Virus record (IMG/VR): IMGVR_UViG_3300031867_000031
Coordinates: 18,332-82,331 of that record
Direction: 5' to 3' (one strand)
DNA length: 64,000 nucleotides
DNA from: a virus
Lineage: Duplodnaviria; Caudoviricetes
In this document: in pieces, positions 1 through 64,000 of the stretch
Position numbering within the stretch: position 1 is the first letter of the stretch
Layout: every line of letters begins with the position of its first letter
Position numbers and translations under genes: made by a program
Notes under the pieces: model-generated
What the model was told of the DNA's origin: nothing
Databases searched by the model: none
Seen by the model: the letters and a program-made list of their open reading frames with translations, nothing else

Positions 1-1
1 T

Positions 2-1708
2 AAGTCCGGAAAAGCTTTGGATATTTACAAGGGTAGCACCAAAGCTGGAACCAACATTATTCAGTACACTATTAGCAATAACAACAATCAGAATTGGCTT
101 ATCTATCCGAATGGCACCGTATCCATCGATGGGCAGACAACTCCTACGTATGAAGTTCGTGCCCAAATCGGCAACAATCTTACTATGGATTGTCAGGGCG
201 GTGGAAAAACGGCTAAAACAAAGATCGAAACATGGACAAGGACTAATGGCATTAACCAGAGGTTTGCTTTTGTTAAAGCCGAACTTTCTGGAAATGATAT
301 TCCGCAACCTGGTCAGATTGATCAGCGGTCGTTTAGTCGCGATGGATACGGTGCTGTTTCGGTTAGTGGGTTGACATTTAGCTCAACCGAGACTGCGTTT
401 CAAGCTCGTTATAAGGTTCGTACATATACTCGAGCAAAGCAGAGCTATACGGATTCTGCTTGGATGAGTGTTGACGACGATTCGACTGCTCGTTCTGGCT
501 GGGGCGATGCTTGGGCTCCAGCATTTACCGGAACTCCTTCTGGCGGAAAGATTAGTATTCCGTTCAACAAGAGTTACGAAATCAGTGATAGTGCTCCTTA
601 TATCGATCTGATATTTGAGATTCGAGCGTTCCGTAATAGCTATGGCGCATCCAAGATGAAGGCGCATGGTCCGTCAAGGCAGACCACAATTTCTCTTACT
701 GCTCGACCTGTTCTCACAATGTCCTCTATTGAGATGGTGAATGATTACGGTAACATTGGCCTTAAGAGCACGGTCACGAATGCTTTGACGCAGGACTCGA
801 TTTTGCTTAGAGGACGTCTGGTTGATTCTACTGGACTGCCTATCAGCGAATGGACCAGTTCCCCAGACATGTACACGATCCATTCTCTTGGTGAATATTT
901 GTACAGGATTCCTGCTCCGGGAGAGGAAGTGACGTACGAGTTTACTTTGGTGAATCTTGACGGTACTCTTATTTCGCAAAAGTTTACTTCTACGGTAAAC
1001 TATGGCTCTTCCACCGTGACCGTTACTCCAACAATTTCCTATGTTGAGGACGATACCGGCTGTGCATTTATTACAAGTAATAAGCATACAAAAGATTATT
1101 GCTACATGGAAGTCGATACGCTTGATGGTATTGTTTGTGAGCCATGTCCAGAGATTACTGTTTCTTCTGGCCGAAAATGGAAGTGTGCACCGCCTTTGAA
1201 TCGCGACGTTAACATCGTGGTTGTCGGCAATTCCGGCACGTCCTACGGTGTAGTTAAGAAGACCGTTCGAGTAAATTCTCATTTTTCGATGTGGAATTGG
1301 ACGGACCCGGTCGCGCTAGACCATTACGCCGAGTGCGCAATTCTTGCTGTTAATGAGGAAAATCCTCCACAGCAAACTCGACATTATATCACAGATCAGT
1401 TGTATATTAAGCCTATCGGACGTAGATATCCTGTTGGGTTTGCTAGCAATAATATTACCGCCGATATGAGTATCGATGCCAATGTTCTGGATGATGATGC
1501 AGAGTATATTGCTTCGACTCCATTACCAGAGCATGCTCGCGGTATTTATATTCGCAAGATGCTGACTCTTAGTGGTCAAGGAATTCATCCAGTTTACAGG
1601 ACACCTTATGGCGATTGGCACACTGTTGCGATTGAAGAAATTGACTTTTCTAAAAAGGCTCTCGGATATTCTAATGTAACAGTTAAGCAGTCGGTTGTGG
1701 AGGATTAG
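2..1708 (+). CDS. Tail protein with N-terminal ricin-B (beta-trefoil) lectin repeats; 5'-truncated by the window edge
   Basis: Frame is open from nt 2 (KSGKALDIYKGSTKAGTNIIQY...NNNQNW; LTMDCQGG...INQRF are ricin QxW-type repeats); lies upstream of the tail fibre genes. Confidence 0.7.
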   Translation, partial: KSGKALDIYKGSTKAGTNIIQYTISNNNNQNWLIYPNGTVSIDGQTTPTYEVRAQIGNNLTMDCQGGGKTAKTKIETWTRTNGINQRFAFVKAELSGNDIPQPGQIDQRSFSRDGYGAVSVSGLTFSSTETAFQARYKVRTYTRAKQSYTDSAWMSVDDDSTARSGWGDAWAPAFTGTPSGGKISIPFNKSYEISDSAPYIDLIFEIRAFRNSYGASKMKAHGPSRQTTISLTARPVLTMSSIEMVNDYGNIGLKSTVTNALTQDSILLRGRLVDSTGLPISEWTSSPDMYTIHSLGEYLYRIPAPGEEVTYEFTLVNLDGTLISQKFTSTVNYGSSTVTVTPTISYVEDDTGCAFITSNKHTKDYCYMEVDTLDGIVCEPCPEITVSSGRKWKCAPPLNRDVNIVVVGNSGTSYGVVKKTVRVNSHFSMWNWTDPVALDHYAECAILAVNEENPPQQTRHYITDQLYIKPIGRRYPVGFASNNITADMSIDANVLDDDAEYIASTPLPEHARGIYIRKMLTLSGQGIHPVYRTPYGDWHTVAIEEIDFSKKALGYSNVTVKQSVVED

Positions 1709-1710
1709 TC

Positions 1711-2796
1711 ATGGACTGGACCATCGCAAACTACAGCTATGACATTACCGTCAGTGTCGTTCACCAAACCGACTTGGACAATGTACTTGGCTTTCTAGAG
1801 GGTGTTCAGAATAGCGGCATAACCATTACTGAGAACTATGAGTCAGATAGTCGTGTTCAGGCGAAGGTATCCACATATGTGAAAGAGGGCGAGAGCGACG
1901 GATATGTCGACAATGCTCGTCTTCGCATAAGTATAACCATTCCGTCTGAAGACTGGTATGAAGAACTTGTAACAGGCTATGTCTCTGATATTTCAGAAAC
2001 CATTGAACACGGTTATATAAATAGGTCTTACACAATCGAAGGAACTATCTGGGGTCTGCTCGATCATAAGATTAAAGATCCGATTACCATCGGTAAGGGC
2101 GCAAAACTGTTAACAATCTGGACCAATCTCATGAAGTCCCAGACTAAAATGCAGTACACAACTCAAGGCGCCCAAGACCATTCGTTCGGAAGCACAATCC
2201 TGTACGAACCTGGTAGCGACTTAAGCACGGTTTTATTCGAGATATCTGAAGGTTATGATCGAATGGACGTTGACGGACACGGTCGCGTCACTCTAACCAA
2301 GTATATCGCGCCATCCAAGCAGACTCCTTCGATTGTCATAGATGCTCATGATTTGTTTGGCTTAACTGTTGCGCCAATTAACAAAACTTATAAGAAATGG
2401 GAATCTCCTGGTCGAGCAATTGTCACGGCAACTATTTCGAAAGAGCAAAACGGTAAAACCACGCAGGAAGTTATTGCAGGTTCGTATGATGCTCCTGCGA
2501 CAGACGATACATCAATCGATGTTCGAGGTTATTTGAAGGCTCGTTCTGATTCATATTCAGGAGCTAGCGAGAATCCTTCAAAATCGGAACTAGATTCCAT
2601 AGCTAAGCAGAATTGGGAAGATGCCCAAGATAAGGGAAATGAGTGGACAGCGAGCAGTGTATTTGCGGATTACCACGCAGGCATGGTTGCGACGTTCATT
2701 CCTCAAGGAGCTGATTCGAGTTGTAAAGTTCTGATAAAGAGCGTAACTACAAATCTCTCCGAATTTACGCAGGAACTTTCGATGAAAGAGGTTTAA
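1711..2796 (+). CDS. Tail/baseplate hub-like protein
   Basis: 361-aa ORF between tail proteins; position and size fit a siphovirus hub (Tal-like) protein; no catalytic motif seen. Confidence 0.5.
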   Translation: MDWTIANYSYDITVSVVHQTDLDNVLGFLEGVQNSGITITENYESDSRVQAKVSTYVKEGESDGYVDNARLRISITIPSEDWYEELVTGYVSDISETIEHGYINRSYTIEGTIWGLLDHKIKDPITIGKGAKLLTIWTNLMKSQTKMQYTTQGAQDHSFGSTILYEPGSDLSTVLFEISEGYDRMDVDGHGRVTLTKYIAPSKQTPSIVIDAHDLFGLTVAPINKTYKKWESPGRAIVTATISKEQNGKTTQEVIAGSYDAPATDDTSIDVRGYLKARSDSYSGASENPSKSELDSIAKQNWEDAQDKGNEWTASSVFADYHAGMVATFIPQGADSSCKVLIKSVTTNLSEFTQELSMKEV

Positions 2797-2802
2797 TCTC
2801 TT

Positions 2803-5800
2803 ATGTTGAAATCAGAAGCCGCCGCTTATTTAGCCGGCGTAACTCAGACTGAGGGGGCGGAGGCTTCTGCTCCTACGAATCTTCACGTGATTACTGGTGA
2901 AGTGGGTGAAGCGTCTGCAGACGGCAAAACCCTTGTTAAAATTGATGGCCTCATGTTCTCCGAGAGTGATGACCAATTTATTGAGGTTGATGCTCTCGGA
3001 GGACTTGAGGAAGGCGATATTGCAACTATTGTTCTGACTGGCGAGCAGGGGCATGCAATGACCCCGCTTGCTCTTGGTTCGATTGGCTCTGTAGACCGCA
3101 TTACTGTTCGAATCGCTGCAATTGAGGCTGACTATATTAAAGTTGAGCAACTCGATGCGGCGAAGGCTCGAATTGGAGAGCTTGAGGCCGACCACGTGTC
3201 TGTCGACGACTTTAATGCCGCTACTGGTCGAATCGGCACTCTTGAAACCACTCGAGCTACCATCACAGACCTCGAGGCGGCTAAGGCTAGAATTGGAACT
3301 CTTGAGGCTGACCATGTCTCTACTGATGACTTGAGCGCGGCTACTGCTAGAATCGGCACGCTTGAGACAAATACGGCTGACATCGGCACCATTCGCGCCA
3401 ATTCTGCTAAGGTTCAGAACCTCACGGCTGCTGAGCTCGAGGCGGACCACGCTACTGTCGGGTCGTTGAGTACCACTTATGCGACTATTGCAAATCTAAA
3501 TGCCGCAAATGGCCGAATCACGAATCTCGAATCGACCAAGGCCAACATCTCGGACCTTGAGGCCGATTACATTACGGCAGACGAGATTGAGGCCACCTAC
3601 ATGCACGCTAACATGTCGAACAGCGACGTGGCGTGGATTGAGAATGGTACCATCAAGAACGGCGCGATTGTTAGTGCCATGATTAACGATGTCAGCGCAA
3701 ATAAGCTGACGGCGGGCACTATCAATGGTTCGGTCATCAACGTTACGAACCTCAATGCCGATAACATCACGACTGGCACCATCAATGGACAGCGCATCGG
3801 TGAGGGTTCGCTCAGTCTTTCAAAATTGGAAGATGATGTCTACACCGAATCTGAAGTTGATGCTAAGTTAGCAACAATGCAGTCTGAGATTGATGGCGCT
3901 ATTGAGACTTGGACTGGAACCGCTGTACCTACGCTGAACAACTCTCCTGCGAGTAACTGGACGACTGCTGCGGTTAGGGATACGCACGTCGGCGACGTAT
4001 ATTTTGTTGTGAATTCTCAGTCGCAGCAGAATGGTTACAACTACCGATTCACAAAGAGTGGTAGTACATATTCTTGGCAGCTAATCAAGGACAGCGACGT
4101 AACCAATGCCTTGCAGAGACTTGAGACAGCTGAGGGCAAGATCACTACCTTCGACAGCGATATTTCCACACTCAAGACCGATACGGGCTCGTTAACTACA
4201 AGAACCACCAACCTTGAGACCCGCATGTCTGACGCAGAGGATGATATTCTCGATAAGGTTGATACGACGACCTTCAACGAGGTCAGCGACACAGTAGACC
4301 AGCATTCGCAGACTATCTCTCAGCACACCACGGCAATCGCCAACAAGGCGGATAGTTCAACAGTCACCGCCGTTACGAACCGCGTCAGCAAGAATGAGCA
4401 GGACATCTCTGGCATTAACACCACCATCGGTGAGCTGCAAGAGACGGTCGAGAGCAAGGCAGACGGGTCGACTGTAACCACCATCAGCAACAAACTCAAC
4501 ACCGTGAGTGACACGGTTGACGGCCACACGCAGACCCTCACTAGCGTCCAGAACACTCTGAGCACCAAGGCAGACAGCTCCACCGTCAGTACCCTCACCA
4601 CGAAGGTGAACAACGTCTCCGACACGGTTGATGGTCATACCTCGCAACTCTCAAGCATCACTACCACTCAGACCACGATGCAGGGCACCCTCGACAAGAC
4701 GGTTAAATCCAGCATCCAGCTCTGGTACTCCAAGGCCAACACGACCGCGCCGAGCAAGCCTACTTCTCAGGTTACGAGCACTAGTACGTCTGGCAACGCT
4801 TGGCGAATCGTGGTGCCCGCCTACAACTCAAGCTACCCTCACTACTACTATTGCTGGCAGTATGAGTATGCGGATGGTACCTATGGCTGGTCCGCGGTCG
4901 TGCGCGACATCGCCATGGGAGAGAGCCAGTCCACCGCTAGGACGGCTGATTCCAACGCATCCGCTGCGGTCACCACAGCCAACACCGCGAACGCTAACGC
5001 ATCGACGGCCCTGTCCACGGCCAACACTGCCAATACCAACGCGTCGGACGCGAAGACCGCGGCAACCACCGCTAGCACGACCGCATCCGAGGCCAAGACC
5101 ACTGCGGAGACGGCGGCAAGCGACGCAAGCACGGCAAAGACCAACGCGGCGTCTGCCGTGAGCACGGCCAACTCCGCGAGCACCACGGCCACCAACGCCC
5201 AGAGCACGGCGAACGCCAACATCAAATCCAGCGTGCAGCTCTGGTTCACGAAGGCGAACAGCACGGCACCGAGCAAGCCAACGTCGGTCGTCAGCACCAG
5301 CAACGCGAACACGGCGAACGCTTGGAACCTCGTGGTGCCAGTCTGGAACAGTGGCTACCCGCACTACTTCTACTGCTACCAGCAGCAGAAGGGCGATGGC
5401 AACTACCAGTGGACCGACGTCGTATACGACCGCGCCACCTCAGAGGCCCAGCAGCTCGCAAACACGACCAGCACGAGCCTCAGCACGCTACAGACGAACT
5501 ACGCCACGTTCAAACAGACTACCGAGCAGTTCGAGTCAACGGTAGGCTCTAGGCTCACGACAATCGAGAGCGACATTGACGGTGTTGAGGAACGAGTCTC
5601 CGACAACGAGACCTCAATCTCCAACAACGCCTCGGCCATCGCCCTCAAGGCCAACTCCTCAGACGTTTACACGAAGAGCACTGTTGACGGCAAGATTACG
5701 CAGGAGGTCACAGACCGCGACGCCGCAATCACCGCGAAGGCCAATGAGATTACCTCCACCGTCTCACAGAACTACACCACCAAGGACGAGTTTAATAACC

Positions 5801-8800
5801 TCGAGATTGGCGGGAGGAACTTCATACTTCGCTCCGGAGACTTCTACAGGTGGAACGGAACGACATCGAGTGAAGTGACTCTTGTTAATGAGGACGGTGG
5901 AACCTACGCAACCATAACACCGCCATCTGTTTCATGGTCAAACATATCTGGCTCCGCGCATCGTCCGATTGAACTCTTGAACGGAAAGACCGTCACAATT
6001 TCCTGTGACGTTCGTGGGCATAACGTCCCAAGTAGCGCAGTTTCCAGCTTCTACCTGAACATTCATGGCTATGCCAACCAGACCACGGCAAGCAGAATCG
6101 GAACCATTGATTCTTGGTTTTTATCCTCTGTTCTGAAGGAAAACGAATGGGTGCGAATTAGCAAGACCTTAACGTTCGATGATGATGCACGAAAATCGTT
6201 TAGCCAGATTCCATCGGGATACACATACGAGAGCATCACGCACTTTGACGTTGCACTCTACAATCATGGCGGGTTCCCCATCGACTACCGTCACCCGCAG
6301 TTGGAATACGGCAACAAGGCCACTGAATGGACTCCCGCACCGGAGGACATCGAGACTCGCATATCATCGGCAGAGTCAAGCATCACCCAGAATGCCCAGA
6401 ACATCGAACTCAAGGTGTCCAAGGACGGGGTAATCAGCTCAATCAACCAGAGTGCTGAGACGGTCAAGATTCAGGCGTCGAAGGTCGAAATTAACGGCAC
6501 TGCGATATTCTCAGCGATTAAGTCTAGTGCTGACGCCGCTTATGATGCCAAGGGTGCGGCCGCGACGGTTCAGGACAACTTAGACAATCTTGAGGTTGGT
6601 GGGAGGAATTTGCTGCCACAGACCCAGAATTGGGGCAAAGTTTCTACCAGTAATGGAACCGGAACTATCACTAGCGATATGAAAGCTGGTTGCCAAATCT
6701 TAAAGTTCGTTTGGGGTTCAGGTAGTGCTGATGTGTTCTTTACCGGGAAATGGACTAGACCATTAGAAGCAAACGCATGGTATACACTTTCCTTTTGGGC
6801 AAGAGCGGACGCAGCAATCGACCTACGCAATTATTTATGGTCCCCAGCTGTTGTAGATGAGGGACGAAATTCTGTCGGAAGAACAACATCATCTTCTGAC
6901 GGAGCAATATTAACGCCAATCACGACGTCATGGGAACGCTATTGGATTGCATGGCACGTCAAAGCGGGATCCTCTTTACCAAACAATGTTATGATTGGTA
7001 GATTGCTGTCGGCCGGAACCGTATACTTTGCTGGTGCAAAGTTTGAAAAGGGCAACAAAGCTACTGATTGGACTCCTGCACCAGAGGACCAAACAGCTTA
7101 TGTTGATGACTCCATTTCATCGATTCAGGTCGGCAGTAGGAACCTGCTGAGATTGACTCAAAATCCCCAAGTGTCATCAACTGCGTGGTCTTACACGGCG
7201 GTGCCGATGAGCATTAATGGGTGGACGAAGTATGCTAACGCAGTAACTTTGGAGCGCAAAGATAACGGTATAAAGGCAACTCACAATACTTCAAGCACTA
7301 GCGACGGTTTTGCTGTACCACTTGTCGCGTACAATGCCGTAACAGGCGGAGAGAGTCTTTCCGTTTCATTCGAGTATCGAACCAACATGACCTCAATCGG
7401 AACGCCATATCTTCTTGCAACAACTAACGAAGGTGGTACCACTGGCAATACCTCTCTTGGCCATAGCGTTTCAGTAACAAAGTCCGAAACCGAGTGGGCT
7501 AAGTTCAGTGCTGTTTGGACATTCCCCACAGCAACAAATAAGGTCTATGCATTTCTTCTTCTGACTTATGTAGCAACATCAGGTGGATGGATAGAGATTA
7601 AAGACGGCACGCTCAAGCTCGAAAAGGGCAACAAAGCTACCGACTGGACGCCCGCACCAGAAGACATCGATGCTTCCATCGAAACAGCCTCTGGCAACGG
7701 CTTCTACGTCAAGTGGGACGACAACCAGGGAACCACATATGCTGGTGGTGAGGCAAGGTTCTACGCCTACGACCCCGTCATGAAGACCAAGGGCACGGGT
7801 GCGGGCTGGGTTCTGTGGAACGGAGTCAAGCGCACGGTCCCGAGCGCCACGGTCAACCCGAACAGCGCATATCCGTATAACATTCCCATCTATCTCGTGC
7901 TCAGGCTGTCAAGCGCTACGTCCACGACGGGCACCATCTATGCGGTCTGGTACAACGGCGGATGGAAGTCGGCCAATCCAGACGCGGCTACGAGCAGTGC
8001 CATCTCCGACTGGACGTGGGTAGAAGCGACTGATATCGTTCTTGCATCCTGTGTTGAGCCTTCGTCCGAGGCGCAGTTCACGGATTGCCAGACGTATGAC
8101 CCGCCGCTGCTCTGTACGCAGGTGACCACCATCACGACGACGGCGGCATCCGCTCAGGCATTGGCGACCACGGCAAACACCACCGCCAACGCGGCTGCGC
8201 CCAAGGCAAGCGCGGTCAAGCGCACCCAGCGCATCTGGTATCGCTCGAACAGCGCCACGGCTCCGGCTACGCCTGGTACGGCATCCTCGAACTGGGTGAC
8301 CAAGCCAGATGATGGTAACGCCGCGTGGACCAAGATGCACGTCGCCATCAGCAGCACGCACAAGTATATCTACACGTGTGAGCAGTACGAGATGGCTAAT
8401 GGCACGGTGGGATATACGTCCGTCCTGCTGGACAACACCATTACGGTAATCGACGGTGGAAACATTATCACGGGTACCGTCACAGCGAATAAGCTCAATG
8501 CAGCTAACATCAATGCTAGCAAGACTTTGACCGTGGGCGCGATGACAGACGCAGCTGCCAGCACGATTCTGAATAGCAACATGGTAGTGGGCGGAAGAAA
8601 CCTGCTTCTTGCGACGGGTACTCCGCAATCAAAGACCATGCCTGCAATAGCTGCTGGAAGCTATACTACTTGGGATCCGTACAAGCTTGTTGGCGCATAC
8701 AATACGTTAGGGTTGTCCGCTGGTGACAGCATAACAATCTCATTCGATTGGAGCGTTACTGGCGCAGCGGCGAACTCTACCCTCAAGATAGGAACAAACG

Positions 8801-10053
8801 TTGATCCTTGGGAATATTTCGGTGTTCTTGTAACCTTTGCGGCTGGAGCTTCGAGCGGGCATGTGAAGAAGACCTATACAGTTAGTTCAAAGTTGGCGTC
8901 GTGTGCTGGAACGACACTTCGCGCAAGAATTGATGCCGTTGGAACGGCAATCACGACTTCGATGGTGTTAACATTGTCCAACGTGAAACTCGAAAAGGGT
9001 AATAAGGCCACCGATTGGACTCCTGCTCCGGAGGACCAGACAGAATATGTCGATTCGATTACCTATCAGTCGGCCCGGCCGAACCTGAGCCCTTTTTTCA
9101 CAATGCCACTTAATGATATCTACTCAAGCAATAATGCGAATGGATATTGGGACAACAACAAATCGATGACTGGTTCTGGGGCGATCGTTCTTGAACAACT
9201 ATCGGATGGATGGGCACATTATAATTATAATAACACCGGAACGAATATGGTATGGCTTACTATATATGAAATTGGTTCATGGCGTCATCTTGCAGGTGAC
9301 TTGAAGGGTAATACAAAGTATACAGTCCTGATGGAATTTCGTAACGTCACTAAGAGTGGAAACGTGACCTGCATTGGCACCACGCAACATGCAACATCAT
9401 GGCCTTCGATGTTTGTGGGAAACAGTAGTCTCGGAAACGTTGCTGTCGCTAATGGTTCTCAGTACCATGTCGGAACGACAATCGCCGATCCTTCGTCGGT
9501 CGCTAATTCGACACATTGTACAACCCGTACGCTTATTGCGATACCGCCTGGGGCTTCTATAACTTGTGATCTCCGCGTGTCTCTTTATGAGGGCGAATAT
9601 ACCGGTCCATACAAGTCGTATTCTGGCGATATGCTATATGCCACTAATTCGGCATTGGAAGGCACCAACGAATCGCTGGAAGGCGCCATCACTGACATTG
9701 GCGAGCTTTCGGACCAGCTTGTCGACACCACGACGGAGCAGAACAAGACCATTACCACCATCCAGACGTATCTTAACTCATTAAGACAGGACCTTGACGC
9801 CGAGATTGAATCTCGCCAGAAGTGGCTCAATTTCGACACGGCTGAGGGTCTGATAATCGGAGCAAAAAACAGCACGTTCAAGACAGTCACGACTAACACC
9901 TCGCAGCAGTTTAAAAACGGTGGCACAGTTCTAGCAGAGACGAGCGGCATGGAGTTCGTGGCACCTGTCATGCGCTCCGATCAGATTCTCATAGGCAACT
10001 GGATGTGGACTAGGCGAGACAATGGAAACCTGTCCCTCAAGTGGATTGGATAG
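2803..10053 (+). CDS. Large modular tail fibre / host-specificity protein
   Basis: 2416 aa; coiled-coil repeats (ARIGxLExxxxxxxDL), 37-aa KADSSTV repeats, and jelly-roll/CBM-like modules bounded by GGRNLL...EKGNKATDWTPAPED; C-terminus W.W..R.NGNLSLKWIG typical of siphovirus fibres. Confidence 0.85.
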   Translation: MLKSEAAAYLAGVTQTEGAEASAPTNLHVITGEVGEASADGKTLVKIDGLMFSESDDQFIEVDALGGLEEGDIATIVLTGEQGHAMTPLALGSIGSVDRITVRIAAIEADYIKVEQLDAAKARIGELEADHVSVDDFNAATGRIGTLETTRATITDLEAAKARIGTLEADHVSTDDLSAATARIGTLETNTADIGTIRANSAKVQNLTAAELEADHATVGSLSTTYATIANLNAANGRITNLESTKANISDLEADYITADEIEATYMHANMSNSDVAWIENGTIKNGAIVSAMINDVSANKLTAGTINGSVINVTNLNADNITTGTINGQRIGEGSLSLSKLEDDVYTESEVDAKLATMQSEIDGAIETWTGTAVPTLNNSPASNWTTAAVRDTHVGDVYFVVNSQSQQNGYNYRFTKSGSTYSWQLIKDSDVTNALQRLETAEGKITTFDSDISTLKTDTGSLTTRTTNLETRMSDAEDDILDKVDTTTFNEVSDTVDQHSQTISQHTTAIANKADSSTVTAVTNRVSKNEQDISGINTTIGELQETVESKADGSTVTTISNKLNTVSDTVDGHTQTLTSVQNTLSTKADSSTVSTLTTKVNNVSDTVDGHTSQLSSITTTQTTMQGTLDKTVKSSIQLWYSKANTTAPSKPTSQVTSTSTSGNAWRIVVPAYNSSYPHYYYCWQYEYADGTYGWSAVVRDIAMGESQSTARTADSNASAAVTTANTANANASTALSTANTANTNASDAKTAATTASTTASEAKTTAETAASDASTAKTNAASAVSTANSASTTATNAQSTANANIKSSVQLWFTKANSTAPSKPTSVVSTSNANTANAWNLVVPVWNSGYPHYFYCYQQQKGDGNYQWTDVVYDRATSEAQQLANTTSTSLSTLQTNYATFKQTTEQFESTVGSRLTTIESDIDGVEERVSDNETSISNNASAIALKANSSDVYTKSTVDGKITQEVTDRDAAITAKANEITSTVSQNYTTKDEFNNLEIGGRNFILRSGDFYRWNGTTSSEVTLVNEDGGTYATITPPSVSWSNISGSAHRPIELLNGKTVTISCDVRGHNVPSSAVSSFYLNIHGYANQTTASRIGTIDSWFLSSVLKENEWVRISKTLTFDDDARKSFSQIPSGYTYESITHFDVALYNHGGFPIDYRHPQLEYGNKATEWTPAPEDIETRISSAESSITQNAQNIELKVSKDGVISSINQSAETVKIQASKVEINGTAIFSAIKSSADAAYDAKGAAATVQDNLDNLEVGGRNLLPQTQNWGKVSTSNGTGTITSDMKAGCQILKFVWGSGSADVFFTGKWTRPLEANAWYTLSFWARADAAIDLRNYLWSPAVVDEGRNSVGRTTSSSDGAILTPITTSWERYWIAWHVKAGSSLPNNVMIGRLLSAGTVYFAGAKFEKGNKATDWTPAPEDQTAYVDDSISSIQVGSRNLLRLTQNPQVSSTAWSYTAVPMSINGWTKYANAVTLERKDNGIKATHNTSSTSDGFAVPLVAYNAVTGGESLSVSFEYRTNMTSIGTPYLLATTNEGGTTGNTSLGHSVSVTKSETEWAKFSAVWTFPTATNKVYAFLLLTYVATSGGWIEIKDGTLKLEKGNKATDWTPAPEDIDASIETASGNGFYVKWDDNQGTTYAGGEARFYAYDPVMKTKGTGAGWVLWNGVKRTVPSATVNPNSAYPYNIPIYLVLRLSSATSTTGTIYAVWYNGGWKSANPDAATSSAISDWTWVEATDIVLASCVEPSSEAQFTDCQTYDPPLLCTQVTTITTTAASAQALATTANTTANAAAPKASAVKRTQRIWYRSNSATAPATPGTASSNWVTKPDDGNAAWTKMHVAISSTHKYIYTCEQYEMANGTVGYTSVLLDNTITVIDGGNIITGTVTANKLNAANINASKTLTVGAMTDAAASTILNSNMVVGGRNLLLATGTPQSKTMPAIAAGSYTTWDPYKLVGAYNTLGLSAGDSITISFDWSVTGAAANSTLKIGTNVDPWEYFGVLVTFAAGASSGHVKKTYTVSSKLASCAGTTLRARIDAVGTAITTSMVLTLSNVKLEKGNKATDWTPAPEDQTEYVDSITYQSARPNLSPFFTMPLNDIYSSNNANGYWDNNKSMTGSGAIVLEQLSDGWAHYNYNNTGTNMVWLTIYEIGSWRHLAGDLKGNTKYTVLMEFRNVTKSGNVTCIGTTQHATSWPSMFVGNSSLGNVAVANGSQYHVGTTIADPSSVANSTHCTTRTLIAIPPGASITCDLRVSLYEGEYTGPYKSYSGDMLYATNSALEGTNESLEGAITDIGELSDQLVDTTTEQNKTITTIQTYLNSLRQDLDAEIESRQKWLNFDTAEGLIIGAKNSTFKTVTTNTSQQFKNGGTVLAETSGMEFVAPVMRSDQILIGNWMWTRRDNGNLSLKWIG

Positions 10054-10056
10054 CAT

Positions 10057-11793
10057 ATGGCAACAGCATACGGTGGATATTACACTGGGGCGGGTTATAA
10101 TGCGTTCCGTGCGAGGATGGACTATTCGACCTCCGCTAGTACCGATACATCTGCGACTATTCAGGTAGTCGTTAAGTGTCAGATGGGTAGCGGTCATGAC
10201 TCGGGCGGCAACTTCAGGGGAACCGCCAACATCAACGGAAGTACAAGTTCGTGGACTGGCAGTAGCTACTACTCAGCTGGCGGAACGTACACGATGGGCA
10301 CCAAGACGCTGTCCATTACAAAGACACATTCTGCGCAATCCATTACAGTCAAGGCGACAGTCACGTCCACCTATGCATGGAGTGGTCACAGCTCCACGGC
10401 ATCTGCAACGGTATCTGTACCTGCAAAGAAAAGTTATAACATAACCTACAACGCCAATACAGGTAGCGGCGAACCAGGTTCTCAGACCAAATGGTATGGC
10501 GAGACGCTGAAGCTCTCGACGACGGTTCCGAAGCTTGACGGCTACGACTTCATGGGTTGGTCTATTACACAGAGCTCTCCTGGGTCGGGTGAAGTAAAGT
10601 ACGCGGCAGGAGGCAGCTACGAAGATAATGCGGCGGCTACTCTTTACGCTGTCTGGAAGCGTGCTTATATTCCTCCGAAAATCAGCGCACTTTCCGTCTA
10701 CCGCGCATCCGACACGATTGGAACGGCATCGGATGAGGGTAAATACTGCTATGTCAAATGCACGTGGTCGGTTGATATATCGCTAACTAGCGGCAATAAA
10801 GGTAAGACGCTCCTCATAGAGTATAAGGCCGCATCTGAAACATTGTGGACCTCCGCGAAGTCGGTATCTCTCACGAAAGCATCAGACACCACCCAGACGA
10901 CAGCACTCAATACAGCCAGCTTTGAAACGGGTACAACATATCATATTCGAGTGACGGTTAGCGATACATCTGGCCAGACGGGTAACACAGCTTCCGCTAC
11001 ATCGACATTGTCTCCGGCATTTTATACGCTAGATTTTGGTAACCAAGGTCATAACATAGGAATTGGACATGCGGCCGATTTGGATTACGGCGTTGACGTG
11101 GGCATCAAACTACGTTGCGATAATGTGAACTTTGAGATTTTGGACTCTGATATTCCTCCAGCCGGCACAGATCCAAGCGGTGATGTAACTGTTTGGGGTA
11201 ATGGTCTCTACATGTATCCATCGATTGCGGCCGGAGAAACTGATCAAGAATTAGCCGTTGGTTATATTCGAGCCATGCATCGTGGCGATGGCTCTTGGAA
11301 TCCTCGAGCTCGTGGCATTCAGATAGAGGCCCAACGAGGAACCGGAACCAATCGAAAAACCAACGCGCTGAATCTTCTTTTGGATAATAGCGGAAACGCC
11401 ACGGTAGAGATGACGCAGGCGGCTGCTTGGAGAAAAGCATTAGGCGAAACCGATTGGGCGAATCTACCTCTTGAAAGCAACGCACAGTCATATTCTGATT
11501 CTTGGCTGCCTAAATACAAACGTCACGTTGGCAGTCTTGTTACCATACGAGGTGCTGTTAAACCAAAATCACAAGTGGCCGCTGGCAGCAATTTTTTAAT
11601 TGGCATATTGCCAACCGGATTCAGACCTAGTTTGCAGTGTAACACTATTTGCCAGGGTTCTGGCGGTGCGATATTCTTGTTGGCTGTTTATGAAGACGGC
11701 AAAGTTCAGTGCGAACGTTATCGTAACGGCTCTACTAATGCCGCCATCCCAACGTCAGCATGGGTTTCGTTCTCATTCACGTTTGCTTTGTAA
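10057..11793 (+). CDS. Tail fibre/receptor-binding protein with an InlB B-repeat-like domain
   Basis: YNITYNANTGSG...P..DGYDFMGWS...TLYAVW is a B-repeat signature; the C-terminal WANL...VTIRG...IGILPTGFRP module is common at phage fibre tips. Confidence 0.7.
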   Translation: MATAYGGYYTGAGYNAFRARMDYSTSASTDTSATIQVVVKCQMGSGHDSGGNFRGTANINGSTSSWTGSSYYSAGGTYTMGTKTLSITKTHSAQSITVKATVTSTYAWSGHSSTASATVSVPAKKSYNITYNANTGSGEPGSQTKWYGETLKLSTTVPKLDGYDFMGWSITQSSPGSGEVKYAAGGSYEDNAAATLYAVWKRAYIPPKISALSVYRASDTIGTASDEGKYCYVKCTWSVDISLTSGNKGKTLLIEYKAASETLWTSAKSVSLTKASDTTQTTALNTASFETGTTYHIRVTVSDTSGQTGNTASATSTLSPAFYTLDFGNQGHNIGIGHAADLDYGVDVGIKLRCDNVNFEILDSDIPPAGTDPSGDVTVWGNGLYMYPSIAAGETDQELAVGYIRAMHRGDGSWNPRARGIQIEAQRGTGTNRKTNALNLLLDNSGNATVEMTQAAAWRKALGETDWANLPLESNAQSYSDSWLPKYKRHVGSLVTIRGAVKPKSQVAAGSNFLIGILPTGFRPSLQCNTICQGSGGAIFLLAVYEDGKVQCERYRNGSTNAAIPTSAWVSFSFTFAL

Positions 11794-11803
11794 GGAGGAT
11801 ATT

Positions 11804-12415
11804 TTGGAAACACTAATCCGTAAGGTCATGATGCCAGATGGTGTGGTCCGTAACGAGCACCGTATTACCTGCATCACAAGCCGAATTGACCAAGATACGG
11901 TTATTGATGTCGAGAGTTCCGGCGAAAACGTGTCAGGCTATATTACCAAACTTATCATTTCTCCTTATGAGGGTATTTTAACCGAGGAGCAGGCCTTTGA
12001 TATTTTAAAAAATGATCCGTTATTCTTAGAGTGGATCGACCCGGTTCAGGATGCTCTCGATGAGTTGCTCCCAATCCTAACCGACGAGCAGGCCGAGATG
12101 GTTACCAACATGTACCCCGAGTGGGCTGTTGATATTTCCTACACGGCCGGTGAGCGTATTCAGTATAACTCGAAGCTTTACCGTTGCGTGCAGGCGCATA
12201 CCTCGCAGGAGGGTTGGGAGCCGCCTATTACTCCTGCTCTGTGGACTCGTACGGCACCGGAGGGTGATATTCCAGAATGGATTCAGCCGACTGGCGCTCA
12301 GGACGCATATAACAAGGGTGACAAGGTAAAGCATAACGATTCGACTTGGATTTCAGACGTCGATGCGAATGTCTGGGAACCCGGTATCTATGGATGGACG
12401 GCTAGCAATGAGTAA
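11804..12415 (+). CDS. Tail-associated protein with CBM5/12-like carbohydrate-binding domains
   Basis: TTG start after AGGAGG; YTAGERIQYNSKLYRCVQAHTSQEGWEP and YNKGDKVKHNDSTWISDVDANVWEPG motifs. Confidence 0.7.
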   Translation: METLIRKVMMPDGVVRNEHRITCITSRIDQDTVIDVESSGENVSGYITKLIISPYEGILTEEQAFDILKNDPLFLEWIDPVQDALDELLPILTDEQAEMVTNMYPEWAVDISYTAGERIQYNSKLYRCVQAHTSQEGWEPPITPALWTRTAPEGDIPEWIQPTGAQDAYNKGDKVKHNDSTWISDVDANVWEPGIYGWTASNE

Positions 12416-13097
12416 TTCTCGTGATGCAATTGTGGCATATTGCCGCAGGAACCTTGGCTGTTCTTATAGCTATACTCCGTCTGGCGGTGTTGAAGGACGA
12501 TCCTATAATTGTTCCTACCTAAGCACTTGCGCATACAAGGCTGCTGGTCTGACCATTCCTGGTTGGCAGGGTCATCAAAATGGTGATGGTTCACAGTCAG
12601 ATTGGGTTTATCGCAACGGCCATTGGACCACTGATAAATCCAAACTAAAGCCGGGCGATTTGGTCTTCTTTGGAACAAGTCGCACTAATACCGGTCATGT
12701 TGGAGTGGTTAGCAGGTCAGGCACAGTTCCTTATATTATCGACAGCACGCCAAGTCGAGGAGTAGCAGAGCGTCTGCTCCCCACTGGTGCAGGCTTTGTT
12801 GGAGGAGGATGGCCGCTTGCTAATCTTCCTGCGGACAGTACAAAAACGGAGGGATTCACTGTGAATAAGACAGTTACCGTTCGTAGCGATTTTCTGCGAG
12901 TCCGAGATGCCCCTTCTATTAAGACGGGCAAAGTCGTCATGAGTGGTGGCAAAGAGGTTCACTATGCTAAGGGCGATACCGTAACGATTGATTCTATCAT
13001 AATCGGAGACGATGGTTATGCATGGGGGCACTACATCGGAGCTTCTAGTAAGAAAGACCGATACATTGCATTAGGAATCCTCGAAAACGCTCGATAA
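12408..13097 (+). CDS. Endolysin, NlpC/P60 peptidase plus C-terminal SH3b domain
   Basis: YNCS (catalytic Cys), LKPGDLVFFG, GHVGVV; C-terminal LRVRDAPS...DGYAWGHYIGASSKKDRYIA is SH3b-like. Confidence 0.85.
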   Translation: MSNSRDAIVAYCRRNLGCSYSYTPSGGVEGRSYNCSYLSTCAYKAAGLTIPGWQGHQNGDGSQSDWVYRNGHWTTDKSKLKPGDLVFFGTSRTNTGHVGVVSRSGTVPYIIDSTPSRGVAERLLPTGAGFVGGGWPLANLPADSTKTEGFTVNKTVTVRSDFLRVRDAPSIKTGKVVMSGGKEVHYAKGDTVTIDSIIIGDDGYAWGHYIGASSKKDRYIALGILENAR

Positions 13098-13127
13098 ATT
13101 AGTTTCCGTCTAATCTGGTGTTGTGAG

Positions 13128-13295
13128 ATGCGGTTTAAACCACTTCCAAAAGACCAATGCCCTGCCTGTGGATCATATATGTATATTCCGCAAGGGTCCA
13201 TAAGATCAACTCGCGACGGAGCTTATTTCGATTTGGTTTGTACAAATTGCACATTACGTCTTTCTAGCTATAAACCAAAGAAGAAAAAGCGTTAG
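13128..13295 (+). CDS. Small zinc-ribbon protein (55 aa, below ORF-track cutoff)
   Basis: Translated by hand: MRFKPLPKDQCPACGSYMYIP...LVCTNCTLRLSSYKPKKKKR; two CxxC pairs. Confidence 0.6.
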   Translation: MRFKPLPKDQCPACGSYMYIPQGSIRSTRDGAYFDLVCTNCTLRLSSYKPKKKKR

Positions 13296-13443
13296 AGAGG
13301 GGTAGATTTGCTGTGGGAGGTTTTCATGAGCGCTCGGGACTTAGGCGAAAACCACAATCTGGGAATGGTGGGGTTCTTAGATTTTTCTGATGCATTCAAA
13401 ATGGAAGTCTTTTTAAACGTTTAACGCAAAATTTTCCCAGGGG

Positions 13444-13629
13444 ATGATTTCGAAGATGCAAGTTGAAATCGAGGAGGTTAAAGCTACAAAAACACGTGAT
13501 GTACATCATGTGCGTTTTGAGAACAAGACCGATTATCAAAAAGCAAAATGGATGCTTTCTCGAATTCCTATTACATATGCGGTCAACGACTTCACTCATA
13601 CTTTATATTTTCTCGGAAAGAAGTTTTAG
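13444..13629 (+). CDS. Hypothetical protein
   Basis: 61-aa ORF, co-oriented, abuts the next gene. Confidence 0.5.
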   Translation: MISKMQVEIEEVKATKTRDVHHVRFENKTDYQKAKWMLSRIPITYAVNDFTHTLYFLGKKF

Positions 13630-13638
13630 GAGGTCAAC

Positions 13639-13869
13639 ATGTCTCGCAGTCGAAAAAAGCATCCACTTATTCAATGCTGCGGTGACAAGAGCTTAAAGAA
13701 ATTATTCAATCGTCGTTTTCGACGCAAGAAAGATCTCGATTTCCCTTCTTACGGAGCTTATCGTAAAGCGAATAATTCTTGGGAAATTTGTGACACTCTT
13801 ATGGGTTATTTTAATGTTGAACTAATACCCTTTACAGAAGAGCGTAAGTATTGGTATTCGATGAAGTAA
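13639..13869 (+). CDS. Small basic phage protein
   Basis: AGGAGG RBS; MSRSRKKHP...KKLFNRRFRR...SWEICD. Confidence 0.6.
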   Translation: MSRSRKKHPLIQCCGDKSLKKLFNRRFRRKKDLDFPSYGAYRKANNSWEICDTLMGYFNVELIPFTEERKYWYSMK

Positions 13870-13922
13870 TGCATTATGCTCTTTAGTTTTACAACACGTT
13901 TATATTTTAGGAGCTGATAATA

Positions 13923-14327
13923 GTGCTTATTCTGACTAATGATACTAGCTTAACGCTTGGGCCTAATCAGTCCGTTACTTTTAACTTAGAAATCCTGCAT
14001 ACGGGTTGTGCGGAGTGCCATCGTATCAGTTCTGGTGCTGTTACCCTTCGTATGCAGCAGGCAATCTATGATATTTTCTTTAAGGCGAATATTGGTTCTA
14101 CGACAGCTGGCGATGCAGCACAGCTTACTATGTTCCTGAATGGTTCGCCCATGACGGAGACGACTATGGTATCTACCACCGATGCTGTCGGCGATGTAAA
14201 TAATGTAGCGTGTGAGACTGGGGTGCATACGTGCTGTTGCGGTCCCGAGACGCTTACAATTGTGAATAATGGTGAGACGACGGTTGTAGTTGAGCAGCCT
14301 CTTCTGAAGATTAAGAGGGTTGCTTAA
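13923..14327 (+). CDS. BclA-C/C1q-like beta-sandwich protein (putative)
   Basis: All-beta pattern with SVTFN...HTGCAECH...IYDIFFKANI...LTIVNNG; fold assignment is inference. Confidence 0.45.
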   Translation: MLILTNDTSLTLGPNQSVTFNLEILHTGCAECHRISSGAVTLRMQQAIYDIFFKANIGSTTAGDAAQLTMFLNGSPMTETTMVSTTDAVGDVNNVACETGVHTCCCGPETLTIVNNGETTVVVEQPLLKIKRVA

Positions 14328-14329
14328 AC

Positions 14330-14680
14330 ATGATGATTAATTTACCCGCCGGATTGATATTTCAGACCATTCTTACTGGCACGGTTGGATGGTTGGTTAA
14401 ACTTGTATTAGACACACTTAAAAGTTATAGCGACGAGAGTAAGGCTTGGCGCAAAAAGATGGATGAAAAAATGGATGGGATTGGAGATGCCACTCAGGCA
14501 ACCATGCGTACCACCATTCTTCATTATTGCGAAAAGTATATTACTCGTAAGTGGATTACCTCAGAAGAGCTTAGTTCGCTCATGGATATGCATAAAAAGT
14601 ATACCGTCATAAATCCTAAGAACGGTTTTATAGATTCATATGTTGAACGCGTCAAGCAACTCGAGATTCGGGAAGTTTAG
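14330..14680 (+). CDS. Lysis-region membrane protein (N-terminal TM plus coiled coil)
   Basis: N-terminal hydrophobic helix; TILHYCEKYITRKWIT..E...NG pattern often seen next to phage lysis genes. Confidence 0.5.
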   Translation: MMINLPAGLIFQTILTGTVGWLVKLVLDTLKSYSDESKAWRKKMDEKMDGIGDATQATMRTTILHYCEKYITRKWITSEELSSLMDMHKKYTVINPKNGFIDSYVERVKQLEIREV

Positions 14681-14694
14681 GAAAGGATATTTTT

Positions 14695-15132
14695 ATGGCT
14701 GAGGTTGACGAGAAAAAGATTGTTGTTAAGGCGCCTATTCACCCCCATTATGCTATCAAGAATTCAGATGGTTGGGGTGCTGAAATGCTCGGTGTTGAGG
14801 CTATGGATGGTAGTGATATCGGGTATGCTGGTATTTTAGGTCTTCCCATTATTAATTTTACCATCGAAGCTGCTGATATTCTAAAGGCGCGCGTTCGCAA
14901 TAAGCGTGGTAAGTGGCTTCCTTATAAAACTGGTTTTGGTATGAACAAGGCCGAGGCTCTTGGCGATGATACACCCATTACTGGCATTGAGATTATCGGA
15001 GCAGGTTTTATATTTAGTATTCATGCTAAAGGCGGTTCTTGGTTACCGGTTATGAAGACAAGCGATACTGAGGGCACTACTTTAGCTGTTGCTGGTTCAT
15101 CTATTGACGCTATTTGGATTGATAAGGTTTAA
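14695..15132 (+). CDS. Stand-alone cell-wall-binding-like protein (ChW-like repeats)
   Basis: Two repeats of the type YAG..G.PI...I...RVR...GKWLP / SIHAKGGSWLP...AG.SIDAI, resembling amidase C-terminal repeats. Confidence 0.4.
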   Translation: MAEVDEKKIVVKAPIHPHYAIKNSDGWGAEMLGVEAMDGSDIGYAGILGLPIINFTIEAADILKARVRNKRGKWLPYKTGFGMNKAEALGDDTPITGIEIIGAGFIFSIHAKGGSWLPVMKTSDTEGTTLAVAGSSIDAIWIDKV

Positions 15133-15160
15133 AAATTAATTTATTAAAAAGGATTCTATC

Positions 15161-15334
15161 ATGATTATTAACATAGGTGAACTTATTAATAAACGTGGAA
15201 ATGGTAATCGTCGTTCTCGCAAGAAGATAGACATTATAGACAATCGTCCTAGTTCAGCATCTATTGAAGAAGCTAAAGCTAAGGTGCAGGAAATTATTGA
15301 ACGAGGTAAAAAGAAGCGCGATGCCGATGTTTGA
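15161..15334 (+). CDS. Small basic hypothetical protein (57 aa)
   Basis: Hand-translated MIINIGELINKRGNGNRRSRKK...; AAGGA RBS. Confidence 0.45.
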   Translation: MIINIGELINKRGNGNRRSRKKIDIIDNRPSSASIEEAKAKVQEIIERGKKKRDADV

Positions 15335-15553
15335 AGACGCAGCAATTAATTTATGTAGAATAATAGGCATTATAATAGCTGTATGCTGTTTTGGATTAAT
15401 ACTATACAACGACTATTAATAAAATTCAAAATGGAACCCAAAGTTCTATAAATTTTATTATGGAGCTTTGGGTTTCTCTTTTATTTTTATAAAGCCTGAA
15501 TTTTTCCGTCAGGATTTTTCAGAAAACAAAACCAATTTAGGAGTTGATATTTT

Positions 15554-15760
15554 ATGATTCTTAGTAACAAATATTATGATCTTCTTAAGTGGATTGCACT
15601 TATTGTTCTTCCCGCTCTCGGTACTTTATATTTTGGGCTTGCCAGGATTTGGGGACTCCCGTTCGGTGAGGAAATTGTTGGTACTATTACCGTTATCGAT
15701 ACGTTTCTTGGCGCGCTTCTTGGCGTTAGTACTAATAATTATTATAAGCAGAATGAGTAA
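15554..15760 (+). CDS. Holin, Dp-1 family
   Basis: MILSNKYYDLLKWIALIVLPALGTLY..L..IWGLP..EEIVGTITVIDTFLGALLGVST; two TM helices. Confidence 0.85.
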   Translation: MILSNKYYDLLKWIALIVLPALGTLYFGLARIWGLPFGEEIVGTITVIDTFLGALLGVSTNNYYKQNE

Positions 15761-15781
15761 TTCCAACATGGGAGGTCAATA

Positions 15782-16780
15782 ATGGAGTATTTACCCTCCT
15801 ATAAGGATGATTTATATTTAGCTCACCATGGTATTCTTGGCCAAAAGTGGGGTGTTAGACGATTTCAAAACTCAGATGGTTCTTTAACCCGTGCTGGCAG
15901 AGCTCGATACGGCAATTCAGAAAATAGTACTAAATCCAATAACAAACTTAAAACTGCTGCAAAAGTTGCTGGCGCGGCTACGGCTGTTGGTTTAGCCGGA
16001 ATGGGTGCGTACGCAATATCTAAGAGTGGCATGCCGGTTGGCGGAGTACATAATATTTCTGAATTGCGTAAACCTGGTTTACCAATTTTAACTCAACGTG
16101 ACAGTTCCATGGCTACTGCTGCTATAAAAGTTAACCCGAATGCCAAAAGCGGAAATGATGCATATTTGTTTAATTGTACTCATTGCTCAGTTGCATATGA
16201 TCTTCGTAGACGAGGTTATGATGTTGAAGCTGGACCAGGCCATGTGCATCTAGAGCGTTTTATGCGAAAAGCATATGCTGGAGCAGAATACCATACTATT
16301 CCGGGTATAAGTTCTGGTGGAGGAGCTGCGGCTAAAGATAGAGAGCTTAGTATTAAAAATCTTCGTACTAATCTACGAATGCAAAAACAAGCTCAAAAAC
16401 AAGCCATCGATGATCCCCAAGGTTTTGCTAGAGATCAAAGACGGATGACTGACAATATTCTTAAACAATGTGAGGATATGGGTCCTGGAGCTAGAGGAGC
16501 TATTAATCTTACTCTTGCTAACGGTATGGGTCATTGTATTGCTTTTGAATGCGACGAAAAAGGTCAGGCGCATCTTATTGATTCGCAGCTAATTGCTACA
16601 ACTACTGGAATACTTGGAATGGGTGGTGCGCATGGCACCAGAGGTTCCTCATATGTTGATGATTTTATAGCTAAAAGCATACTTCCATGTATGCCAGTTA
16701 GTGTAACGCGGTATGATAATGCAGAACCGAACATTGAGTTTTTAAAGAAGAAACGAATAGTAGTACCAAGTGAAGGTTAG
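15782..16780 (+). CDS. HHG..WG-leader (DUF7211-like) protein with C-terminal papain-fold toxin domain (Tox-PL-like)
   Basis: Leader YLAHHGILGQKWGVRRFQN; NCTHCSVAYDLRRRGYDVEA, GHCIAFE and LIDSQ give a Cys-His-Asp triad. Confidence 0.75.
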   Translation: MEYLPSYKDDLYLAHHGILGQKWGVRRFQNSDGSLTRAGRARYGNSENSTKSNNKLKTAAKVAGAATAVGLAGMGAYAISKSGMPVGGVHNISELRKPGLPILTQRDSSMATAAIKVNPNAKSGNDAYLFNCTHCSVAYDLRRRGYDVEAGPGHVHLERFMRKAYAGAEYHTIPGISSGGGAAAKDRELSIKNLRTNLRMQKQAQKQAIDDPQGFARDQRRMTDNILKQCEDMGPGARGAINLTLANGMGHCIAFECDEKGQAHLIDSQLIATTTGILGMGGAHGTRGSSYVDDFIAKSILPCMPVSVTRYDNAEPNIEFLKKKRIVVPSEG

Positions 16781-16794
16781 TGAGGTGAATATTA

Positions 16795-17037
16795 ATGTCT
16801 CCGGATCGTGCGATAAAAATTGCTGAAAATAAATTGCATATGGTCTGTACTGGTTTTGGATATGAATACGAAGGCGATTACTATTTAGAAATGGCTCCAC
16901 AGAATTATAATCCGAACAAAGATGGTGCAATTTCTGATTCTTGTTATAAAGTTGATTCTGTTACGGCAAAAGTGACGCCATATAGTCCGGCGGTAAATGG
17001 TATACAAGATATTAGAAAGATGCACTTTTTTAATTAA
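16795..17037 (+). CDS. Putative immunity protein for the upstream papain-fold toxin
   Basis: 80 aa, starts 14 nt after the toxin stop; helix-then-strands pattern (AIKIAENKL...YYLEM...CYKVDSVTAKV); assignment is by position. Confidence 0.5.
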   Translation: MSPDRAIKIAENKLHMVCTGFGYEYEGDYYLEMAPQNYNPNKDGAISDSCYKVDSVTAKVTPYSPAVNGIQDIRKMHFFN

Positions 17038-17049
17038 ACGGTGGTAGCC

Positions 17050-17691
17050 ATGTATGAAATGAATGATTTATTTTTAATGCATCATGGAATCAAGGGTCAG
17101 AAATGGGGTGTAAGAAGATTTCAAAATCCTGATGGCTCTTTAACTAAAGCAGGAACTAAAAGATATCGACAGGAACGTCGATCATTGAGACGAGATATTC
17201 GAAAAATACAAAGATCTAACTATTTAAAAACTGGTAGCATTGACGGCAAATACGCTAGTAAAGTGAATAAAAAAATAAGCACGGCTCAACGCAATGACAA
17301 AGAATACCAGAGACTTAGTAGGAAAGTTACGCAAGCAGAAAACGAAGCTTCAGCTGCTTCAAACTTAAGAGATAGAGCATCAGAACATAATATGGACATT
17401 GCGGAATATGAGTATGATAAAGCATATTCCAGATTAAATACAGCACTTACTGAAAAAGAAGCACGAGGTAAACAAATAGCAGATCGATATTTAAACGAAT
17501 ATCATAATGCTAAAATTAAAGATCTAGGTTTTAGTGATGTTGAACAAGGTAGAAAATATTTTGAACACTATAATTTATTAAACGTTGTTTATACTGATTC
17601 GAATGCTGGCTCTAGGAATGCTAATAGAGCAATAGATGCCATACGTGACAGTGCGAAAATAGCCAATGCATATCGCAAAGCTCATAGCTAA
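17050..17691 (+). CDS. HHG..WG-leader protein with helical C-terminal region
   Basis: FLMHHGIKGQKWGVRRFQNPDGSLT; ATG at 17050 after GGTGGT. Confidence 0.7.
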   Translation: MYEMNDLFLMHHGIKGQKWGVRRFQNPDGSLTKAGTKRYRQERRSLRRDIRKIQRSNYLKTGSIDGKYASKVNKKISTAQRNDKEYQRLSRKVTQAENEASAASNLRDRASEHNMDIAEYEYDKAYSRLNTALTEKEARGKQIADRYLNEYHNAKIKDLGFSDVEQGRKYFEHYNLLNVVYTDSNAGSRNANRAIDAIRDSAKIANAYRKAHS

Positions 17692-17707
17692 TTAAAAGGT
17701 GGTAGCT

Positions 17708-18760
17708 ATGGACGAAACAAGTGATTTATTTTTAATGCATCACGGAATTAAAGGTATGAAGTGGGGAGTGCGTAGATTCGAGGATGCAAATGGCCATCTT
17801 ACGCCTGCCGGTAAGCGTCGATATGGTATACAAGATGCTCGCAAATATTATAAAATTAATAGACTTCAGCGAATGAGTGAGCGAAGCGATAATCCTAGAA
17901 TAAAGAATTTACTTTCTGGAGAAATTCGTCGAACGCAAACTCGTTCTGATAGAAAACACGCCGATTTAAACAAACAAGATATTAATGCCGGTAGAGAAAT
18001 TGTCGCGAAGCACAGACTTAAATGGGCGGGAGTTAATACTGCTGCTAAAGCCGCATTAACAGCTGCTGGATCTGCGTATTTATATTCTAATCCTAATACT
18101 AGAGCACTTGCTCCTGTTGCATTAGCTGGTGGAGCGGCATTAACTTATGGCAGTGCTAAAAAAGTGCCATATTACTTTATGGAAAATCGTCGCTATAAGC
18201 AAGTTAATCCAAAAAATGTTACAACAAAAGGATTGACTAAAAAGCAACAGGCACTCCGTAAAGCTGGAAAAATTGCATTAGGAGTTGGAGCAACAGCAGC
18301 CGTAGCCGGAACAAGCGCATATTTACTTAGTAAAGCTGCTAGAAATAACGCTAATAACAATACACCTAAAAAAGCGAGTGTTGCTACACAAGCCGTTTAT
18401 GATGCTAATAAACAGTATACTAAATCTAAAGCACAAGAAGCTGCTAAAGCATCAACCAAAAATGCTGTTAGAAATGGTGTATCTCAAGCTGGTCGAACTG
18501 TTAGAAATGTAGTAGGAAATGCCGCTCGAGCAGGTGTTCGAACTGTTAGAAATGCCGTGGTTAGTCGAGTTACACGAGATTTCGATCCAGATGATCCTAG
18601 TACATATGCTACGGCTATTCGAAATGGTCGAGACATATATAATAATATTAATAGTATTCGAACTAACGGTGCTCCGGCAGTGATTAGTATGGCGACACAA
18701 GCAACAATTGATGCGACTAACGATTTAATTGAGCGTTATAGAAATCGTCGAATGTCTTAG
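17708..18760 (+). CDS. HHG..WG-leader protein with Gly/Ala-rich hydrophobic helices
   Basis: FLMHHGIKGMKWGVRRFED; hydrophobic segments AAKAALTAAGSAYLY, VALAGGAALTYG and IALGVGATAAVAGTSAYLL. Confidence 0.7.
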   Translation: MDETSDLFLMHHGIKGMKWGVRRFEDANGHLTPAGKRRYGIQDARKYYKINRLQRMSERSDNPRIKNLLSGEIRRTQTRSDRKHADLNKQDINAGREIVAKHRLKWAGVNTAAKAALTAAGSAYLYSNPNTRALAPVALAGGAALTYGSAKKVPYYFMENRRYKQVNPKNVTTKGLTKKQQALRKAGKIALGVGATAAVAGTSAYLLSKAARNNANNNTPKKASVATQAVYDANKQYTKSKAQEAAKASTKNAVRNGVSQAGRTVRNVVGNAARAGVRTVRNAVVSRVTRDFDPDDPSTYATAIRNGRDIYNNINSIRTNGAPAVISMATQATIDATNDLIERYRNRRMS

Positions 18761-18771
18761 GAGATATTACT

Positions 18772-19065
18772 ATGAGTGATTTATACGGCGAAATGACTGA
18801 TGAAAAGTTTAATAAACTTGCTACTACTACCATTGCTAATTGGTGGAATAATCAGGATGAACTTGTTGACATATTCGGTTCAATTTCTCCAGATGAAGTG
18901 TATACTACATGGAAATGTAAAGCTATTGAGAATTTTAAAGGTTTATTCGGTGTTCCCCGCGATGGTGATGGTTTATATTTCGAGTTTACATTCCATGGTA
19001 AGAAAAACTGCTGTTATCTCGACGTTTATAAAAAGCAAACTCAAATAATTGTCGATCTTAATTAA
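18772..19065 (+). CDS. DUF6275-like phage protein
   Basis: VYTTWKCKAIENFKGL...DGLYFEFTFHGKKNCCYLDVYKK; family name from memory. Confidence 0.6.
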   Translation: MSDLYGEMTDEKFNKLATTTIANWWNNQDELVDIFGSISPDEVYTTWKCKAIENFKGLFGVPRDGDGLYFEFTFHGKKNCCYLDVYKKQTQIIVDLN

Positions 19066-19147
19066 AAATAGAATACAGTCCGCATAAAATACCTTTCCTA
19101 CATTGAGAGATACAAGAGGTGTGTCTCATATTTTGAAAGGAGAAAAG

Positions 19148-19567
19148 GTGTTAATTCCGATTAAGTTTCTAGAGTATATGGGATTTATTAAAAACGTGGA
19201 GGTTAGTGAAGAAGGACCATCATCTAAAGATTTGTTAGAGGAGCACTTGAAAGAGTGCATAACAGAAAATGCGTTGGAGCACGTTGACACTGATAAAGCA
19301 ACCAAGGGAGCACAGAACATCGAATTGCTCACAAAGTCAATGGAGCATCTTGAAAAAGCAGAAGCAGAGCGACTTAAAGTCGAACTTCAGCTAGCGGAGG
19401 CTCGGAGACGACAATGGGTTAATTGGGATGTTGTGCTGCCTAAAATGGTAGCAATAGGTGTCACAGGTGCCGTAACAGTGTTTTGGTTGTGCCTTGAACA
19501 AGGTACTCCGATACCAATGAGATTGGTGAAGATGGCATCGGACTTGACTGTCCCACGCGGACTGTAA
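19148..19567 (+). CDS. Hypothetical protein with C-terminal TM helix
   Basis: GTG after AAAGGAG; preceded by the promoter motif at 19080 and followed by a hairpin plus U-tract. Confidence 0.55.
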   Translation: MLIPIKFLEYMGFIKNVEVSEEGPSSKDLLEEHLKECITENALEHVDTDKATKGAQNIELLTKSMEHLEKAEAERLKVELQLAEARRRQWVNWDVVLPKMVAIGVTGAVTVFWLCLEQGTPIPMRLVKMASDLTVPRGL

Positions 19568-19651
19568 AAAACTCTAGAGGTGGTTAGTCGAAAGATTAAC
19601 CACCTTTTCTTTTTTTTTCAAAAGATGATAGGAGGGAGGAGTAGAAGACAT

Positions 19652-20293
19652 ATGGAGCATATTCCTACTTTCATTGACCAATTAGATGCAGATTATATTT
19701 CACACCATGGCATTAAAGGAATGCGTTGGGGTGTAAGAAGATATCAAAATCCTGATGGCACATTAACGGCTAAAGGTAAACAAAGATATAAAAATACTAA
19801 GGTAATGTATAAAGATTTGAAAAAACAAGTACACAAGCAACGTGCTAAAGAACATGGCGGATCTAATAGATGGAGGACAGTTACTCCAATAGGCGAACAT
19901 TCTCGTAAATACATAGATGATATTTCGAAAAAAGAAGAGGCATATCGTAATTCAGATGCCTATAAGAAATGGGAAAAAGATTATGATAGTTTTCAAAAAA
20001 ATTGGAATAGAAAATTTGAAAAAACACCTACTTATGATTCAAAATTAATAGACCAATATAATAAAGAAGATCGCGAAATGATTAAAAAACGACCTAGAAA
20101 AAATTTCAAAAGTCCCTATGATGGTTTTTATACAGTTACTTCACAAGGTAGAAAATACACTAAACGTTATCTTAATGGTGCCGGCAGAGATTTATCTATG
20201 GCCTATGTTAGAGATTTGGGCTATTCAGAATCTACAGCTAGTAAAATGGTTGATCAAATGATAAAGTCTGGACGAACTCTTGGCATGGACTGA
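19652..20293 (+). CDS. HHG..WG-leader protein
   Basis: MEHIPTFIDQLDADYISHHGIKGMRWGVRRYQNPDGTLT; GGAGG RBS. Confidence 0.75.
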   Translation: MEHIPTFIDQLDADYISHHGIKGMRWGVRRYQNPDGTLTAKGKQRYKNTKVMYKDLKKQVHKQRAKEHGGSNRWRTVTPIGEHSRKYIDDISKKEEAYRNSDAYKKWEKDYDSFQKNWNRKFEKTPTYDSKLIDQYNKEDREMIKKRPRKNFKSPYDGFYTVTSQGRKYTKRYLNGAGRDLSMAYVRDLGYSESTASKMVDQMIKSGRTLGMD

Positions 20294-20329
20294 CGATCAA
20301 CCACTTTTTCTTTTTAAGGATTTTTCAAA

Positions 20330-20617
20330 ATGGAAGAAACGTTGTATATACTTATTAGAGAAAACATAAACCATGGAATTCGATCTTATCAAATTATTGA
20401 TTATAATACTGACTATGATGTTTTAAATAGTCAACGCGAGTATTTAATTAACCGCATTTTTGAGCGTGGCGATGGTTGGCTCTCTGAATTTGCATATGAT
20501 TCATTTGGAAAATCATCAATTGTTAGATACGCTATGCTTCGGGATACTATTAGAATTTGTTTTTCTGAAGAGAAAAGTGTAGGTATACAATTTAAAATAA
20601 TAATCCTGACTCATTAG
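20330..20617 (+). CDS. Hypothetical protein
   Basis: 95-aa ORF, AAGGA RBS. Confidence 0.5.
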   Translation: MEETLYILIRENINHGIRSYQIIDYNTDYDVLNSQREYLINRIFERGDGWLSEFAYDSFGKSSIVRYAMLRDTIRICFSEEKSVGIQFKIIILTH

Positions 20618-20669
20618 TTAATATTTTAAATCTAATTGAGTTCGCCAATTTTACCGACTCTTATATGAG

Positions 20670-20756
20670 AAGAATAGTAAAATAGTAGGTTAAAAGGTAA
20701 AACCACTATCACCGGACAGAAATACGGGTTCGAGCCCCGTCTATTTTACTATTCTT
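20670..20756 (+). ncRNA. tRNA-like RNA with a 16-bp extended acceptor stem and a degenerate anticodon arm
   Basis: AAGAATAGTAAAATAG pairs perfectly with CTATTTTACTATTCTT; D arm GGTT-AAAAGGTAA-AACC; T arm ACGGG-TTCGAGC-CCCGT; promoter motif upstream and U-tract downstream. Confidence 0.6.
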
Positions 20757-20792
20757 TTTATTTTTTAGCTTCACAAGAATAGGAGGGTAGAA

Positions 20793-21518
20793 GTGGAACA
20801 CCTACCATCATTTATAGATGATCTTCATGTTGATATTAAGCCGTCATTTATTGCGCATTCATTTAGAGATGAACATGATGCTAAAATGATGTATGGGTTG
20901 CCTAAGGTAAAGAAATTTCCTATGCCTGACGCAAAGCATGTACGATCTGCTATTAGGTTTTTTAATTACGCTAAACCATCTCAAGAACAAGAGTTAGCTA
21001 ATGCTATTCTAGCTCGAATGGATGATTATGGTATCGACCCCGATGATATTAATGTCGGTGATGATAATCGTTTTAAGAAATATTTACAGCATTCATATTT
21101 AGCGCATCATGGCATTAAAGGAATGCATTGGGGTGTGAGAAGGTATGAAAATTATGACGGCACTCTAACCGCTGCCGGTAAAAAACGTTATGAAGGATTA
21201 GATCGCAAAAGTCAAAAAGCTAAAAAGAAATATTTAAAAATGATGGATAAAGATATGGAAAATCATTTTTACAATCAGTTAAGTCCGAATGCTAGAAAAG
21301 TTTCTGCAATTGGGCGCAATGGACGTGAGATACTTGGACAAGCTTGGGGAGAAGCGTATCGAAAAGGATACGTAACCGATAAAGATCATGCACAAATTAA
21401 GAAAGCAGCTAAAGAGACTCGTTCATATATGTCCAAAAAGTATGGCGATTCTGCAATGAAAGCTTTTACAAGATCTGGAGTACTTTTTAGAAAAATTGAT
21501 GATTTTGATACGTTATAG
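20793..21518 (+). CDS. Two-part protein: DUF6582-like domain followed by an internal HHG..WG leader
   Basis: KKFPMPDAKHVRSAIRFFNY domain, then YLAHHGIKGMHWGVRRYEN at 21105. Confidence 0.65.
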   Translation: MEHLPSFIDDLHVDIKPSFIAHSFRDEHDAKMMYGLPKVKKFPMPDAKHVRSAIRFFNYAKPSQEQELANAILARMDDYGIDPDDINVGDDNRFKKYLQHSYLAHHGIKGMHWGVRRYENYDGTLTAAGKKRYEGLDRKSQKAKKKYLKMMDKDMENHFYNQLSPNARKVSAIGRNGREILGQAWGEAYRKGYVTDKDHAQIKKAAKETRSYMSKKYGDSAMKAFTRSGVLFRKIDDFDTL

Positions 21519-21608
21519 AATCAACTATACTTTTATATTTTTCGCAGAAAAAACTCCTCCTTTATAGCAAGAGTCCAAAAGAGACTTAACTATTGAGAGG
21601 AGTTGTAT

Positions 21609-21923
21609 ATGAGCGGGACAGCTATTCCAGCATATAACCATGATGACCGTAATCATTGGTTTATTTGGCATGTGTTGGCTCACGAGCTCACGGAGGAGGA
21701 TTTCGAGGCAATTCAGTTGGCCCTCATCGAGCGCGAGGATGATCACAAAGCGATTGACAAGACGCAAGTGGTGTTCCACGAATTCGATAAGGGAACTATG
21801 ATGCAGCCAAGGCCTGTTCCTGAGTTTTATAAGCAAAAGGCGCATCGCTACGTAGACTGGTCTACGGCCATGGATATTTGCATGGTCCTTAGCAAGTACA
21901 CAGATTTCTATAGCAAGAAGTAA
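21609..21923 (+). CDS. Hypothetical protein in its own promoter-terminator cassette
   Basis: Promoter motif at 21541, GAGGAG RBS, terminator at about 21937-21970; higher GC than its neighbours. Confidence 0.55.
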   Translation: MSGTAIPAYNHDDRNHWFIWHVLAHELTEEDFEAIQLALIEREDDHKAIDKTQVVFHEFDKGTMMQPRPVPEFYKQKAHRYVDWSTAMDICMVLSKYTDFYSKK

Positions 21924-22139
21924 AGGACTTTTGAAAAAGGATTGTGAGGTCGAAAGACTTTACAATCCTTTTTTCTTTTTTTTACTATACTTTATTTTTT
22001 AGGAGGAATTAGACGTTAGTTATATTTCAAATCATGGTATTTTAGTGTATGAAACACTCTTACAAAACCCCAGGTAAACGGCTTGTTAAAAAGCGTTTTT
22101 AGAGCTTAAAAATTGACAAACGACTAATTACCCATAAAG

Positions 22140-22526
22140 TTGGCGATTTCAATTATGTCGTATGATAGAGATGGTGATATTTTTAAGCTTCATAATATAG
22201 GAGTCTCGGATATGAAACTTTCAGAGTTTTACAAATTGTCTAAACAACGAATTCGTCAAATTATTTTTGAGCAACGTCGTAGACATAGAAAAGGCAACCC
22301 TGATATTCCACAAATTGATACCATGTGCAGAATTCTTGGTTGGAGAGAAAATGAGAGAGGAAAACTTCAATCGATTTTGCACAAGAATGGATACACTTCG
22401 TATGATGATAAATGGCGAGATTTATCCTCGGATGATATTTTAGCCATACCTTTGTTGGGGCCGTCTGCTGTGTGCATTATTTGGCTTGCTCAAAACATGG
22501 ATGACGAAACGGATTCGACTAAATAG
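22140..22526 (+). CDS. Sigma70 region-4-like HTH fused to an RNAP alpha-CTD-like domain
   Basis: LSKQRIRQI (sigma 4.2-like) and ILHKNGY...LSSDDILAIPLLGPSAV (alpha-CTD-like HhH). Confidence 0.55.
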   Translation: MAISIMSYDRDGDIFKLHNIGVSDMKLSEFYKLSKQRIRQIIFEQRRRHRKGNPDIPQIDTMCRILGWRENERGKLQSILHKNGYTSYDDKWRDLSSDDILAIPLLGPSAVCIIWLAQNMDDETDSTK

Positions 22527-22537
22527 GATTTGGATAT

Positions 22538-22726
22538 TTGATGATACTTTTAGTTATTAGCATTTTGGTATCTATAACGATAGATGCTTCGCTTAAAGTA
22601 ATTAGTTTTATGAGTATGTATTCGAGATATATGAGTTCTGCATATTTGAAATTTATTAGAGCGCAAATTGCTATTAGCATAATCGAGCTATTTAGTATTG
22701 CGTTGTTGATAGTTCGGTTGGGTTAG
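22538..22726 (+). CDS. Small two-TM membrane protein
   Basis: Two hydrophobic stretches in 62 aa. Confidence 0.5.
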   Translation: MMILLVISILVSITIDASLKVISFMSMYSRYMSSAYLKFIRAQIAISIIELFSIALLIVRLG

Positions 22727-22740
22727 GAGGGTAAAAGATT

Positions 22741-23368
22741 ATGGAGTATCTTCCGACTTTTATTGATCAATTAGATGTAGATTATATTTCACATCATGGA
22801 ATTAAAGGAATGCATTGGGGGTATAAGAAGGTATCAGAATGCTGATGGTTCTTTGACACCTGCTGGAAGAAAACGGTATGACGAAACAACAAAGCTTATG
22901 CGACGTGCTGATTCTTATGAATCTGCTGCTAAACATTTAAATTCGCAAATACATCCTAACAAAAGTAGGATAGAACGCGCTAGAATAATGACTCAAGCTG
23001 TAAAAGCACAACAAAAAGCGGATCGTATACGCTCAAGATTAGACCCCGATATTGTTTCTAAAATTGAACAGGATAGAAAAATTGAATTGAAGAAAAAGCA
23101 AGCGGCAAAAGAAAAAGAATGGCATAATAGTCCATCTAGCAGAAGATATCGTTTTATGGATGACGCAATGCATGAAGTATTTGGAGCAAATACCAAAAGT
23201 GATTATAGGAATCTATATAGAGAAATGAGTAAGGACAAACGTTTTAAAAATTTATTAGATTCTGAAGATAATGATGATTACAAAGAAGCAGAAGCGGCTT
23301 GGCTTAAAAAGCATGGGTATTGGGAATCATATTTAGATGCTATACATAATGGTTATAAAGACATATAA
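22741..23368 (+). pseudogene. Frameshifted HHG..WG-leader gene (+1 G in a G5 run)
   Basis: From ATG 22741: MEYLPTFIDQLDVDYISHHGIKGMHWG, then stop at 22843-22845. The expected IRRYQNADGSLT continues in another frame; deleting one G of 22817-22821 joins them. Confidence 0.75.
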
Positions 23369-23502
23369 TCTCATATAGGATGATTGGTTAGTATATCTGG
23401 GGCTGGATGTCGTAAGATTTCCAGCTCCTTATATTTTTTTTGCCTACCTCGCTAAAAAAACTTTCCTAAAATAAGAGAAAGTTCTATAAAGGAGGTAAAG
23501 AA

Positions 23503-23727
23503 ATGAGTGAAATAAAATTTAGCGATAGAATGATATTTGCAACAAAGCATTTGATCAAGAGCATAGAGTTGTCGGTAGATAATTCTGTAGCATCTATAAA
23601 ATCGATTGGTATGTTATCAAGAGGTAATATGGAGCAATGGAGTTATTCTCGAAGCTCTATGAAGACTAGAAAAGCTGCTAAGAATGTACATATTAAAATC
23701 GCTAAAGCAGCGATGGTTGTAAAATAG
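23503..23727 (+). CDS. Hypothetical protein (cassette gene)
   Basis: Promoter motif at 23448, AGGAGG RBS, type-A hairpin after the stop. Confidence 0.6.
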   Translation: MSEIKFSDRMIFATKHLIKSIELSVDNSVASIKSIGMLSRGNMEQWSYSRSSMKTRKAAKNVHIKIAKAAMVVK

Positions 23728-23735
23728 AACTTTTT

Positions 23736-23777
23736 AGAGAAGTCGATGTATAGAAAGTTTATGCATGGACTTTCTCT
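23736..23777 (+). terminator. Type-A repeated hairpin/terminator, copy 1
   Basis: AGAGAAGTC..ATGTATA-GAAAGTT-TATGCAT..GACTTTCTCT plus U-tract; near-identical copies at 25005, 25715 and 26961. Confidence 0.7.
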
Positions 23778-23868
23778 TTTTTTGTTATATTTACCTTTTG
23801 TAAAAATTTTTGTCTCGTTAAATTTACCTTTTGTATTATAAGAAGGGCGCTAGAAGGAGCGATGAAAA

Positions 23869-24024
23869 ATGAAGTGCGAAATTTGTAAGAAGAACAATGG
23901 ACGGAAGTATAAAAGTGAAGTGTTTGATACGATTTGTCTTTGTGACAAATGTGTTAAACAACTTGGCGGAAAGAAAAAGGCCATTGAGGCTTATGAAATT
24001 GGGAATGTAGTTTTTGTTAAGTAG
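23869..24024 (+). CDS. Small Zn-finger protein (51 aa)
   Basis: Hand-translated MKCEICKKNNGRKYKSEVFDTICLCDKCVKQLGG...; promoter motif at 23814. Confidence 0.6.
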   Translation: MKCEICKKNNGRKYKSEVFDTICLCDKCVKQLGGKKKAIEAYEIGNVVFVK

Positions 24025-24115
24025 TATTTAACCAGCGCCCTTCTTTTTACCATTGATTATATTTTTTCGCATTTTTAACTTTTATTTATATAGGATTCTA
24101 TGAAAGGAGATAAAA

Positions 24116-24367
24116 GTGTATTTGACATCTTTTGAACAAATGTTATTGCAAGATCACATACAAGTTTATAAGAATCGACGCGAAGCATTGTTAATAGATC
24201 TTAATATTTATAAGATGGATGTTAGCTTTATGCGAGATGCAATAAAGCGTAATGATTATAAAAGATATAAGGTTTGGAAAAAATTCGTATACAGATCATA
24301 TAAACGAGTAAAAGTAACAGCACTACAAGTGTTGAAATACATGTTTGTTTATGCAAGATTGATTTAG
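24116..24367 (+). CDS. Hypothetical protein (cassette gene)
   Basis: Promoter motif at 24066, AAAGGAG RBS, GTG start. Confidence 0.55.
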   Translation: MYLTSFEQMLLQDHIQVYKNRREALLIDLNIYKMDVSFMRDAIKRNDYKRYKVWKKFVYRSYKRVKVTALQVLKYMFVYARLI

Positions 24368-24374
24368 AATTCTA

Positions 24375-24415
24375 TATAGACGCCGCTTTTACAGGGCGTT
24401 TATATTTTTGTCTCG
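24375..24415 (+). terminator. Type-B repeated hairpin/terminator, copy 1
   Basis: TATAGACGCC-GCTTTTACAG-GGCGTTTATATTTTTGTCTCG; copies at 25387 and 26653. Confidence 0.65.
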
Positions 24416-24438
24416 CTATAATAACCATTCATATAATG

Positions 24439-24576
24439 AGGAAGAGGAGTATAAACCCCGGCAGGCTTAGGTGTCTTACCACTGCGCGGAGCCCTAAGTC
24501 AGGTCGGACAAATAGTTCAATGGTAGAACGCCGATCTATAATGACGGAGACTCAGGTTCGAAGCCTGAAACTTCCT
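24439..24576 (+). ncRNA. tRNA-like RNA with an extra 5' hairpin domain
   Basis: D arm GTTC-AATGGTA-GAAC, imperfect anticodon arm, T arm TCAGG-TTCGAAG-CCTGA; AGGAAG (24439) pairs with CTTCCT (24571) across an inserted GGCTTAGG/CCTAAGTC hairpin. Confidence 0.55.
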
Positions 24577-24820
24577 TTTATATTTTTGTCTCGTTAAATT
24601 TACTTTCCCTAATATAGGAAGAGAGGTACATTTTATGCGAATGGAACGGCTGAAAAGCAAGGCGACACGGCAGTACCTGCGGTGACCCAGTAATAGGTAG
24701 CATATAGGTTAAAGGCCTATCATTTTTTTTTCGTTATATTTACTTTTTATAAAAATTTTTGCCTCGCTAAAAATACTATTCCTAATATAGGAAAGTTGGA
24801 CCTAGTAGAAAGGCACAAAA

Positions 24821-24997
24821 ATGATGTCAAAGAAGTTTACGGATGCCACGACATGCTTGCTGGTTACAACTATCGTAAGTGGTTACGTGGTGGCCAGGTT
24901 TGCACCACGTATCGGCTATACGATAGCCTGGACCAGCTACCTGTTGGCGGCTGGGACTTCCTTGGCAAGCGCAGTTTGCGCTTTCAAGGAACTCTAG
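24821..24997 (+). CDS. Small two-TM membrane protein (58 aa; a different frame from the ORF-track call)
   Basis: ATG after AGAAAGG; MMSKKFTDATTCLLVTTIVSGYVVARFAPRIGYTIAWTSYLLAAGTSLASAVCAFKEL. Confidence 0.6.
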   Translation: MMSKKFTDATTCLLVTTIVSGYVVARFAPRIGYTIAWTSYLLAAGTSLASAVCAFKEL

Positions 24998-25004
24998 TTC
25001 TAAA

Positions 25005-25044
25005 AGAGAAGTTCATGTAGAAAGTTTATACATGGGCTTTCTCT
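25005..25044 (+). terminator. Type-A repeated hairpin/terminator, copy 2
   Basis: Same stem and GAAAGTTT loop as 23736, plus U-tract. Confidence 0.7.
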
Positions 25045-25129
25045 TTTTCGTTATATTTACTTTTTGTATTTTTTTTTCGCACATTTAACTAGTCCTTATA
25101 TAGGTAGAACCTATAGAAAGGAATTTACG

Positions 25130-25384
25130 ATGAGTAAGATTTATAAGATCAAGTACCTCACTTGGTATGAAGATTGGGATCGTTATATTCAACATGAGTA
25201 TACATATCTGAACGAAATATCGGATCTGGAGGCAGCGATAGCAATAGCAAAATCGGTTGTCGATCAGTACATATTATGCTCAGATGACTATGCTACATTT
25301 GAACTGAACAATCACCATTTTGGCGCATACCAAGAGGACAGGATTATGGGTCAAGCTGACGGAATTCGAGTATGGGTTGAATGA
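25130..25384 (+). CDS. Hypothetical protein, paralogue of 26396-26650
   Basis: MSKIYKIKYLTWYEDWDRYIQHEY...; near-identical to the second copy. Confidence 0.7.
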   Translation: MSKIYKIKYLTWYEDWDRYIQHEYTYLNEISDLEAAIAIAKSVVDQYILCSDDYATFELNNHHFGAYQEDRIMGQADGIRVWVE

Positions 25385-25386
25385 GC

Positions 25387-25427
25387 TATAGACGCCGCTT
25401 TTATAGGGCGTTTATATTTTTGCCTCG
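25387..25427 (+). terminator. Type-B repeated hairpin/terminator, copy 2
   Basis: TATAGACGCCGCTTTTATAGGGCGTTTATATTTTTGCCTCG. Confidence 0.65.
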
Positions 25428-25476
25428 TTGAAAATACCATTACTTATATAGGAAGAAATCCGTAGAAAGGATAGAC

Positions 25477-25707
25477 ATGAAACATTGGTATTGGGCATGC
25501 GAACTTTCTAATGGCGAATTTACTGCAAACACATTTGCGGATGCATCGTCACTTTACGAGGTTTGGAATAAGATTGAGCAAATCTTTACCAGGCGAGTAG
25601 CAAGGGGACGTATAGATCCGACTAGTTTAACAGTAGATGAAACTGGAATAAAGTTCGTAGAGACTCGTCATCACGACCAAATCGAGTGGCGAATTTGTAT
25701 GGATTAA
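25477..25707 (+). CDS. Hypothetical protein (cassette gene)
   Basis: Promoter motif at 25424, GAAAGGA RBS. Confidence 0.6.
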   Translation: MKHWYWACELSNGEFTANTFADASSLYEVWNKIEQIFTRRVARGRIDPTSLTVDETGIKFVETRHHDQIEWRICMD

Positions 25708-25714
25708 ACCAAAG

Positions 25715-25756
25715 AGAGAAGTCAATGTATAGAAAGTTTATACATGGGCTTTCTCT
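25715..25756 (+). terminator. Type-A repeated hairpin/terminator, copy 3
   Basis: Same stem and loop plus U-tract. Confidence 0.7.
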
Positions 25757-25835
25757 TTTTGTTATATTTACTTTTTGTATTTTTTTTTCGCAATTTTAAC
25801 TCATACTATATAGGATGAGTTAAGATTGGAGATTT

Positions 25836-26126
25836 ATGAAATACGAAATAAAAATCGCATGGTATTTATCAAAAAATTTACCAGTAATCGAACAAACTAT
25901 TGGGTTTTGTGATAATAAAAAGAAAGCTTATAGATTAATTGTTGGTATAGCAAAAATGATTGCTAAGTATCAAACAATTGACTATAACTGTATAGAATTA
26001 AAAAATTGTAAACGAGGCGCTATATTTGGAAAAATTGCGATTATTGAACACTTAGATAAAATGCAACGAAAGTATGGTCCATTTTATACCCATCCACTAG
26101 TGTTAGGGAAACCTAAAAACTTATAG
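25836..26126 (+). CDS. Hypothetical protein (cassette gene)
   Basis: Promoter motif at 25787, GGAG RBS, hairpin AGCAAGTT/AACTTGCT after the stop. Confidence 0.55.
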   Translation: MKYEIKIAWYLSKNLPVIEQTIGFCDNKKKAYRLIVGIAKMIAKYQTIDYNCIELKNCKRGAIFGKIAIIEHLDKMQRKYGPFYTHPLVLGKPKNL

Positions 26127-26177
26127 CAAGTTGATATTTAACTTGCTTTTAGTTTTTTTTACGTTAGGAGATGTATT

Positions 26178-26354
26178 ATGGTAGATGAACAGAAAAAACT
26201 TAAAAAGGTTCTCGATGATATTCAAGAAAAACTTACTCATTATCCTTCTATAGTGGATGAAGATCCAAACCAAGATGAATATTATTTAGTGGTTTTACCA
26301 TTAACAAAATCTGAAATGAAAGCGTTAGAAAAACTTATATCTTCGCACATTTAA
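26178..26354 (+). CDS. Small hypothetical protein (58 aa)
   Basis: AGGAG RBS; MVDEQKKLKKVLDDIQEKL...; its 3' end overlaps the next promoter motif. Confidence 0.5.
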   Translation: MVDEQKKLKKVLDDIQEKLTHYPSIVDEDPNQDEYYLVVLPLTKSEMKALEKLISSHI

Positions 26355-26395
26355 CCAGTCCTTATATAGGTAGAACCTATAGAAAGGAATTTACG

Positions 26396-26650
26396 ATGAG
26401 TAAGATTTATAAAATCAAGTACCTCATTTGGAATGAAGATTGGGATCGTTATATTCAACACGAGTATACATATCTGAACGAAATATCGGATCTGGAGGTA
26501 GCGATAGCAATAGCAAAATCGCTTGTCGACCAGTACATATCGTGCTCGGATAACTATATCACATTTGAGCTTAACGATCGCCATTTTGGTGCATACCAAG
26601 AGGACAGGTTTATGGCTCAAGCAGACGGAATTCGAGTATGGGTTGCGTAA
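26396..26650 (+). CDS. Hypothetical protein, paralogue of 25130-25384
   Basis: MSKIYKIKYLIWNEDWDRYIQHEY... Confidence 0.7.
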   Translation: MSKIYKIKYLIWNEDWDRYIQHEYTYLNEISDLEVAIAIAKSLVDQYISCSDNYITFELNDRHFGAYQEDRFMAQADGIRVWVA

Positions 26651-26652
26651 GA

Positions 26653-26693
26653 TATAGGCGCCGCTTTTACAGGGCGTTTATATTTTTGCCTCG
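26653..26693 (+). terminator. Type-B repeated hairpin/terminator, copy 3
   Basis: TATAGGCGCCGCTTTTACAGGGCGTTTATATTTTTGCCTCG. Confidence 0.65.
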
Positions 26694-26747
26694 TTGAATT
26701 TACCTTTACTTATATAGGAAAGTAATAAACTATTCAGGAGGTAAAAA

Positions 26748-26954
26748 ATGAGTTTTTATTGCGTTTATGGCTATGCAGACAACGACTGCGGATGGACTGA
26801 AGATTTCAACAATCTCGAAGAGGCTAAAAATCGTCTTTCGGAGATTATGACAGAAGATGAGGTTGCTGATATTACAGAGACAGAAGGCGGCGAGAATAGT
26901 ATAGTGCATTACAAGACAAATGACGGATACAACTACGGAATCAGTTTGTTCTAA
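26748..26954 (+). CDS. Small acidic hypothetical protein (cassette gene)
   Basis: Promoter motif at 26690, AGGAGG RBS. Confidence 0.6.
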   Translation: MSFYCVYGYADNDCGWTEDFNNLEEAKNRLSEIMTEDEVADITETEGGENSIVHYKTNDGYNYGISLF

Positions 26955-26960
26955 CTAAAA

Positions 26961-27002
26961 AGAGAGGTCGACGTATAGAAAGTTTATACGTGGACTTTCT
27001 CT
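26961..27002 (+). terminator. Type-A repeated hairpin/terminator, copy 4
   Basis: AGAGAGGTC.ACGTATA-GAAAGTT-TATACGT.GACTTTCTCT; compensatory changes relative to the other copies. Confidence 0.7.
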
Positions 27003-27062
27003 TTTTTATATTTACTTTTTGTAAAAATTTTTGCTTCGCTAAAATTACTATTCATATTTTAG

Positions 27063-27236
27063 AAAGGGAGAGAAACTAAGAGATCGTAGAGCCATTGCTG
27101 GTGAAAACCCAGCCATCTATGCGAACGGCCACCTGTAGTCAGCATAGACTCGCCCCTTTTATATTTGTAGCGGACCTAGGTGGTATGAGGGAGACTAGGC
27201 AAAGAGGAATCGACAAAGGTCGAGCGGTAAATCCGT
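27063..27236 (+). ncRNA. Two adjacent structured non-coding elements
   Basis: Stems AAAGGGAGAG/CTCGCCCCTTT, GCTGG/CCAGC and CTATGC/GCATAG; then GCGGA/TCCGT, CCTAG/CTAGG and TCGAC/GTCGA; downstream of promoter 27035. Confidence 0.45.
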
Positions 27237-27393
27237 GGGAAAAACAGGTATTTATTTTTTTTCTCGCAAAAATTACGTTTCATATAATGAGATGGAGTAG
27301 AGTAAGAATGTAGCAGGTAAACAGTGCTTGTTATATTTTTATTGCTGCTCAAAATTTTTATGGCCAAAAGTGCCAAGAGAGGAGTTTTGTAGT

Positions 27394-27738
27394 ATGAAGC
27401 TGTCAAAAGAGATTTTGGATAAACTTCGTGATGCTTGGGGTGATCAAGGCGAGCTTTATCCGTGGACGACCGGTGCAGAGGTTCTTACGGGTATCCCGGT
27501 CATGGAAGATGAGGAACAAGATAAGGTCTCTGCGACTGATAAGAAATCGACCAAGCCGCTCTATAAGACTTACGAAGACCTTGCTTATATTTCAGCAATG
27601 GAATCAACTCGCTGCCACATGTTGATCAATAAGCTTAAGGCCACTATTGATCTTCTTGATGCTCAACAGCAGTACTATGAAGCTATAAGTGCCATCGAGC
27701 GCGATAATGAGTCGTTTGGATTTGATCTAGACATTTAA
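27394..27738 (+). CDS. Hypothetical protein
   Basis: GAGGAG RBS, ATG at 27394, terminator hairpin after the stop. Confidence 0.6.
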   Translation: MKLSKEILDKLRDAWGDQGELYPWTTGAEVLTGIPVMEDEEQDKVSATDKKSTKPLYKTYEDLAYISAMESTRCHMLINKLKATIDLLDAQQQYYEAISAIERDNESFGFDLDI

Positions 27739-27808
27739 ATGCAATAAGAATATGAGAGGTGCTAATGGAATAAGCATCTCTCATATTTTTTACTGAAAGG
27801 TTTGTGTA

Positions 27809-28081
27809 ATGAGCAAAACATGGCTAAGCGAAGACGATATTGACCCATTTGATCAAGCAGCGGTGCGTGCTTACTTACTAGACATTGAGCGAGAATACAA
27901 TAAAAAACGAGAACAACTCTATTATAAAACTCAATCATATTTTCATCAATCTATATCCAGCGATTACACTAAAGAAGAAGATCTTCACGAAATCATTAAT
28001 GAGTGTGAACGATTGAAGCAGCAACATAGAGATTTTAAAAAATTTGTAGCCGATATTAGAGGAACTAAATACGTTATTTAA
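27809..28081 (+). CDS. Hypothetical coiled-coil protein
   Basis: 90-aa ORF, GAAAGG RBS. Confidence 0.55.
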   Translation: MSKTWLSEDDIDPFDQAAVRAYLLDIEREYNKKREQLYYKTQSYFHQSISSDYTKEEDLHEIINECERLKQQHRDFKKFVADIRGTKYVI

Positions 28082-28107
28082 ATAATCAAGATTAGAAAGG
28101 ATCAATA

Positions 28108-28410
28108 ATGCTTGAAGTACATGTTATATTTCCTGAGCAGAAAGATGCTTATGTAGCAAATACTAGAGTGTGCGAATTTTTTCAAGGTTCGTTAGCATTT
28201 ATTGATAATAATATTATCGTAACACCTGTTGTGTCAGAATACATAGGCGATCGTAAAACATGGGCGTTTGATATTTGCTTTTCCGATGAAGGCACGGACC
28301 ATAGACTTGTTATTACTGGCGGCGAGCTTCTTTTGCAAAACGGCATGAGTAATGTATGGGCATTTAGTAAAGTGGACAATTATGTCAATCGAAAAGATAG
28401 CACGGAATAA
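28108..28410 (+). CDS. Hypothetical protein
   Basis: 100-aa ORF, GAAAGGA RBS. Confidence 0.55.
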   Translation: MLEVHVIFPEQKDAYVANTRVCEFFQGSLAFIDNNIIVTPVVSEYIGDRKTWAFDICFSDEGTDHRLVITGGELLLQNGMSNVWAFSKVDNYVNRKDSTE

Positions 28411-28753
28411 AGAAATTTTGGCGAAACATCGAGCCGGATTGTCATATTCTGACTTAGCGAATGAATACGAAATTAGCATACCTAGAATTCGACAAATACT
28501 TCAAAAAGAACGAGCATATGGATTATCCAAGCCAAGCATGATATTTGAAATTAAACAATCATGTGAAGATTTTAATGCTGCAGATGGTATGCTTTTCAGA
28601 ATTCTAAATGCTCTACATAACGAACGTATTGATATTCACGGCAGATGGCTAAAACTATCCAGAGAGGAGATGTTGTCAATACGAGGAATAGGTCAACAAG
28701 CCGTTGATATTTTAATACATGCACAAGAGATTGCAAAAAAAAGTGAAAGGTGA
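28382..28753 (+). CDS. Sigma70 region-4-like HTH fused to an alpha-CTD-like domain
   Basis: GLSYSDLANEYEISIPRIRQI and RILNALHNERI...LSREEMLSIRGIGQQAVDIL. Confidence 0.6.
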   Translation: MSIEKIARNKEILAKHRAGLSYSDLANEYEISIPRIRQILQKERAYGLSKPSMIFEIKQSCEDFNAADGMLFRILNALHNERIDIHGRWLKLSREEMLSIRGIGQQAVDILIHAQEIAKKSER

Positions 28754-29013
28754 TACACGATATGGGTAAGATTCGATTTTTTATTAAAGGTATGCACACG
28801 ACTTTTGATCTAGTTCTCATAGTAACGATATGGGCCCTTTCTGAAAAGAATACTCGTCTCGAAAATGAAATAAAAGATTTGACAAAACAGAATCCTCGTT
28901 CACCATATTCTTTTAAGAAACAGTCGACAACCAAATCTGTACCGAAAGAACAAGCTAAGTATCCTATCGGTTTTGCATCAGTTCTTGATATTTTCGAGGA
29001 TAATAATGATTGA
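28750..29013 (+). CDS. Hypothetical membrane-anchored protein
   Basis: Overlapping GTGA start/stop; one hydrophobic segment. Confidence 0.45.
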   Translation: MIHDMGKIRFFIKGMHTTFDLVLIVTIWALSEKNTRLENEIKDLTKQNPRSPYSFKKQSTTKSVPKEQAKYPIGFASVLDIFEDNND

Positions 29014-29299
29014 CGCACGTGATTATTCCACATTGGAAGAACTCAAAAAAGCAATGATGCATGAGTGTGACGCGCAAGTTTCAGAAATAATGATGTCTGA
29101 ATTACGATCTTTAGATGCTGATATTTCTCAAATGCAAAGCTTAACCAATAACTATTCTTTTATTAATGAGGTAGCGAACCTTAAACGTAACGATATTTAT
29201 TGGAAAGTAGATCGTATTCAAGAATTAGCAAAAAGAGTTTTTTATACAGCATTATCAATGAAAAACACATGCCGACTTATACCAGGAGATGATATTTAA
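29006..29299 (+). CDS. Hypothetical helical protein
   Basis: GAGGA RBS; translationally coupled. Confidence 0.5.
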   Translation: MIDARDYSTLEELKKAMMHECDAQVSEIMMSELRSLDADISQMQSLTNNYSFINEVANLKRNDIYWKVDRIQELAKRVFYTALSMKNTCRLIPGDDI

Positions 29300-29589
29300 T
29301 GAGGATGCCTGATAATCCGCATACTTCTGTGAAGCCTGAGGTTAGAGCTGCAATATTGGATGAGCCAGAAAAAAGATTAGATTTTTTAAAAAGTCAGGTG
29401 GTCTTTCTAGAAGAGAATCTGACGGATGATGAAAAATCTGACAAACTTATTGCAGCAAAGTTGGAAGCGTTGACGCAAAAAATTTCTCAGTTAGAAAATT
29501 TAGTAAATCAAATGAGTGACGCTTGCGAAAAAGGTGAGAAAGAAGTCATTGCATTACTTAACACTTTTGAGCCTATTAAACGTGATTGA
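29299..29589 (+). CDS. Hypothetical coiled-coil protein
   Basis: TAATG-coupled start. Confidence 0.55.
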   Translation: MRMPDNPHTSVKPEVRAAILDEPEKRLDFLKSQVVFLEENLTDDEKSDKLIAAKLEALTQKISQLENLVNQMSDACEKGEKEVIALLNTFEPIKRD

Positions 29590-29648
29590 TATTCTCGCAA
29601 TTTTTACGTTTTGTATAATAGGTTAGGTAGGCATAGATTGAAAAGGAG

Positions 29649-29885
29649 ATGATTGCTATGCCGAGTGGAGTTAAGATTGCGAAGTTTGTCGGTGGACTAA
29701 TTGAGGTATGCTTTCTAGTGTCGTTTGTATACGAGTGCGGCAAGGAAGCTGGGCGAAAGGAGCAGCAAGAAGAGACTGCTCAGCAAGCTCAGGATCCTTC
29801 GCTGATCGATGCAAAGGACTTTGTGGAGCTGCTAAAAAATGTTGACAAGGAAGTAATCAGCAAAGCTCGGTTTACAGTTAAGTAA
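29649..29885 (+). CDS. Small membrane-anchored protein (cassette gene)
   Basis: Promoter motif at 29594, AAGGAG RBS, terminator at 29914-29940. Confidence 0.6.
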   Translation: MIAMPSGVKIAKFVGGLIEVCFLVSFVYECGKEAGRKEQQEETAQQAQDPSLIDAKDFVELLKNVDKEVISKARFTVK

Positions 29886-29971
29886 GCCAAGTAAAGCCTT
29901 AAAACCTATATAGAAGGATCTGTAGAAATACAGGTCCTTCTTTTTTATTTTTTAAAAGGAGAATTTTTAAC

Positions 29972-30337
29972 ATGCTTATTCCGCTAAAACTTTACGGATT
30001 TTTGTCAAATTTACATGATGCTGCAATTGATATAAAAAATGATAGTAAAACTAAAGCAGGAACAGTTATTGAATACATTATCGATAATCCAGATAAAGTA
30101 ATTCTTGGAATTGGTACAGTAGCCAGTCTTCTGAGAGCTAGTCAAAGTCTTGTTGTAAGTCATCGAAATTATTCTCAGCGCAAGTATGCAGAGCGGTCAT
30201 ATTACGATCCTCATACTCATACTAAGTGGATGCTTCGCAGACAACTTACTAATTACGAAAAGAAATCACTTAATCAACGAGTCAGCAACGGAGAAACTGC
30301 CGTTGATATTTTAGAAGAAATGGGGGTACTTAAATGA
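29972..30337 (+). CDS. Hypothetical protein with one TM segment
   Basis: AAGGAG RBS; VILGIGTVASLL. Confidence 0.55.
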   Translation: MLIPLKLYGFLSNLHDAAIDIKNDSKTKAGTVIEYIIDNPDKVILGIGTVASLLRASQSLVVSHRNYSQRKYAERSYYDPHTHTKWMLRRQLTNYEKKSLNQRVSNGETAVDILEEMGVLK

Positions 30338-30678
30338 CTGAACAAATAGATCCTTTAGAAAACAAATCTCAAAAAGACGTTCATTTATATTTGTGTGATG
30401 GAAAAGCTTGTTCCGAAGAAGACAAAAAGTGCTGTTGGACACAAAATTTACCACCCGATTTAACATGCAGACATACAACAAACGAAGAGCATTCATTAGC
30501 TAAAAAACTCAGGGGTCTAATTCCAACAAAATTCTACCCATTTTCAGGAAACAAGCATGTTTTGGTCGAGCACTTTGATTATAAGTATGCAAAGAAAGAT
30601 GCTTTAGAAAAATTTCTGAATTCTCTACCCAAAAAGAAAGACACTGGTGAATCGAATAATGACGAAGAACAAGGATAA
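30334..30678 (+). CDS. Small Cys-containing hypothetical protein
   Basis: YLCDGKAC...CC...CRHT pattern. Confidence 0.55.
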   Translation: MTEQIDPLENKSQKDVHLYLCDGKACSEEDKKCCWTQNLPPDLTCRHTTNEEHSLAKKLRGLIPTKFYPFSGNKHVLVEHFDYKYAKKDALEKFLNSLPKKKDTGESNNDEEQG

Positions 30679-31144
30679 CCCATTTCATCAGGCATGTATT
30701 GATGCGTGCATCAAACTTGATAAGAAAAAGGGACTTGGAACTTACGCTTATAACATTTTAGAGGACAATGGTATAATTGAGCATATTCTTAATGGAACTT
30801 TGAATTTGAATGATTATACCGATAGGGATTTAGAATCCTTTCGCGGATTGGGTTTTACCACAATTGAAATACTTCGCGTAGCGTGGAATTTATATATGAA
30901 AAAGCCTTTGCAAAAAGCATTGGATTTAGATCCAGCAATGCTGCGAGGATATTCTACTGGTAAAGATCTTATTCGATGGATTAAAGACCATAAACTCGAA
31001 CACAAACGAGTATATTATGCGCATCATGATTGTGTCGGTTTTGTAATAGAAACGCGCGAATTCGAAGGTATGGAGTATGACACCACTGCAGATCTAAATG
31101 TTATTAATGGCGATTATGTAGAAGTTCGGGAGCATATTTCATGA
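30659..31144 (+). CDS. Protein with an N-terminal alpha-CTD-like HhH domain
   Basis: AYNILEDNGI...YTDRDLESFRGLGFTTIEIL. Confidence 0.45.
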   Translation: MTKNKDNPFHQACIDACIKLDKKKGLGTYAYNILEDNGIIEHILNGTLNLNDYTDRDLESFRGLGFTTIEILRVAWNLYMKKPLQKALDLDPAMLRGYSTGKDLIRWIKDHKLEHKRVYYAHHDCVGFVIETREFEGMEYDTTADLNVINGDYVEVREHIS

Positions 31145-31335
31145 GTGGACAAAATATTTATGCTATGTTCTGCAAAGTATTCGGCGGATTGAAAAACGAC
31201 GTTCGAATGTTTAAAACCCATGGAGATCGGTCTATTATATTATACCTGACAAATGGTGAACTGCCATTATTGTTTACAGTAGTCGATAGCCAAAGAGAGA
31301 TTTGGACATTAGAGCCTGTAATTAATACTAAATGA
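31141..31335 (+). CDS. Hypothetical protein
   Basis: ATGA-coupled 64-aa ORF. Confidence 0.5.
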   Translation: MSGQNIYAMFCKVFGGLKNDVRMFKTHGDRSIILYLTNGELPLLFTVVDSQREIWTLEPVINTK

Positions 31336-31357
31336 TATTTTGAAAAGAGGTTGCATA

Positions 31358-31849
31358 ATGAGTTTTAATTTTTTAAATGGACTTGATTTAAATAATGGTA
31401 GAATTTTTATTATTATGGTCGGACCACCTGGAGCAGGAAAGACGATCGCATCTAAGAAACTCGTAGACGATTACGGTTTTATTCGAATTTGTCCGGATGA
31501 TATTCGGGAAGAAATTACTGGTAACGCTAATAATCAGGATCGTAATGAAGAGGTATTCACCAAAGTTTATTCGAGACTTAGTGAATACTTGAATCAAGGT
31601 TTTAATGTGGTGTATGATGCTACAAATTGTAGATCTGCATATCGTTTTAAAGTTCTTGATATTGCTCGAAAATCGGCTAATACGATAGTTTGTATGGTAT
31701 CAACTACTCCTATTGGCGATTGTTTGGAGCGTAATAAAAATCGTTACGAACGTCATGTTCCAGAAGAAGTAATTGAGCGAATGTATTTTACACTCAAAAA
31801 GCATCCGCCAACGATTTTTGAAGGGTATGATCTAATTGTCGGTTTCTAA
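31358..31849 (+). CDS. P-loop kinase (polynucleotide-kinase/AAA_33-like)
   Basis: MVGPPGAGKT, ICPDDIR, VVYDATN, RxxxR lid, VPEEVIERM. Confidence 0.8.
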   Translation: MSFNFLNGLDLNNGRIFIIMVGPPGAGKTIASKKLVDDYGFIRICPDDIREEITGNANNQDRNEEVFTKVYSRLSEYLNQGFNVVYDATNCRSAYRFKVLDIARKSANTIVCMVSTTPIGDCLERNKNRYERHVPEEVIERMYFTLKKHPPTIFEGYDLIVGF

Positions 31850-32201
31850 TAAAGAGTATGATTCATGCTCTTCAGAATTATATTCGAATTTGGATAAAAT
31901 CAGACATTTAATTTCGGAGCCAGCTCTATATGAGCAAATGGCAGAAGAATGTTCCGAGCTCAGTCAAGCACTTTTGAAAAAAGCTCGTAAACTGCGAAAT
32001 GAAAACTATACGCCAAAGTCATATTCTGAAATTAATGACAATTTAATTGAAGAATACACGGATGTCAGACTTTGTGCAATGGTGCTTTCCTTATCAATTG
32101 ACGAGACAATTCTCTCTGAAAAACTAAATCGATGGATATTTCGAAATAGTGATATAGGAAAAAATCTTATGGCGAATGGAGAACCATATGAAAATTCTTG
32201 A
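31836..32201 (+). CDS. MazG-like nucleotide pyrophosphohydrolase
   Basis: QMAEECSELSQA...LIEEYTDV (EExxE...ExxD). Confidence 0.75.
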   Translation: MSVSNKEYDSCSSELYSNLDKIRHLISEPALYEQMAEECSELSQALLKKARKLRNENYTPKSYSEINDNLIEEYTDVRLCAMVLSLSIDETILSEKLNRWIFRNSDIGKNLMANGEPYENS

Positions 32202-32832
32202 TGCTTCTTACAAAATTGTGCGTCTCCAAAAAGAAATTGATGTAGATCAGATAAGTGATGCATATTGTATGTGCTACGAAACACCGCATCCCACATCATA
32301 TGAAAAGCAATGTGATATTATTAGAAATCATAGAAAACATGGATCGCCGCTTGAGCATTCTATTATGACTGTCGATTTCGTAATTAATCGTGGAATTAGT
32401 CATGAATTGGTTCGCCATAGGCATACTGGATATTCTCAGCAGTCTACTCGCTATTGCAATTTTAGTAAAAATAAATTCGGTAACAGTGTAAGTTTTATAC
32501 GAGATTCTAGAATCTCGATCGATAATGCGGCGCTGTACGATCTATGGATTCGTGGATTACAAGCTGATGAAGACGAATATTTTGAACGTTTAAACATGGG
32601 TCAAACACCAGAAGAAGCACGAGGATGTTTGCCGAATGATCTGGCAACACGACTAAAAGTATCGACTAATTTCCGCGAATGGCATGATATTTTCACGTTG
32701 CGTTGTGATACTCATGCCCATTATCAAATGCGAGAGATTATGAGGCCTTTGTGCGAAGAGATGATTTGCGAGCTTCCTTGTATTTTTGACGATATTCATC
32801 CCGAGTTGGATTTTGTGGTGCTTGATGATTAA
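32188..32832 (+). CDS. thyX: FAD-dependent thymidylate synthase
   Basis: HGSPLEH, RGISHELVRHRHTGYSQQSTRY (ThyX RHR..S...S.R motif), EEARGCLP, NFREW. Confidence 0.92.
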   Translation: MKILDASYKIVRLQKEIDVDQISDAYCMCYETPHPTSYEKQCDIIRNHRKHGSPLEHSIMTVDFVINRGISHELVRHRHTGYSQQSTRYCNFSKNKFGNSVSFIRDSRISIDNAALYDLWIRGLQADEDEYFERLNMGQTPEEARGCLPNDLATRLKVSTNFREWHDIFTLRCDTHAHYQMREIMRPLCEEMICELPCIFDDIHPELDFVVLDD

Positions 32833-33049
32833 TAACTGGGAATTCCGGCAAGATATTAAGCGCAATGCTTTAAAAAGAATCGTTCAAGATGGAAATTCTC
32901 TACAATCATTGATAAGTATTTTGGATTTACAACTTAGTACTGATCAAAATGATAATGCTATTGAAACGCTCTCATTTATAGAAACAGTGTTAACTCAAAT
33001 GGATGCTGATTGTGGATCATTGGGCACAGCATTAAATTACGAACAGTAA
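32825..33049 (+). CDS. Hypothetical protein
   Basis: Coupled to the thyX stop. Confidence 0.45.
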   Translation: MINNWEFRQDIKRNALKRIVQDGNSLQSLISILDLQLSTDQNDNAIETLSFIETVLTQMDADCGSLGTALNYEQ

Positions 33050-33062
33050 GGAATTATATTTT

Positions 33063-33386
33063 ATGGCTCAGCAGAAAGCATTTACAGATCCTCATCAAAA
33101 ATCTGGAGAAAAGGAAGCAATTGATATTGTTTATAAATGGTATAAAAATCAACATAGAAAAATTGATCGCGATTCAATCTATGTCGTATGGTTTGCTTTT
33201 ATCGGCTATAGCGGATTTAAATGCATGGTCACATCGCATGATTACAAAGATTATTTCTTTGAGATTACTGTGAATAAACGAACGGGCGAAATGCGATGCG
33301 ATTGTTTTAAACGCGTTGAATATATTGTAAAGCCTGCTGACCACGATAAGCATGAATCCGATTCTAATGATATTTCACTTATATAA
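33063..33386 (+). CDS. DUF6275-like protein (paralogue of 18772)
   Basis: IYVVWFAF...FKCMVTS..DYFFEITVN...EMRCDCFKRVE. Confidence 0.55.
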   Translation: MAQQKAFTDPHQKSGEKEAIDIVYKWYKNQHRKIDRDSIYVVWFAFIGYSGFKCMVTSHDYKDYFFEITVNKRTGEMRCDCFKRVEYIVKPADHDKHESDSNDISLI

Positions 33387-33450
33387 CTCTCGCAGAATTA
33401 ACTCGCACTATAATAGGTAGGTATTACAAATACGTTTGAAAGGCGATGCA

Positions 33451-33624
33451 ATGGACGTTAGTGTTATGTGCGAGTATCTGATTGATTCCATAATGATACT
33501 TGTTGGCATGGGTGTGCTGGTGCACATCTATGCGGAGCAAAGGTATCAGGAAGGAATGGAGAAGGGAATGCGCATGCAGCGGAAGATTGATCGCGCTGCT
33601 AGACGCGGAGAGTTTTATCGGTAG
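33451..33624 (+). CDS. Small membrane-anchored protein (cassette gene)
   Basis: Promoter motif at 33389; one TM; terminator at 33628-33660. Confidence 0.55.
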   Translation: MDVSVMCEYLIDSIMILVGMGVLVHIYAEQRYQEGMEKGMRMQRKIDRAARRGEFYR

Positions 33625-33702
33625 AGAAGAGGGGATCTATAGAAAATTATGGATCCCCTCTTTTATGTTTTTGCATGCTTTTCTTTAGAAAGGATTTCAG
33701 GC

Positions 33703-34452
33703 ATGAGCGGTACAATTAACGACGCAATTGTTGGTGCAGTTGTTGGAAATATTCTCGGAACTGATAGATGGCTAATTGGTCGTGACGAATCTAAAGAAAC
33801 TTTAAATGATGATATTCAAATGTATATAGAAAAATCGATGACGCTAAATGCTATGTCTAAAATTATTCGATCGATGAAACACTACGATGGTTTTTGTATT
33901 GATGATATTTCTTCAAAAATCAAAACGATCGATGGTCTGTGTAGTGGTAGCGAAAATTGTTATGTTACTCCCAATGATGGATCGGTTTTATGTTGGATTT
34001 ATTTAGCCGCGTTTTCTGATATTTTTGTCGAGCATGATTATTCTTTAGACTTCACAATTAGTAGTATTTGTAAAGCCACACATGCTGATGACGATACTAT
34101 AAATCTTTGCATTGAATATTGTCATCTTATTCATGATATTTTCTGTAATCACATGGATCAGGAAAGAATTCTGCAATTTCTTCCAGAACTTGATATTCTT
34201 GCTGGAGATGTTCCGATATATCGAGATGCAAAGTCGACGTTTTTCGCTGGACTTTGGGCATTTGTTCACGCAACAAGTTATGAAAATGCTTTGCATAATT
34301 GTGCCGAACTTGATCATGGCCGAGGTTTTACAAATTGGATTCCGACAGTTGCTGGAACACTTGCTGGTTTATATTTCGGATCCAATTCAATTCCACAGTA
34401 TCTTATAAAGGATTTCAAAATCGATGATTATTTGAATAGCTTGACTTTTTAA
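33703..34452 (+). CDS. ADP-ribosylglycohydrolase (DraG/ARH)-like protein, degenerate active site
   Basis: IVGAVVGNILG, NDDIQM, TH, VAGTLAGLYFG..SIP; the canonical GD and D-x-D motifs are altered. Confidence 0.65.
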   Translation: MSGTINDAIVGAVVGNILGTDRWLIGRDESKETLNDDIQMYIEKSMTLNAMSKIIRSMKHYDGFCIDDISSKIKTIDGLCSGSENCYVTPNDGSVLCWIYLAAFSDIFVEHDYSLDFTISSICKATHADDDTINLCIEYCHLIHDIFCNHMDQERILQFLPELDILAGDVPIYRDAKSTFFAGLWAFVHATSYENALHNCAELDHGRGFTNWIPTVAGTLAGLYFGSNSIPQYLIKDFKIDDYLNSLTF

Positions 34453-34465
34453 GAGGCGAATTTTT

Positions 34466-34741
34466 ATGGAAAATCATATTGTAATTATTGCGTGTTTTGC
34501 ATTTATTGGCATGGTCATACTTTTGTTCGTAATAACATTTGCTACTTACCACATCGGCTATAATAACGGCTATGCCACTGGGTATAAAGATAGTAGACGA
34601 GATATTCGACGAAAGCGAATAAATGCTAATTATTCTCAATCATTCGACAATATAAGAATTTTGCCACTAAAATCCAAAAAGCCAGTATATATTAACAGTA
34701 GATCAAAGTATGAGGCCGTTGACTATGACAAAAACTGTTAA
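34466..34741 (+). CDS. Membrane-anchored hypothetical protein
   Basis: N-terminal TM followed by GYNNGYATGY. Confidence 0.55.
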   Translation: MENHIVIIACFAFIGMVILLFVITFATYHIGYNNGYATGYKDSRRDIRRKRINANYSQSFDNIRILPLKSKKPVYINSRSKYEAVDYDKNC

Positions 34742-34970
34742 TGACCCTGTAAACCATCCTAGCCATTATACTCAAGGCGATATAGAATGTATTGATGCTA
34801 TCAAGGCAAGCATGACACCAGAAGCCTTTATTGGATATTTAAAAGGTAATTGTATTAAGTATTTATGGCGAACTGGTTTAAAAAATGATGCTGTTGAGGA
34901 TATTCGCAAAGCAGGCTGGTATTTAAATAAGCTTGAAGAGGCTTTGAAAGATGGTGAAGCTAATGCCTAA
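34725..34970 (+). CDS. DUF3310 family protein (putative nucleotide kinase-like)
   Basis: DPVNHPSHYTQGDIECIDAI...GNCIKYLWR...EDIRKAGWYL. Confidence 0.8.
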   Translation: MTKTVNDPVNHPSHYTQGDIECIDAIKASMTPEAFIGYLKGNCIKYLWRTGLKNDAVEDIRKAGWYLNKLEEALKDGEANA

Positions 34971-35715
34971 TTTGGACTATAATTATTCATACGAATTATA
35001 TGCTATACGGGATAGCGTGATTAATAAAAGTGGTTTTTGTATTTCAGAATTACCCAATCCAGATCGTATAACAATGGATAATGAAGAGCAACGTTTTGGT
35101 AAATCACTAATAACTATTACCCTATTATGGAATTCATCAATGCCTCGCTTTCTTCCTGACTATAGATATATTTTACTTCAATATAAAGATGCTGATGAAT
35201 GTCTTGCATATATGATGAAAGCCACGGCCATTAATCGAGTCAGTTATGGAGAAAGCGAAGCAATTTTTCGTGCTGTTTTACCAGATACGAATATTCTCAA
35301 AGCTGTGCTAGAATACCGAGAGAAAACTAAATATTGTAATGGTGTACGACGTATATCGGAGGAGCGTTTCATGTTTACGAATGCTTTGGAAAATGCACTC
35401 AACTCTGCTTTTAGATATGGAACTACTAATACACCGCTTATTAAAGAACTTTTCTATAATGAACCGCATACTATTGTTAAGTGGAATGATGGAACCACTA
35501 CTGTGGTTGGCTGTGCAGAAGGTGAAGAATTCAGTAAAGAATTGGGTCTTTCTGTTGCCATTGCTGAAAAGTATTTTGAAGTTCTAGGTTTTCCGTATCC
35601 TCGAGCAGCTCTAAAGAAGTTGACCGAAAATGGACATGATCAAACGGCTAAGACAAAGGCTCGTAGGGATTTTAAAGCTGCTAAAAAGGCTAAGAAGATC
35701 GAAACCGAGGAGTAA
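34963..35715 (+). CDS. Hypothetical protein with a conserved phage C-terminal domain
   Basis: IKELFYNEPHTIVKWNDGTTTVVGC..GEEFSKELGL..AIA. Confidence 0.6.
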   Translation: MPNLDYNYSYELYAIRDSVINKSGFCISELPNPDRITMDNEEQRFGKSLITITLLWNSSMPRFLPDYRYILLQYKDADECLAYMMKATAINRVSYGESEAIFRAVLPDTNILKAVLEYREKTKYCNGVRRISEERFMFTNALENALNSAFRYGTTNTPLIKELFYNEPHTIVKWNDGTTTVVGCAEGEEFSKELGLSVAIAEKYFEVLGFPYPRAALKKLTENGHDQTAKTKARRDFKAAKKAKKIETEE

Positions 35716-35720
35716 GTATA

Positions 35721-35966
35721 ATGTCTGATCGGTGGTTTGATTTATATTTATTCTTAGTTGGCGAAGCTAATGTTTTATATAAACTTAGCCACCTTTCTAA
35801 AGAAGATGCTGATAAATATGCAGACTACTGGATAGAGATGAATGACATGCATGATTACATGCTTGTTTTAGAAGGATCTACTCCGTGGGATGATACTCCT
35901 ACCATTATTGAAAAATCCCCAGAATGGATTTTTCTAGAGTATGCTCGATTGCAGATAGAAGGGTGA
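35721..35966 (+). CDS. Hypothetical protein
   Basis: 81-aa ORF, GAGGAG RBS. Confidence 0.5.
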   Translation: MSDRWFDLYLFLVGEANVLYKLSHLSKEDADKYADYWIEMNDMHDYMLVLEGSTPWDDTPTIIEKSPEWIFLEYARLQIEG

Positions 35967-35970
35967 TATT

Positions 35971-36261
35971 TTGGTTCAATTAGATGACGAAGTGTATGCT
36001 AAACTTAAAAAAGATGCCGATGATAACCGACAAATAGTAGCAATTGTTCGATGGGTTGTAATCGCCATCATGTTTCTTAGTATATTTTTCTTCTGGGGAA
36101 AGCAAATACTCGATATGGATATTCGACGTAGACAAATGGAACTCGAATGTCAATTGGCAATTACTAAAGCCGAGAATAATGTAGAAGTTAGGAAAATTGA
36201 ATCTGAAGGCATGGATTTAGATGATTATATTCTATGGCTAAATGCTCGCGAAAAGGATTAG
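35971..36261 (+). CDS. Membrane-anchored hypothetical protein
   Basis: Single TM helix then coiled coil. Confidence 0.5.
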   Translation: MVQLDDEVYAKLKKDADDNRQIVAIVRWVVIAIMFLSIFFFWGKQILDMDIRRRQMELECQLAITKAENNVEVRKIESEGMDLDDYILWLNAREKD

Positions 36262-36265
36262 GGTG

Positions 36266-36409
36266 ATGGAAATTGAACAAGTTTTAATGGCAGTAATCAT
36301 ATGTGTATTAGCATGTGTGATAGCTGCCATAATTATTCAAAGTTTGTTTTTGGTTAAGATGTTGACATTAGTGTTTATATTTTTGTCATGGGGTGTGTTA
36401 CTAATATGA
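36266..36409 (+). CDS. Small two-TM membrane protein (47 aa)
   Basis: Hand-translated MEIEQVLMAVIICVLACVIAAIIIQSLFLVKMLTLVFIFLSWGVLLI; fills the gap and is coupled to the next ORF. Confidence 0.45.
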   Translation: MEIEQVLMAVIICVLACVIAAIIIQSLFLVKMLTLVFIFLSWGVLLI

Positions 36410-36771
36410 TTAGAAAGAACGGATACTATAAACTAAACATTGACGATTTTGTTAAAATTTGTAAGCATTTTGGCTTAAATCCAAATAGTACCACAGTTCA
36501 AACTTTTCCCGGAATGATGTTTTCGGAATATCGTTTCTATGATATTTTTACTAATGCTGAGTTAGTATCATTTTATGATCATGATGGAATGTTTCGAACT
36601 AGAAAGAATGCTACTGATTTTTATGAAGAGCCTATTAGCAACGTTCTTGGTAAAAATCCTGATATGCCTCCATCCGATATGATGAGTGCTATTAAGAAAA
36701 ATGTTCACAAAGCACCCGCAAAGATTCGGCAAAAAATTGCTGAAACTAAACAGCAAATAGCAGATAAGTAG
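36406..36771 (+). CDS. Hypothetical protein
   Basis: ATGA-coupled ORF. Confidence 0.5.
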   Translation: MIRKNGYYKLNIDDFVKICKHFGLNPNSTTVQTFPGMMFSEYRFYDIFTNAELVSFYDHDGMFRTRKNATDFYEEPISNVLGKNPDMPPSDMMSAIKKNVHKAPAKIRQKIAETKQQIADK

Positions 36772-36892
36772 TTCGCAAAAATTACCATTCCTTTAATGAG
36801 GAGATAGGAGAGTGAAGTACGTTGAGATTATACGAGAAGCTCTCCTTTATATTTTTCCTCACTATGCAAATCTCTTGAAAGGAGAAAAAATT

Positions 36893-37147
36893 ATGGCAGC
36901 GGATCCCAACACGACTAGCGATACAAATACTTATGAGGATGATACCCATCGCTATACAAAGGTTGACGGGAAGTATATTCGCAAGATGGTTAATGATTGG
37001 ATTGACGATAATCCCGGCAAGACTATTGGGTTTATATTTCTTGCTGGGACTGTCCTTACTTGCAAAGTCTTTCAGAATATTTGCACTAGGGCAGTGTACA
37101 AGGGTAATCTGCGTACCATTAAGTATTTGATGAAGTACTCTAAGTAA
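36893..37147 (+). CDS. Small membrane-anchored protein
   Basis: AAAGGAG RBS; one TM; promoter motif at 36772. Confidence 0.55.
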   Translation: MAADPNTTSDTNTYEDDTHRYTKVDGKYIRKMVNDWIDDNPGKTIGFIFLAGTVLTCKVFQNICTRAVYKGNLRTIKYLMKYSK

Positions 37148-37185
37148 ATGATATTTTATAAGCTCAATAGAAAGCGAGAACTAAA

Positions 37186-37644
37186 ATGATTAAGAAGTAT
37201 ATTCATTATGGTGACACTGAATTCAAACTAGATAAATTCAATCCTATTGCTAATTGTGTATGCTTCAGCAAACCAGAGGGTGGATTGTGGGCAAGTCCTT
37301 GTGACTCGGATAATAATTGGTACGAATGGTGTATGGATAATCATTTTCGTATAGAACGTTTAATTGATTCGTTTATATTTACTATTAAGGACAATGCTCA
37401 AATTTTGAGTATTAAAAGCCATGGTGATCTAGTCCGCCTTAAGCAAAATGGTTTGTGCTTAGATTTTAGTTCTCGGTATTCATCTGCAAGGGATGAATTC
37501 TATCTGGACTTTGAGAAACTTCTCAAATTGGGTTGCGATGCAATAGAGGTTTATATTCGGGATACAATCTATATGGATCTCTATGGATGGGATTGCGATT
37601 CTTTGTTGGTTCTTAATCCGGATTGCATCATTCCAATAAAGTAA
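37186..37644 (+). CDS. Conserved phage protein with a possible ADP-ribosyltransferase-like fold
   Basis: YIHYG...KPEGGLWAS...WYEWC...GCDAIEV...LYGWDCDSLLVLNPDCI; the fold is inferred. Confidence 0.4.
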   Translation: MIKKYIHYGDTEFKLDKFNPIANCVCFSKPEGGLWASPCDSDNNWYEWCMDNHFRIERLIDSFIFTIKDNAQILSIKSHGDLVRLKQNGLCLDFSSRYSSARDEFYLDFEKLLKLGCDAIEVYIRDTIYMDLYGWDCDSLLVLNPDCIIPIK

Positions 37645-37792
37645 GTTTATATTTGGTGGGTGTCAGGTTTTGCACAGGAGACTGACATAAAATCCAGAAA
37701 GTGTGTTTGATATTTGGTACTACTCGATCGAGACACTATAGAACCTAGGCTATAGTGGGCTGCTAGTACCGTAGGGGCAACTGGATATTTTT

Positions 37793-37899
37793 GGAGCCGT
37801 ATAGTATGCAAAGTGGTTGGTTGAATCCGAGAGAGATTCGTAAAATGAGTCCAACCGCATGGGTTCGACGGTATGATTAGATTGGTGGGGATCTAGTCG
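37793..37899 (+). ncRNA. Structured intergenic RNA, copy A (GGYGGGG-loop family)
   Basis: GTGGTTGG/CCAACCGC stem, inner GAATC/GATTC hairpin, 3' hairpin GATTAGAT-TGGTGGGG-ATCTAGTC. Confidence 0.5.
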
Positions 37900-37931
37900 T
37901 TTTATATTCTTGAACAGAAAGCGATTTGGTC

Positions 37932-38123
37932 ATGGCTATTCATAAAGATGTGGAAGCGCATTGTCCGAGATGTGATACTGATGTTCATTTCCAAATTAAT
38001 ATGCGATATGTTGATTATAACGGCATCATTCCATGTTTGAGATGTCCTAGATGCAATATTGAATGTCCGGCATATGCGTTTAATGAGTTTTTAAGAACTG
38101 GAAAGATAGTTATTGGCGTGTAG
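37932..38123 (+). CDS. Small Zn-finger protein (paralogue of 39735)
   Basis: HCPRCD...CLRCPRC. Confidence 0.65.
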   Translation: MAIHKDVEAHCPRCDTDVHFQINMRYVDYNGIIPCLRCPRCNIECPAYAFNEFLRTGKIVIGV

Positions 38124-38130
38124 ATAATTT

Positions 38131-38206
38131 GCGCCCTTAGCTCAGTTGGCAGAGCAGGGGACTTTTAATCCCAAGGTCATGGGTTCGAGACCCATAGGGC
38201 GCACCA
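38131..38206 (+). tRNA. tRNA-Lys(TTT)
   Basis: Full cloverleaf: GCGCCCT/AGGGCGC, loop CTTTTAA, T arm ATGGG-TTCGAGA-CCCAT, encoded CCA. Confidence 0.95.
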
Positions 38207-38219
38207 TTTATATTTTTAT

Positions 38220-38311
38220 GGAGCCGAATAAGTATGTAGTTGGTAGTCGAATGACTTTAAACTGAAGCCAACTGTAGGAAAAGGCATGGCTAGATAGGGC
38301 GGGGATCTGGT
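38220..38311 (+). ncRNA. Structured intergenic RNA, copy B (GGYGGGG-loop family)
   Basis: Same layout as copy A with covarying stems: TGTAGTTGG/CCAACTGTA, AGTC/GACT, GCTAGAT-AGGGCGGGG-ATCTGGT. Confidence 0.5.
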
Positions 38312-38344
38312 TTATATTTCAAGCTCGAGAGAAAGCGAGAGGTA

Positions 38345-38614
38345 ATGAAAGTTGTAATCAATGATTGTTTCGGCGGTTTTTCTATTAATCATGAAATCGC
38401 TAAACAATATTTTAATGGCGAATGGTATGAAATAAAACGAACCGATCCTACTCTAATCTCTTTGATAGAGTCGGGTATAGACTGCAACGGTTCAAGTGCA
38501 GAATTGAAAGTAGTAGAAATTCCTGAGAATGCTACTGATTGGCGTATGATTGAATACGATGGAGCAGAGTACATCATATATGTAGTCGACGGTAAAATGC
38601 ATTCTATTTATTAA
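38345..38614 (+). CDS. Conserved phage hypothetical protein
   Basis: MKVVINDCFGGFS...RTDPTLI..IE...LKVVEIP...W...EYDGAE. Confidence 0.65.
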   Translation: MKVVINDCFGGFSINHEIAKQYFNGEWYEIKRTDPTLISLIESGIDCNGSSAELKVVEIPENATDWRMIEYDGAEYIIYVVDGKMHSIY

Positions 38615-38801
38615 TGATGTTTACGGGAGACATTTATTGTCACAATGCCTAAAGTTGTAGGGAGTTCTGGTGGGGTTAGGCATTTGAATATTTATGGGTG
38701 AGTTCCCGCCATTGGAAGCGTTCTAGAGTAGGCTTCTAATGGATAGGTGTTAGTGCAACTCGGACTAGTAGCGGGGATGGGTCTACTAGTGAATTATATT
38801 T

Positions 38802-38885
<84 letters not shown>

Positions 38886-38919
38886 TTTATATTTTTAACT
38901 CTTCATAGAAAGTAACAAA

Positions 38920-39162
38920 ATGATTACTATAAACATTAGCCGTGATGATGCAATTTATCTGCAGGCAATTTTGCAAAGTGATAAGAACGAATATTGTGAT
39001 GGTATTATAAGCCTTGAAGAAATTATGCAAACAGATCCTGATAGACTACTTGGTAAAAGAAAGCAAACGCCAAGCGAGGCCATTGAGACTACTCAAAAAG
39101 CCGTCGGTGTTTTAGACCGAGTACTTGATCAATTGGCGCAAAATATTCAAACTAAGGAATAA
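38920..39162 (+). CDS. Hypothetical protein
   Basis: 80-aa ORF after tRNA-Leu. Confidence 0.5.
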   Translation: MITINISRDDAIYLQAILQSDKNEYCDGIISLEEIMQTDPDRLLGKRKQTPSEAIETTQKAVGVLDRVLDQLAQNIQTKE

Positions 39163-39328
39163 AATGTTTATTTTTAATCGAGGGATAGAACCATGAACGA
39201 TCCTGACGATTTTACTTTTTTAGAAAAAGTATTAATGATACTTAGTTATATTCTCGTATTCGCGTTAATTTTTAAAACGTCTGGATAAGCAATGAATAAT
39301 ACAACAGCTCTAAAGAAAGCGAAACAGC

Positions 39329-39748
39329 ATGAGTAATGAAAAACGAAATCAAGAAATTTTTAATCTTAAAGAAAGTGGCATGTCATATTCGCAAATAGGA
39401 TCCAAATTTAATCTTTCTAAAGAACGAATTCGTCAAATTTATTTAAAAGAACAGCGTCATATAGAATCCGAAGAACTTCATGTCAAAGCAGTAAATGGCA
39501 CTATCGTGTATACTTTTTGGGATGCGTTAATAGATGTTTGTGAAACTAAATCGCAAGCTGTACGAATTCACAATTGTCTTAATCGGGCTGGCATCATTCA
39601 TGAAATAGAAGTTGGAAGTGGTTCTTTGGATTCGTATTCTGATGAATTGCTGCTATCTATTCGAAATTTTGGAGTGCTATCATTGATATTTTCAAGAAGA
39701 GCGTATAAGAAATTCGTGGAAAAGAGACAAGCTAATGTCAATTCATAA
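39329..39748 (+). CDS. Sigma70 region-4-like HTH fused to an alpha-CTD-like domain
   Basis: RNQEIFNLKESGMSYSQIGSKFNLSKERIRQI and RIHNCLNRAGI...YSDELLLSIRNFGVLSL. Confidence 0.7.
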   Translation: MSNEKRNQEIFNLKESGMSYSQIGSKFNLSKERIRQIYLKEQRHIESEELHVKAVNGTIVYTFWDALIDVCETKSQAVRIHNCLNRAGIIHEIEVGSGSLDSYSDELLLSIRNFGVLSLIFSRRAYKKFVEKRQANVNS

Positions 39749-39926
39749 GACCATTTCTGCTCATTGTCCAAAATGTGACAACGATGTTGATTTTGAAATT
39801 AACATGCGGTATGTAGATTATGATGGAATAATTCCGTGTCTAAGATGTCCTCAATGCAATATTGAATGTCCGGCATATTCATTTAGCAATTTTTTGAAAA
39901 CTGGAATAGTTCGAATTGGTGTGTAA
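39735..39926 (+). CDS. Small Zn-finger protein (paralogue of 37932)
   Basis: HCPKCD...CLRCPQC. Confidence 0.65.
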   Translation: MSIHKTISAHCPKCDNDVDFEINMRYVDYDGIIPCLRCPQCNIECPAYSFSNFLKTGIVRIGV

Positions 39927-39935
39927 AATGTTTAT

Positions 39936-40011
39936 GCGCCCTTAGCTCAGTTGGTAGAGCAGGAGACTTTTAATCTCAAGGTCATGGGTTCGAGACCCAT
40001 AGGGCGCACCA
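39936..40011 (+). tRNA. tRNA-Lys(TTT), second copy
   Basis: Cloverleaf almost identical to 38131; anticodon stem differs by compensatory changes; CCA. Confidence 0.95.
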
Positions 40012-40044
40012 TTTATATTTTTAATTAAAAGGAACAAGAATTGT

Positions 40045-40242
40045 ATGAATAATTGGAATAAATATTTTATTAAAGATGTATTACTTGTATCAATTGTGTC
40101 TACCATCGGATTTGTTTACTCGATTAGTGAAATGGCTAAGCTATGGTTTAATTATATATTTAATCCGATGCAGCTAATGCTAGTAGCTATATGTTTGTTC
40201 ATCATTCTTACAATTGTATTTATATTTGCAGGAAGAGTTTAG
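40045..40242 (+). CDS. Small two-TM membrane protein
   Basis: AAGGA RBS; two hydrophobic helices. Confidence 0.55.
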   Translation: MNNWNKYFIKDVLLVSIVSTIGFVYSISEMAKLWFNYIFNPMQLMLVAICLFIILTIVFIFAGRV

Positions 40243-40259
40243 ATACCATGCTGATTAAT

Positions 40260-40331
40260 GGCCTTGTAGCATAACGGTTAGTGCAGCCGGCTCATAACCG
40301 GTGGATCAGAGTTCAACTCTCTGCGGGGCCA
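40260..40331 (+). tRNA. tRNA with CAT anticodon (elongator Met or Ile2)
   Basis: GGCCTTG/CGGGGCC, GCCGG-CTCATAA-CCGGT, T arm CAGAG-TTCAACT-CTCTG; followed by CCT, not CCA; lacks the initiator 3 G-C pairs. Confidence 0.85.
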
Positions 40332-40367
40332 CCTATTGATATTTTAGCTCACGAGAAAGCAAGATCA

Positions 40368-40799
40368 ATGAATACTAAAAAGATGGTAAAATTTAATCCG
40401 AATGATATTTTAGAAAAATTGGAAAATCTAGGTATCAAACAATCGTATTTGGGTAATCAGAATTCTATTTACTACATCGGATATTCTAATGCGATTATTA
40501 GCAAAGCATTTAGAACTGGTATGATACATCCAGATGTCTTAGACAAAATCGAAACATTAATTACATATTTAAGTAATCCATGTTTAAAACGACCAACTAT
40601 CATTAACTTTGTAGAATTACAAACTCGTAATGATATTCTACAAAAACAAGTAGATTCTCTAAAAGATCGAGATGCTGATAAAGTAAAAGAGCTCACAGAC
40701 ATAATCAGACAAGTATCAACTGATCTAACAGTCTATAGCGAGCAATTTCTACGTGCCAGCAATTTCTTAGACTATTCTATAAAAAAAAAAAATAACTGA
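40368..40799 (+). CDS. Putative HTH (XRE-like) protein with coiled coil
   Basis: GIKQSYLG..NSIYYIGYSNAII, similar to 41322. Confidence 0.45.
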   Translation: MNTKKMVKFNPNDILEKLENLGIKQSYLGNQNSIYYIGYSNAIISKAFRTGMIHPDVLDKIETLITYLSNPCLKRPTIINFVELQTRNDILQKQVDSLKDRDADKVKELTDIIRQVSTDLTVYSEQFLRASNFLDYSIKKKNN

Positions 40800-40813
40800 T
40801 ATTTGTGCTTAAT

Positions 40814-40886
40814 GCCCCTGTAGCTCAGTGGATAGAGCAGAGGTCTTCTAAACCTAAGGTCGCAGGTTCGAATCCTGTCAGGGGCA
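40814..40886 (+). tRNA. tRNA-Arg(TCT)
   Basis: GCCCCTG/CAGGGGC, loop CTTCTAA, T arm GCAGG-TTCGAAT-CCTGT; followed by CCT. Confidence 0.92.
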
Positions 40887-40914
40887 CCTATTGATATTTT
40901 AGGAGTATGGCATC

Positions 40915-41061
40915 ATGACAGTAAAAGAATTAATAGAAATTCTAAAAAAGTATGATCCAGAATTGAAAGTTATGATCGCCAGTGATGAGTTTGGCGATAT
41001 TGAGCTAGAGATTCAAAACGTTTGGCAAAACAATATTGATGGTGGTCCATTAATTGGATGA
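40915..41061 (+). CDS. Small phage protein (48 aa)
   Basis: Hand-translated MTVKELIEILKKYDPELKVMI...; AGGAG RBS. Confidence 0.6.
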   Translation: MTVKELIEILKKYDPELKVMIASDEFGDIELEIQNVWQNNIDGGPLIG

Positions 41062-41101
41062 TCTTTATAGGAATAAAAAATGATTTATATTTGGAGAAAT
41101 T

Positions 41102-41299
41102 ATGAAAATTGGTGTAGGTGCAACAGACGGTAAGCGATACGAATTGCTACAAGAATTTCCATCCGTAAATGATGCCGTTCAGCAAATAAAAGAAGCCAAT
41201 AGAATAGCAAATGCACAAAATCCTATCGAAATACCATGCAAGAATGACTATTATATTTTTAGTCATTGCGTAGTATCCGTATATCCAATACTTTATTAA
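41102..41299 (+). CDS. Hypothetical protein
   Basis: GGAG RBS; 65 aa. Confidence 0.5.
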   Translation: MKIGVGATDGKRYELLQEFPSVNDAVQQIKEANRIANAQNPIEIPCKNDYYIFSHCVVSVYPILY

Positions 41300-41321
41300 A
41301 ATGATACATTTGGAGATTTAA

Positions 41322-41639
41322 ATGCCAAATTGCGGAATACATTATCCAATAAATCCGGAATGGTTTAAAGAAGCATTAGATGACAGAGGAATAAGTATCC
41401 GAAGTTTAGGAAATCCAGATTCTATATTTTTTATTGGACTAAGTGATAAAACTATTTTTAGGGGACTAAAAAACGGATGGTTTTCTGAAAAAACTTTAAA
41501 TAAATTATCTGATATTTTAGATATAGAAGACTTTTTAGTAAAGCCAGACTATGAAACAGAATTAGAAATTCTGAGACAAGAAAATAAAGAACTTCGAACA
41601 ATTATATCCAAAATTAAAAGTTTAATTGGAGAAATATGA
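41322..41639 (+). CDS. XRE-like HTH protein
   Basis: RGISIRSLG...LSDKTIFRGLKNG...TLNKLSDILDI. Confidence 0.55.
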   Translation: MPNCGIHYPINPEWFKEALDDRGISIRSLGNPDSIFFIGLSDKTIFRGLKNGWFSEKTLNKLSDILDIEDFLVKPDYETELEILRQENKELRTIISKIKSLIGEI

Positions 41640-42013
41640 AAAAGATGGGCGTTTGTCTCTCAATTATACTTGCAATCACTATTATATTTCTAACCCTGCC
41701 TGGTTGTACTGGTTGTACTGAAGCAGAACGCAAATCGACCGAGATTAGTCGTGAAGCAGACGAATTCAAAACTCCAAGAAAACTAACAATCATCAATACT
41801 CGTACTGACAAGATTGTTTTAGAGTTTATAGGAACGTTCTCGGTTCAGTCGAGTGCTGGAGCTATTGATATTTTGTGTGCTGTTGGCAAAGACAAATATG
41901 AAAAGCATTTCTTCACTCTAAATGACTGGACGATCTACGTTGTAGAAGACATTTCAAGTAATGGCGGGGACTTATATTTTCGACAAATCAAATACTATCC
42001 AGAGAATCAGTAA
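41636..42013 (+). CDS. Putative lipoprotein
   Basis: Basic N-terminus, hydrophobic signal, LPGC/TGC lipobox-like motif; beta-rich body. Confidence 0.65.
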   Translation: MKKMGVCLSIILAITIIFLTLPGCTGCTEAERKSTEISREADEFKTPRKLTIINTRTDKIVLEFIGTFSVQSSAGAIDILCAVGKDKYEKHFFTLNDWTIYVVEDISSNGGDLYFRQIKYYPENQ

Positions 42014-42059
42014 ACATTCTAACGAGATTATTAGAATGTATTGAAAGAATGGTTCTTAT

Positions 42060-42359
42060 ATGATAGAACGATATATTGATCAAATAAAAGCGCTTCAGAA
42101 TCTTGGTTATACTACAATGGAAATAGCTAAGAAGTTACACATTAATCCGACTAGTTTACGTTGTTACTTTCATACTCATAGGGAATTATTCCCAAGACAA
42201 AGATCATATAGAACAGTATCCGAAGAAGAAAGTGCAGATTTTTATAAAGAATGTATTGACGAAGGGTTGACTCAAACCGAAATAGCAAAAAAGCATAATG
42301 TTGCTCCAGAAACTGTGCACCGTCATATTTTAAAACAAATTAAGAAGCATTCAAAATGA
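42060..42359 (+). CDS. Tandem HTH DNA-binding protein
   Basis: GYTTMEIAKKLHINPTSLR and GLTQTEIAKKHNVAPETVHR. Confidence 0.7.
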   Translation: MIERYIDQIKALQNLGYTTMEIAKKLHINPTSLRCYFHTHRELFPRQRSYRTVSEEESADFYKECIDEGLTQTEIAKKHNVAPETVHRHILKQIKKHSK

Positions 42360-42409
42360 TTGACTATATTTTACCTGTTCAGCAAGAAGTTAAATCAGGA
42401 GAGTCTATT

Positions 42410-42961
42410 ATGAGTCCGATTCACAATGGTAAAGGCATGATTGTAATTGGTTATCAAGGAATTGGTAAAAGTACTCTAGCATCAAAGCGAGATGGTATTA
42501 TTGATCTCGAATCTAGTAATTTTAAAATCGATGGCGAACGTGATGAAAATTGGTACATTATATATTGTCGCATAGCAGTATCGCTTGCTTGTCAAGGCTA
42601 TATTGTTCTAATCTCGTCACATGAGTGTGTTAGATCGGAACTTCGAAAGTACAATCCTAATAATCCTAAAGACAAGTATACAGTTGTGATTATTTGCCCG
42701 CATTATGTTCTCGAGGATCAATGGATACAGCGTCTACATAATCGTTATATTCAAGATCGATCCGATAAGAACTATGCTGCATGGAAAGACGCTGAAGCGC
42801 ATTTTGTCGATTCGATCCAGTCAATGACGCAAGGTGTAGTATTCTCTATTATACTTTTGGATTCTATGGACTACGATCTTGGCGGACTTATTATGTCTCT
42901 TTATCGAGCTAGTCAACCTAAAACACATTTTTCACAACGAATTCGAGAAGAAGGATGTTAG
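42410..42961 (+). CDS. P-loop NTPase/kinase
   Basis: IGYQGIGKST, IDLESS. Confidence 0.7.
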   Translation: MSPIHNGKGMIVIGYQGIGKSTLASKRDGIIDLESSNFKIDGERDENWYIIYCRIAVSLACQGYIVLISSHECVRSELRKYNPNNPKDKYTVVIICPHYVLEDQWIQRLHNRYIQDRSDKNYAAWKDAEAHFVDSIQSMTQGVVFSIILLDSMDYDLGGLIMSLYRASQPKTHFSQRIREEGC

Positions 42962-42968
42962 ATATTTT

Positions 42969-43130
42969 ATGGATAGACCAACTTTTGAAAAATTCTATCA
43001 TATATTGATAGCTATTCAAGTTATTGTTGGTTTGGTAAATGATGAAAGTTTTAGATTTTGGATATTTCATTTTCTAATTTTCACAATATTAGCCGCCTTA
43101 CTACTTATAGTATCTAACCGTACAGAATAA
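42969..43130 (+). CDS. Small two-TM membrane protein
   Basis: Hydrophobic 53-aa ORF. Confidence 0.5.
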   Translation: MDRPTFEKFYHILIAIQVIVGLVNDESFRFWIFHFLIFTILAALLLIVSNRTE

Positions 43131-43156
43131 TAGCTCTTGAAAGGAGAATTATATTT

Positions 43157-43363
43157 ATGGCAATGGAAGATATTGCATCACGTTTTAAATTCGTTAAGAT
43201 GAATGACGAACAAAAGCGGGCATCCGAAAAGATTCGAGAAGAGGTTCTTAATCTAGCAGACATTACTGATATTTATTGTCCAGATAGTCGAGAGAAATCT
43301 CTAGCATTAACTAAACTTCAAGAGTTTATGTTCTGGGCAAATACATGTATTTCGCATAACTAA
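43157..43363 (+). CDS. Acb2/Tad1-like helical-hairpin protein (putative immune-signal sponge)
   Basis: CPDSREKSLALTKLQEFMFWANTCI resembles the (A/K)TKL.E..MWA motif of T4 Vs.4/Acb2-type proteins; 68 aa. Confidence 0.6.
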   Translation: MAMEDIASRFKFVKMNDEQKRASEKIREEVLNLADITDIYCPDSREKSLALTKLQEFMFWANTCISHN

Positions 43364-43408
43364 TAATTATATTTTCATAGTCAATACTCAAAAGAAAGTG
43401 AAAAGATC

Positions 43409-43945
43409 ATGACACAGGAAGTTAAGGTTGCTATTATTGCTACAACTGGTATGGTTGCTATAGTAGGTGCACTTATTTATTCCAACCATGCTGAAAAGAA
43501 ACGTCAACTTAAAACAAAGCAGGAAAATCGAAAGCTTGAAGCTGAGACAAAGCTCAAGCAAGCAGAGATTGAAGGGACATATCCTCCAGAGTATTGGATT
43601 GCCAAGAAGGCTGAGGCAGAAGCTGATGCGCAAGTTCGTCAAGCGCGCATCGAATCGGAAGAGCGTCTTAAGATAGATCAGCGCAATAGAGAAGATGCTG
43701 ATCGAAAGGCTCAGAGAGAATTCGAGAAGGATGCTCCTGAGTCATATTGGCAGCATAAGCGCTTCAAGGAAGAAGAGGAGACCAAGCGTAAGCAACTTGA
43801 GATTGATGATCAGCGCAGGCGTCGTCTCGAGGAGCAGGAACGTGATATTGCTGCTAAGCAGGCTAAGTCTCTTGAAGAGGGAACCAAAGCTCTAGAGAAA
43901 GCACTTCGAACTGCTAACTACGCATCCACTATGTTTGGGTATTGA
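43409..43945 (+). CDS. Membrane-anchored coiled-coil protein with an internal repeat
   Basis: N-terminal TM; two P.E.YW motifs. Confidence 0.6.
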   Translation: MTQEVKVAIIATTGMVAIVGALIYSNHAEKKRQLKTKQENRKLEAETKLKQAEIEGTYPPEYWIAKKAEAEADAQVRQARIESEERLKIDQRNREDADRKAQREFEKDAPESYWQHKRFKEEEETKRKQLEIDDQRRRRLEEQERDIAAKQAKSLEEGTKALEKALRTANYASTMFGY

Positions 43946-43952
43946 TATTTTA

Positions 43953-44045
43953 GCCGGGAGCAGCGGTGTAGCCGATGTAGGAGCTATACTCGGGAATGAG
44001 ATCTGCACGAGATAGTACATGGCGTAATTAGGTGGGGACTATCTC
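43953..44045 (+). ncRNA. Structured intergenic element (GGYGGGG-loop family)
   Basis: GTGTAGC/GCTATAC hairpin and GAGATAGT...GGTGGGG-ACTATCTC. Confidence 0.4.
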
Positions 44046-44084
44046 AATTATATTTTTAAATCTTTATAGAAAGCATTCCATAAA

Positions 44085-44372
44085 ATGATTGGTAATGGAG
44101 TAGACATGTATGATCTTGTCGTCAACATACACGATAAGATGGATATTCGTTTGACACCAATGCCTGAAAAAATTTGGATAGGAGTAATCGAAAAGATGAA
44201 TCCTTCTCCACCAGTTCCCAGAAAGAAAACCAAATGTTATAGCCGACGTCAAGTATATTTGTATAATGGTCGACGCGTGTTCAGTATGGTTCGAGATTAC
44301 GAAAAGAACGAATTCGATTTCTATTATATTCCAGATGACGAATTGTGCTTCATAGAGAAAGTAATGCTATGA
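44085..44372 (+). CDS. Hypothetical protein
   Basis: 95-aa ORF. Confidence 0.5.
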   Translation: MIGNGVDMYDLVVNIHDKMDIRLTPMPEKIWIGVIEKMNPSPPVPRKKTKCYSRRQVYLYNGRRVFSMVRDYEKNEFDFYYIPDDELCFIEKVML

Positions 44373-44932
44373 CATTTTTACATCAACTATTCGAATTAAG
44401 AAAGCGTGGACCAGAACGTCACGATTGTACTGCTCCATACGACGTTATATTTAGACTACCGAATAGACACCCAACTGTTAACCAATTTCTAAATAGCATT
44501 ATAGCTCATAAGGATGAATGGGGGAAAGTACATATTTCACCTGGCTCAGCATACACTACTGTATGGGATCTTATGGGTTATCATGGAAAGATTGACAGTC
44601 TTGAATACCGTTGGGGTGAATGGGTCAAAAATTATGATATTTTTGTAGAGAAGTATGGTAATCGAAAGATCAAATCTGCTACAGCTGATGGCGGATGGTC
44701 ATTGATGGATTACACACTTCTTTTAGAGGATGACGATATGAAGTATGAAGAATTCGGCGATATTGATATTCCAGCGGATTTCGAATTTTCCATAAAAGAT
44801 GGTCGATCATGTATCGAACGAATGCATGAAGAAAAGTTGTTAACCACGTCTGAGTATAATTCTGTAATGACTATTATCGACGGTGCAGAAGCACGAAAGT
44901 ACGAATCTATAAAGGCGTTAAATAATGGATGA
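44369..44932 (+). CDS. Hypothetical protein
   Basis: Coupled ORF; TVNQFLNSI...EWG...SLEYRWG...ADGGWSLMDY. Confidence 0.55.
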   Translation: MTFLHQLFELRKRGPERHDCTAPYDVIFRLPNRHPTVNQFLNSIIAHKDEWGKVHISPGSAYTTVWDLMGYHGKIDSLEYRWGEWVKNYDIFVEKYGNRKIKSATADGGWSLMDYTLLLEDDDMKYEEFGDIDIPADFEFSIKDGRSCIERMHEEKLLTTSEYNSVMTIIDGAEARKYESIKALNNG

Positions 44933-45215
44933 CAACGAACTTACTTTTAATTTTTTAAAAGGCCCGTTCCCGGAAAAGATAGTTTTACACAGACTAATTA
45001 CAACTGTCGATGAACAAAAGACAGAAGAATTATATTTTAAACGAGTCTATTGCTATGCGATTGTACACATGTATGATGAAGATAATGTTGTAGGAAGTTG
45101 CATATGTTCTAATTGCAATAACTCATTGGGCCTTTTTGAAAAGTTTTGTCCGCATTGCGGAGCAAAAATTCAAGGAAAGAAAATTTTAGATAAGGATGGT
45201 AATGAAATTGATTGA
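44925..45215 (+). CDS. Zn-ribbon protein
   Basis: CSNC...FCPHCGAK. Confidence 0.7.
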   Translation: MDDNELTFNFLKGPFPEKIVLHRLITTVDEQKTEELYFKRVYCYAIVHMYDEDNVVGSCICSNCNNSLGLFEKFCPHCGAKIQGKKILDKDGNEID

Positions 45216-45303
45216 CTATTAACATTGATATTTTCGCAAAATTTACTCTTTATTAGTTGACCGGACCAGCAATGGTCAGAAAAACTCTTGAAAGGAGATA
45301 GGA

Positions 45304-45546
45304 ATGGATACGGTCAAGAATGCACTGGGCAGGATTAAGAACTTTATATTTGGCATGAAGACTGAGCAGAAGATGAAGTTCGCAGCTTCGTTGCTTATGC
45401 TGTTCGGCAGCAGCGCATTGGCGTTGTCTGCTGCTCAGGATAGTGATGATGACATGATTGATATTTCTGATCAGGCCGAGGTACTGGATAGTTCTGAGGT
45501 TGTCGAGACGATCGAGTCCGATACTATTGAGAGTGATACCGAGTAA
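45304..45546 (+). CDS. Small protein with TM/signal and acidic tail (cassette gene)
   Basis: Promoter motif at 45233, AAAGGAG RBS, terminator at about 45578-45600. Confidence 0.6.
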   Translation: MDTVKNALGRIKNFIFGMKTEQKMKFAASLLMLFGSSALALSAAQDSDDDMIDISDQAEVLDSSEVVETIESDTIESDTE

Positions 45547-45647
45547 ACTGATATTTGTTAATGTCGGTCAGAAAGTAAGGAGTCTGAATAAGGCTCCTTA
45601 CTTTTTTACTTTTTTATTACTATTTATATTTTTGTTAGGAGAAAACA

Positions 45648-46199
45648 TTGCCTAAGTTATTTGTTAGCCTACCAATGAATGGCCGAGAAATTGATGATAT
45701 TCGTTCTGACATGCATGCAATCTGCCAGATTGTATCTGCAGAGATGGGCGAACAGTTCGAACTGATAGATACCGTTTGGACTGATGAGCCGCCCATTGAT
45801 ATTCTGAATGATCCCGGATCTTGTGGAGCATGGTATTTAGGTAAGTCTATTAGCGCTCTCGCTGAAGCCGATCTTGCTGTATTTGATAGTGATTGGCGTT
45901 TTGCTAGAGGATGCATTGTTGAGCATATGATGTGTTCGTTGTATAATATTCCGTATGTCGATATGAGTATGTCATATTCCGACGATGATGAGGAAGTTAA
46001 CGATTATACAGTAGATCGTAATGAAGCTGCTAGAATCAATAACATTCTCAGCGAGGAGTATGAAGAGGATGCGCTCGGCTTCGAGCATGATGATATTTAC
46101 GACTTAGAGGGTGAGGCTGAGGAGATTGAGGACGTCGAGGATGATGAAGACGATCCTGATGCTCTCGAGCCTGGTGAGTATGATGCGGATACAGAATGA
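45648..46199 (+). CDS. Nucleoside-deoxyribosyltransferase-like (DUF4406-like) protein with acidic tail
   Basis: KLFVSLPMNG...YLGKSISALAEADLAVF...W..ARGC.VEH. Confidence 0.6.
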   Translation: MPKLFVSLPMNGREIDDIRSDMHAICQIVSAEMGEQFELIDTVWTDEPPIDILNDPGSCGAWYLGKSISALAEADLAVFDSDWRFARGCIVEHMMCSLYNIPYVDMSMSYSDDDEEVNDYTVDRNEAARINNILSEEYEEDALGFEHDDIYDLEGEAEEIEDVEDDEDDPDALEPGEYDADTE

Positions 46200-47353
46200 T
46201 ATTCGGTGAAAAAATTTTCAGGGCTTTAGGCGAGCTTCGAGCTGCTGAAGTTGATGATGACACTGATATTTCTCATCATGGAATTAAAGGTCAGCAATGG
46301 GGCGTACGGAATGGCCCTCCATACCCATTGAACAGTCATCAGCGAATTTCTAAAAAGTCTTACGAAAAACTTAATGATATTTATAAGTCGATGCCGTTAT
46401 CAGATAGACGTTTAATCGACCCCGATACTAATGACGGTGACGGATATTTTTCGAGCTATCATGAATACAAAAAGCAAGTAGCCTATAATGGATTAGCTGA
46501 TGATGGATTCATTATTGCTGAAAAAATTTCCAGCGAAGACAACGTCGATGGAACTCGTGGAGTTGAAATCGGGATAGGAGTCATATCTAAAGGCAAAGGA
46601 ACTGGTACTCGGTTGGTCGACGACATGAAAACTTGGTTTAATAATCAAGATGAGTATGATTCTATGTGGTGGCCTGTCGATAAGGATAACAAAGCCTCTA
46701 TAGCACTTGCCAGAAAAGCTGGTTTTATAAAAGACCCTTATGGGAGTAATTATATTTACGGCAAAAAAGAGGCAATGAAAAAACTTGGCATACCACCTGA
46801 GAATACTGAAATGTTGCCTAATTATTCCGGCCATGCATATTTCATTTCGAGTAATGATTCATTAACTGAGTTAGATCCCAGAGTGCCTGATAATTTCTTT
46901 ACAAGAAACGGCTATGAGGATTCTAATACTCCAAGAATTTCATTTGCTCCAAGCATCGATAAATGTTTAGCAGGACTGTCGCAAAATGTGGATGGCCAAA
47001 CTTTTTCTGTATACGAGCCAAATGATATTTCGAAGCATACTGTATACAAGCCAAATGCAAAAGCAGTTCCAGATTCCGGTATAACAGATGAGTTATGGAT
47101 TTGTGAAAACGTTCCTTTAAAGAAAAGTGGAACTATAACAGTAACTGGTAATCGAGGAGAGGCCGGTCGTATATTTTCATATGGAGATCAACAAGCTGAA
47201 TTATTTGACGATTGGACTTATGAATCTAATCCGGTAAAGCATGATGCGTCTACGTTGTTTGGTGAACGAGTTACTTCTAATGATATTTATTACATGGAAA
47301 TTCGAGAGAAACTTAATCCAGGCGTACGCGTTATTCGATATTATCCAAACTAA
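46196..47353 (+). CDS. HHG..WG-leader protein with a GNAT acetyltransferase domain and an ART-like C-terminal domain
   Basis: ISHHGIKGQQWGVRNGPPYP; SKGKGTGTRLV (acetyl-CoA motif) and DNKASIALARKAGF; then RISFAPSIDKC...VPD..TDELWI. Confidence 0.65.
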   Translation: MIFGEKIFRALGELRAAEVDDDTDISHHGIKGQQWGVRNGPPYPLNSHQRISKKSYEKLNDIYKSMPLSDRRLIDPDTNDGDGYFSSYHEYKKQVAYNGLADDGFIIAEKISSEDNVDGTRGVEIGIGVISKGKGTGTRLVDDMKTWFNNQDEYDSMWWPVDKDNKASIALARKAGFIKDPYGSNYIYGKKEAMKKLGIPPENTEMLPNYSGHAYFISSNDSLTELDPRVPDNFFTRNGYEDSNTPRISFAPSIDKCLAGLSQNVDGQTFSVYEPNDISKHTVYKPNAKAVPDSGITDELWICENVPLKKSGTITVTGNRGEAGRIFSYGDQQAELFDDWTYESNPVKHDASTLFGERVTSNDIYYMEIREKLNPGVRVIRYYPN

Positions 47354-47466
47354 TCTCGCAACTTTTCCAGCTCCTTAAATGGGAGTATTAAATCTCAACA
47401 GAAAGGGATCACATGGAAAAGTAATACTTATATTTTTGTACGACAAAAATTAGGAAAGGAAACTAA

Positions 47467-48363
47467 ATGAAAGCAGGAGCTATCCTAAAGATTCAAAAGG
47501 TATTAGTGAAAAACGCACCAACAATACTTGCGGTGATGGGAGGTATTGGTACTATTGCCGCAGTGTGTATGAGTTCGGACGCCGCGCTTAAAGCTAAGCA
47601 GGCTATTGAAGATGCTGAGCGAGAAGCAAAAGGCGATGACTATGAATTATATTCTGAGTGCAAGGAACTTGCAAAGAAAGGCTATCAGGAGACGGCTATT
47701 GTTAAGAAGCTTGATATTTCAGAAGATAAGCTTGATGTAGTTAAGTCGCCTCTTAGTAAGGCAGACAAGGTATGGATCTATGCGAAAGCATATGGTCCTA
47801 CGGCTATCATGACAACTGCCAGTCTCGTGTGCATTTTCGGATCAAATCATATCAATAAGAAACGTATTGCTTCTCTTGCTGGTGCATATCTTATGAGCGA
47901 GACTGCACTGAAAGAGTATAAGGAGAAGGCTAAGGAAGTTGTTGGAGTTAAGAAGGCTCAGGAGATTTCTGATGAGATCATTCAGGAAAAGGTAAACAAT
48001 AATCCGCCTAATCCCGAAGCTGTGGCAAATGCCGATACGCCAGCTATGCGAAATGTCGTAGACCTAAGTCTATGGTATGATGTGGTTAGCGATAGATATT
48101 TCTACAGCAATGCCGATCAAATTCGTAGAGCAGAGCTAGAAGCTCAAAAGATGCTCAACAAGAATGGTTTCGTATCGATCAATGATATTTACGCAATACT
48201 TGGATTGCGTGATATTCCAATCGGAAACGATATTGGTTGGCAGAAAGATCGCAATAAGGATGTGGTGCTTGTGATCGGTGGAGCACTCGATGATAATGGA
48301 CAGCCTATTGGTACTATGGATATGGATGTTCATCCGTCAAGTGCGTGGCTTAGTGAAGTGTGA
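47467..48363 (+). CDS. DUF6353-like protein
   Basis: KNAPTILAVMG.IG...YGPTAI...KRIASLAGAY...DRYFYS...GFVSINDIY.ILG...IGW; family name from memory. Confidence 0.6.
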   Translation: MKAGAILKIQKVLVKNAPTILAVMGGIGTIAAVCMSSDAALKAKQAIEDAEREAKGDDYELYSECKELAKKGYQETAIVKKLDISEDKLDVVKSPLSKADKVWIYAKAYGPTAIMTTASLVCIFGSNHINKKRIASLAGAYLMSETALKEYKEKAKEVVGVKKAQEISDEIIQEKVNNNPPNPEAVANADTPAMRNVVDLSLWYDVVSDRYFYSNADQIRRAELEAQKMLNKNGFVSINDIYAILGLRDIPIGNDIGWQKDRNKDVVLVIGGALDDNGQPIGTMDMDVHPSSAWLSEV

Positions 48364-48540
48364 AGAGGACTAAACTACTGGAATGAATAATATTCTAATT
48401 AGAATAATTATATTCTAGTAAATCTTATGGATAGCATGGGTGAGTTAAAAACTTGCCCATGTTTTCTTTTTTCATTGATATTCTTCGCAGTTTTTACTTT
48501 CCCTTAAATAGGTAGCGTAATCCTATTAAGGAGGAAAGCA

Positions 48541-48804
48541 ATGGAAGATCAAAAAGTGTTGACAAAAGATGAATTTAAGGAAATCGTTGGAGCCACTTTA
48601 GGCATATCGGCAATGCTGTTTATCACGGCATATCTGGAGAGCAGCACCATAGCTAACGGGATATTTTGGAAGATAATCCGTAGGTTTGGTATTGCTGGGC
48701 TCGGATTGGTCACGATGCAGATGGTTGACAAGTGTGCACAGAAGGCTGTTGACGAACATGTAACTTATTATTCTAGCACATTTAAAGATATTTTCACAAA
48801 GTAA
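48541..48804 (+). CDS. Small membrane protein (cassette gene)
   Basis: Promoter motif at 48484, AAGGAGG RBS, terminator at about 48829-48850. Confidence 0.6.
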   Translation: MEDQKVLTKDEFKEIVGATLGISAMLFITAYLESSTIANGIFWKIIRRFGIAGLGLVTMQMVDKCAQKAVDEHVTYYSSTFKDIFTK

Positions 48805-48937
48805 TAATTGCGTTATCAAGCTTTAATAAGGCGGTTGAAATACACCGCCTTTTCTTTTTCATTGATATTCTTCGCAAAAATTACTATCTCTATAATAGGC
48901 AGAGAACATAAGGTTCTCTTTACGAAAGGAGATTGTA

Positions 48938-49291
48938 ATGGCAAGGAAGCTGATTATCGAGCAAGACACGCCGTCAGCGTCGGATACAGTTATCGAAATT
49001 GTGTCCTCGCTCGGAGGCATTGCATTGGGCATCAGCTCCGGTTGGTATTTGAACCAGATCCTTCCGGCTGCTGCGACTACCATGGAAGAGGTAGTTCGTA
49101 GGAGTGCGGTTGGGCTTGGTTCGTTCACTATCGGAGTGACGGGCTCTAAGGCAATCCAATCCGAGATGGAGGATGCAAGAGAGGCCGCTATAATGGCGAA
49201 ACTGATGGCGAGCGGATTGCTGACCAAGGAAGAGGTCAAGACAGTTGAAGAAGAGAAGCCTACGGTTGTAAAGACTTCTGCCAAGAAGTAA
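48938..49291 (+). CDS. Two-TM membrane protein (cassette gene)
   Basis: Promoter motif at 48871, AAAGGAG RBS, terminator at about 49301-49322. Confidence 0.6.
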   Translation: MARKLIIEQDTPSASDTVIEIVSSLGGIALGISSGWYLNQILPAAATTMEEVVRRSAVGLGSFTIGVTGSKAIQSEMEDAREAAIMAKLMASGLLTKEEVKTVEEEKPTVVKTSAKK

Positions 49292-49375
49292 AAAGAATTG
49301 GAGCTGTTGAAAAACGGCTCCTTTCTTTTTGCCACTATTTATATTTTTCCCATAGAATGGAGAAAGGAAAAGAAG

Positions 49376-49648
49376 TTGGGAAATCGAGCAGTAGTTAAGC
49401 GGCATTTAGATCCTGATATTTTCAAAGCATTCATTAAAAGTAAGGGATTGTCGATACGTCAACTTGGAGATCTTTGTTCTACGACGGAGCGAACAATTCG
49501 TAGGTGCATTAAAGATCAAGAAGTAACTCTCACTATCGCGCTCGATCTATGCGCATATTTTCAGTGTAACTTCAATCAGCTCTTTGGACCTGATGACTCT
49601 CCTGAATGGCGAAAGAATTTAGTTGATATTTTAAAGCGGGTGCGATAA
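49376..49648 (+). CDS. XRE-family HTH protein
   Basis: KGLSIRQLGDLCSTTERTIRR...TLTIALDLCAYFQC; TTG start after GAAAGGA. Confidence 0.7.
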   Translation: MGNRAVVKRHLDPDIFKAFIKSKGLSIRQLGDLCSTTERTIRRCIKDQEVTLTIALDLCAYFQCNFNQLFGPDDSPEWRKNLVDILKRVR

Positions 49649-49661
49649 GAGAGGAGTTTTT

Positions 49662-50342
49662 ATGGCAACTCGGAGTGTTCCGTCTGGTGACGAAATGCGA
49701 AAACAGTATCAAGGAAACTCTTTTAAGCAACGAGATGAGGTAGGAGAAGCTCTTACTAAAGCAGTATCTGAGGCAAAGCCGAAGGTTAAGCAAGTTGCTA
49801 AAGGCAAAGTTCGAAAGCAGTCGATGCTTAAGAAATTTACGCGTTATATTATCGAAGACAGTGTCGAGACTGCCAGAGAGAAGACGCTTGGCGAAATCAT
49901 TATTCCTGGCGTAAAGACATTGATATTTGATACGCTTACCGACATGCTCGATATCATGTTGTTCGGAGGTAATGGCGCACCTATGGGAAGGTATGCGGCA
50001 TCTCCTCGAGCACGTAAGGGTCAGACAAGTTACGATAAGTACTACAATAATAAAACAACTGGCAATGGTAGTCGAAATGGGTCATATCGCGATGTGCCCT
50101 ATGATCCAGATGATATTATTCTGGATACTCGAGCGCAAGCGAATAATGCGCTAAACGAACTTAATAGTATCATCATGAAGTATGGTCAGGCATCTGTGGC
50201 TAATTTCTATGATATTGTTGGAGTAACTGGAGAGTGGACGGATAATCGATACGGTTGGACGTCACTTCGTGGTGCGGGCATTAAGCCTGTGCGAGATGGG
50301 TTCATGATAATTCTTCCGCCAACAGTTGTTCTCGATGACTAA
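49662..50342 (+). CDS. Conserved phage protein
   Basis: C-terminal YGQASVANFYDIVG...DNRYGW resembles the DUF6353-like C-terminal motif. Confidence 0.55.
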   Translation: MATRSVPSGDEMRKQYQGNSFKQRDEVGEALTKAVSEAKPKVKQVAKGKVRKQSMLKKFTRYIIEDSVETAREKTLGEIIIPGVKTLIFDTLTDMLDIMLFGGNGAPMGRYAASPRARKGQTSYDKYYNNKTTGNGSRNGSYRDVPYDPDDIILDTRAQANNALNELNSIIMKYGQASVANFYDIVGVTGEWTDNRYGWTSLRGAGIKPVRDGFMIILPPTVVLDD

Positions 50343-50383
50343 CTATAAAACTTACAATTATATTTTTCGAAAAGGAGATAATA

Positions 50384-51325
50384 ATGGGTATGGCATCTAT
50401 CATTAAGCATGTAAAGGTTCCATCAAGCATGGCAAAGATTGCACTTAAAGCTAAGAAGCATGCTCCCGAGATTATGATTGTGACCGGAACAGTTCTTGTG
50501 GTGGGCAGTGCTGTGATGGCATGCAAGCAGACACTTAAGGCTCATGAAGTTCTTGAGAAGGCTAATGCAGATCTTGATGAGGTTAGCAAGGCGCTTGAGA
50601 CTTGTGACGAGGCGTCATATTCCCCTGAGGACGCTAAGAAGGATCGCCGTAACGTTTATATTAAGACGGGTTGGGAGCTTACTAAGACCTACGGTCCGTC
50701 AATCATTGGCGGTGTTGTCGGTTTCACCCTGATATTTGGAGCACACAAGATTCTTCGCGGTCGTAACGCAGCTCTTACTCTTGCATACACGAACCTTCTC
50801 AGCTCCTATAATAGGTATCGTAAGCATATTGCTGACGAGTTTGGCGAGGAGAAGGAGAAGCTTCTTGCAGCAGGTGCCGAGACGACTGATATTTCTGTCG
50901 TGAAGGAGGATGGCACTGTCGAGGAGGTTAAGAACGCTTCTGTAATTCATGACACTAGCGAGAATCATTCTCCTTATGCACGGATATTTGAGGCGACGAA
51001 CTCGAGTTGGTCTCCCAATCCGGCTACGAATCTTTTCTATCTTCGTTCTCAGGAGAATTTCGCAAATGAGAAGCTTCAGGCAGATGGATATTTGTTCCTG
51101 AATGATGTATATCAGATGCTCGGATTTCCTCGCACATCCGAGGGTCAGATTGTCGGTTGGGTTTATGATCCCGACAATCCAGAGCACAATGGCGATAATC
51201 ATGTCGATTTTGGAATCTATGATCTTCTTTACAAGGGCGAGGAAAAGGCGGATTTCATCAACGGTTATAATCCCTGCATCTGGCTCGATTTCAATGTTGA
51301 TGGTGTAATTTACGACCTTATTTGA
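50384..51325 (+). CDS. DUF6353-like protein (paralogue of 47467)
   Basis: KHAPEIMIVTG...YGPSII...RNAALTLAY...GYLFLNDVYQMLG...VGW. Confidence 0.65.
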   Translation: MGMASIIKHVKVPSSMAKIALKAKKHAPEIMIVTGTVLVVGSAVMACKQTLKAHEVLEKANADLDEVSKALETCDEASYSPEDAKKDRRNVYIKTGWELTKTYGPSIIGGVVGFTLIFGAHKILRGRNAALTLAYTNLLSSYNRYRKHIADEFGEEKEKLLAAGAETTDISVVKEDGTVEEVKNASVIHDTSENHSPYARIFEATNSSWSPNPATNLFYLRSQENFANEKLQADGYLFLNDVYQMLGFPRTSEGQIVGWVYDPDNPEHNGDNHVDFGIYDLLYKGEEKADFINGYNPCIWLDFNVDGVIYDLI

Positions 51326-51419
51326 GATCGAGATGGTTTAAAAGCTGTGGGTAGTGGTATATTCGAACAAGATGTACTAGACTACCCATGGCTTTACACC
51401 TTTGAAGGAGGTGGTTACT

Positions 51420-52436
51420 GTGATTAATGGTCTTGCGAAAGCTGGATGTTTGTTAATCGGCGCCGGAATTGGGGTGTTTGCATCGTCATTTGTGCTATCA
51501 TATGAATTTGATAGAGCAGTTGGAGAAATTGAGGAATTTATTCCAGAGGGAGATAATGATATTTCAGATGATCAAGAAGATGGCTCAGAAACTAGTGGAC
51601 TTCATTCACAGGGTGACTCGAAAAATTCGAATGATATTCGGAATGGTCGAGACACCGGAGGACGACGTGGAGCAGAACTCGCCGGAGCAAGTAACGGTGA
51701 CGGTGGAGAAGAAGATCACAAAGAATTCCAATCCAATCAAGCTCAGATTCTCGACTACTACAAAAGCTCTGAAGGACATATTCAGGACAAAGAGAGACGA
51801 AGTAGGGCGTCCAACTCTTCGAAGCGCTCTAAGCGCCGTCAAGAATTTGATAAGATGCGGGAAGAAGGCTACGCGAACTTAGGTACAAGATATTCTAAGA
51901 TGTTCGGATCTGATAGTATGGAGAATGAGCAAAACATGACTGATATTCTCCATGCAGTTAGTTCGAAGACTGATACCAAGGATAGCTATAGCCAATATGA
52001 AAGAAAGGCTCGCCAAATGGACGAGTGGGATGATGGGCCATCTGATGATTCGGTAGATGAGTATCCACCAGGAGAAATTGATATTCATGATGAATACACA
52101 CTAGAGCGAGTTGAAGATCATATTGAGATATATCTTGACGATAATCCAAATGATTTCACAACGCTTGTGTGGTATCAAGGCGATGAAACCTTGTGCGATG
52201 ATGGCGAGCAGATCATTCCTAATCCGGAAGATGTTGTCGGCGAGGTTGCTATCGAGAGATTAGTGGAAGGCGGACCAGGAGCAGATGATGGAGTTATATT
52301 TGTGCACAACTTAAAGACTTGCATTGATTATGAGCTAGTTCTTGATATGGGTTGTTATTCCGAGACTGTTCTTGGCATGTTTGATGAACGTCAAAGCCGC
52401 CGAAATAATGGTGGTGGTAGGGATGGCAGTTCTTGA
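51420..52436 (+). CDS. Membrane-anchored acidic protein
   Basis: N-terminal TM, low-complexity linker, C-terminal LVWYQGDETLCD...FVHN...DYEL domain. Confidence 0.55.
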   Translation: MINGLAKAGCLLIGAGIGVFASSFVLSYEFDRAVGEIEEFIPEGDNDISDDQEDGSETSGLHSQGDSKNSNDIRNGRDTGGRRGAELAGASNGDGGEEDHKEFQSNQAQILDYYKSSEGHIQDKERRSRASNSSKRSKRRQEFDKMREEGYANLGTRYSKMFGSDSMENEQNMTDILHAVSSKTDTKDSYSQYERKARQMDEWDDGPSDDSVDEYPPGEIDIHDEYTLERVEDHIEIYLDDNPNDFTTLVWYQGDETLCDDGEQIIPNPEDVVGEVAIERLVEGGPGADDGVIFVHNLKTCIDYELVLDMGCYSETVLGMFDERQSRRNNGGGRDGSS

Positions 52437-53031
52437 TGAAAGTTACAAAGTTAATGTGCCATATTTCGATAATAACTCTTATGTCGAATGGTTAGAGTCG
52501 TTTACTATTGATGAAACCATTGATGATGAACGACGTCCTTCTTATAAAAAGTTGATAAGGAAATTGTGGGATATTCCGTTTAGGCCATTACTCGGAAACG
52601 ATGATGACCGAGCGGCTGAGGGACTTGAATTAAGGACTCGGTATAATTCAATTTTAGCGAAAAAGGCTGGAGAAGGAGAGTTTTATACTCCGAATGTTGA
52701 TGCTATATTTGGAGAATGCCGAGTCCTTGAAATGCTGGTTGCTTTGTCGATGCGCATGTATGATTTAATGCAGGACATGGGTTTGTACAATAGTGTTAGC
52801 CGATGGTTCTGGGAGATTATGGCCAACGTGTCCTTTGATATTTTAGACGATGAAACATGGTCGAGACGGATTCGATGCGATGAATTTGTCGAGAGAATTG
52901 TTTGCGGAATCATGGATGGACATGGTCATAGGGGTCGTCCTGGCGGTTGGTTTTATGTAAATGGTTGGCAACATATGGAGATTTGGTATCAAATGCATGC
53001 GTATTTGAGTAGATATTTTCAGATTGATTGA
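52423..53031 (+). CDS. Conserved phage hypothetical protein
   Basis: DDDRAAEGLELR...CRVLEMLVALS.R...WFWEIMAN...EIWYQMHAYL. Confidence 0.6.
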   Translation: MAVLDESYKVNVPYFDNNSYVEWLESFTIDETIDDERRPSYKKLIRKLWDIPFRPLLGNDDDRAAEGLELRTRYNSILAKKAGEGEFYTPNVDAIFGECRVLEMLVALSMRMYDLMQDMGLYNSVSRWFWEIMANVSFDILDDETWSRRIRCDEFVERIVCGIMDGHGHRGRPGGWFYVNGWQHMEIWYQMHAYLSRYFQID

Positions 53032-53056
53032 TGGAAAAGTATGCTTCAAAAGACCT

Positions 53057-53264
53057 TGTCCCCCAAAAAATTCCCCTTTTTCCCATTTTTTTTATGTTTT
53101 CAACTTTTTTTATATTGTGTTTCAAATGTAATAATAACTTTTAATAAATTAAGAAAAAAAAGGGATTTTGGGGGATTTAGGAAAAAAATAGCCATCTACC
53201 TGCGGTTTTTCATCCCCCAAATTGTCCCCCAAAAATTTTTTATCCCCCAAAAAAATTGGGGGAT
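53057..53264. repeat. Direct and inverted TCCCCCAAA repeats in an A/T-tract region; candidate replication origin
   Basis: TCCCCCAAA at about 53059, 53213, 53225 and 53243; inverted copies at about 53167 and 53256; immediately upstream of the primase-polymerase gene. Confidence 0.55.
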
Positions 53265-53306
53265 TTTTTCAAGAGAGCTTTAAAACTATCGAAAGGAGGT
53301 GAGTAT

Positions 53307-56300
53307 TTGGATTTTTTCGCGATTCGAGCACGCAATACAAAAAGGGGGATTGAAATTTACCCCGATTTTATAGTCGGCAATCATGATGATTTCATGGTTC
53401 GTGGACATGCTTTCTATGCTATATTTGATAAGAGTACTGGTATGTGGTCTACTGATGAGACCATGGTTCAGAAGATTGTCGACTCTGAATTGTATGAGTA
53501 TGCTCAAAAACAGCAAGATGAATTCGAAGGGGTCATATCTGTTCAATACATGGCTAACTTCAGTTCGAACAGTTGGAGTAAGTACAAGAAATATTTAAAG
53601 GAAAGTGTTGATAATTATGTGCCTCTAGATCAGACGCTTACGTTCCAAAATCAAGTATGTAAAAAAGAAGACTATGTTAGTAAGCGATTGCCATATTGCC
53701 TTGAAGATGGCGATCATTCTGCATGGGATGAACTTGTTGGGACATTATATTCTGATGAAGAACGTGAGAAAATCGAATGGGCAATAGGTTCTGTTGTTTC
53801 CGGAGATTCTAAAAGAATTAGTAAATTCTTTGTACTTTATGGTGCGCCAGGATCTGGCAAGGGAACGATTCTTGATATTATTGCAAAACTATTCAAGGGA
53901 TATTATGGTATTATTGAATCTAAAGCTTTGGGAAATAGAACGTCCGAATTTAGTACTGCAGCTTTTAGAGATAATCCATTGGTAGCCCTCGAGTATGATA
54001 GTGATCTAAGCAAGATTGAGAATAATACTCGACTCAATTCTATTATATCTCACGAGACGATTCCAGTTCGAGAATTGTATAAGGCAGCATACAATGTAAA
54101 GATCAATGCATTGATATTCTTGGCAACCAATAGTCCTGTTCAGATAACCGATTCAAAGTCTGGAATAATTAGACGACTGGTTGATATTAATCCATCTGGT
54201 TTGAAAATTCCTAGCAATAGGTATGTTAAACTTATTGAACAGATTAATTTCGAACTTGGGTCTATTGCACAGCATTGTTTAAATGTGTATAAGAAATTGG
54301 GGCTTCATTATTATGATGCCTATCGATCTATCGACATGATGGAGCGAACTGATATTTTCTTCAACTTTGTAGAAGAGTCATATTTTACGTTTAAGCAAGA
54401 AGATGGCGTAAGTCTTAAACGAGCATGGTCTATGTACAAAGAGTATAGCGAAGAATCCGGTTTGCAATATTTGATGCCTAAGCATAGATTTAAGCAAGAG
54501 CTTCGAGAATATTTTGACAAATTCATACCCGATACAAAACTTAAAGATGGTACCAGAATTAAGAATTATTACAGAGGCTTTTTGTCATGGAAGGTCGACG
54601 GCAAAAAAGATATTACAATGATTGCTGATGATGGTGATATATTTGACTTTGAAGCCCCACCATGGTTGCAATTGAGCGAAGAAGCAGCTTTAGATTCTAT
54701 ATTGGATGATGAGCTTAGAGATTGTCCGGCACAGTACGCTAATGAAACGGGAACGCCGTTTATAAAATGGGAAAATGTTAAGGGCACATTAAAAATGCTT
54801 AATACTCATTTTCTACATTATGTGCTTATGCCGGACAATTATATTGTGATTGATTTTGACTTGAAAGATCCAGAAACAGGCGAAAAATCGGCAAAATTAA
54901 ATCTTGAAGCAGCTTCACATTGGCCTCCTACTTATGCTGAGTTTAGTAAAAGTGGCGCAGGGTTACATCTTCATTATATTTATGGTGGTGATGTAAATCT
55001 TTTAAAATCCATATATTCTGATGATATAGAAATTAAGGTGTTTAAAGGTAATAGTTCTTTGAGAAGACAGCTTACCAAATGTAACAAAATTCCAATTCGA
55101 ACGATTTCAAGTGGTTTGCCATTAAGAGAGGAGAAACGAGTGATCAATCACGAAGCTGTTAAAAGTGAACGAAAACTTCGCGAGTTGATTAGCAGATGTT
55201 TAGAAAAAGAGTTCGGCGCAACTAAGCCGTCGGTAGATTTTATTAATCATTTGCTTGTCGAAGCGAAAGAATCCGGTCTCTCATATGATGTGTCTGACAT
55301 GAAGCAAGCAATAATGATATTTGCTATGAACAGTACACATCAGGCAGAGTATTGCATGAAGCTTGCTAGTGAAATGCCATATAAGTCAGAAGAGCCTAGT
55401 TCCGGTGGAAACGGCAAGTATGCTGACGATCGTTTGGTTTTCTTTGACGTAGAGGTTTTCCCAAATCTTTTTCTGATAAATTGGAAATTTGCTGGTTCTA
55501 GCGAATGTGTTAGGATGGTTAATCCTACTCCAGAAGAAGTTGGAGAGCTATTTAATTACAAGCTTGTAGGCTTTAACAACCGTCGGTATGACAATCATAT
55601 TTTGTATGCTCGATACATCGGATACAATAATGAAGAACTTTATATTTTAAGTCAAAAAATTGTTAGTAATGATCGAAATGTTAATGCCACTTTTAGTGAA
55701 GCATACAATTTGTCATATACTGATGTATACGATTTCGCTTCTGCTGGACATAAAAAGTCTTTGAAGAAGTGGGAAATTGAACTTGGCTTGCATCATCAGG
55801 AGCTGGGATTGCCTTGGGATCAACCAGTTCCAGAAGAGCAGTGGAGTTTGGTTGCCGAGTATTGCGACAATGATGTCATATCTACCGAAGCCGTATTCAA
55901 CCACTTAAGCGGTGATTTTAGAGCTCGCGAAATTCTAGCGGATATTGCTGGAATGACTGTTAACGATAGCACAAATTCGTTAACAACCAGAATTATATTT
56001 GGGAAAGAGAAAAAGCCTAAACTTAATTGGTACGATCTTGCTGAGGAATTCCCTGGCTATCAGTATAAGTCAGGCAAGAACATGTATCGCGGCGATGATG
56101 TTGGTCGTGGCGGTTGGGTTTATGCTAATCCTGGAATGTATGGATATTGTAAGACATTCGACGTCGCTTCTATGCATCCGCGTTCGATCATTGAAGAAAG
56201 ATATTTGGGCGAGTATACAGATCGATTTGAGGATCTCGTAAACATTCGTTTGTTCATTAAGCATGGCGATTATGATTCGGTTGCAAAGCTATTTGATGGC

Positions 56301-57245
56301 AAACTTAGGCCATATTTGAATAATAAAAATGAGGCTAAAGATTTGTCGAATGCATTAAAGACTGCTATCAATTCAGTGTATGGATTAACTTCAGCTACTT
56401 TCGATAATCCATTCCGAGATAGGCGTAATAAGAATAATATTGTTGCGCTTCGCGGAGCATTATTTATGCGCACACTTCAGGATGAAGTCGAAAGTCGTGG
56501 CTTTACAGTAGTGCATATTAAAACCGATTCGATAAAGATTGCAGATCCTACACCCGATATTGAGCAATTCGTTTACGAGTTTGGGAAAAAATACGGATAC
56601 ACTTTTGAAGTTGAAGCCGAATGGGAAAAACTTTGTTTGGTGAATAATGCGGTATTTATTGGCAAGCAAACTGTAACATCTCCCCAAGCACCTGGCAAAT
56701 GGACTGCTACTGGTAAGCAATTCCAAGAGCCTTATGTCTTTAAAAAGATATTTTCGCATGAGCCGATAACTTTCGATGACATGTGTATAACCATGACTTG
56801 CAAATCGGCATTCTATTTGGACATGAACGAGCAATTACCTGAAGGTAACTCTATGCCAGTATTTATTGGACGAGCTGGTTCATTCTGTCCTATAGAGTCT
56901 GGCTATGGCGGGGGCATATTACTTCGAGCTGAGAGCGACGGACGATTGTCGGCTGCTTCTGGAACGAAGGGTTATCGATTCTTAGAGGCCGAAACAGTTC
57001 GTGATACCGATCTAGAGAAACATGTAGATAGGTCATATTTCGACAAGTTAGTTGACGATGCTATAACAGACATCTCAAAGTATGGTGACTTTTATAGTTT
57101 TGCTACTGACGGAAAAGATATTCCATGGGCCATGCCATGCGGTGATTTGCTGATTACTAGTTGTAAAGATTGCCCGCATTATGTAGCCGATCATAGCCTA
57201 TGCGATCTAGGCTTTGATATTTCTGACGTATTACTAAGAATGTAA
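53307..57245 (+). CDS. Fused SF3 helicase - primase (AEP-like) - 3'-5' exonuclease - family B DNA polymerase
   Basis: GAPGSGKGT Walker A; VIDFD and SKSGAGLHLHY (primase); FFDVE, GFNN..YD, YCDND (Exo I-III); FDVASMHP, K...NS.YG, IKTDS (PolB motifs A-C). TTG start after AGGAGG. Confidence 0.85.
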   Translation: MDFFAIRARNTKRGIEIYPDFIVGNHDDFMVRGHAFYAIFDKSTGMWSTDETMVQKIVDSELYEYAQKQQDEFEGVISVQYMANFSSNSWSKYKKYLKESVDNYVPLDQTLTFQNQVCKKEDYVSKRLPYCLEDGDHSAWDELVGTLYSDEEREKIEWAIGSVVSGDSKRISKFFVLYGAPGSGKGTILDIIAKLFKGYYGIIESKALGNRTSEFSTAAFRDNPLVALEYDSDLSKIENNTRLNSIISHETIPVRELYKAAYNVKINALIFLATNSPVQITDSKSGIIRRLVDINPSGLKIPSNRYVKLIEQINFELGSIAQHCLNVYKKLGLHYYDAYRSIDMMERTDIFFNFVEESYFTFKQEDGVSLKRAWSMYKEYSEESGLQYLMPKHRFKQELREYFDKFIPDTKLKDGTRIKNYYRGFLSWKVDGKKDITMIADDGDIFDFEAPPWLQLSEEAALDSILDDELRDCPAQYANETGTPFIKWENVKGTLKMLNTHFLHYVLMPDNYIVIDFDLKDPETGEKSAKLNLEAASHWPPTYAEFSKSGAGLHLHYIYGGDVNLLKSIYSDDIEIKVFKGNSSLRRQLTKCNKIPIRTISSGLPLREEKRVINHEAVKSERKLRELISRCLEKEFGATKPSVDFINHLLVEAKESGLSYDVSDMKQAIMIFAMNSTHQAEYCMKLASEMPYKSEEPSSGGNGKYADDRLVFFDVEVFPNLFLINWKFAGSSECVRMVNPTPEEVGELFNYKLVGFNNRRYDNHILYARYIGYNNEELYILSQKIVSNDRNVNATFSEAYNLSYTDVYDFASAGHKKSLKKWEIELGLHHQELGLPWDQPVPEEQWSLVAEYCDNDVISTEAVFNHLSGDFRAREILADIAGMTVNDSTNSLTTRIIFGKEKKPKLNWYDLAEEFPGYQYKSGKNMYRGDDVGRGGWVYANPGMYGYCKTFDVASMHPRSIIEERYLGEYTDRFEDLVNIRLFIKHGDYDSVAKLFDGKLRPYLNNKNEAKDLSNALKTAINSVYGLTSATFDNPFRDRRNKNNIVALRGALFMRTLQDEVESRGFTVVHIKTDSIKIADPTPDIEQFVYEFGKKYGYTFEVEAEWEKLCLVNNAVFIGKQTVTSPQAPGKWTATGKQFQEPYVFKKIFSHEPITFDDMCITMTCKSAFYLDMNEQLPEGNSMPVFIGRAGSFCPIESGYGGGILLRAESDGRLSAASGTKGYRFLEAETVRDTDLEKHVDRSYFDKLVDDAITDISKYGDFYSFATDGKDIPWAMPCGDLLITSCKDCPHYVADHSLCDLGFDISDVLLRM

Positions 57246-57376
57246 GGAGTTTTAAGGTGTCATAAAAGTAGTATTGGGTTTCTTATCGATTATACCGATA
57301 ACGCAGGCGTAAATGGCCTCTTATAAGCTCTGAGGCCTATTAGAAAGATATTTGTAGAGTATTAAGGAGAATTACT

Positions 57377-57853
57377 ATGCCTCGTGAGAATTTTGCATCT
57401 ATTAACATTTCCAATGCCAAGTTTATTTTCTATACCAATTTTAAGGGTGCTGCTGGTCCTTACAATAATGAGGGCGAGAGAAACTTTAATGTCATATTGG
57501 AGGGCGATGCTCTTCAGCAGGCACTTGACTATGGTATGAATGTTAAGACCACCAAGCCTCGTGACGGGTACGAGCCTGTGAGTTATATTAAGGTTAATAT
57601 TGGCTACAAGTATCGTGCCCCTATTGCTATGCTTATTAATTCTCAGGTTAAGCGTAATCTTACCGAGCAGACTATTGGCCTTCTTGACGATTATGAGTAC
57701 AGCAATGTTGATATTGTCATTAGGCCTAATCGTTGGCGTCGTCCTAATGGTGAGACTGGCGTTAATGCATATTTGCAGGCGATCTATGCAACGGTTGTAG
57801 AGGATCCGTTTGTCTCGAAGTACTATGATATTCCAGAGATTGAGTCTGAGTAG
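57377..57853 (+). CDS. Single-stranded DNA-binding protein (putative)
   Basis: OB-like beta pattern, aromatic residues, acidic C-terminal tail; lies between polymerase and helicase. Confidence 0.65.
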   Translation: MPRENFASINISNAKFIFYTNFKGAAGPYNNEGERNFNVILEGDALQQALDYGMNVKTTKPRDGYEPVSYIKVNIGYKYRAPIAMLINSQVKRNLTEQTIGLLDDYEYSNVDIVIRPNRWRRPNGETGVNAYLQAIYATVVEDPFVSKYYDIPEIESE

Positions 57854-57856
57854 CAA

Positions 57857-59074
57857 ATGATCGAGTTGCGTCCTGAACAGCAGGATGCTTTAGACAAGCT
57901 TAGAACCGGCTCCATCTTAGTCGGTGGGGTCGGTTCTGGCAAGTCTATCACTGCATTGGCATATTTTTACAATAAAGTTTGTGGCGGTGATTACAAAAAG
58001 CTATCGATGCCATTAAAGCCTCGTTCGTTGTATATTATTACTACTGCACGTAAAAGAGATACATTGGAATGGGCCGATGAGTATCGAAAGTTTGGACTGT
58101 CGAGCGATCCTGCTTTTAGTATAGGAAAGATATTTGTACAAGTAGACTCATGGAACAACATTACTAAGTATACAGATGTGAAAAATGCCTTTTTCATATT
58201 TGATGAGCAACGAGTAGTTGGATCAGGAGCATGGGTTAGGGCATTTATTAAAATAGCCAAAACCAATGACTGGATTTTGTTAAGTGCTACTCCTGGTGAT
58301 ACATGGTCTGATTATATTCCCGTATTTGTAGCTAACGGCTTTTACAAAAATCGTACAGAGTTTATTCGTAGGCATGCCATATTTGATCGCTTTGCCAAAT
58401 ACCCCAAAATTGTTAGATATGTTGAAACCGAAGTATTGGAAAGGTATAGAAAACGAATTCTTGTTACTATGCGAGATCATCGTCATACCATACGTCATGT
58501 AGTAGATGTTCAAGTTGGCTATCAAAAAGATATTTACGACTTAGCTTTTAAGAATCGATGGAATCCATTTGATGAAGAGCCAATTCGCGATGCTGGGCAA
58601 TTGTGTCATATTCTAAGACGAATCGTTAACAATGATGAAAGTCGAATAGACAAATTGGCAGAACTATTAGAGAAACATGAAAAAGCGGTTATATTTTACA
58701 ATCTTAATAGCGAATTAGATTTGTTAAGAGAAATACCGAAAAGATATTCTAAATTAAAAGACTATTCGGTTGCTGAATGGAATGGGCACAAGCATGAACT
58801 AATTCCTAAAAGTAATAAGTGGATTTACTTAGTCCAGTATGGAGCTGGAGCAGAAGGTTGGAATTGTACGCAAACTGATACGGTTATATTTTACTCATTG
58901 AACTACTCGTATAAGATTATGGAACAGGCTTCTGGTAGAATAGATAGAATTAATACGCCGTATACGCATTTGTATTATTATCGTTTATTATCTAAATCAT
59001 CCATCGATTCGGCTATATTATTGGCACTGCAAAGTAAGAAAAATTTTAATGAGTCAGCATTTGTGCGGACATAA
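57857..59074 (+). CDS. SF2 (SNF2/DEAD-like) helicase
   Basis: GGVGSGKS, FDEQR, LSATP, AGAEGWN, QASGRIDR. Confidence 0.85.
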   Translation: MIELRPEQQDALDKLRTGSILVGGVGSGKSITALAYFYNKVCGGDYKKLSMPLKPRSLYIITTARKRDTLEWADEYRKFGLSSDPAFSIGKIFVQVDSWNNITKYTDVKNAFFIFDEQRVVGSGAWVRAFIKIAKTNDWILLSATPGDTWSDYIPVFVANGFYKNRTEFIRRHAIFDRFAKYPKIVRYVETEVLERYRKRILVTMRDHRHTIRHVVDVQVGYQKDIYDLAFKNRWNPFDEEPIRDAGQLCHILRRIVNNDESRIDKLAELLEKHEKAVIFYNLNSELDLLREIPKRYSKLKDYSVAEWNGHKHELIPKSNKWIYLVQYGAGAEGWNCTQTDTVIFYSLNYSYKIMEQASGRIDRINTPYTHLYYYRLLSKSSIDSAILLALQSKKNFNESAFVRT

Positions 59075-59193
59075 TGTCCGCGCAGAAAAAACTTACACTT
59101 ATATAGGAGGAGTAAGATTTTTTGGGATCTTACTCTTTCTATATTTTTGTACATTATGCCTTGCTTATTTTTTTCGCACTTGAAAGTACAGTA

Positions 59194-59493
59194 ATGAAAA
59201 AAGAAAATGCTTTTCAGTCTAATCTTATTAAAGAGTTAAAAAAGATATTTCCGGGTTGTATGGTTTTAAAGAACGATAGCTCTTACTATCAAGGCATTCC
59301 CGATTTGTTAATTTTGTTTAATGACAAATGGGCTATGCTAGAATGTAAGCGAAGTTCAACAGCCAGTCATCGACCGAATCAGGATTATTATATTGAGAAA
59401 TTTGGTAAGATGTCTTACGCCAGTTTCATATCTCCTGACAATAAGGAAGAGGTCTTAGATGAACTTCAACAAGCATTTCGACTTGGAAGGTAA
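59194..59493 (+). CDS. VRR-NUC / Holliday-junction-resolvase-like PD-(D/E)XK nuclease
   Basis: KKENAFQ...GIPDLLIL...AMLECK...RPNQ. Confidence 0.8.
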   Translation: MKKENAFQSNLIKELKKIFPGCMVLKNDSSYYQGIPDLLILFNDKWAMLECKRSSTASHRPNQDYYIEKFGKMSYASFISPDNKEEVLDELQQAFRLGR

Positions 59494-60034
59494 ACACGCA
59501 TTTTTAGGAGCAAGCAAATATTCTTGGCTCGGTTATGATGCTGAAAAGTTAAGAGAGTCATATTTGAGCAATCAAGCTCGATATAGAGGAACTCAATTGC
59601 ATGAGCTTGCTAGTCAACTTATTAAGTTAGGCGTTAAGCTTCCTGATACTCATCAAACGCTTAATTTGTTTGTTAATGATGCTATTGGCTATCGAATGCA
59701 ATCTGAGCAAATTTTATATTATTCCAATAATTGTTTTGGAACTGCTGATGCTATATCCTATAAAGAACGTGACAAGAAACTCAGAATTCACGATCTTAAG
59801 ACCGGAGTAACCCCGGCATCTATGAAACAGTTGTATATTTATACAGCATTGTTTTGTTTAGAGTATGCTATGGATCCTCACCAAATGGACATAGAACTTC
59901 GTATTTATCAGTCAGATGACGTCGAAATTGAGATTCCTGAAACAACAGATATTTTACAAGTTATGCAACAGATTCGCAGTTTCGACATGATTCTGAATGA
60001 ACTTCGAGAAGAGGAGGAAAATGCATGGATGTAG
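59459..60034 (+). CDS. PD-(D/E)XK exonuclease (Cas4/RecB-like fold, no Fe-S cysteines seen)
   Basis: HAFLGAS, RGTQLHE, FGTADAI, IHDLKTG, QLYIY. Confidence 0.75.
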   Translation: MNFNKHFDLEGKHAFLGASKYSWLGYDAEKLRESYLSNQARYRGTQLHELASQLIKLGVKLPDTHQTLNLFVNDAIGYRMQSEQILYYSNNCFGTADAISYKERDKKLRIHDLKTGVTPASMKQLYIYTALFCLEYAMDPHQMDIELRIYQSDDVEIEIPETTDILQVMQQIRSFDMILNELREEEENAWM

Positions 60035-62787
60035 ACGAACGTGAGTATGCGTCATATTTGATGCATTATGGTACTCCTCGTCATTCTGGCAGGTATCCAT
60101 GGGGTTCTGGCGATAATCCTTATCAGCGTAATGCTAATTTTAGGTCATATGTTCTAGATCTTAGGCATCAAGGAATGAGTGATGCTGAAATTGCACGTGG
60201 CATGGGAATGACTAAGAACGAATTAGTGGCTGCTATGTCTCAAGCTCGTGCTGAAAATAGAGCAGAAGATGTTGCTGAAGCTAAACGGCTTATAGCTAAA
60301 GGATATTCTCAGTCAGCAGCTGCTCGTCGTATGGGTATTAATGAATCGCAAGTACGAAATCTGCTTAAGGAAGATATTCAAGATCGAGCAAATCGTTCTG
60401 CTGATACTGCTGAATTGCTTAAGCGAGAGCTTGAAGAGCATGGGGGTTATATTGACATCGGTCGTGGATCAGAAGAGTATATTGGCACTACGCAATATGT
60501 GCTAAAAAATGCTGTGGCTCAGCTTCATAACGAGGGTTACGAAATCCATAACGTTAAGGTGCAACAAGCTGGCACAGGTAAAAACACGACCGTTCAAGTA
60601 TTGTGCCCTCCCGGTACTCCATGGGTAGAGGTCGCTAACAACAAGGGCGATATTCGGTTAGTTAATGCACCATATGATCCAACCAGTAGCACTGGCAGAT
60701 CGATGCTTGGACTTGAAAAACCTGTTGGCATTGATCCAAAGCGTGTTATGATTCGGTATGCGGATGATGTTGGTCCTGATGGCGGAAAGGGTATTGAGAA
60801 AGATGGTGTAATCGAGCTTCGTAGAGGTGTCGATGACATATCCTTGGGAAAAGCTAATTACGCACAGGTTCGTATTAATGTTGGCGATACTCATTATTTA
60901 AAGGGCATGGCAGTTTATGGCGATAACATGCCAGATGGAGTAGATGTCATATTTAATACGAATAAACATCGAGATACTCCTATGATGGGGACTAAAGACA
61001 ATACCGTTTTAAAAGAAATGAAACGAAACAAAGAAACTGGTGAAATTGATTGGGATAATCCGTTTGGTGCCACTATAAAGACTGAAGGCGACACGAGTAC
61101 CAGTCTAAAACTTGCACAAAGATATTATGTAGATAAGAACGGCAAAAAGAAATTATCGGCAATTAATGTCGTTAATGAAGAAGGCGATTGGGAAACTTGG
61201 GCGCCCACATTATCGAGTCAGTTCTTATCTAAGCAAACGCCAGCTATGGCAAAACGTCAGCTTAAAATTGCTTCTGATGCACGTCAAGCCGAATTTGATG
61301 ACATATCCTCATTGACTAACCCAACTGTAAAAAAGAAGCTATTACTTGAATTTGCTGATGAATGCGATTCTGCAGCTGTTCATTTAAAGGCTGCTGCTTT
61401 GCCTAGACAGTCTAGTCATGTCATATTACCAGTGCCAGGTATTAAAGAGAATGAGATATTTGCTCCAAATTACAGAAACGGCGAGCAAGTAGCTCTTGTT
61501 CGACATCCTCATGCGGGCCGCTTTGAGATCCCTCTTCTTACGGTGAACAACAATTCTAAAGAAGCTGCTAAAGTTATAGGAAAAAATTCACCAGATGCTG
61601 TTGGTATTAATGCTAAAACTGCGGCCATATTATCTGGAGCAGATTTTGACGGCGATACCGTTCTTGTTATTCCTACTAAAGGTACCAATCTTAAAGCACA
61701 AGGTCCTCTTAAAGGACTTAAGGATTTCGAACCAAAAGATGCATATCGTGCATATCCTGGAATGCCTGAAACATCCAAGAAAAATGGCTTTAATAAACAG
61801 ATGGAAATGGGTAAAGTTTCCAATCTAATTACGGATATGACTTTAAAAGGTGCTGATGACGAAGAACTTGCTAGAGCGGTTAGACATTCTATGGTTGTAA
61901 TAGATGCTGAAAAGCATAATTTGGATTGGCGACGTTCTGCTAGAGAAAATGGCATATCTGAGCTTAAGAAAAAGTATCAGGGTGGTGCTAATGCTGGCGC
62001 ATCGACGTTGATTTCCAAAGCTAAAAGTGAGACTAGAGTTCCTGAACGCAAGGAAATATCGCCTGATAAGCGCACTGGTGAACGGCGTTATATTCCTACT
62101 GGCAAAACGCATAAAGATAGAAAAACTGGTAAAGATGTTGCTAATACTACAGTAACTACCAAAATGTTCGAAGCAAAAGATGCCAATGATTTGTCTTCTG
62201 GCACCGTTATGGAGAACATATATGCTGCCCATGCCAATAAGCTTAAAAGTCTTGCTAATCAAGCCCGAAAAGAAGCTCTTTCTTCGGAATCTGTGCCATA
62301 TTCTGCATCTGCTAGAAAAGCTTATGCCAAAGAGGTTGCTTCTTTGGATGGAAAGTACAAACTTGCTCAACGCAATAAACCACTAGAGCGTCAAGCACAG
62401 CTTATTGCAGAAACTGTGGTAAAAGCTAAAATAAGAGCTAATCCGGAACTTAAGGATGACAAAGATCATTTGAAGAAAGTTCAGCAACAAGCTCTTAGAG
62501 AAGCTAGAGAACGTACTGGTGCTAAGAAACGTGATTTCGACATTACTGATAAGGAGTGGGAAGCTATTCAAGCTGGAGCAATACATAAGACTCGCTTAGA
62601 AGCATTATTGGCTACTGCTGATAGCGATCGTGTTCATGAGCTTGCTATGCCTAAAACTACTCGTACTGTCAATCCTAATGTCATATCTAGAGCTAAAGCT
62701 ATGCAGGCGTCTGGTAAGACTCAAGCTGAAATCGCAGATGCTCTTGGTGTTAGTACTACTACAGTTAATACAATCCTGCGGAATTAG
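60025..62787 (+). CDS. Single-chain double-psi-beta-barrel RNA polymerase with HTH domains and an HYG..WG leader
   Basis: SGADFDGDT at 61642-61656, VRHP and LKG motifs, three HTH-like segments; N-terminus YLMHYGTPRHSGRYPWGSG. Confidence 0.75.
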   Translation: MDVDEREYASYLMHYGTPRHSGRYPWGSGDNPYQRNANFRSYVLDLRHQGMSDAEIARGMGMTKNELVAAMSQARAENRAEDVAEAKRLIAKGYSQSAAARRMGINESQVRNLLKEDIQDRANRSADTAELLKRELEEHGGYIDIGRGSEEYIGTTQYVLKNAVAQLHNEGYEIHNVKVQQAGTGKNTTVQVLCPPGTPWVEVANNKGDIRLVNAPYDPTSSTGRSMLGLEKPVGIDPKRVMIRYADDVGPDGGKGIEKDGVIELRRGVDDISLGKANYAQVRINVGDTHYLKGMAVYGDNMPDGVDVIFNTNKHRDTPMMGTKDNTVLKEMKRNKETGEIDWDNPFGATIKTEGDTSTSLKLAQRYYVDKNGKKKLSAINVVNEEGDWETWAPTLSSQFLSKQTPAMAKRQLKIASDARQAEFDDISSLTNPTVKKKLLLEFADECDSAAVHLKAAALPRQSSHVILPVPGIKENEIFAPNYRNGEQVALVRHPHAGRFEIPLLTVNNNSKEAAKVIGKNSPDAVGINAKTAAILSGADFDGDTVLVIPTKGTNLKAQGPLKGLKDFEPKDAYRAYPGMPETSKKNGFNKQMEMGKVSNLITDMTLKGADDEELARAVRHSMVVIDAEKHNLDWRRSARENGISELKKKYQGGANAGASTLISKAKSETRVPERKEISPDKRTGERRYIPTGKTHKDRKTGKDVANTTVTTKMFEAKDANDLSSGTVMENIYAAHANKLKSLANQARKEALSSESVPYSASARKAYAKEVASLDGKYKLAQRNKPLERQAQLIAETVVKAKIRANPELKDDKDHLKKVQQQALREARERTGAKKRDFDITDKEWEAIQAGAIHKTRLEALLATADSDRVHELAMPKTTRTVNPNVISRAKAMQASGKTQAEIADALGVSTTTVNTILRN

Positions 62788-62804
62788 TGTGAGGGGGTCA
62801 TATT

Positions 62805-63107
62805 TTGGATACAGTTTACATGCTTACTACTAAAGACAATCCATACAATCCCTTTACACACTATGATGAATGGGATACATGGGATCGGTTTCATGGGTGG
62901 CATATAGAACCCGATGGCAGTATTAAGTTAGGCTATTATACAAGTGCATATTTAGGAAGAGTGGCTGCCACATCTGATGAAATTAGTCCTGCACAGTATA
63001 CTAGGGCCATTAATGATGCTATTGATGAAATTGTTAGCTACAACATCACCGGCAATTATGTTAAAGTACAAGAATCTGATTACAAAAATTGGAAACCAGT
63101 AACGTAG
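62805..63107 (+). CDS. Conserved phage hypothetical protein
   Basis: MLTTKDNPYNPFTHYDEW..WD...GYYTSAYLGRV. Confidence 0.65.
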   Translation: MDTVYMLTTKDNPYNPFTHYDEWDTWDRFHGWHIEPDGSIKLGYYTSAYLGRVAATSDEISPAQYTRAINDAIDEIVSYNITGNYVKVQESDYKNWKPVT

Positions 63108-63850
63108 GTCATATTTTAGGGGTGCTCGCTACTTAATGTAACGGGCACCTCTTATAAGATAGGGTCATATTTGTCTATTTGGCATTAGAGTTGTAATTAG
63201 AAAATTACTTGACCTTATTCAAATTTTAGGTCATATTTGACTATTTTATCTAAAATGCTTTAAAAACATTACTTAATTACATTCGAATTTTATGTCGTAT
63301 TTGACTATTTTATGTAAAATACATTAAAACGCTGCTTAATTACGTTCAAATTTTAGGTCATATTTGGCCTATAATAGTTGAAAAATCATTCATAATAAAA
63401 ATTTTGAATAATACCGATACTATACCTATATAAGGGTCATATTTGACTAGTTTTAATGCTTAAAAACGGCCTTATATGGGGCTTCTATATAGGCCTCTAT
63501 ATAGGGCTTCTATATGGGTCATATTTCAGCAGTTAAAACTCCCCTTATGGTTCTATCAGTATACTGAATAGCTAACTATCCATAGTAGTTTACTACTGTA
63601 ATAGTTCTATATAGGGTCATATTTCAGCAGCTGAAACTCTATTCATGATCCTACTGTATACTAAATAACTAACTACTTATAGTAGTTTACTACTGTAATA
63701 GTTCTATATAGGGTCATATTTTAGTAGTTAAACCTTACTTATGATCTTACTGTATACTGAATAGTCAACCATTCATAGTAGTTTACTATTGTAATAGCTA
63801 ACTATTCGTACCAGTCTACTACCCTAATAGCTATACAGGGTCATATTTTG
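63107..63850 (+). repeat. Array of RGGTCATATTT motifs with ~98-bp degenerate tandem units
   Basis: Motif at about 63107, 63163, 63229, 63356, 63434, 63516, 63614, 63711 and 63838 (variant at 63295; also 62795); units from 63516 share TAGTAGTTTACTA(C/T)TGTAATAG. Confidence 0.8.
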
Positions 63851-64000
63851 AGAGCCAACCCCCTATGCCAAAAATTGATGAATATCAGTAATATTCATAA
63901 AAATCGCAAATAGACCAAAAAACTGATCTTTTTTGCCTTTTTCTGATATAAAATTGCTAATAGGGGGGAGGGGGTGCCGAAAATCTGGATGCCCCCAAAT

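Follow-up and report, generated by a model that had tools for sequence, protein, structure and literature searches.

Why do eight proteins of one phage, among them a toxin and an RNA polymerase, carry nearly the same short motif while the remainder of their sequences is unrelated? The question is raised by the window studied here, a stretch of 64,000 nucleotides from an 82-kb gut phage genome that is rated 99% complete. The first-pass annotation of this DNA had read the motif as a capsid-loading or ejection signal, or else as a prohead-protease site, by which a variable payload of effectors and the phage's own transcription enzyme would be delivered into the host. We propose on the basis of sequence data, and with a probability of roughly 0.55, that the tag (DUF7211) serves on internal head proteins both as a site for the head protease and as a signal for loading into the capsid. 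The proteins most likely marked in this way for entry into the head are a variable set of small basic ones and a toxin, perhaps joined by the RNA polymerase.

Copies of the tag and the genes that carry them

The motif was found at all eight positions given in the first-pass annotation (15824, 17080, 17738, 19703, 21105, 22792, 46274 and 60064, all on the plus strand). The loose pattern thus had eight matches in the window against 0.04 expected (100 shuffles, maximum 1), and a stricter pattern had none in the shuffled sequence of the same control. The family name DUF7211 was correct: seven window copies match Pfam PF23847, four of them (in the ORFs starting at 17041, 17699, 19580 and 20793) with 33.5-45.6 bits and thus above the gathering score of 27 bits, whereas the copy at 15782 falls just under it (26.3 bits) and that at 46196 scores 16.7 bits. 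The count of eight tagged proteins holds for the window but not for the whole genome, which has ten copies; two further canonical ones, at 1866-3461 and 3468-3947 in genome coordinates (PF23847 scores of 40.3 and 36.0 bits), are located directly before the large terminase gene. Similarly, the tag is N-terminal in eight of the nine canonical copies, and in 105 of 111 tag-bearing ORFs, but not in 20793-21518, where it follows an insert.

The Pfam entry has a model of 25 residues and no assigned function, whereas the conserved unit here comprises about 34 residues including a hydrophobic-x-His head, which is followed by the consensus (H/Y)GIKGxKWGVRRFQNxDG(S/T)LTxAGKKRY. The tag profile matches 33,613 clusters at 50% identity, and no published function of DUF7211 was found in the literature. 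The nucleotide identity between tag copies (58-77%) is not above their amino-acid identity, indicating that the tags were kept by selection and do not stem from recent duplication.

The first tagged gene in the window (15782..16780, on the plus strand like all genes described below) encodes a protein of pI 9.4 in which the tag (H at residue 15) is followed by an Ala/Gly-rich hydrophobic segment and by a papain-fold glutamine-deamidase toxin domain at residues 131-269 (PF15644, E 8.4e-7, 30.5 bits, above the cut-off of 24.1, with positions 2-111 of the 114-position profile aligned). Homologues of the toxin were found in three relatives (loci L014, L009 and L022), there within polyproteins. An untagged gene of 80 aa (16795..17037), without a match in the family searches, starts 14 nt after the toxin gene. 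In L014 a 37%-identical toxin is followed by a 44%-identical homologue of this small gene, which is one case of co-inheritance, and in L009 a 79-aa ORF without significant similarity to it occupies the same position after the toxin-ended polyprotein. The toxin and its small, immunity-like downstream gene form a candidate toxin-immunity pair, the only one evident in support of the claim of adjacent immunity genes.

Five more tagged genes lie downstream. The product of 17041..17691 (probable ATG at 17050; PF23847 33.5 bits) is a basic protein (pI 9.9) without known domain that forms a singleton cargo cluster, and that of 17699..18760 (probable ATG at 17708; 45.6 bits) has a pI of 10.7, a Gly/Ala-rich hydrophobic segment near residue 189 and orthologues in seven sources. 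The protein encoded by 19652..20293 (38.5 bits) starts with MEH...DYISH-HG and thus with two hydrophobic-x-His sites, of which DYISH matches exactly a site in the spacer of the phage's own protease-capsid fusion (DYISH157). In the product of 20793..21518 (38.2 bits) the tag is found at residue 101, an insert of about 85 aa with a weak resemblance to DUF6582 (E 9e-4) separating it from an N-terminal (M)EH site, and the relative L011 has an orthologue that is 98% identical. The gene at 22741..23368 gave two half-matches to the tag HMM in different frames, a frameshift interrupting the tag within or beside a run of G near 22816, and its 95.6%-identical orthologue in L011 is intact.

The remaining canonical copy in the window heads a GNAT acetyltransferase (46196..47353; PF13302 and PF00583 above cut-off) with a C-terminal domain without assignment. 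Its tag subtype (...WGVRNGPPYPL) also heads a cassette in L011, and GNAT segments were likewise found within tag polyproteins of relatives. Two observations count against a head-loading reading. This GNAT is acidic (pI 5.2), and its gene has early or middle genes as neighbours at the margin of the replication module. Of the nine canonical copies, moreover, six are located outside the head module, downstream of the lysis genes. Outside the window, genome ORF 1866-3461 encodes a tagged Ala/Arg/Ser-rich helical repeat protein of 531 aa with a pI of 11.9. Of the C-terminal regions named in the first-pass annotation, the papain-fold toxin, the GNAT domain and the RNA polymerase were confirmed, but an 'ART-like' domain was not.

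The protease-capsid spacer and the cargo of related phages

The idea of a prohead-protease site at L-x-H|HG gains from the finding that the hydrophobic-x-His site with which the tag opens recurs in the phage's own head protein. Here an S78 (HK97-type) prohead protease is joined to the capsid protein by an acidic spacer (33% D+E, 4% K+R), in which about eight copies of the site occur. In 48 distinct protease-spacer-capsid homologues, L/I/M/V/F occupies position -2 of 353 of the 372 spacer histidines (95%, against a background of 23%), and His365, which immediately precedes the capsid domain, is shared by all of 113 sequences. Because it is repeated in the spacer and stands directly before the mature capsid domain, hydrophobic-x-His is most likely the cleavage site of the head protease. 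Cleavage at this His would remove only 5-17 residues of N-terminal tags, and cleavage alone therefore does not explain the 30 conserved residues downstream. Cleavage of an L27-type N-terminal motif by the protease Prp, which reportedly takes place in staphylococcal phage 80alpha, was rejected for this phage: profiles for ribosomal protein L27 (PF01016) and Prp (PF04327) find nothing in the genome. A search of the 99%-complete genome for a separate scaffold-like family gave no match either.

All 36 loci fetched for comparison belong to the same lineage, with TerL 68-99% identical to that of this phage, and one of them (L020) runs unbroken across the junction between the end and the start of this genome. 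The lineage is that of the 1706-like siphophages, including Lactococcus phage 1706, Faecalibacterium phage FP_oengus, the actinophage clusters AM/AU/AW/BI/CC/DJ/EL and many gut phages, and its hosts span two phyla, Bacillota and Actinomycetota, with different envelopes. In many of the profile matches the tag recurs 2-8 times within polyproteins, which in the relatives are real table-11 translations. Their genes are part of the terminase-portal-capsid region, between connector and TerL or between TerL and portal. Leu at -2 is conserved in 97% of 428 internal tags, and a second hydrophobic-x-His is found at most 37 residues upstream in 70% of them, against 24 +/- 2% in shuffled sequence. Eight genes of ReqiPepy6 carry the tag, of which gp013 precedes TerL and gp015-021 are found in the interval from TerL to the portal gene, and orf7 of phage 1706, located between the connector gene and TerL, has two degenerate tags and the product name 'structural protein' in the GenBank record.

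The variability of the C-termini was clear: 133 cargo segments fall into 74 clusters, and cassettes are swapped between near-identical phages. The cargo is basic, with a median pI of 10 and 87% above pI 9, and in several cargo proteins the tag is soon followed by a hydrophobic segment rich in Gly and Ala. Most of it, though, consists of small basic proteins without recognisable enzyme or effector domain, and the case for an effector payload is accordingly weaker than had been claimed.

The RNA polymerase, a proposed mechanism and other explanations

The single-subunit RNA polymerase encoded at 60025..62787 (phrog_4291, E 0) is a YonO/QDE-1-like protein of 920 aa with HTH domains at both ends. 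The catalytic loop DxDGD is present as ADFDGD at residues 539-544 and is invariant in 111 sequences, and the predicted model (pLDDT 79) matched QDE-1 (E 1e-9), RDR2 and the Thermus phage polymerases P74-26 gp62 and P23-45 gp64 (4e-7) in Foldseek. With this loop and a double-psi beta-barrel fold the enzyme is a two-barrel polymerase of the YonO / QDE-1 / crAss gp66 kind. Its N-terminal peptide (..YLMH-YGTPRHSGRYPWGSG) is invariant and disordered in the model, and the combination of invariance with a pLDDT below 50 at residues 11-36 is as expected of a linear motif. The claim that the polymerase carries the tag can be upheld at most for a ten-residue head: Pfam, the tag HMM (E<=10) and the precomputed Pfam annotation of 120 homologues all fail to detect this copy, and profile-profile alignment with hhalign joins only x-x-x-L-x-H-(H/Y)-G (P = 6.6e-4, probability 27%). 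The polymerase gene and the exonuclease gene before it, which belongs to the replication module, share 10 nt, and in all eight loci that reach far enough upstream the polymerase gene is found a few kb before the head module. The polymerase would probably be loaded and processed in the same way as the tagged cargo and so be a virion polymerase.

We infer that the tagged proteins are cleaved, loaded and ejected in the following manner. The first part of the tag, acidic residues followed by hydrophobic-L-x-His, would be the site of the head protease, with the hydrophobic residue as P3 and His as P1 by analogy with T4 gp21. The second part is a basic peptide, probably without a fold, that would remain attached to the cargo after cleavage and most likely hold it inside the procapsid, possibly by binding to the acidic spacer or to the protease. 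Cargo would be expressed late, from individual genes as in this phage or in the form of polyproteins cut at their tags, and the products would be packed with the DNA. The payload would then consist of small proteins of pI ~10, some with Gly/Ala-rich membrane-type segments, and occasional enzymes such as the deamidase toxin with its immunity-like partner and the GNATs; the polymerase, with the site and an invariant peptide of its own, would be loaded and processed likewise, as in N4, crAss-like phages and P23-45. An extended version, which is possible but which we offer only tentatively, is a programmable substrate-capture loading in which the capsid protein brings its own protease and acidic spacer into the procapsid, tagged proteins or polyprotein segments are captured, trimmed and retained, and a changing cocktail of basic proteins, toxins and RNA polymerase is injected through the long non-contractile tail across Bacillota and Actinomycetota.

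The tagged proteins might instead be assembly factors (internal scaffold or DNA-condensing, charge-neutralising head proteins) that are processed by the head protease, with the tag as a processing or docking element and the toxin and GNAT cargo incidental. The high pI of a cargo mostly without enzyme domain, the scaffold-like helical repeats of ORF 1866-3461, the presence of tagged genes within the head module, the strong acidity of the spacer and the failure to identify a separate scaffold gene in this genome are all in line with such a role. We nevertheless consider it unlikely, as essential assembly factors would not usually be so extremely variable and be swapped between near-identical phages, the polymorphic-toxin domain and its co-inherited small partner point to a cell as the target, and the product of 1706 orf7 is listed in the mature virion. 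Less likely still is that the basic part of the tag acts after delivery, in membrane insertion or binding to a host target, and that loading is non-specific. The 30 conserved residues follow the putative cleavage site and would indeed stay on the mature protein, hydrophobic segments come soon after the tag in several cargo proteins, and ReqiPepy6 gp020 is annotated as a membrane protein; a single host-directed function, however, fits poorly with a cargo that ranges from a deamidase and a GNAT to helical repeat proteins, and with hosts whose envelopes differ.

For the polymerase, the peptide could also be a separate linear motif that resembles the head of the tag and binds DNA, a host factor or a phage regulator, in a non-virion enzyme active in the middle or late phase. 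Such an origin would explain why both profiles miss the motif and why hhalign aligns ten columns only, and it agrees with the overlap with the exonuclease gene and with the non-virion nature of the related two-barrel enzymes P23-45 gp64 and P74-26 gp62. Against this, the motif is found at the very N-terminus, its acidic-hydrophobic-L-x-H-(H/Y)-G head is that of the tag and is followed by WG, the HYG of the polymerase is likewise found in actinophage tags, chance occurrence within 30 residues is about 1e-6 as estimated from residue frequencies, and polymerase and tags co-occur in every checkable locus. The polymerase homologue of phage 1706 (orf75) is moreover named 'structural protein' in GenBank, a product name copied by similarity to ReqiPepy6 gp106. 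We thus regard a separate motif as improbable.

If head loading of tagged proteins is correct, it would provide a simple sequence rule for the proteins that Gram-positive siphophages carry into their hosts, including candidate anti-defence or takeover factors. It would also imply a histidine-specific cleavage code for an HK97-type head protease and offer a peptide with which foreign proteins could be brought into phage heads. The few phages known to carry their own RNA polymerase along would be joined by a large group of siphophages. The idea is directly testable, as the lineage includes hundreds of cultured phages (of Arthrobacter, Gordonia and Streptomyces, and Lactococcus phage 1706).

Comparison with known systems

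Virion RNA polymerases are known from N4 (vRNAP) and from the crAss-like phage phi14:2 (gp66). In the Thermus phage P23-45 the virion polymerase is fused to the tape measure (PMC10770324). The two-barrel fold is common to our polymerase, gp66 and the P23-45 enzymes, but our enzyme, which has HTH domains and an N-terminal peptide, is free of any tail protein, and its putative virion location is suggested by one GenBank annotation, that of phage 1706. As is proposed here, giant phages of the phiKZ type process many head-internal proteins and polymerase components at one short motif, their inner-body proteins and virion polymerase subunits being cut by the head protease gp175 at S/A/G-x-E. They differ from the present phage in lineage, protease family, motif and particle size.

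The MuF polymorphic toxins, reportedly found in temperate phages, were given as an example in the first-pass annotation. They resemble the present system in a conserved N-terminal head-associated module with swappable toxin C-termini, including papain-fold Tox-PL1 (Gln_amidase), followed by small immunity-like genes. However, the carrier here is a peptide of about 34 aa and not a domain with a fold, toxins cannot be recognised in most of the cargo, and Phage_Mu_F (PF04233) had no match at E<=1 in the genome, which makes this phage's system an analogue of the MuF toxins and not a member.

The closest kind appears to be the capsid targeting of T4, in which targeting sequences on IPI-III and Alt are cut by the prohead protease gp21 after L/I-x-E and the internal proteins are delivered with the DNA. 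As in T4, a short N-terminal peptide is found on unrelated, mostly basic proteins and on an enzyme, and the residue two positions ahead of the putative cleavage point is hydrophobic. Unlike in T4, the putative P1 is His instead of Glu, and the 30 conserved residues follow the site instead of preceding it. Further differences are that an acidic spacer joins the protease to the capsid protein, that polyproteins occur as cargo, and that this virus, whose system is proposed from sequence data, is a siphovirus with Gram-positive hosts. By this analogy, DUF7211 would represent a variant of T4-type capsid targeting.

Position of the tagged genes in the genome

The phage is represented by a single contig of 82,331 bp (completeness rating 99%), of which the window covers positions 18332-82331 and on which all long ORFs lie on the + strand. 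The contig end and start run on unbroken in L020, a related contig (alignment with 96% identity over 1,923 nt), so that the map closes on itself. The genes begin with an HNH endonuclease and a connector-like protein, followed by two tagged genes (genome 1866-3461 and 3468-3947), the large terminase (TerL), the portal and a 689-aa protein that joins an S78 head protease through a spacer to an HK97-type capsid protein. From there, tail genes extend into the window, and are followed by an NlpC/P60-CHAP lysin (window 12363-13097), six tagged genes (window 15782-23368), some 23 kb that carry five tRNAs among small ORFs, a tagged GNAT gene (window 46196), the replication module (primase-polymerase at 53256, helicase at 57857 and exonuclease at 59459), the RNA polymerase (60025-62787) and 1.2 kb of repeats that reach to the contig end. 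This polymerase is the signature gene of a group that comprises Lactococcus phage 1706, Faecalibacterium phage FP_oengus and the actinophage clusters AM, AU, AW, BI, CC, DJ and EL (bioRxiv 10.1101/842583), and the phage studied here is a member of that group.

Several other features were observed along the map. The tRNA genes of the early region (two for Lys, and Leu, Met and Arg) and a tRNA-like element whose anticodon loop is unusual, located between two cargo cassettes, fall at window 20679-20749 and 38131-40888. All 59 copies of the 8-mer TGATATTT are on the + strand (about 3 expected from base composition); they fall within and between genes from window 609 to 57215 but mostly from 12000 to 57000, and some stand directly 3' of several tRNA genes as ...CCTAT-TGATATTTTAG. 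Within the 2,416-aa tail ORF (2803-10053), window 4001-6000 has 56% G+C and a negative GC skew, the G+C content elsewhere being 35-45%. The replication region holds two paralogues of phrog_2152, a family without an assigned function (window 47467-48363 and 50384-51325). Between the polymerase gene and the contig end lies a non-coding region (window 62796-63849) with 11 + strand copies of GGGTCATATTT, contained in three units of 64 nt (63199-63366) and three of 97 nt (63516-63831). With the map closed, the HNH/head module follows directly downstream of this array, which could consist of promoters, of binding sites for the HTH of the polymerase, or of an origin- or cos-related array.

Tag copies and their variable cargo

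All eight motif copies reported in the first-pass annotation (window 15824, 17080, 17738, 19703, 21105, 22792, 46274 and 60064) were recovered, against 0.04 in shuffled sequence, and the name it had given to the tag, DUF7211, was borne out by a Pfam match (four window copies above the gathering score, one just under it and the GNAT copy weak). The whole genome holds ten copies, including those of the two genes upstream of TerL. No published mention of DUF7211 was found in the literature. Nucleotide identity among the copies (58-77%) is not above protein identity, so it is selection on the peptide, not recent duplication, that maintains the tags. One copy (22792, in gene 22741-23368) is interrupted within the tag by a frameshift that falls at or beside a G run; a close relative has a 95.6% identical orthologue that is intact (L011:8082-8726), and the frameshift may reflect either an error in sequencing or true inactivation of the gene. 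A second tag subtype, which ends in ...WG(V/K)RNGPPYPL in place of ...WGVRRFQNxDG, is borne by the acidic GNAT protein (window 46274) and by a cassette in the same relative (L011:1201-2097). Mimicry of the ribosomal protein L27 N-terminus and of the 80alpha cleavage motif (Prp) was also considered and was dropped, as the L27 and Prp Pfam models match nothing in the genome.

A search with the tag profile (33,613 protein clusters at 50% identity) gave as best matches long proteins with 2-8 tags, in which a new segment opens at each tag (e.g. a polyprotein of 1,745 aa with the order tag-GNAT-...-tag-glutamine deamidase). The logo of 428 distinct internal copies reads acidic/Ser-x-(D/N)-(Y/E)-L-(E/A)-H-H-G-I-K-G-Q-K-W-G, followed by V-R-R-F-Q-N-x-D-G-(S/T)-L-T-x-A-G-K-K-R-Y, with Leu at position -2 in 97% of the copies; N-terminal copies start as near as 4-5 residues from the Met. 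Three multi-tag genes are read through by table 11, with positions between connector and TerL in L002 and L003 and between TerL and portal in L004 and L009; genes that are separate in this phage are therefore joined into single reading frames in relatives. All 36 further loci fetched belong to this lineage, and their tags concentrate at three places: from connector to TerL, from TerL to portal and, in the nearest relatives of this phage, downstream of the lysis genes. In Rhodococcus phage ReqiPepy6 we found eight tagged genes, of which gp013 precedes TerL and carries its tag inside the reading frame, and gp015-021 lie between TerL and portal and have products starting with DDFLAHYGVKGMKWGV. 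A tblastn search of the tags against cultured phages returned FP_oengus and faecal contigs only; tblastn has too little sensitivity for a motif of 34 aa, and therefore no inference on the range of the tag is drawn from this search.

The C-termini behind the tag proved as variable across relatives as had been proposed: the 111 tagged ORFs from 37 sources yield 133 segments, which fall into 74 clusters with 49 singletons among them. Cassettes are exchanged between close relatives: in L010 and L011 the flanking genes are 95-99% identical to those of this phage, and one unrelated tagged gene of 298 aa replaces the toxin gene, its partner and the second cargo gene (17041). Among the cassettes we also observed a weak Mor-like late transcription activator (window 22140-22526; Pfam E 3.6e-4; phrog_532) that is kept in the relatives L011 and L013. 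The cargo region had no megablast match among GenBank phages, and a family search found none for the C-termini of 17041, 17699, 19580 and 20793. The papain-fold toxin of gene 15782 was confirmed (PF15644). In L014 a toxin with 37% identity is followed by a homologue (44% identity) of gene 16795, which encodes 80 aa, and this pairing supports, short of proof, the adjacent gene as a candidate immunity gene. The 'ART-like' C-terminus claimed for 46196 was not borne out: neither a PDB sequence search nor Pfam at E<=5 gave a match, and an atlas search gave only an Arr-type ADP-ribosyltransferase as a weak lead (0.90, rank 25). Gly/Ala-rich hydrophobic segments occur in several of the cargo proteins, and the cargo is basic (median pI 10.0, with 87% of the 133 segments from 37 sources above pI 9). 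Charge attraction is a plausible way of retaining it, because the spacer of the head fusion consists for 33% of Asp and Glu.

The head protease and the RNA polymerase

The spacer suggests a link between the tags and the head protease. L, I, M, V or F stands at position -2 of 353 of the 372 His residues in 48 distinct spacers (background 23%), with acidic residues upstream and a small residue downstream, and no variation was seen among 113 sequences at His365, which immediately precedes the capsid domain (FLAH-GITNLDVLFPEAK). In this genome the spacer site DYISH-AD matches the tag start DYISH-HG of gene 19652. Phage T4 gp21 cleaves after L/I-x-E, and by analogy we infer that the S78 protease would cut at hydrophobic-x-His and that every tag would begin with such a site. 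In the polyproteins a second such site lies at most 37 residues upstream of 70% of the internal tags (24% in shuffled sequence), which fits excision of the linkers. The AF2 model of the fusion is confident for the protease domain (1-118) and the capsid domain (~390-680), with a disordered spacer, and is uninformative on in-cis docking of the sites; a complex prediction of the fusion (alignment A2) with the tag (A3) scored 0.00 and weighs neither way.

The polymerase is a two-barrel enzyme: its ADFDGD motif is invariant, and its model (pLDDT 79) matches QDE-1 (Foldseek E 1e-9), plant RDR2 and Thermus phage polymerases. The gene lies a few kb upstream of the head module in all eight loci that reach far enough upstream. 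Conservation within the family peaks in residues 1-36, yet these are disordered in the model (pLDDT < 50), which is how a docking or processing peptide would behave. The proposal that the polymerase bears the tag is supported for the head of the tag: both share the extreme N-terminal position and an acidic-hydrophobic-L-x-H-Y-G head followed by WG. Profile comparison supported only these ten columns, and no HMM detected the remainder of the peptide. The polymerase thus probably carries a protease site with a peptide of its own, and a link to the tags is probable. No report of a virion polymerase in this lineage was found in the literature.

Annotation as structural proteins and relation to known systems

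In support of a virion location of the tagged proteins, orf7 of phage 1706, located between the connector gene and TerL, is labelled 'structural protein' in the GenBank record, and we found two degenerate tags in its product. The same label is given to orf75, a polymerase homologue with the peptide LQHYGTKRHSGRYPWGSG. These labels reportedly derive from virion mass spectrometry by Garneau in 2008.

The idea of a leader for capsid loading or proteolysis that delivers a variable payload is supported in part. The best reading, to which we give somewhat better than even odds (about 0.55), is that the tag would be a combined protease site and loading tag on variable head cargo. MuF toxin phages differ in having the MuF domain, for which a family search found no match in this genome; the closest known system to the tag is the capsid targeting of T4.

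What the first reader, a model, noticed from the sequence alone, without database searches (positions are those of the whole stretch)
20670..49282. Transcription units whose first bases pair with the sequence at their own stop codon (end-to-end closing stems)
Seen: directly after the promoter motif is a short sequence complementary to one at or just after the stop, and the sequence differs in each unit. Examples: AAAGTTCTAT 23478 / ATAGAACTTT 23724; AGAAGGGCGCT 23841 / AGCGCCCTTCT 24034 (perfect 11 bp, then U-tract, no separate hairpin); ATTCTA 24095 / TAGAAT 24365; TTGGACCTAG 24796 / CTAGTTCTAA 24994 (9 of 10); AATCCGTA 25457 / TATGGATT 25698; AATAAACT 26724 / AGTTTGTT 26943; ATAGGTT 29618 / AACCTAT 29902; TGACCGG 45258 / TCGGTCA 45564; GTAGCGTAAT 48512 / ATTGCGTTAT 48807; GGCAGA 48898 / TCTGCC 49277. 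The ncRNAs at 20670, 24439, 27063 and 27295 follow the same rule. G-U pairs point to RNA-level pairing. Established: 5'-3' fold-back controls translation and stability in type I toxin mRNAs such as hok. Inference: a genome-wide panhandle design protecting phage mRNAs from 5' exonucleases, or gating translation or termination by the phage RNAP.
Basis: partly seen in the sequence, partly recalled or inferred. Interest (0 to 1): 0.75.

Follow-up and report, generated by a model that had tools for sequence, protein, structure and literature searches.

The report
Self-closing hairpin-shaped phage messenger RNAs
In this uncultured 82-kb gut phage and its relatives, each small single-gene transcription unit makes a message whose first bases pair with the bases at its stop codon. 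In most units the whole message is predicted to fold into one long hairpin with only the ribosome-binding site left open, a design known so far only from isolated bacterial genes.

Summary
All ten quoted arm pairs exist (one coordinate is off by 1).

**End pairing**
- A unit's own 5' leader pairs with its own 3' end far better than with other units' 3' ends. This holds in the window (p=2e-5) and in three sets of related arrays (p<2e-5, 0.018, 1e-4).
- Operon-internal genes show no such pairing.
- Orthologous cassettes carry compensatory changes.

- The closing stem is only the outermost helix of a whole-transcript fold.
- Cassette ORF interiors fold with mean z -3.3, against -0.6 for other ORFs.
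- 11 of 31 transcripts are predicted to be single unbranched rods.
- The fold is stronger on the sense strand, and pairs inside the coding sequence covary.
- The ribosome-binding site stays relatively open, so hok-like translational gating is not supported.

**Scope and function**
- The design is not genome-wide. It is confined to monocistronic promoter-to-terminator cassettes.
- In two cassette families the closing stem is the only terminator stem.
- Most likely the fold makes closed, nuclease-resistant early messages, probably made by the phage's own RNA polymerase. Function and 5' ends are untested.

The closest known case is the B. subtilis hbs 5'/3'-UTR interaction. Earlier notes of this scan report end-paired phage messages on other DNA; I did not check them.

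The parts
23449..23473 (+). Example of the 25-nt promoter motif TCGY-N5-NWAC-N6-TATAAT. There are 21 copies on the + strand, with the TCG at 20642, 21542, 23449, 23815, 24067, 24413, 24591, 24764, 25077, 25425, 25788, 26343, 26691, 27036, 27264, 29595, 33390, 36773, 45234, 48485 and 48872. The transcript is inferred to start at the next base (A/G of AGG).
   Evidence: for the motif. Searches show that helices reach the first nt after the hexamer.
21567..21982 (+). Cassette transcript. 5' arm 21568-21576, 3' arm 21925-21933, ORF 21609-21923, terminator from 21933, U-tract 21976-21982.
   Evidence: duplex -13.6 kcal/mol; single unbranched rod; interior z -2.95.
23474..23783 (+). Cassette transcript. 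5' arm 23476-23487 (AGAAAGTTCTAT), 3' arm 23724-23735 overlapping the stop codon, ORF 23503-23727, terminator hairpin from 23737.
   Evidence: MFE is a rod with z -7.2; 8 double-change pairs against the G1 ortholog.
23840..24048 (+). Cassette transcript with no separate terminator hairpin. 5' arm 23840-23851 (AAGAAGGGCGCT) pairs with 24034-24045 (AGCGCCCTTCTT), followed directly by the U-tract. ORF 23869-24024.
   Evidence: z -5.7; arms identical in G2 although the spacer next to them has diverged.
24092..24409 (+). Cassette transcript. 5' arm 24092-24100, 3' arm 24365-24373 (includes the stop codon), ORF 24116-24367.
   Evidence: G-C becomes G.U in the G2 ortholog.
24789..25048 (+). Membrane-peptide cassette. 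5' arm 24796-24808, 3' arm 24992-25003, ORF 24821-24997. Nested helices run through the ORF.
   Evidence: in 4 phages 95.9% of cells are paired, with 6 double-change pairs; interior z -5.67. The terminal helix alone is weak.
25102..25421 (+). Cassette transcript. Arms 25108-25115 and 25371-25378, ORF 25130-25384. Paralogue of the unit at 26368-26687.
   Evidence: single rod; interior z -4.73.
25450..25760 (+). Cassette transcript. Arms 25451-25468 and 25694-25710 (core AATCCGTA/TATGGATT), ORF 25477-25707.
   Evidence: C-G>U.G and G.U>A-U in the G1 ortholog.
26368..26687 (+). Cassette transcript. Arms 26374-26381 and 26637-26644, ORF 26396-26650.
   Evidence: single rod.
26716..27007 (+). Cassette transcript, a weak case. 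Arms 26717-26735 and 26938-26956 (core AATAAACT/AGTTTGTT), ORF 26748-26954.
   Evidence: interior z -0.11; end-pairing probability 0.24 vs 0.17 after leader swapping.
29620..29946 (+). Cassette transcript. Arms 29620-29640 and 29888-29907 (AGGTT/AACCT plus GGC/GCC), ORF 29658-29885.
   Evidence: The helix is kept in G2 but lost in L018.
33415..33664 (+). Cassette transcript with no significant terminal helix but the strongest internal rod. ORF 33451-33624.
   Evidence: no cognate signal; interior z -8.17; single rod.
45259..45615 (+). Cassette transcript. Extended imperfect duplex 45260-45279 with 45548-45568, ORF 45304-45546. A local 5' hairpin competes with it.
   Evidence: -20.6 kcal/mol, rank 1. 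(local pairing 0.36)..
48510..48853 (+). Cassette transcript. Arms 48511-48528 and 48802-48817 (GGTAGCGTAAT/ATTGCGTTATC with 3 G.U pairs), ORF 48541-48804.
   Evidence: 0.84 vs 0.06 after leader swapping.
48897..49330 (+). Cassette transcript. Arms 48898-48904 and 49276-49282 (the 3' arm lies inside the ORF end), ORF 48938-49291.
   Evidence: interior z -5.90; rod.
20667..20762 (+). tRNA-like small RNA. A 19-bp stem joins its first and last bases and is followed by a U-tract.
   Evidence: ARAGORN 'tRNA-???'. (fold). (G1 copy).
24438..24582 (+). Conserved small RNA with a tRNA-like core, closed by a 7-bp end-to-end helix plus U-tract.
   Evidence: Rfam tRNA, 34 bits, partial. (an exact 40-mer is present in 3 other contigs). 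(closing helix covaries A-U / G.U / G-C).
27061..27163 (+). Small RNA closed by AAAGGG..GAG / CUC..CCCUUU, followed by a U-tract.

Best explanation
Each monocistronic cassette is transcribed from a 25-nt phage-specific promoter, starting at the A/G right after TATAAT.

The transcript folds back on itself. Its first ~10 nt pair with a unit-specific sequence at or just after the stop codon, directly upstream of the terminator hairpin. In two families this helix replaces the terminator stem. In most units the 5' half of the ORF also pairs with the 3' half, giving a rod with the Shine-Dalgarno region in an open internal loop.

The 5' end stays free until the 3' arm is made and then closes. The result is a compact message with both termini buried and little single-stranded RNA apart from the RBS.

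I infer that this protects early messages from 5'-end-dependent and single-strand-specific host RNases and from other factors that need naked RNA, while still allowing ribosomes to load and unzip the rod. These messages are probably made by the phage's own polymerase, which is not coupled to ribosomes.

What is shown: the complementarity, its unit specificity, its conservation and covariation, its bias to the sense strand, and the open RBS (all in silico). What is inferred: the transcription start site, folding in vivo, and the protective function.
For: - Unit-specific end pairing in four independent sets of arrays, also seen in full-transcript ensembles.
- The pairing is absent from operon-internal genes.
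- It spans the ORF, not the terminator-promoter module: -14.2 vs -8.1 kcal/mol.
- Compensatory changes: U-A>C-G between G1 and G2, and A-U>U-A between W and G1. One ORF-internal 6-bp helix carries three double changes. 6 and 8 double-change pairs occur in two cassette families.
- ORF interiors: mean z -3.26 against -0.56 for control ORFs, p=1e-4.
- Rod-likeness: nesting depth 0.52 against 0.31 for shuffles and 0.30 for control ORFs.
- Excess stability over shuffles is -16.4 kcal/mol on the sense strand against -9.7 on the antisense strand, p=6e-6.
- RBS unpaired probability 0.51, against 0.36 for the ORF body and 0.29 for the first 10 nt.
- The 5' end is 55-60% unpaired in nascent RNA and 29% unpaired in full-length RNA.
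- The ORFs are coding: differences by codon position are 134:108:223.
- Precedent: the 14-bp hbs 5'/3'-UTR interaction just upstream of its terminator, proven with compensatory mutants, modulates RNase Y cleavage (PMC5737220). Long-range mRNA pairing works in vivo in B. subtilis (PMC12697547).
Against: - There are no RNA data. The start site, the 3' ends and the folding are all predicted.
- If transcription started 6-7 nt after the hexamer, as at sigma-70-type promoters, several outer helices would lose their 5' strand.
- Some units lack a clear terminal helix or rod: 26691 and 25425 are weak throughout, 24764 has a weak terminal helix, and 33390 has no terminal helix.
- One ortholog (L018 prom4547) has lost the helix. 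One recombinant (L019 prom1370) carries an unmatched leader.
- Only five related arrays are available, so covariation counts are small. The structures scored were derived from the same alignments.
- The host and its RNases are unknown.
- A heavily paired ORF could equally serve to limit translation.
Confidence: 0.6

Rival explanations
1. The closing helix serves transcription termination. It either is the terminator stem or insulates the terminator hairpin from the ORF, so that the polymerase (host or phage) stops after each cassette. Stability is a side effect.
For: - In W 23815/G2 2894 and G1 7543/G2 2574 no local hairpin precedes the U-tract. The closing helices there are the strongest of all, -20 to -22 kcal/mol.
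- Two small RNAs end the same way.
- 3' arms lie 0-12 nt upstream of the terminator hairpin.
- The 5' end stays free until the 3' arm appears.
Against: - Most units already have a strong conventional terminator hairpin of -10 to -25 kcal/mol.
- An upstream helix is not known to be needed for intrinsic termination.
- This reading does not explain the paired ORF interiors.
Confidence: 0.2
2. The fold controls translation. Either it works like hok, keeping the message silent until it is processed, or it brings the stop codon next to the RBS so that terminating ribosomes re-initiate, or it limits ribosome load.
For: - 3' arms overlap or abut the stop codon, and 5' arms end 0-8 nt before the Shine-Dalgarno sequence. 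A terminating ribosome would therefore melt the helix next to the RBS.
- hok-type messages also pair their two ends (established knowledge).
Against: - The RBS is the most open region.
- It is slightly more open with the native leader than with swapped leaders: 0.52 vs 0.47.
- It is as open in nascent as in full-length RNA.
- No antisense promoter motif occurs on the minus strand of the region.
- Only one of the cassette proteins looks like a small membrane peptide.
Confidence: 0.12
3. The repeats act on DNA. Each cassette is an imperfect palindrome, used or produced by recombination, cassette mobility or replication.
For: - Cassette content differs between related phages, and one leader is joined to a foreign ORF.
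- The repeated terminator-promoter modules resemble the PeSL shuffling modules (PMC2839356).
Against: - The sense strand folds better than the antisense strand beyond what composition explains.
- One-sided changes in orthologs give G.U, not A.C.
- Arm sequences differ in every unit, so no site-specific enzyme could recognise them.
- The pairing spans the ORF, not the mobile module.
- Stems of ~10 bp with 200-400-nt loops are not expected to extrude from duplex DNA.
Confidence: 0.05
4. Chance matches picked out by eye in A+T-rich, purine-rich leaders and U-rich tails.
For: Leaders share AGGAAAG, which pairs generically with the CUUUCU of the terminator tails. Swapped leaders still pair with the 3' region with probability 0.31.
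Against: Permutation tests in four sets, a negative control, swapped-leader folding and covariation.
Confidence: 0.01

Closest known systems
B. subtilis hbs mRNA 5'/3'-UTR long-range interaction (Braun, Durand & Condon 2017, PMC5737220)
   Same: [quoted passage not shown] It leaves the RBS free and affects RNase access and stability. It occurs in a Firmicute setting.
   Different: - hbs is a single cellular gene.
- Its 5' strand lies inside a long structured leader, not at the very 5' end.
- No whole-ORF rod is described.
- Here the design recurs, with a different sequence each time, in about 20 cassette families and sometimes replaces the terminator stem.
hok/sok-type type I toxin mRNAs (5'-3' fold-back, fbi/tac)
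   Same: The extreme 5' end pairs with the 3' end, and the whole message is compactly folded and stable.
   Different: hok folding blocks translation until the 3' end is processed, and it works together with an antisense RNA. Here the RBS is predicted to be open, no antisense unit is seen, and the proteins are diverse orphans.
S. aureus icaR 3'-UTR/Shine-Dalgarno pairing (PMC3868564)
   Same: Long-range pairing between the two UTRs of one message.
   Different: icaR pairing covers the SD, represses translation and recruits RNase III. Here the SD is spared.
PeSL promoter-terminator cassettes of T4-type phages (PMC2839356, PMC4122927)
   Same: Repeated composite terminator-plus-promoter modules flank small orphan ORFs, and the ORF content is shuffled between related phages.
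   Different: The PeSL stem-loop lies within the module. No ORF-spanning, unit-specific pairing or rod-shaped message is described. The promoter type and the phage lineage are different.
5'-terminal stem-loop stabilisers (ompA, ermC and aprE leaders)
   Same: A base-paired 5' terminus blocks 5'-end-dependent decay (established knowledge).
   Different: Those are local hairpins. Here the partner strand is the 3' end of the message.

Membership tests
Long-range 5'/3'-UTR interaction of the hbs type | Complementarity between the 5' UTR and the 3' UTR just upstream of the terminator | tested here: met
   arms of 6-14 bp lying 0-12 nt upstream of the terminator hairpin.
Long-range 5'/3'-UTR interaction of the hbs type | Pairing maintained by selection (compensatory change) | tested here: met
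   Natural compensatory changes are seen.
Long-range 5'/3'-UTR interaction of the hbs type | Pairing alters RNase cleavage or half-life in vivo | not testable with these tools
   Needs rifampicin chase experiments in RNase mutants.
hok-like fold-back (type I toxin mRNA) | The 5' end pairs with the 3' end of the full-length message | tested here: met
hok-like fold-back (type I toxin mRNA) | The fold occludes the translation start until processing | tested here: not met
   RBS unpaired probability is 0.51, the highest in the transcript, and 0.58 in nascent RNA. This is an in-silico result only.
hok-like fold-back (type I toxin mRNA) | A cis-encoded antisense RNA and a small toxic membrane peptide | tested here: not met
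   No copy of the phage promoter motif lies on the minus strand of the region. Only unit 24821-24997 encodes a hydrophobic peptide. The other proteins are orphans.
PeSL-type mobile regulatory cassettes | Repeated terminator-plus-promoter modules between small variable ORFs | tested here: met
   Modules are repeated at 81-96% identity. 21 promoter copies are present.
PeSL-type mobile regulatory cassettes | T4-type early promoter consensus and T4-like phage background | tested here: not met
   The motif is different (TCGY-N5-NWAC-N6-TATAAT). The siphovirus-like genome has a two-barrel RNA polymerase, and its closest isolate is Faecalibacterium phage FP_oengus.
PeSL-type mobile regulatory cassettes | Cassette content shuffled between close relatives | tested here: met
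   W, G1, G2, L019 and L011 carry different cassette sets, and one has a recombinant leader.
Intrinsic (rho-independent) terminator, for the units without a separate hairpin | A G+C-rich stem immediately followed by a U-tract | tested here: met
   AAGAAGGGCGCU/AGCGCCCUUCUU followed by UUU. GAGAAAGGAGUAA/UUACUCCUUUCUC followed by U6.
Intrinsic (rho-independent) terminator, for the units without a separate hairpin | A short hairpin loop (a few nt) | tested here: not met
   The 'loop' is the whole message, about 180-235 nt.

The most novel reading that the evidence does not exclude
Phages that inject or rapidly deploy their own ribosome-uncoupled RNA polymerase may write their early genes as self-closing rod-shaped messages. 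In this design the 5' terminus and the 3' terminator form one nicked helix, most of the ORF is double-stranded, and only the RBS is exposed. This would be a general strategy to hide early transcripts from host RNases, Rho and RNA-guided immunity. It would also force coding sequences of new orphan genes to evolve under a palindrome constraint.
Probability: 0.25. Interest if true: 0.85.

Novelty: new variant of a known kind. Interest (0 to 1): 0.72.

Why it matters
Long-range pairing of the two ends of a bacterial message is documented for only a handful of single genes. Here it appears as a repeated design rule across about 20 unrelated small phage genes.

- **Natural test set.** Each unit has its own arm sequences and covariation extends into the coding sequence. 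This provides a natural set of compensatory variants for asking how mRNA closure affects decay, termination and translation in Firmicute-type hosts.
- **Gene evolution.** It suggests that RNA structure can dominate the sequence evolution of phage orphan genes.
- **Promoter.** It yields a candidate promoter, with a defined +1, for an uncharacterised family of single-chain two-barrel RNA polymerases.
- **Engineering.** If the fold is protective, the architecture could be copied to stabilise engineered messages.

Tried and rejected
- **Searches that gave little.** Megablast of the region against phage records found nothing. Rfam found only tRNAs. Two further viral-contig scans added no new relatives. 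PHROGs and Pfam give no function for the cassette proteins and show no RNase or RNA ligase nearby.
- **G.U versus A.C counting.** I tried it as proof of RNA-level pairing and rejected it as indecisive, because non-cognate pairs show a 2:1 bias from composition alone. I replaced it with the sense/antisense z-score test.
- **Local 5' hairpins as a substitute for end pairing** (units 48872, 25077, 45234). Only 45234 shows appreciable local pairing in the ensemble.
- **Inverted repeats flanking the terminator-promoter module** (mobile-module TIRs). Rejected.
- **Translation allowed only after the transcript is complete.** Rejected in silico.
- **RNase III processing stems.** Considered, but the helices are interrupted every 6-13 bp and I could not test it.
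- **YonO literature.** It gives no promoter consensus to compare with.
- **Library searches.** They found no description of rod-shaped or end-paired DNA-phage messages. This shows absence from that library only.

Full report
**Context**

The window is bases 18332-82331 of an 82,331-bp IMG/VR virus record estimated 99% complete. The genome encodes terminase, portal, a protease-capsid fusion and a major tail protein on its left. It also encodes a primase-polymerase about 50% identical to that of Faecalibacterium phage FP_oengus. At window 60025-62787 it encodes a 920-aa protein that matches phrog_4291 over its full length (E=0). That PHROG is labelled 'RNA-dependent RNA polymerase', and I read it as a YonO-like two-barrel single-chain RNA polymerase. 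The protein carries HTH and sigma-region-4-like ends.

A 25-nt motif, TCGY-N5-NWAC-N6-TATAAT, usually followed by AGG, occurs 21 times in the window, always on the + strand. Many copies head single small ORFs that have strong Shine-Dalgarno sites and end in hairpin-plus-U terminators. The terminator-promoter modules themselves are repeated at 81-96% identity.

**Checking the observation**

They pair as stated.

To ask whether this exceeds chance, I compared each unit's leader with its own 3' segment and with the 3' segments of all other units in the same genome. This control keeps composition and the shared terminator sequences.
- In the window, cognate duplex energy averages -13.4 against -9.9 kcal/mol. 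Only about 1 in 50,000 permutations reached that value (p=2e-5; a first version is).
- The signal lies in the first 10 nt after the TATAAT hexamer and fades beyond +12.
- In partition-function folds of whole transcripts, the first 12 nt pair with the stop-to-3'-end region with probability 0.65, and almost never with the much larger ORF body. After swapping the 14-nt leader between units the figure falls to 0.31 (31 units, Wilcoxon p=2e-7).
- Thirty-five operon-internal genes of the same window show no cognate effect (p=0.62).
- The pairing spans the ORF, not the terminator-promoter module between neighbouring cassettes: -14.2 against -8.1 kcal/mol.

**Related phages**

Pattern and protein scans recovered the same kind of array in other contigs:
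- two viral contigs, G1 and G2;
- a further viral contig, L011;
- several metagenome contigs, L016-L019.

The cognate effect replicates in G1 (p<2e-5), in G2 (p=0.018) and in L019/L011 (p=1.2e-4). This includes cassettes absent from the window, for example GGATACTACC/GGTAGAATCC, AGATAGTCC/GGATGATCT and AGTGTTACT/AGTAACATT.

Orthologs show compensation:
- GAGAAAGGAGUAA/UUACUCCUUUCUC in G1 becomes GAGAAAGGAGCAA/UUGCUCCUUUCUU in G2.
- The 74-aa cassette keeps a 12-bp helix between W and G1, with one A-U>U-A swap and three one-sided G.U-compatible changes, although the 3' arm has moved relative to the stop codon.
- The arms of unit 23815 are identical in G2, while the 9-nt spacer beside them has changed at most positions.

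There are exceptions. L018 prom4547 has lost the helix, and L019 prom1370 carries a leader joined to a foreign ORF.

The full transcripts of units 23840 and 23474 fold with z = -5.7 and -7.2.

I then removed the arms and terminators. The ORF interiors of the 14 window cassettes still fold far better than dinucleotide shuffles. Their mean z is -3.26, reaching -8.2 for unit 33390. Pieces of 26 operon-internal ORFs give a mean of -0.56 (Mann-Whitney p=1e-4).

The MFE structures are mostly single nested fold-backs, in which the 5' half of the message pairs with the 3' half. Among 31 cassette transcripts, 11 have one hairpin loop only. Mean nesting depth is 0.52 of the maximum, against 0.31 for shuffles and 0.30 for control ORFs.

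The fold is conserved:
- For the membrane-peptide cassette in four phages (70-91% protein identity), 95.9% of cells pair, against 38-45% when the partners are slid. Six pairs change on both sides.
- The 74-aa cassette (50% identity) keeps the rod with eight such pairs.
- One ORF-internal 6-bp helix of the 69-aa cassette carries three double changes, CGGACC/GGUCCG against CAGAUU/AAUCUG.

These structures were derived from the same alignments, and the sequences are few. The counts are therefore supportive, not conclusive.

The ORFs are still coding. Differences between orthologs fall 134:108:223 by codon position.

**RNA or DNA?**

Counting G.U against A.C pairs is not decisive, because composition alone gives a 2:1 bias. 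A better test compares the two strands. Sense transcripts exceed their shuffles by 16.4 kcal/mol (mean z -4.33). Their reverse complements exceed theirs by only 9.7 kcal/mol (z -2.57; p=6e-6). One-sided changes in orthologs give G.U and never A.C. Together with the unit-specific arm sequences, this favours selection on the sense RNA over a symmetric DNA palindrome.

**Where transcripts start**

Outer helices begin at positions -1 to +3 relative to the first base after TATAAT.

The conserved tRNA-like small RNA at 24438-24582 has a closing helix that reaches that first base in five variants. These variants differ by indels in the leader, and one pair covaries as A-U, G.U and G-C.

This argues for a start directly after the hexamer. 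Such spacing is not that of a sigma-70 promoter, but it fits a compact phage-polymerase promoter. No promoter is known for the YonO family, so this remains an inference.

**Mechanism**

- The SD region is the most accessible part of the transcripts: unpaired probability 0.51, against 0.36 for the ORF body and 0.29 for the first 10 nt.
- It is not made less accessible by the native leader.
- It is as open in nascent as in complete RNA.
- The 5' end, in contrast, is 55-60% unpaired until the 3' arm exists, and 29% unpaired afterwards.

So the fold does not look like a hok- or icaR-type translational lock. It looks like closure on completion, with both ends and most of the ORF buried.

Two cassette families lack any other terminator stem: W 23815 with its G2 2894 ortholog, and G1 7543 with G2 2574. 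There the closing helix is the strongest of all (-20 to -22 kcal/mol) and is followed directly by the U-tract. Closure and termination can therefore be the same event.

My best reading (0.6) is that these are self-protecting early messages. They would be protected against 5'-end-dependent and single-strand-specific RNases, and possibly against other factors that need naked RNA. A termination role is the main rival (0.2).

**Known relatives**

- The closest documented case is the hbs mRNA of B. subtilis. There a 14-bp interaction between the leader and the sequence just upstream of the terminator was proven with compensatory mutants and modulates RNase Y cleavage (PMC5737220).
- Long-range pairing over hundreds of nucleotides works in vivo in that organism (PMC12697547).
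- hok-type messages also pair their ends, but they silence translation.
- PeSL cassettes of T4-type phages share the repeated terminator-promoter modules and cassette shuffling, but not the ORF-spanning pairing.
- Library searches found no description of such phage messages.
- Earlier notes of this scan report single end-paired messages in other phages and 'panhandle' cassettes in CPR bacteria. I did not check those.

**Verdict**

I class the feature as a new variant of a known kind, of good interest. Everything above rests on sequence analysis and predicted folding.

Noticed in passing
window 60025-62787: 920-aa protein with a full-length match to phrog_4291 ('RNA-dependent RNA polymerase', which I read as a YonO-like two-barrel single-chain polymerase). 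It has HTH_23 near the N-terminus and a sigma-70 region-4-like HTH at the C-terminus. It is a candidate enzyme for the 25-nt promoters.
   Followed up: partly
window 20642-48896 (21 sites) and genome position 1207 on the minus strand: The promoter motif TCGY-N5-NWAC-N6-TATAAT(AGG) occurs only on the + strand within the window. One further copy on the minus strand near the left genome end points outward. A subset (29595, 45234, 48485, 48872) shares an extra upstream block, ATTGATATT.
   Followed up: partly
window 20667-20762: tRNA-like RNA with a canonical T-arm, called 'tRNA-???' by ARAGORN. It has a 19-bp stem joining both ends that doubles as a terminator. It is conserved in G1.
   Followed up: partly
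window 24438-24582: 145-nt RNA with a partial tRNA match (Rfam 34 bits) and a long extra hairpin. An exact 40-mer from it is shared with three other contigs. It falls in no Rfam family of its own.
   Followed up: partly
window 27289-27345: The leader of the operon starting at ORF 27394 holds a 19-bp hairpin followed by a U-run. This looks like a leader terminator or attenuator, not an end-to-end stem.
   Followed up: no
window 26178-26354 / 26343: The promoter of the cassette at 26343 lies inside the 3' end of the preceding ORF. That cassette is a paralogue of the one at 25077. This looks like a recombination scar from a cassette duplication.
   Followed up: no
window 27150-27262: This structured RNA has its own promoter in G1 and G2 (TTATAT|AGGAATC...GTAGCGGACCTAGG). 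In the window it directly follows the RNA at 27061-27163 without a promoter.
   Followed up: no
L019:1370-1708: The leader of the membrane-peptide cassette (AGGAAAGTTGGACTAG) is joined to an unrelated 66-aa ORF with an unmatched 3' end. This is an apparent recent recombinant that has not re-evolved a closing helix.
   Followed up: partly
L011 (reverse strand) about 1068-1140: A run of more than 45 T between two cassettes. It may be an assembly artefact or an extreme U-tract.
   Followed up: no
window 23840-23868: The leader of unit 23815 is a tandem imperfect repeat (AGAAGGGCGCT / AGAAGGAGCGAT). The 3' arm could therefore pair alternatively with the Shine-Dalgarno copy, giving a possible switch.
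   Followed up: no
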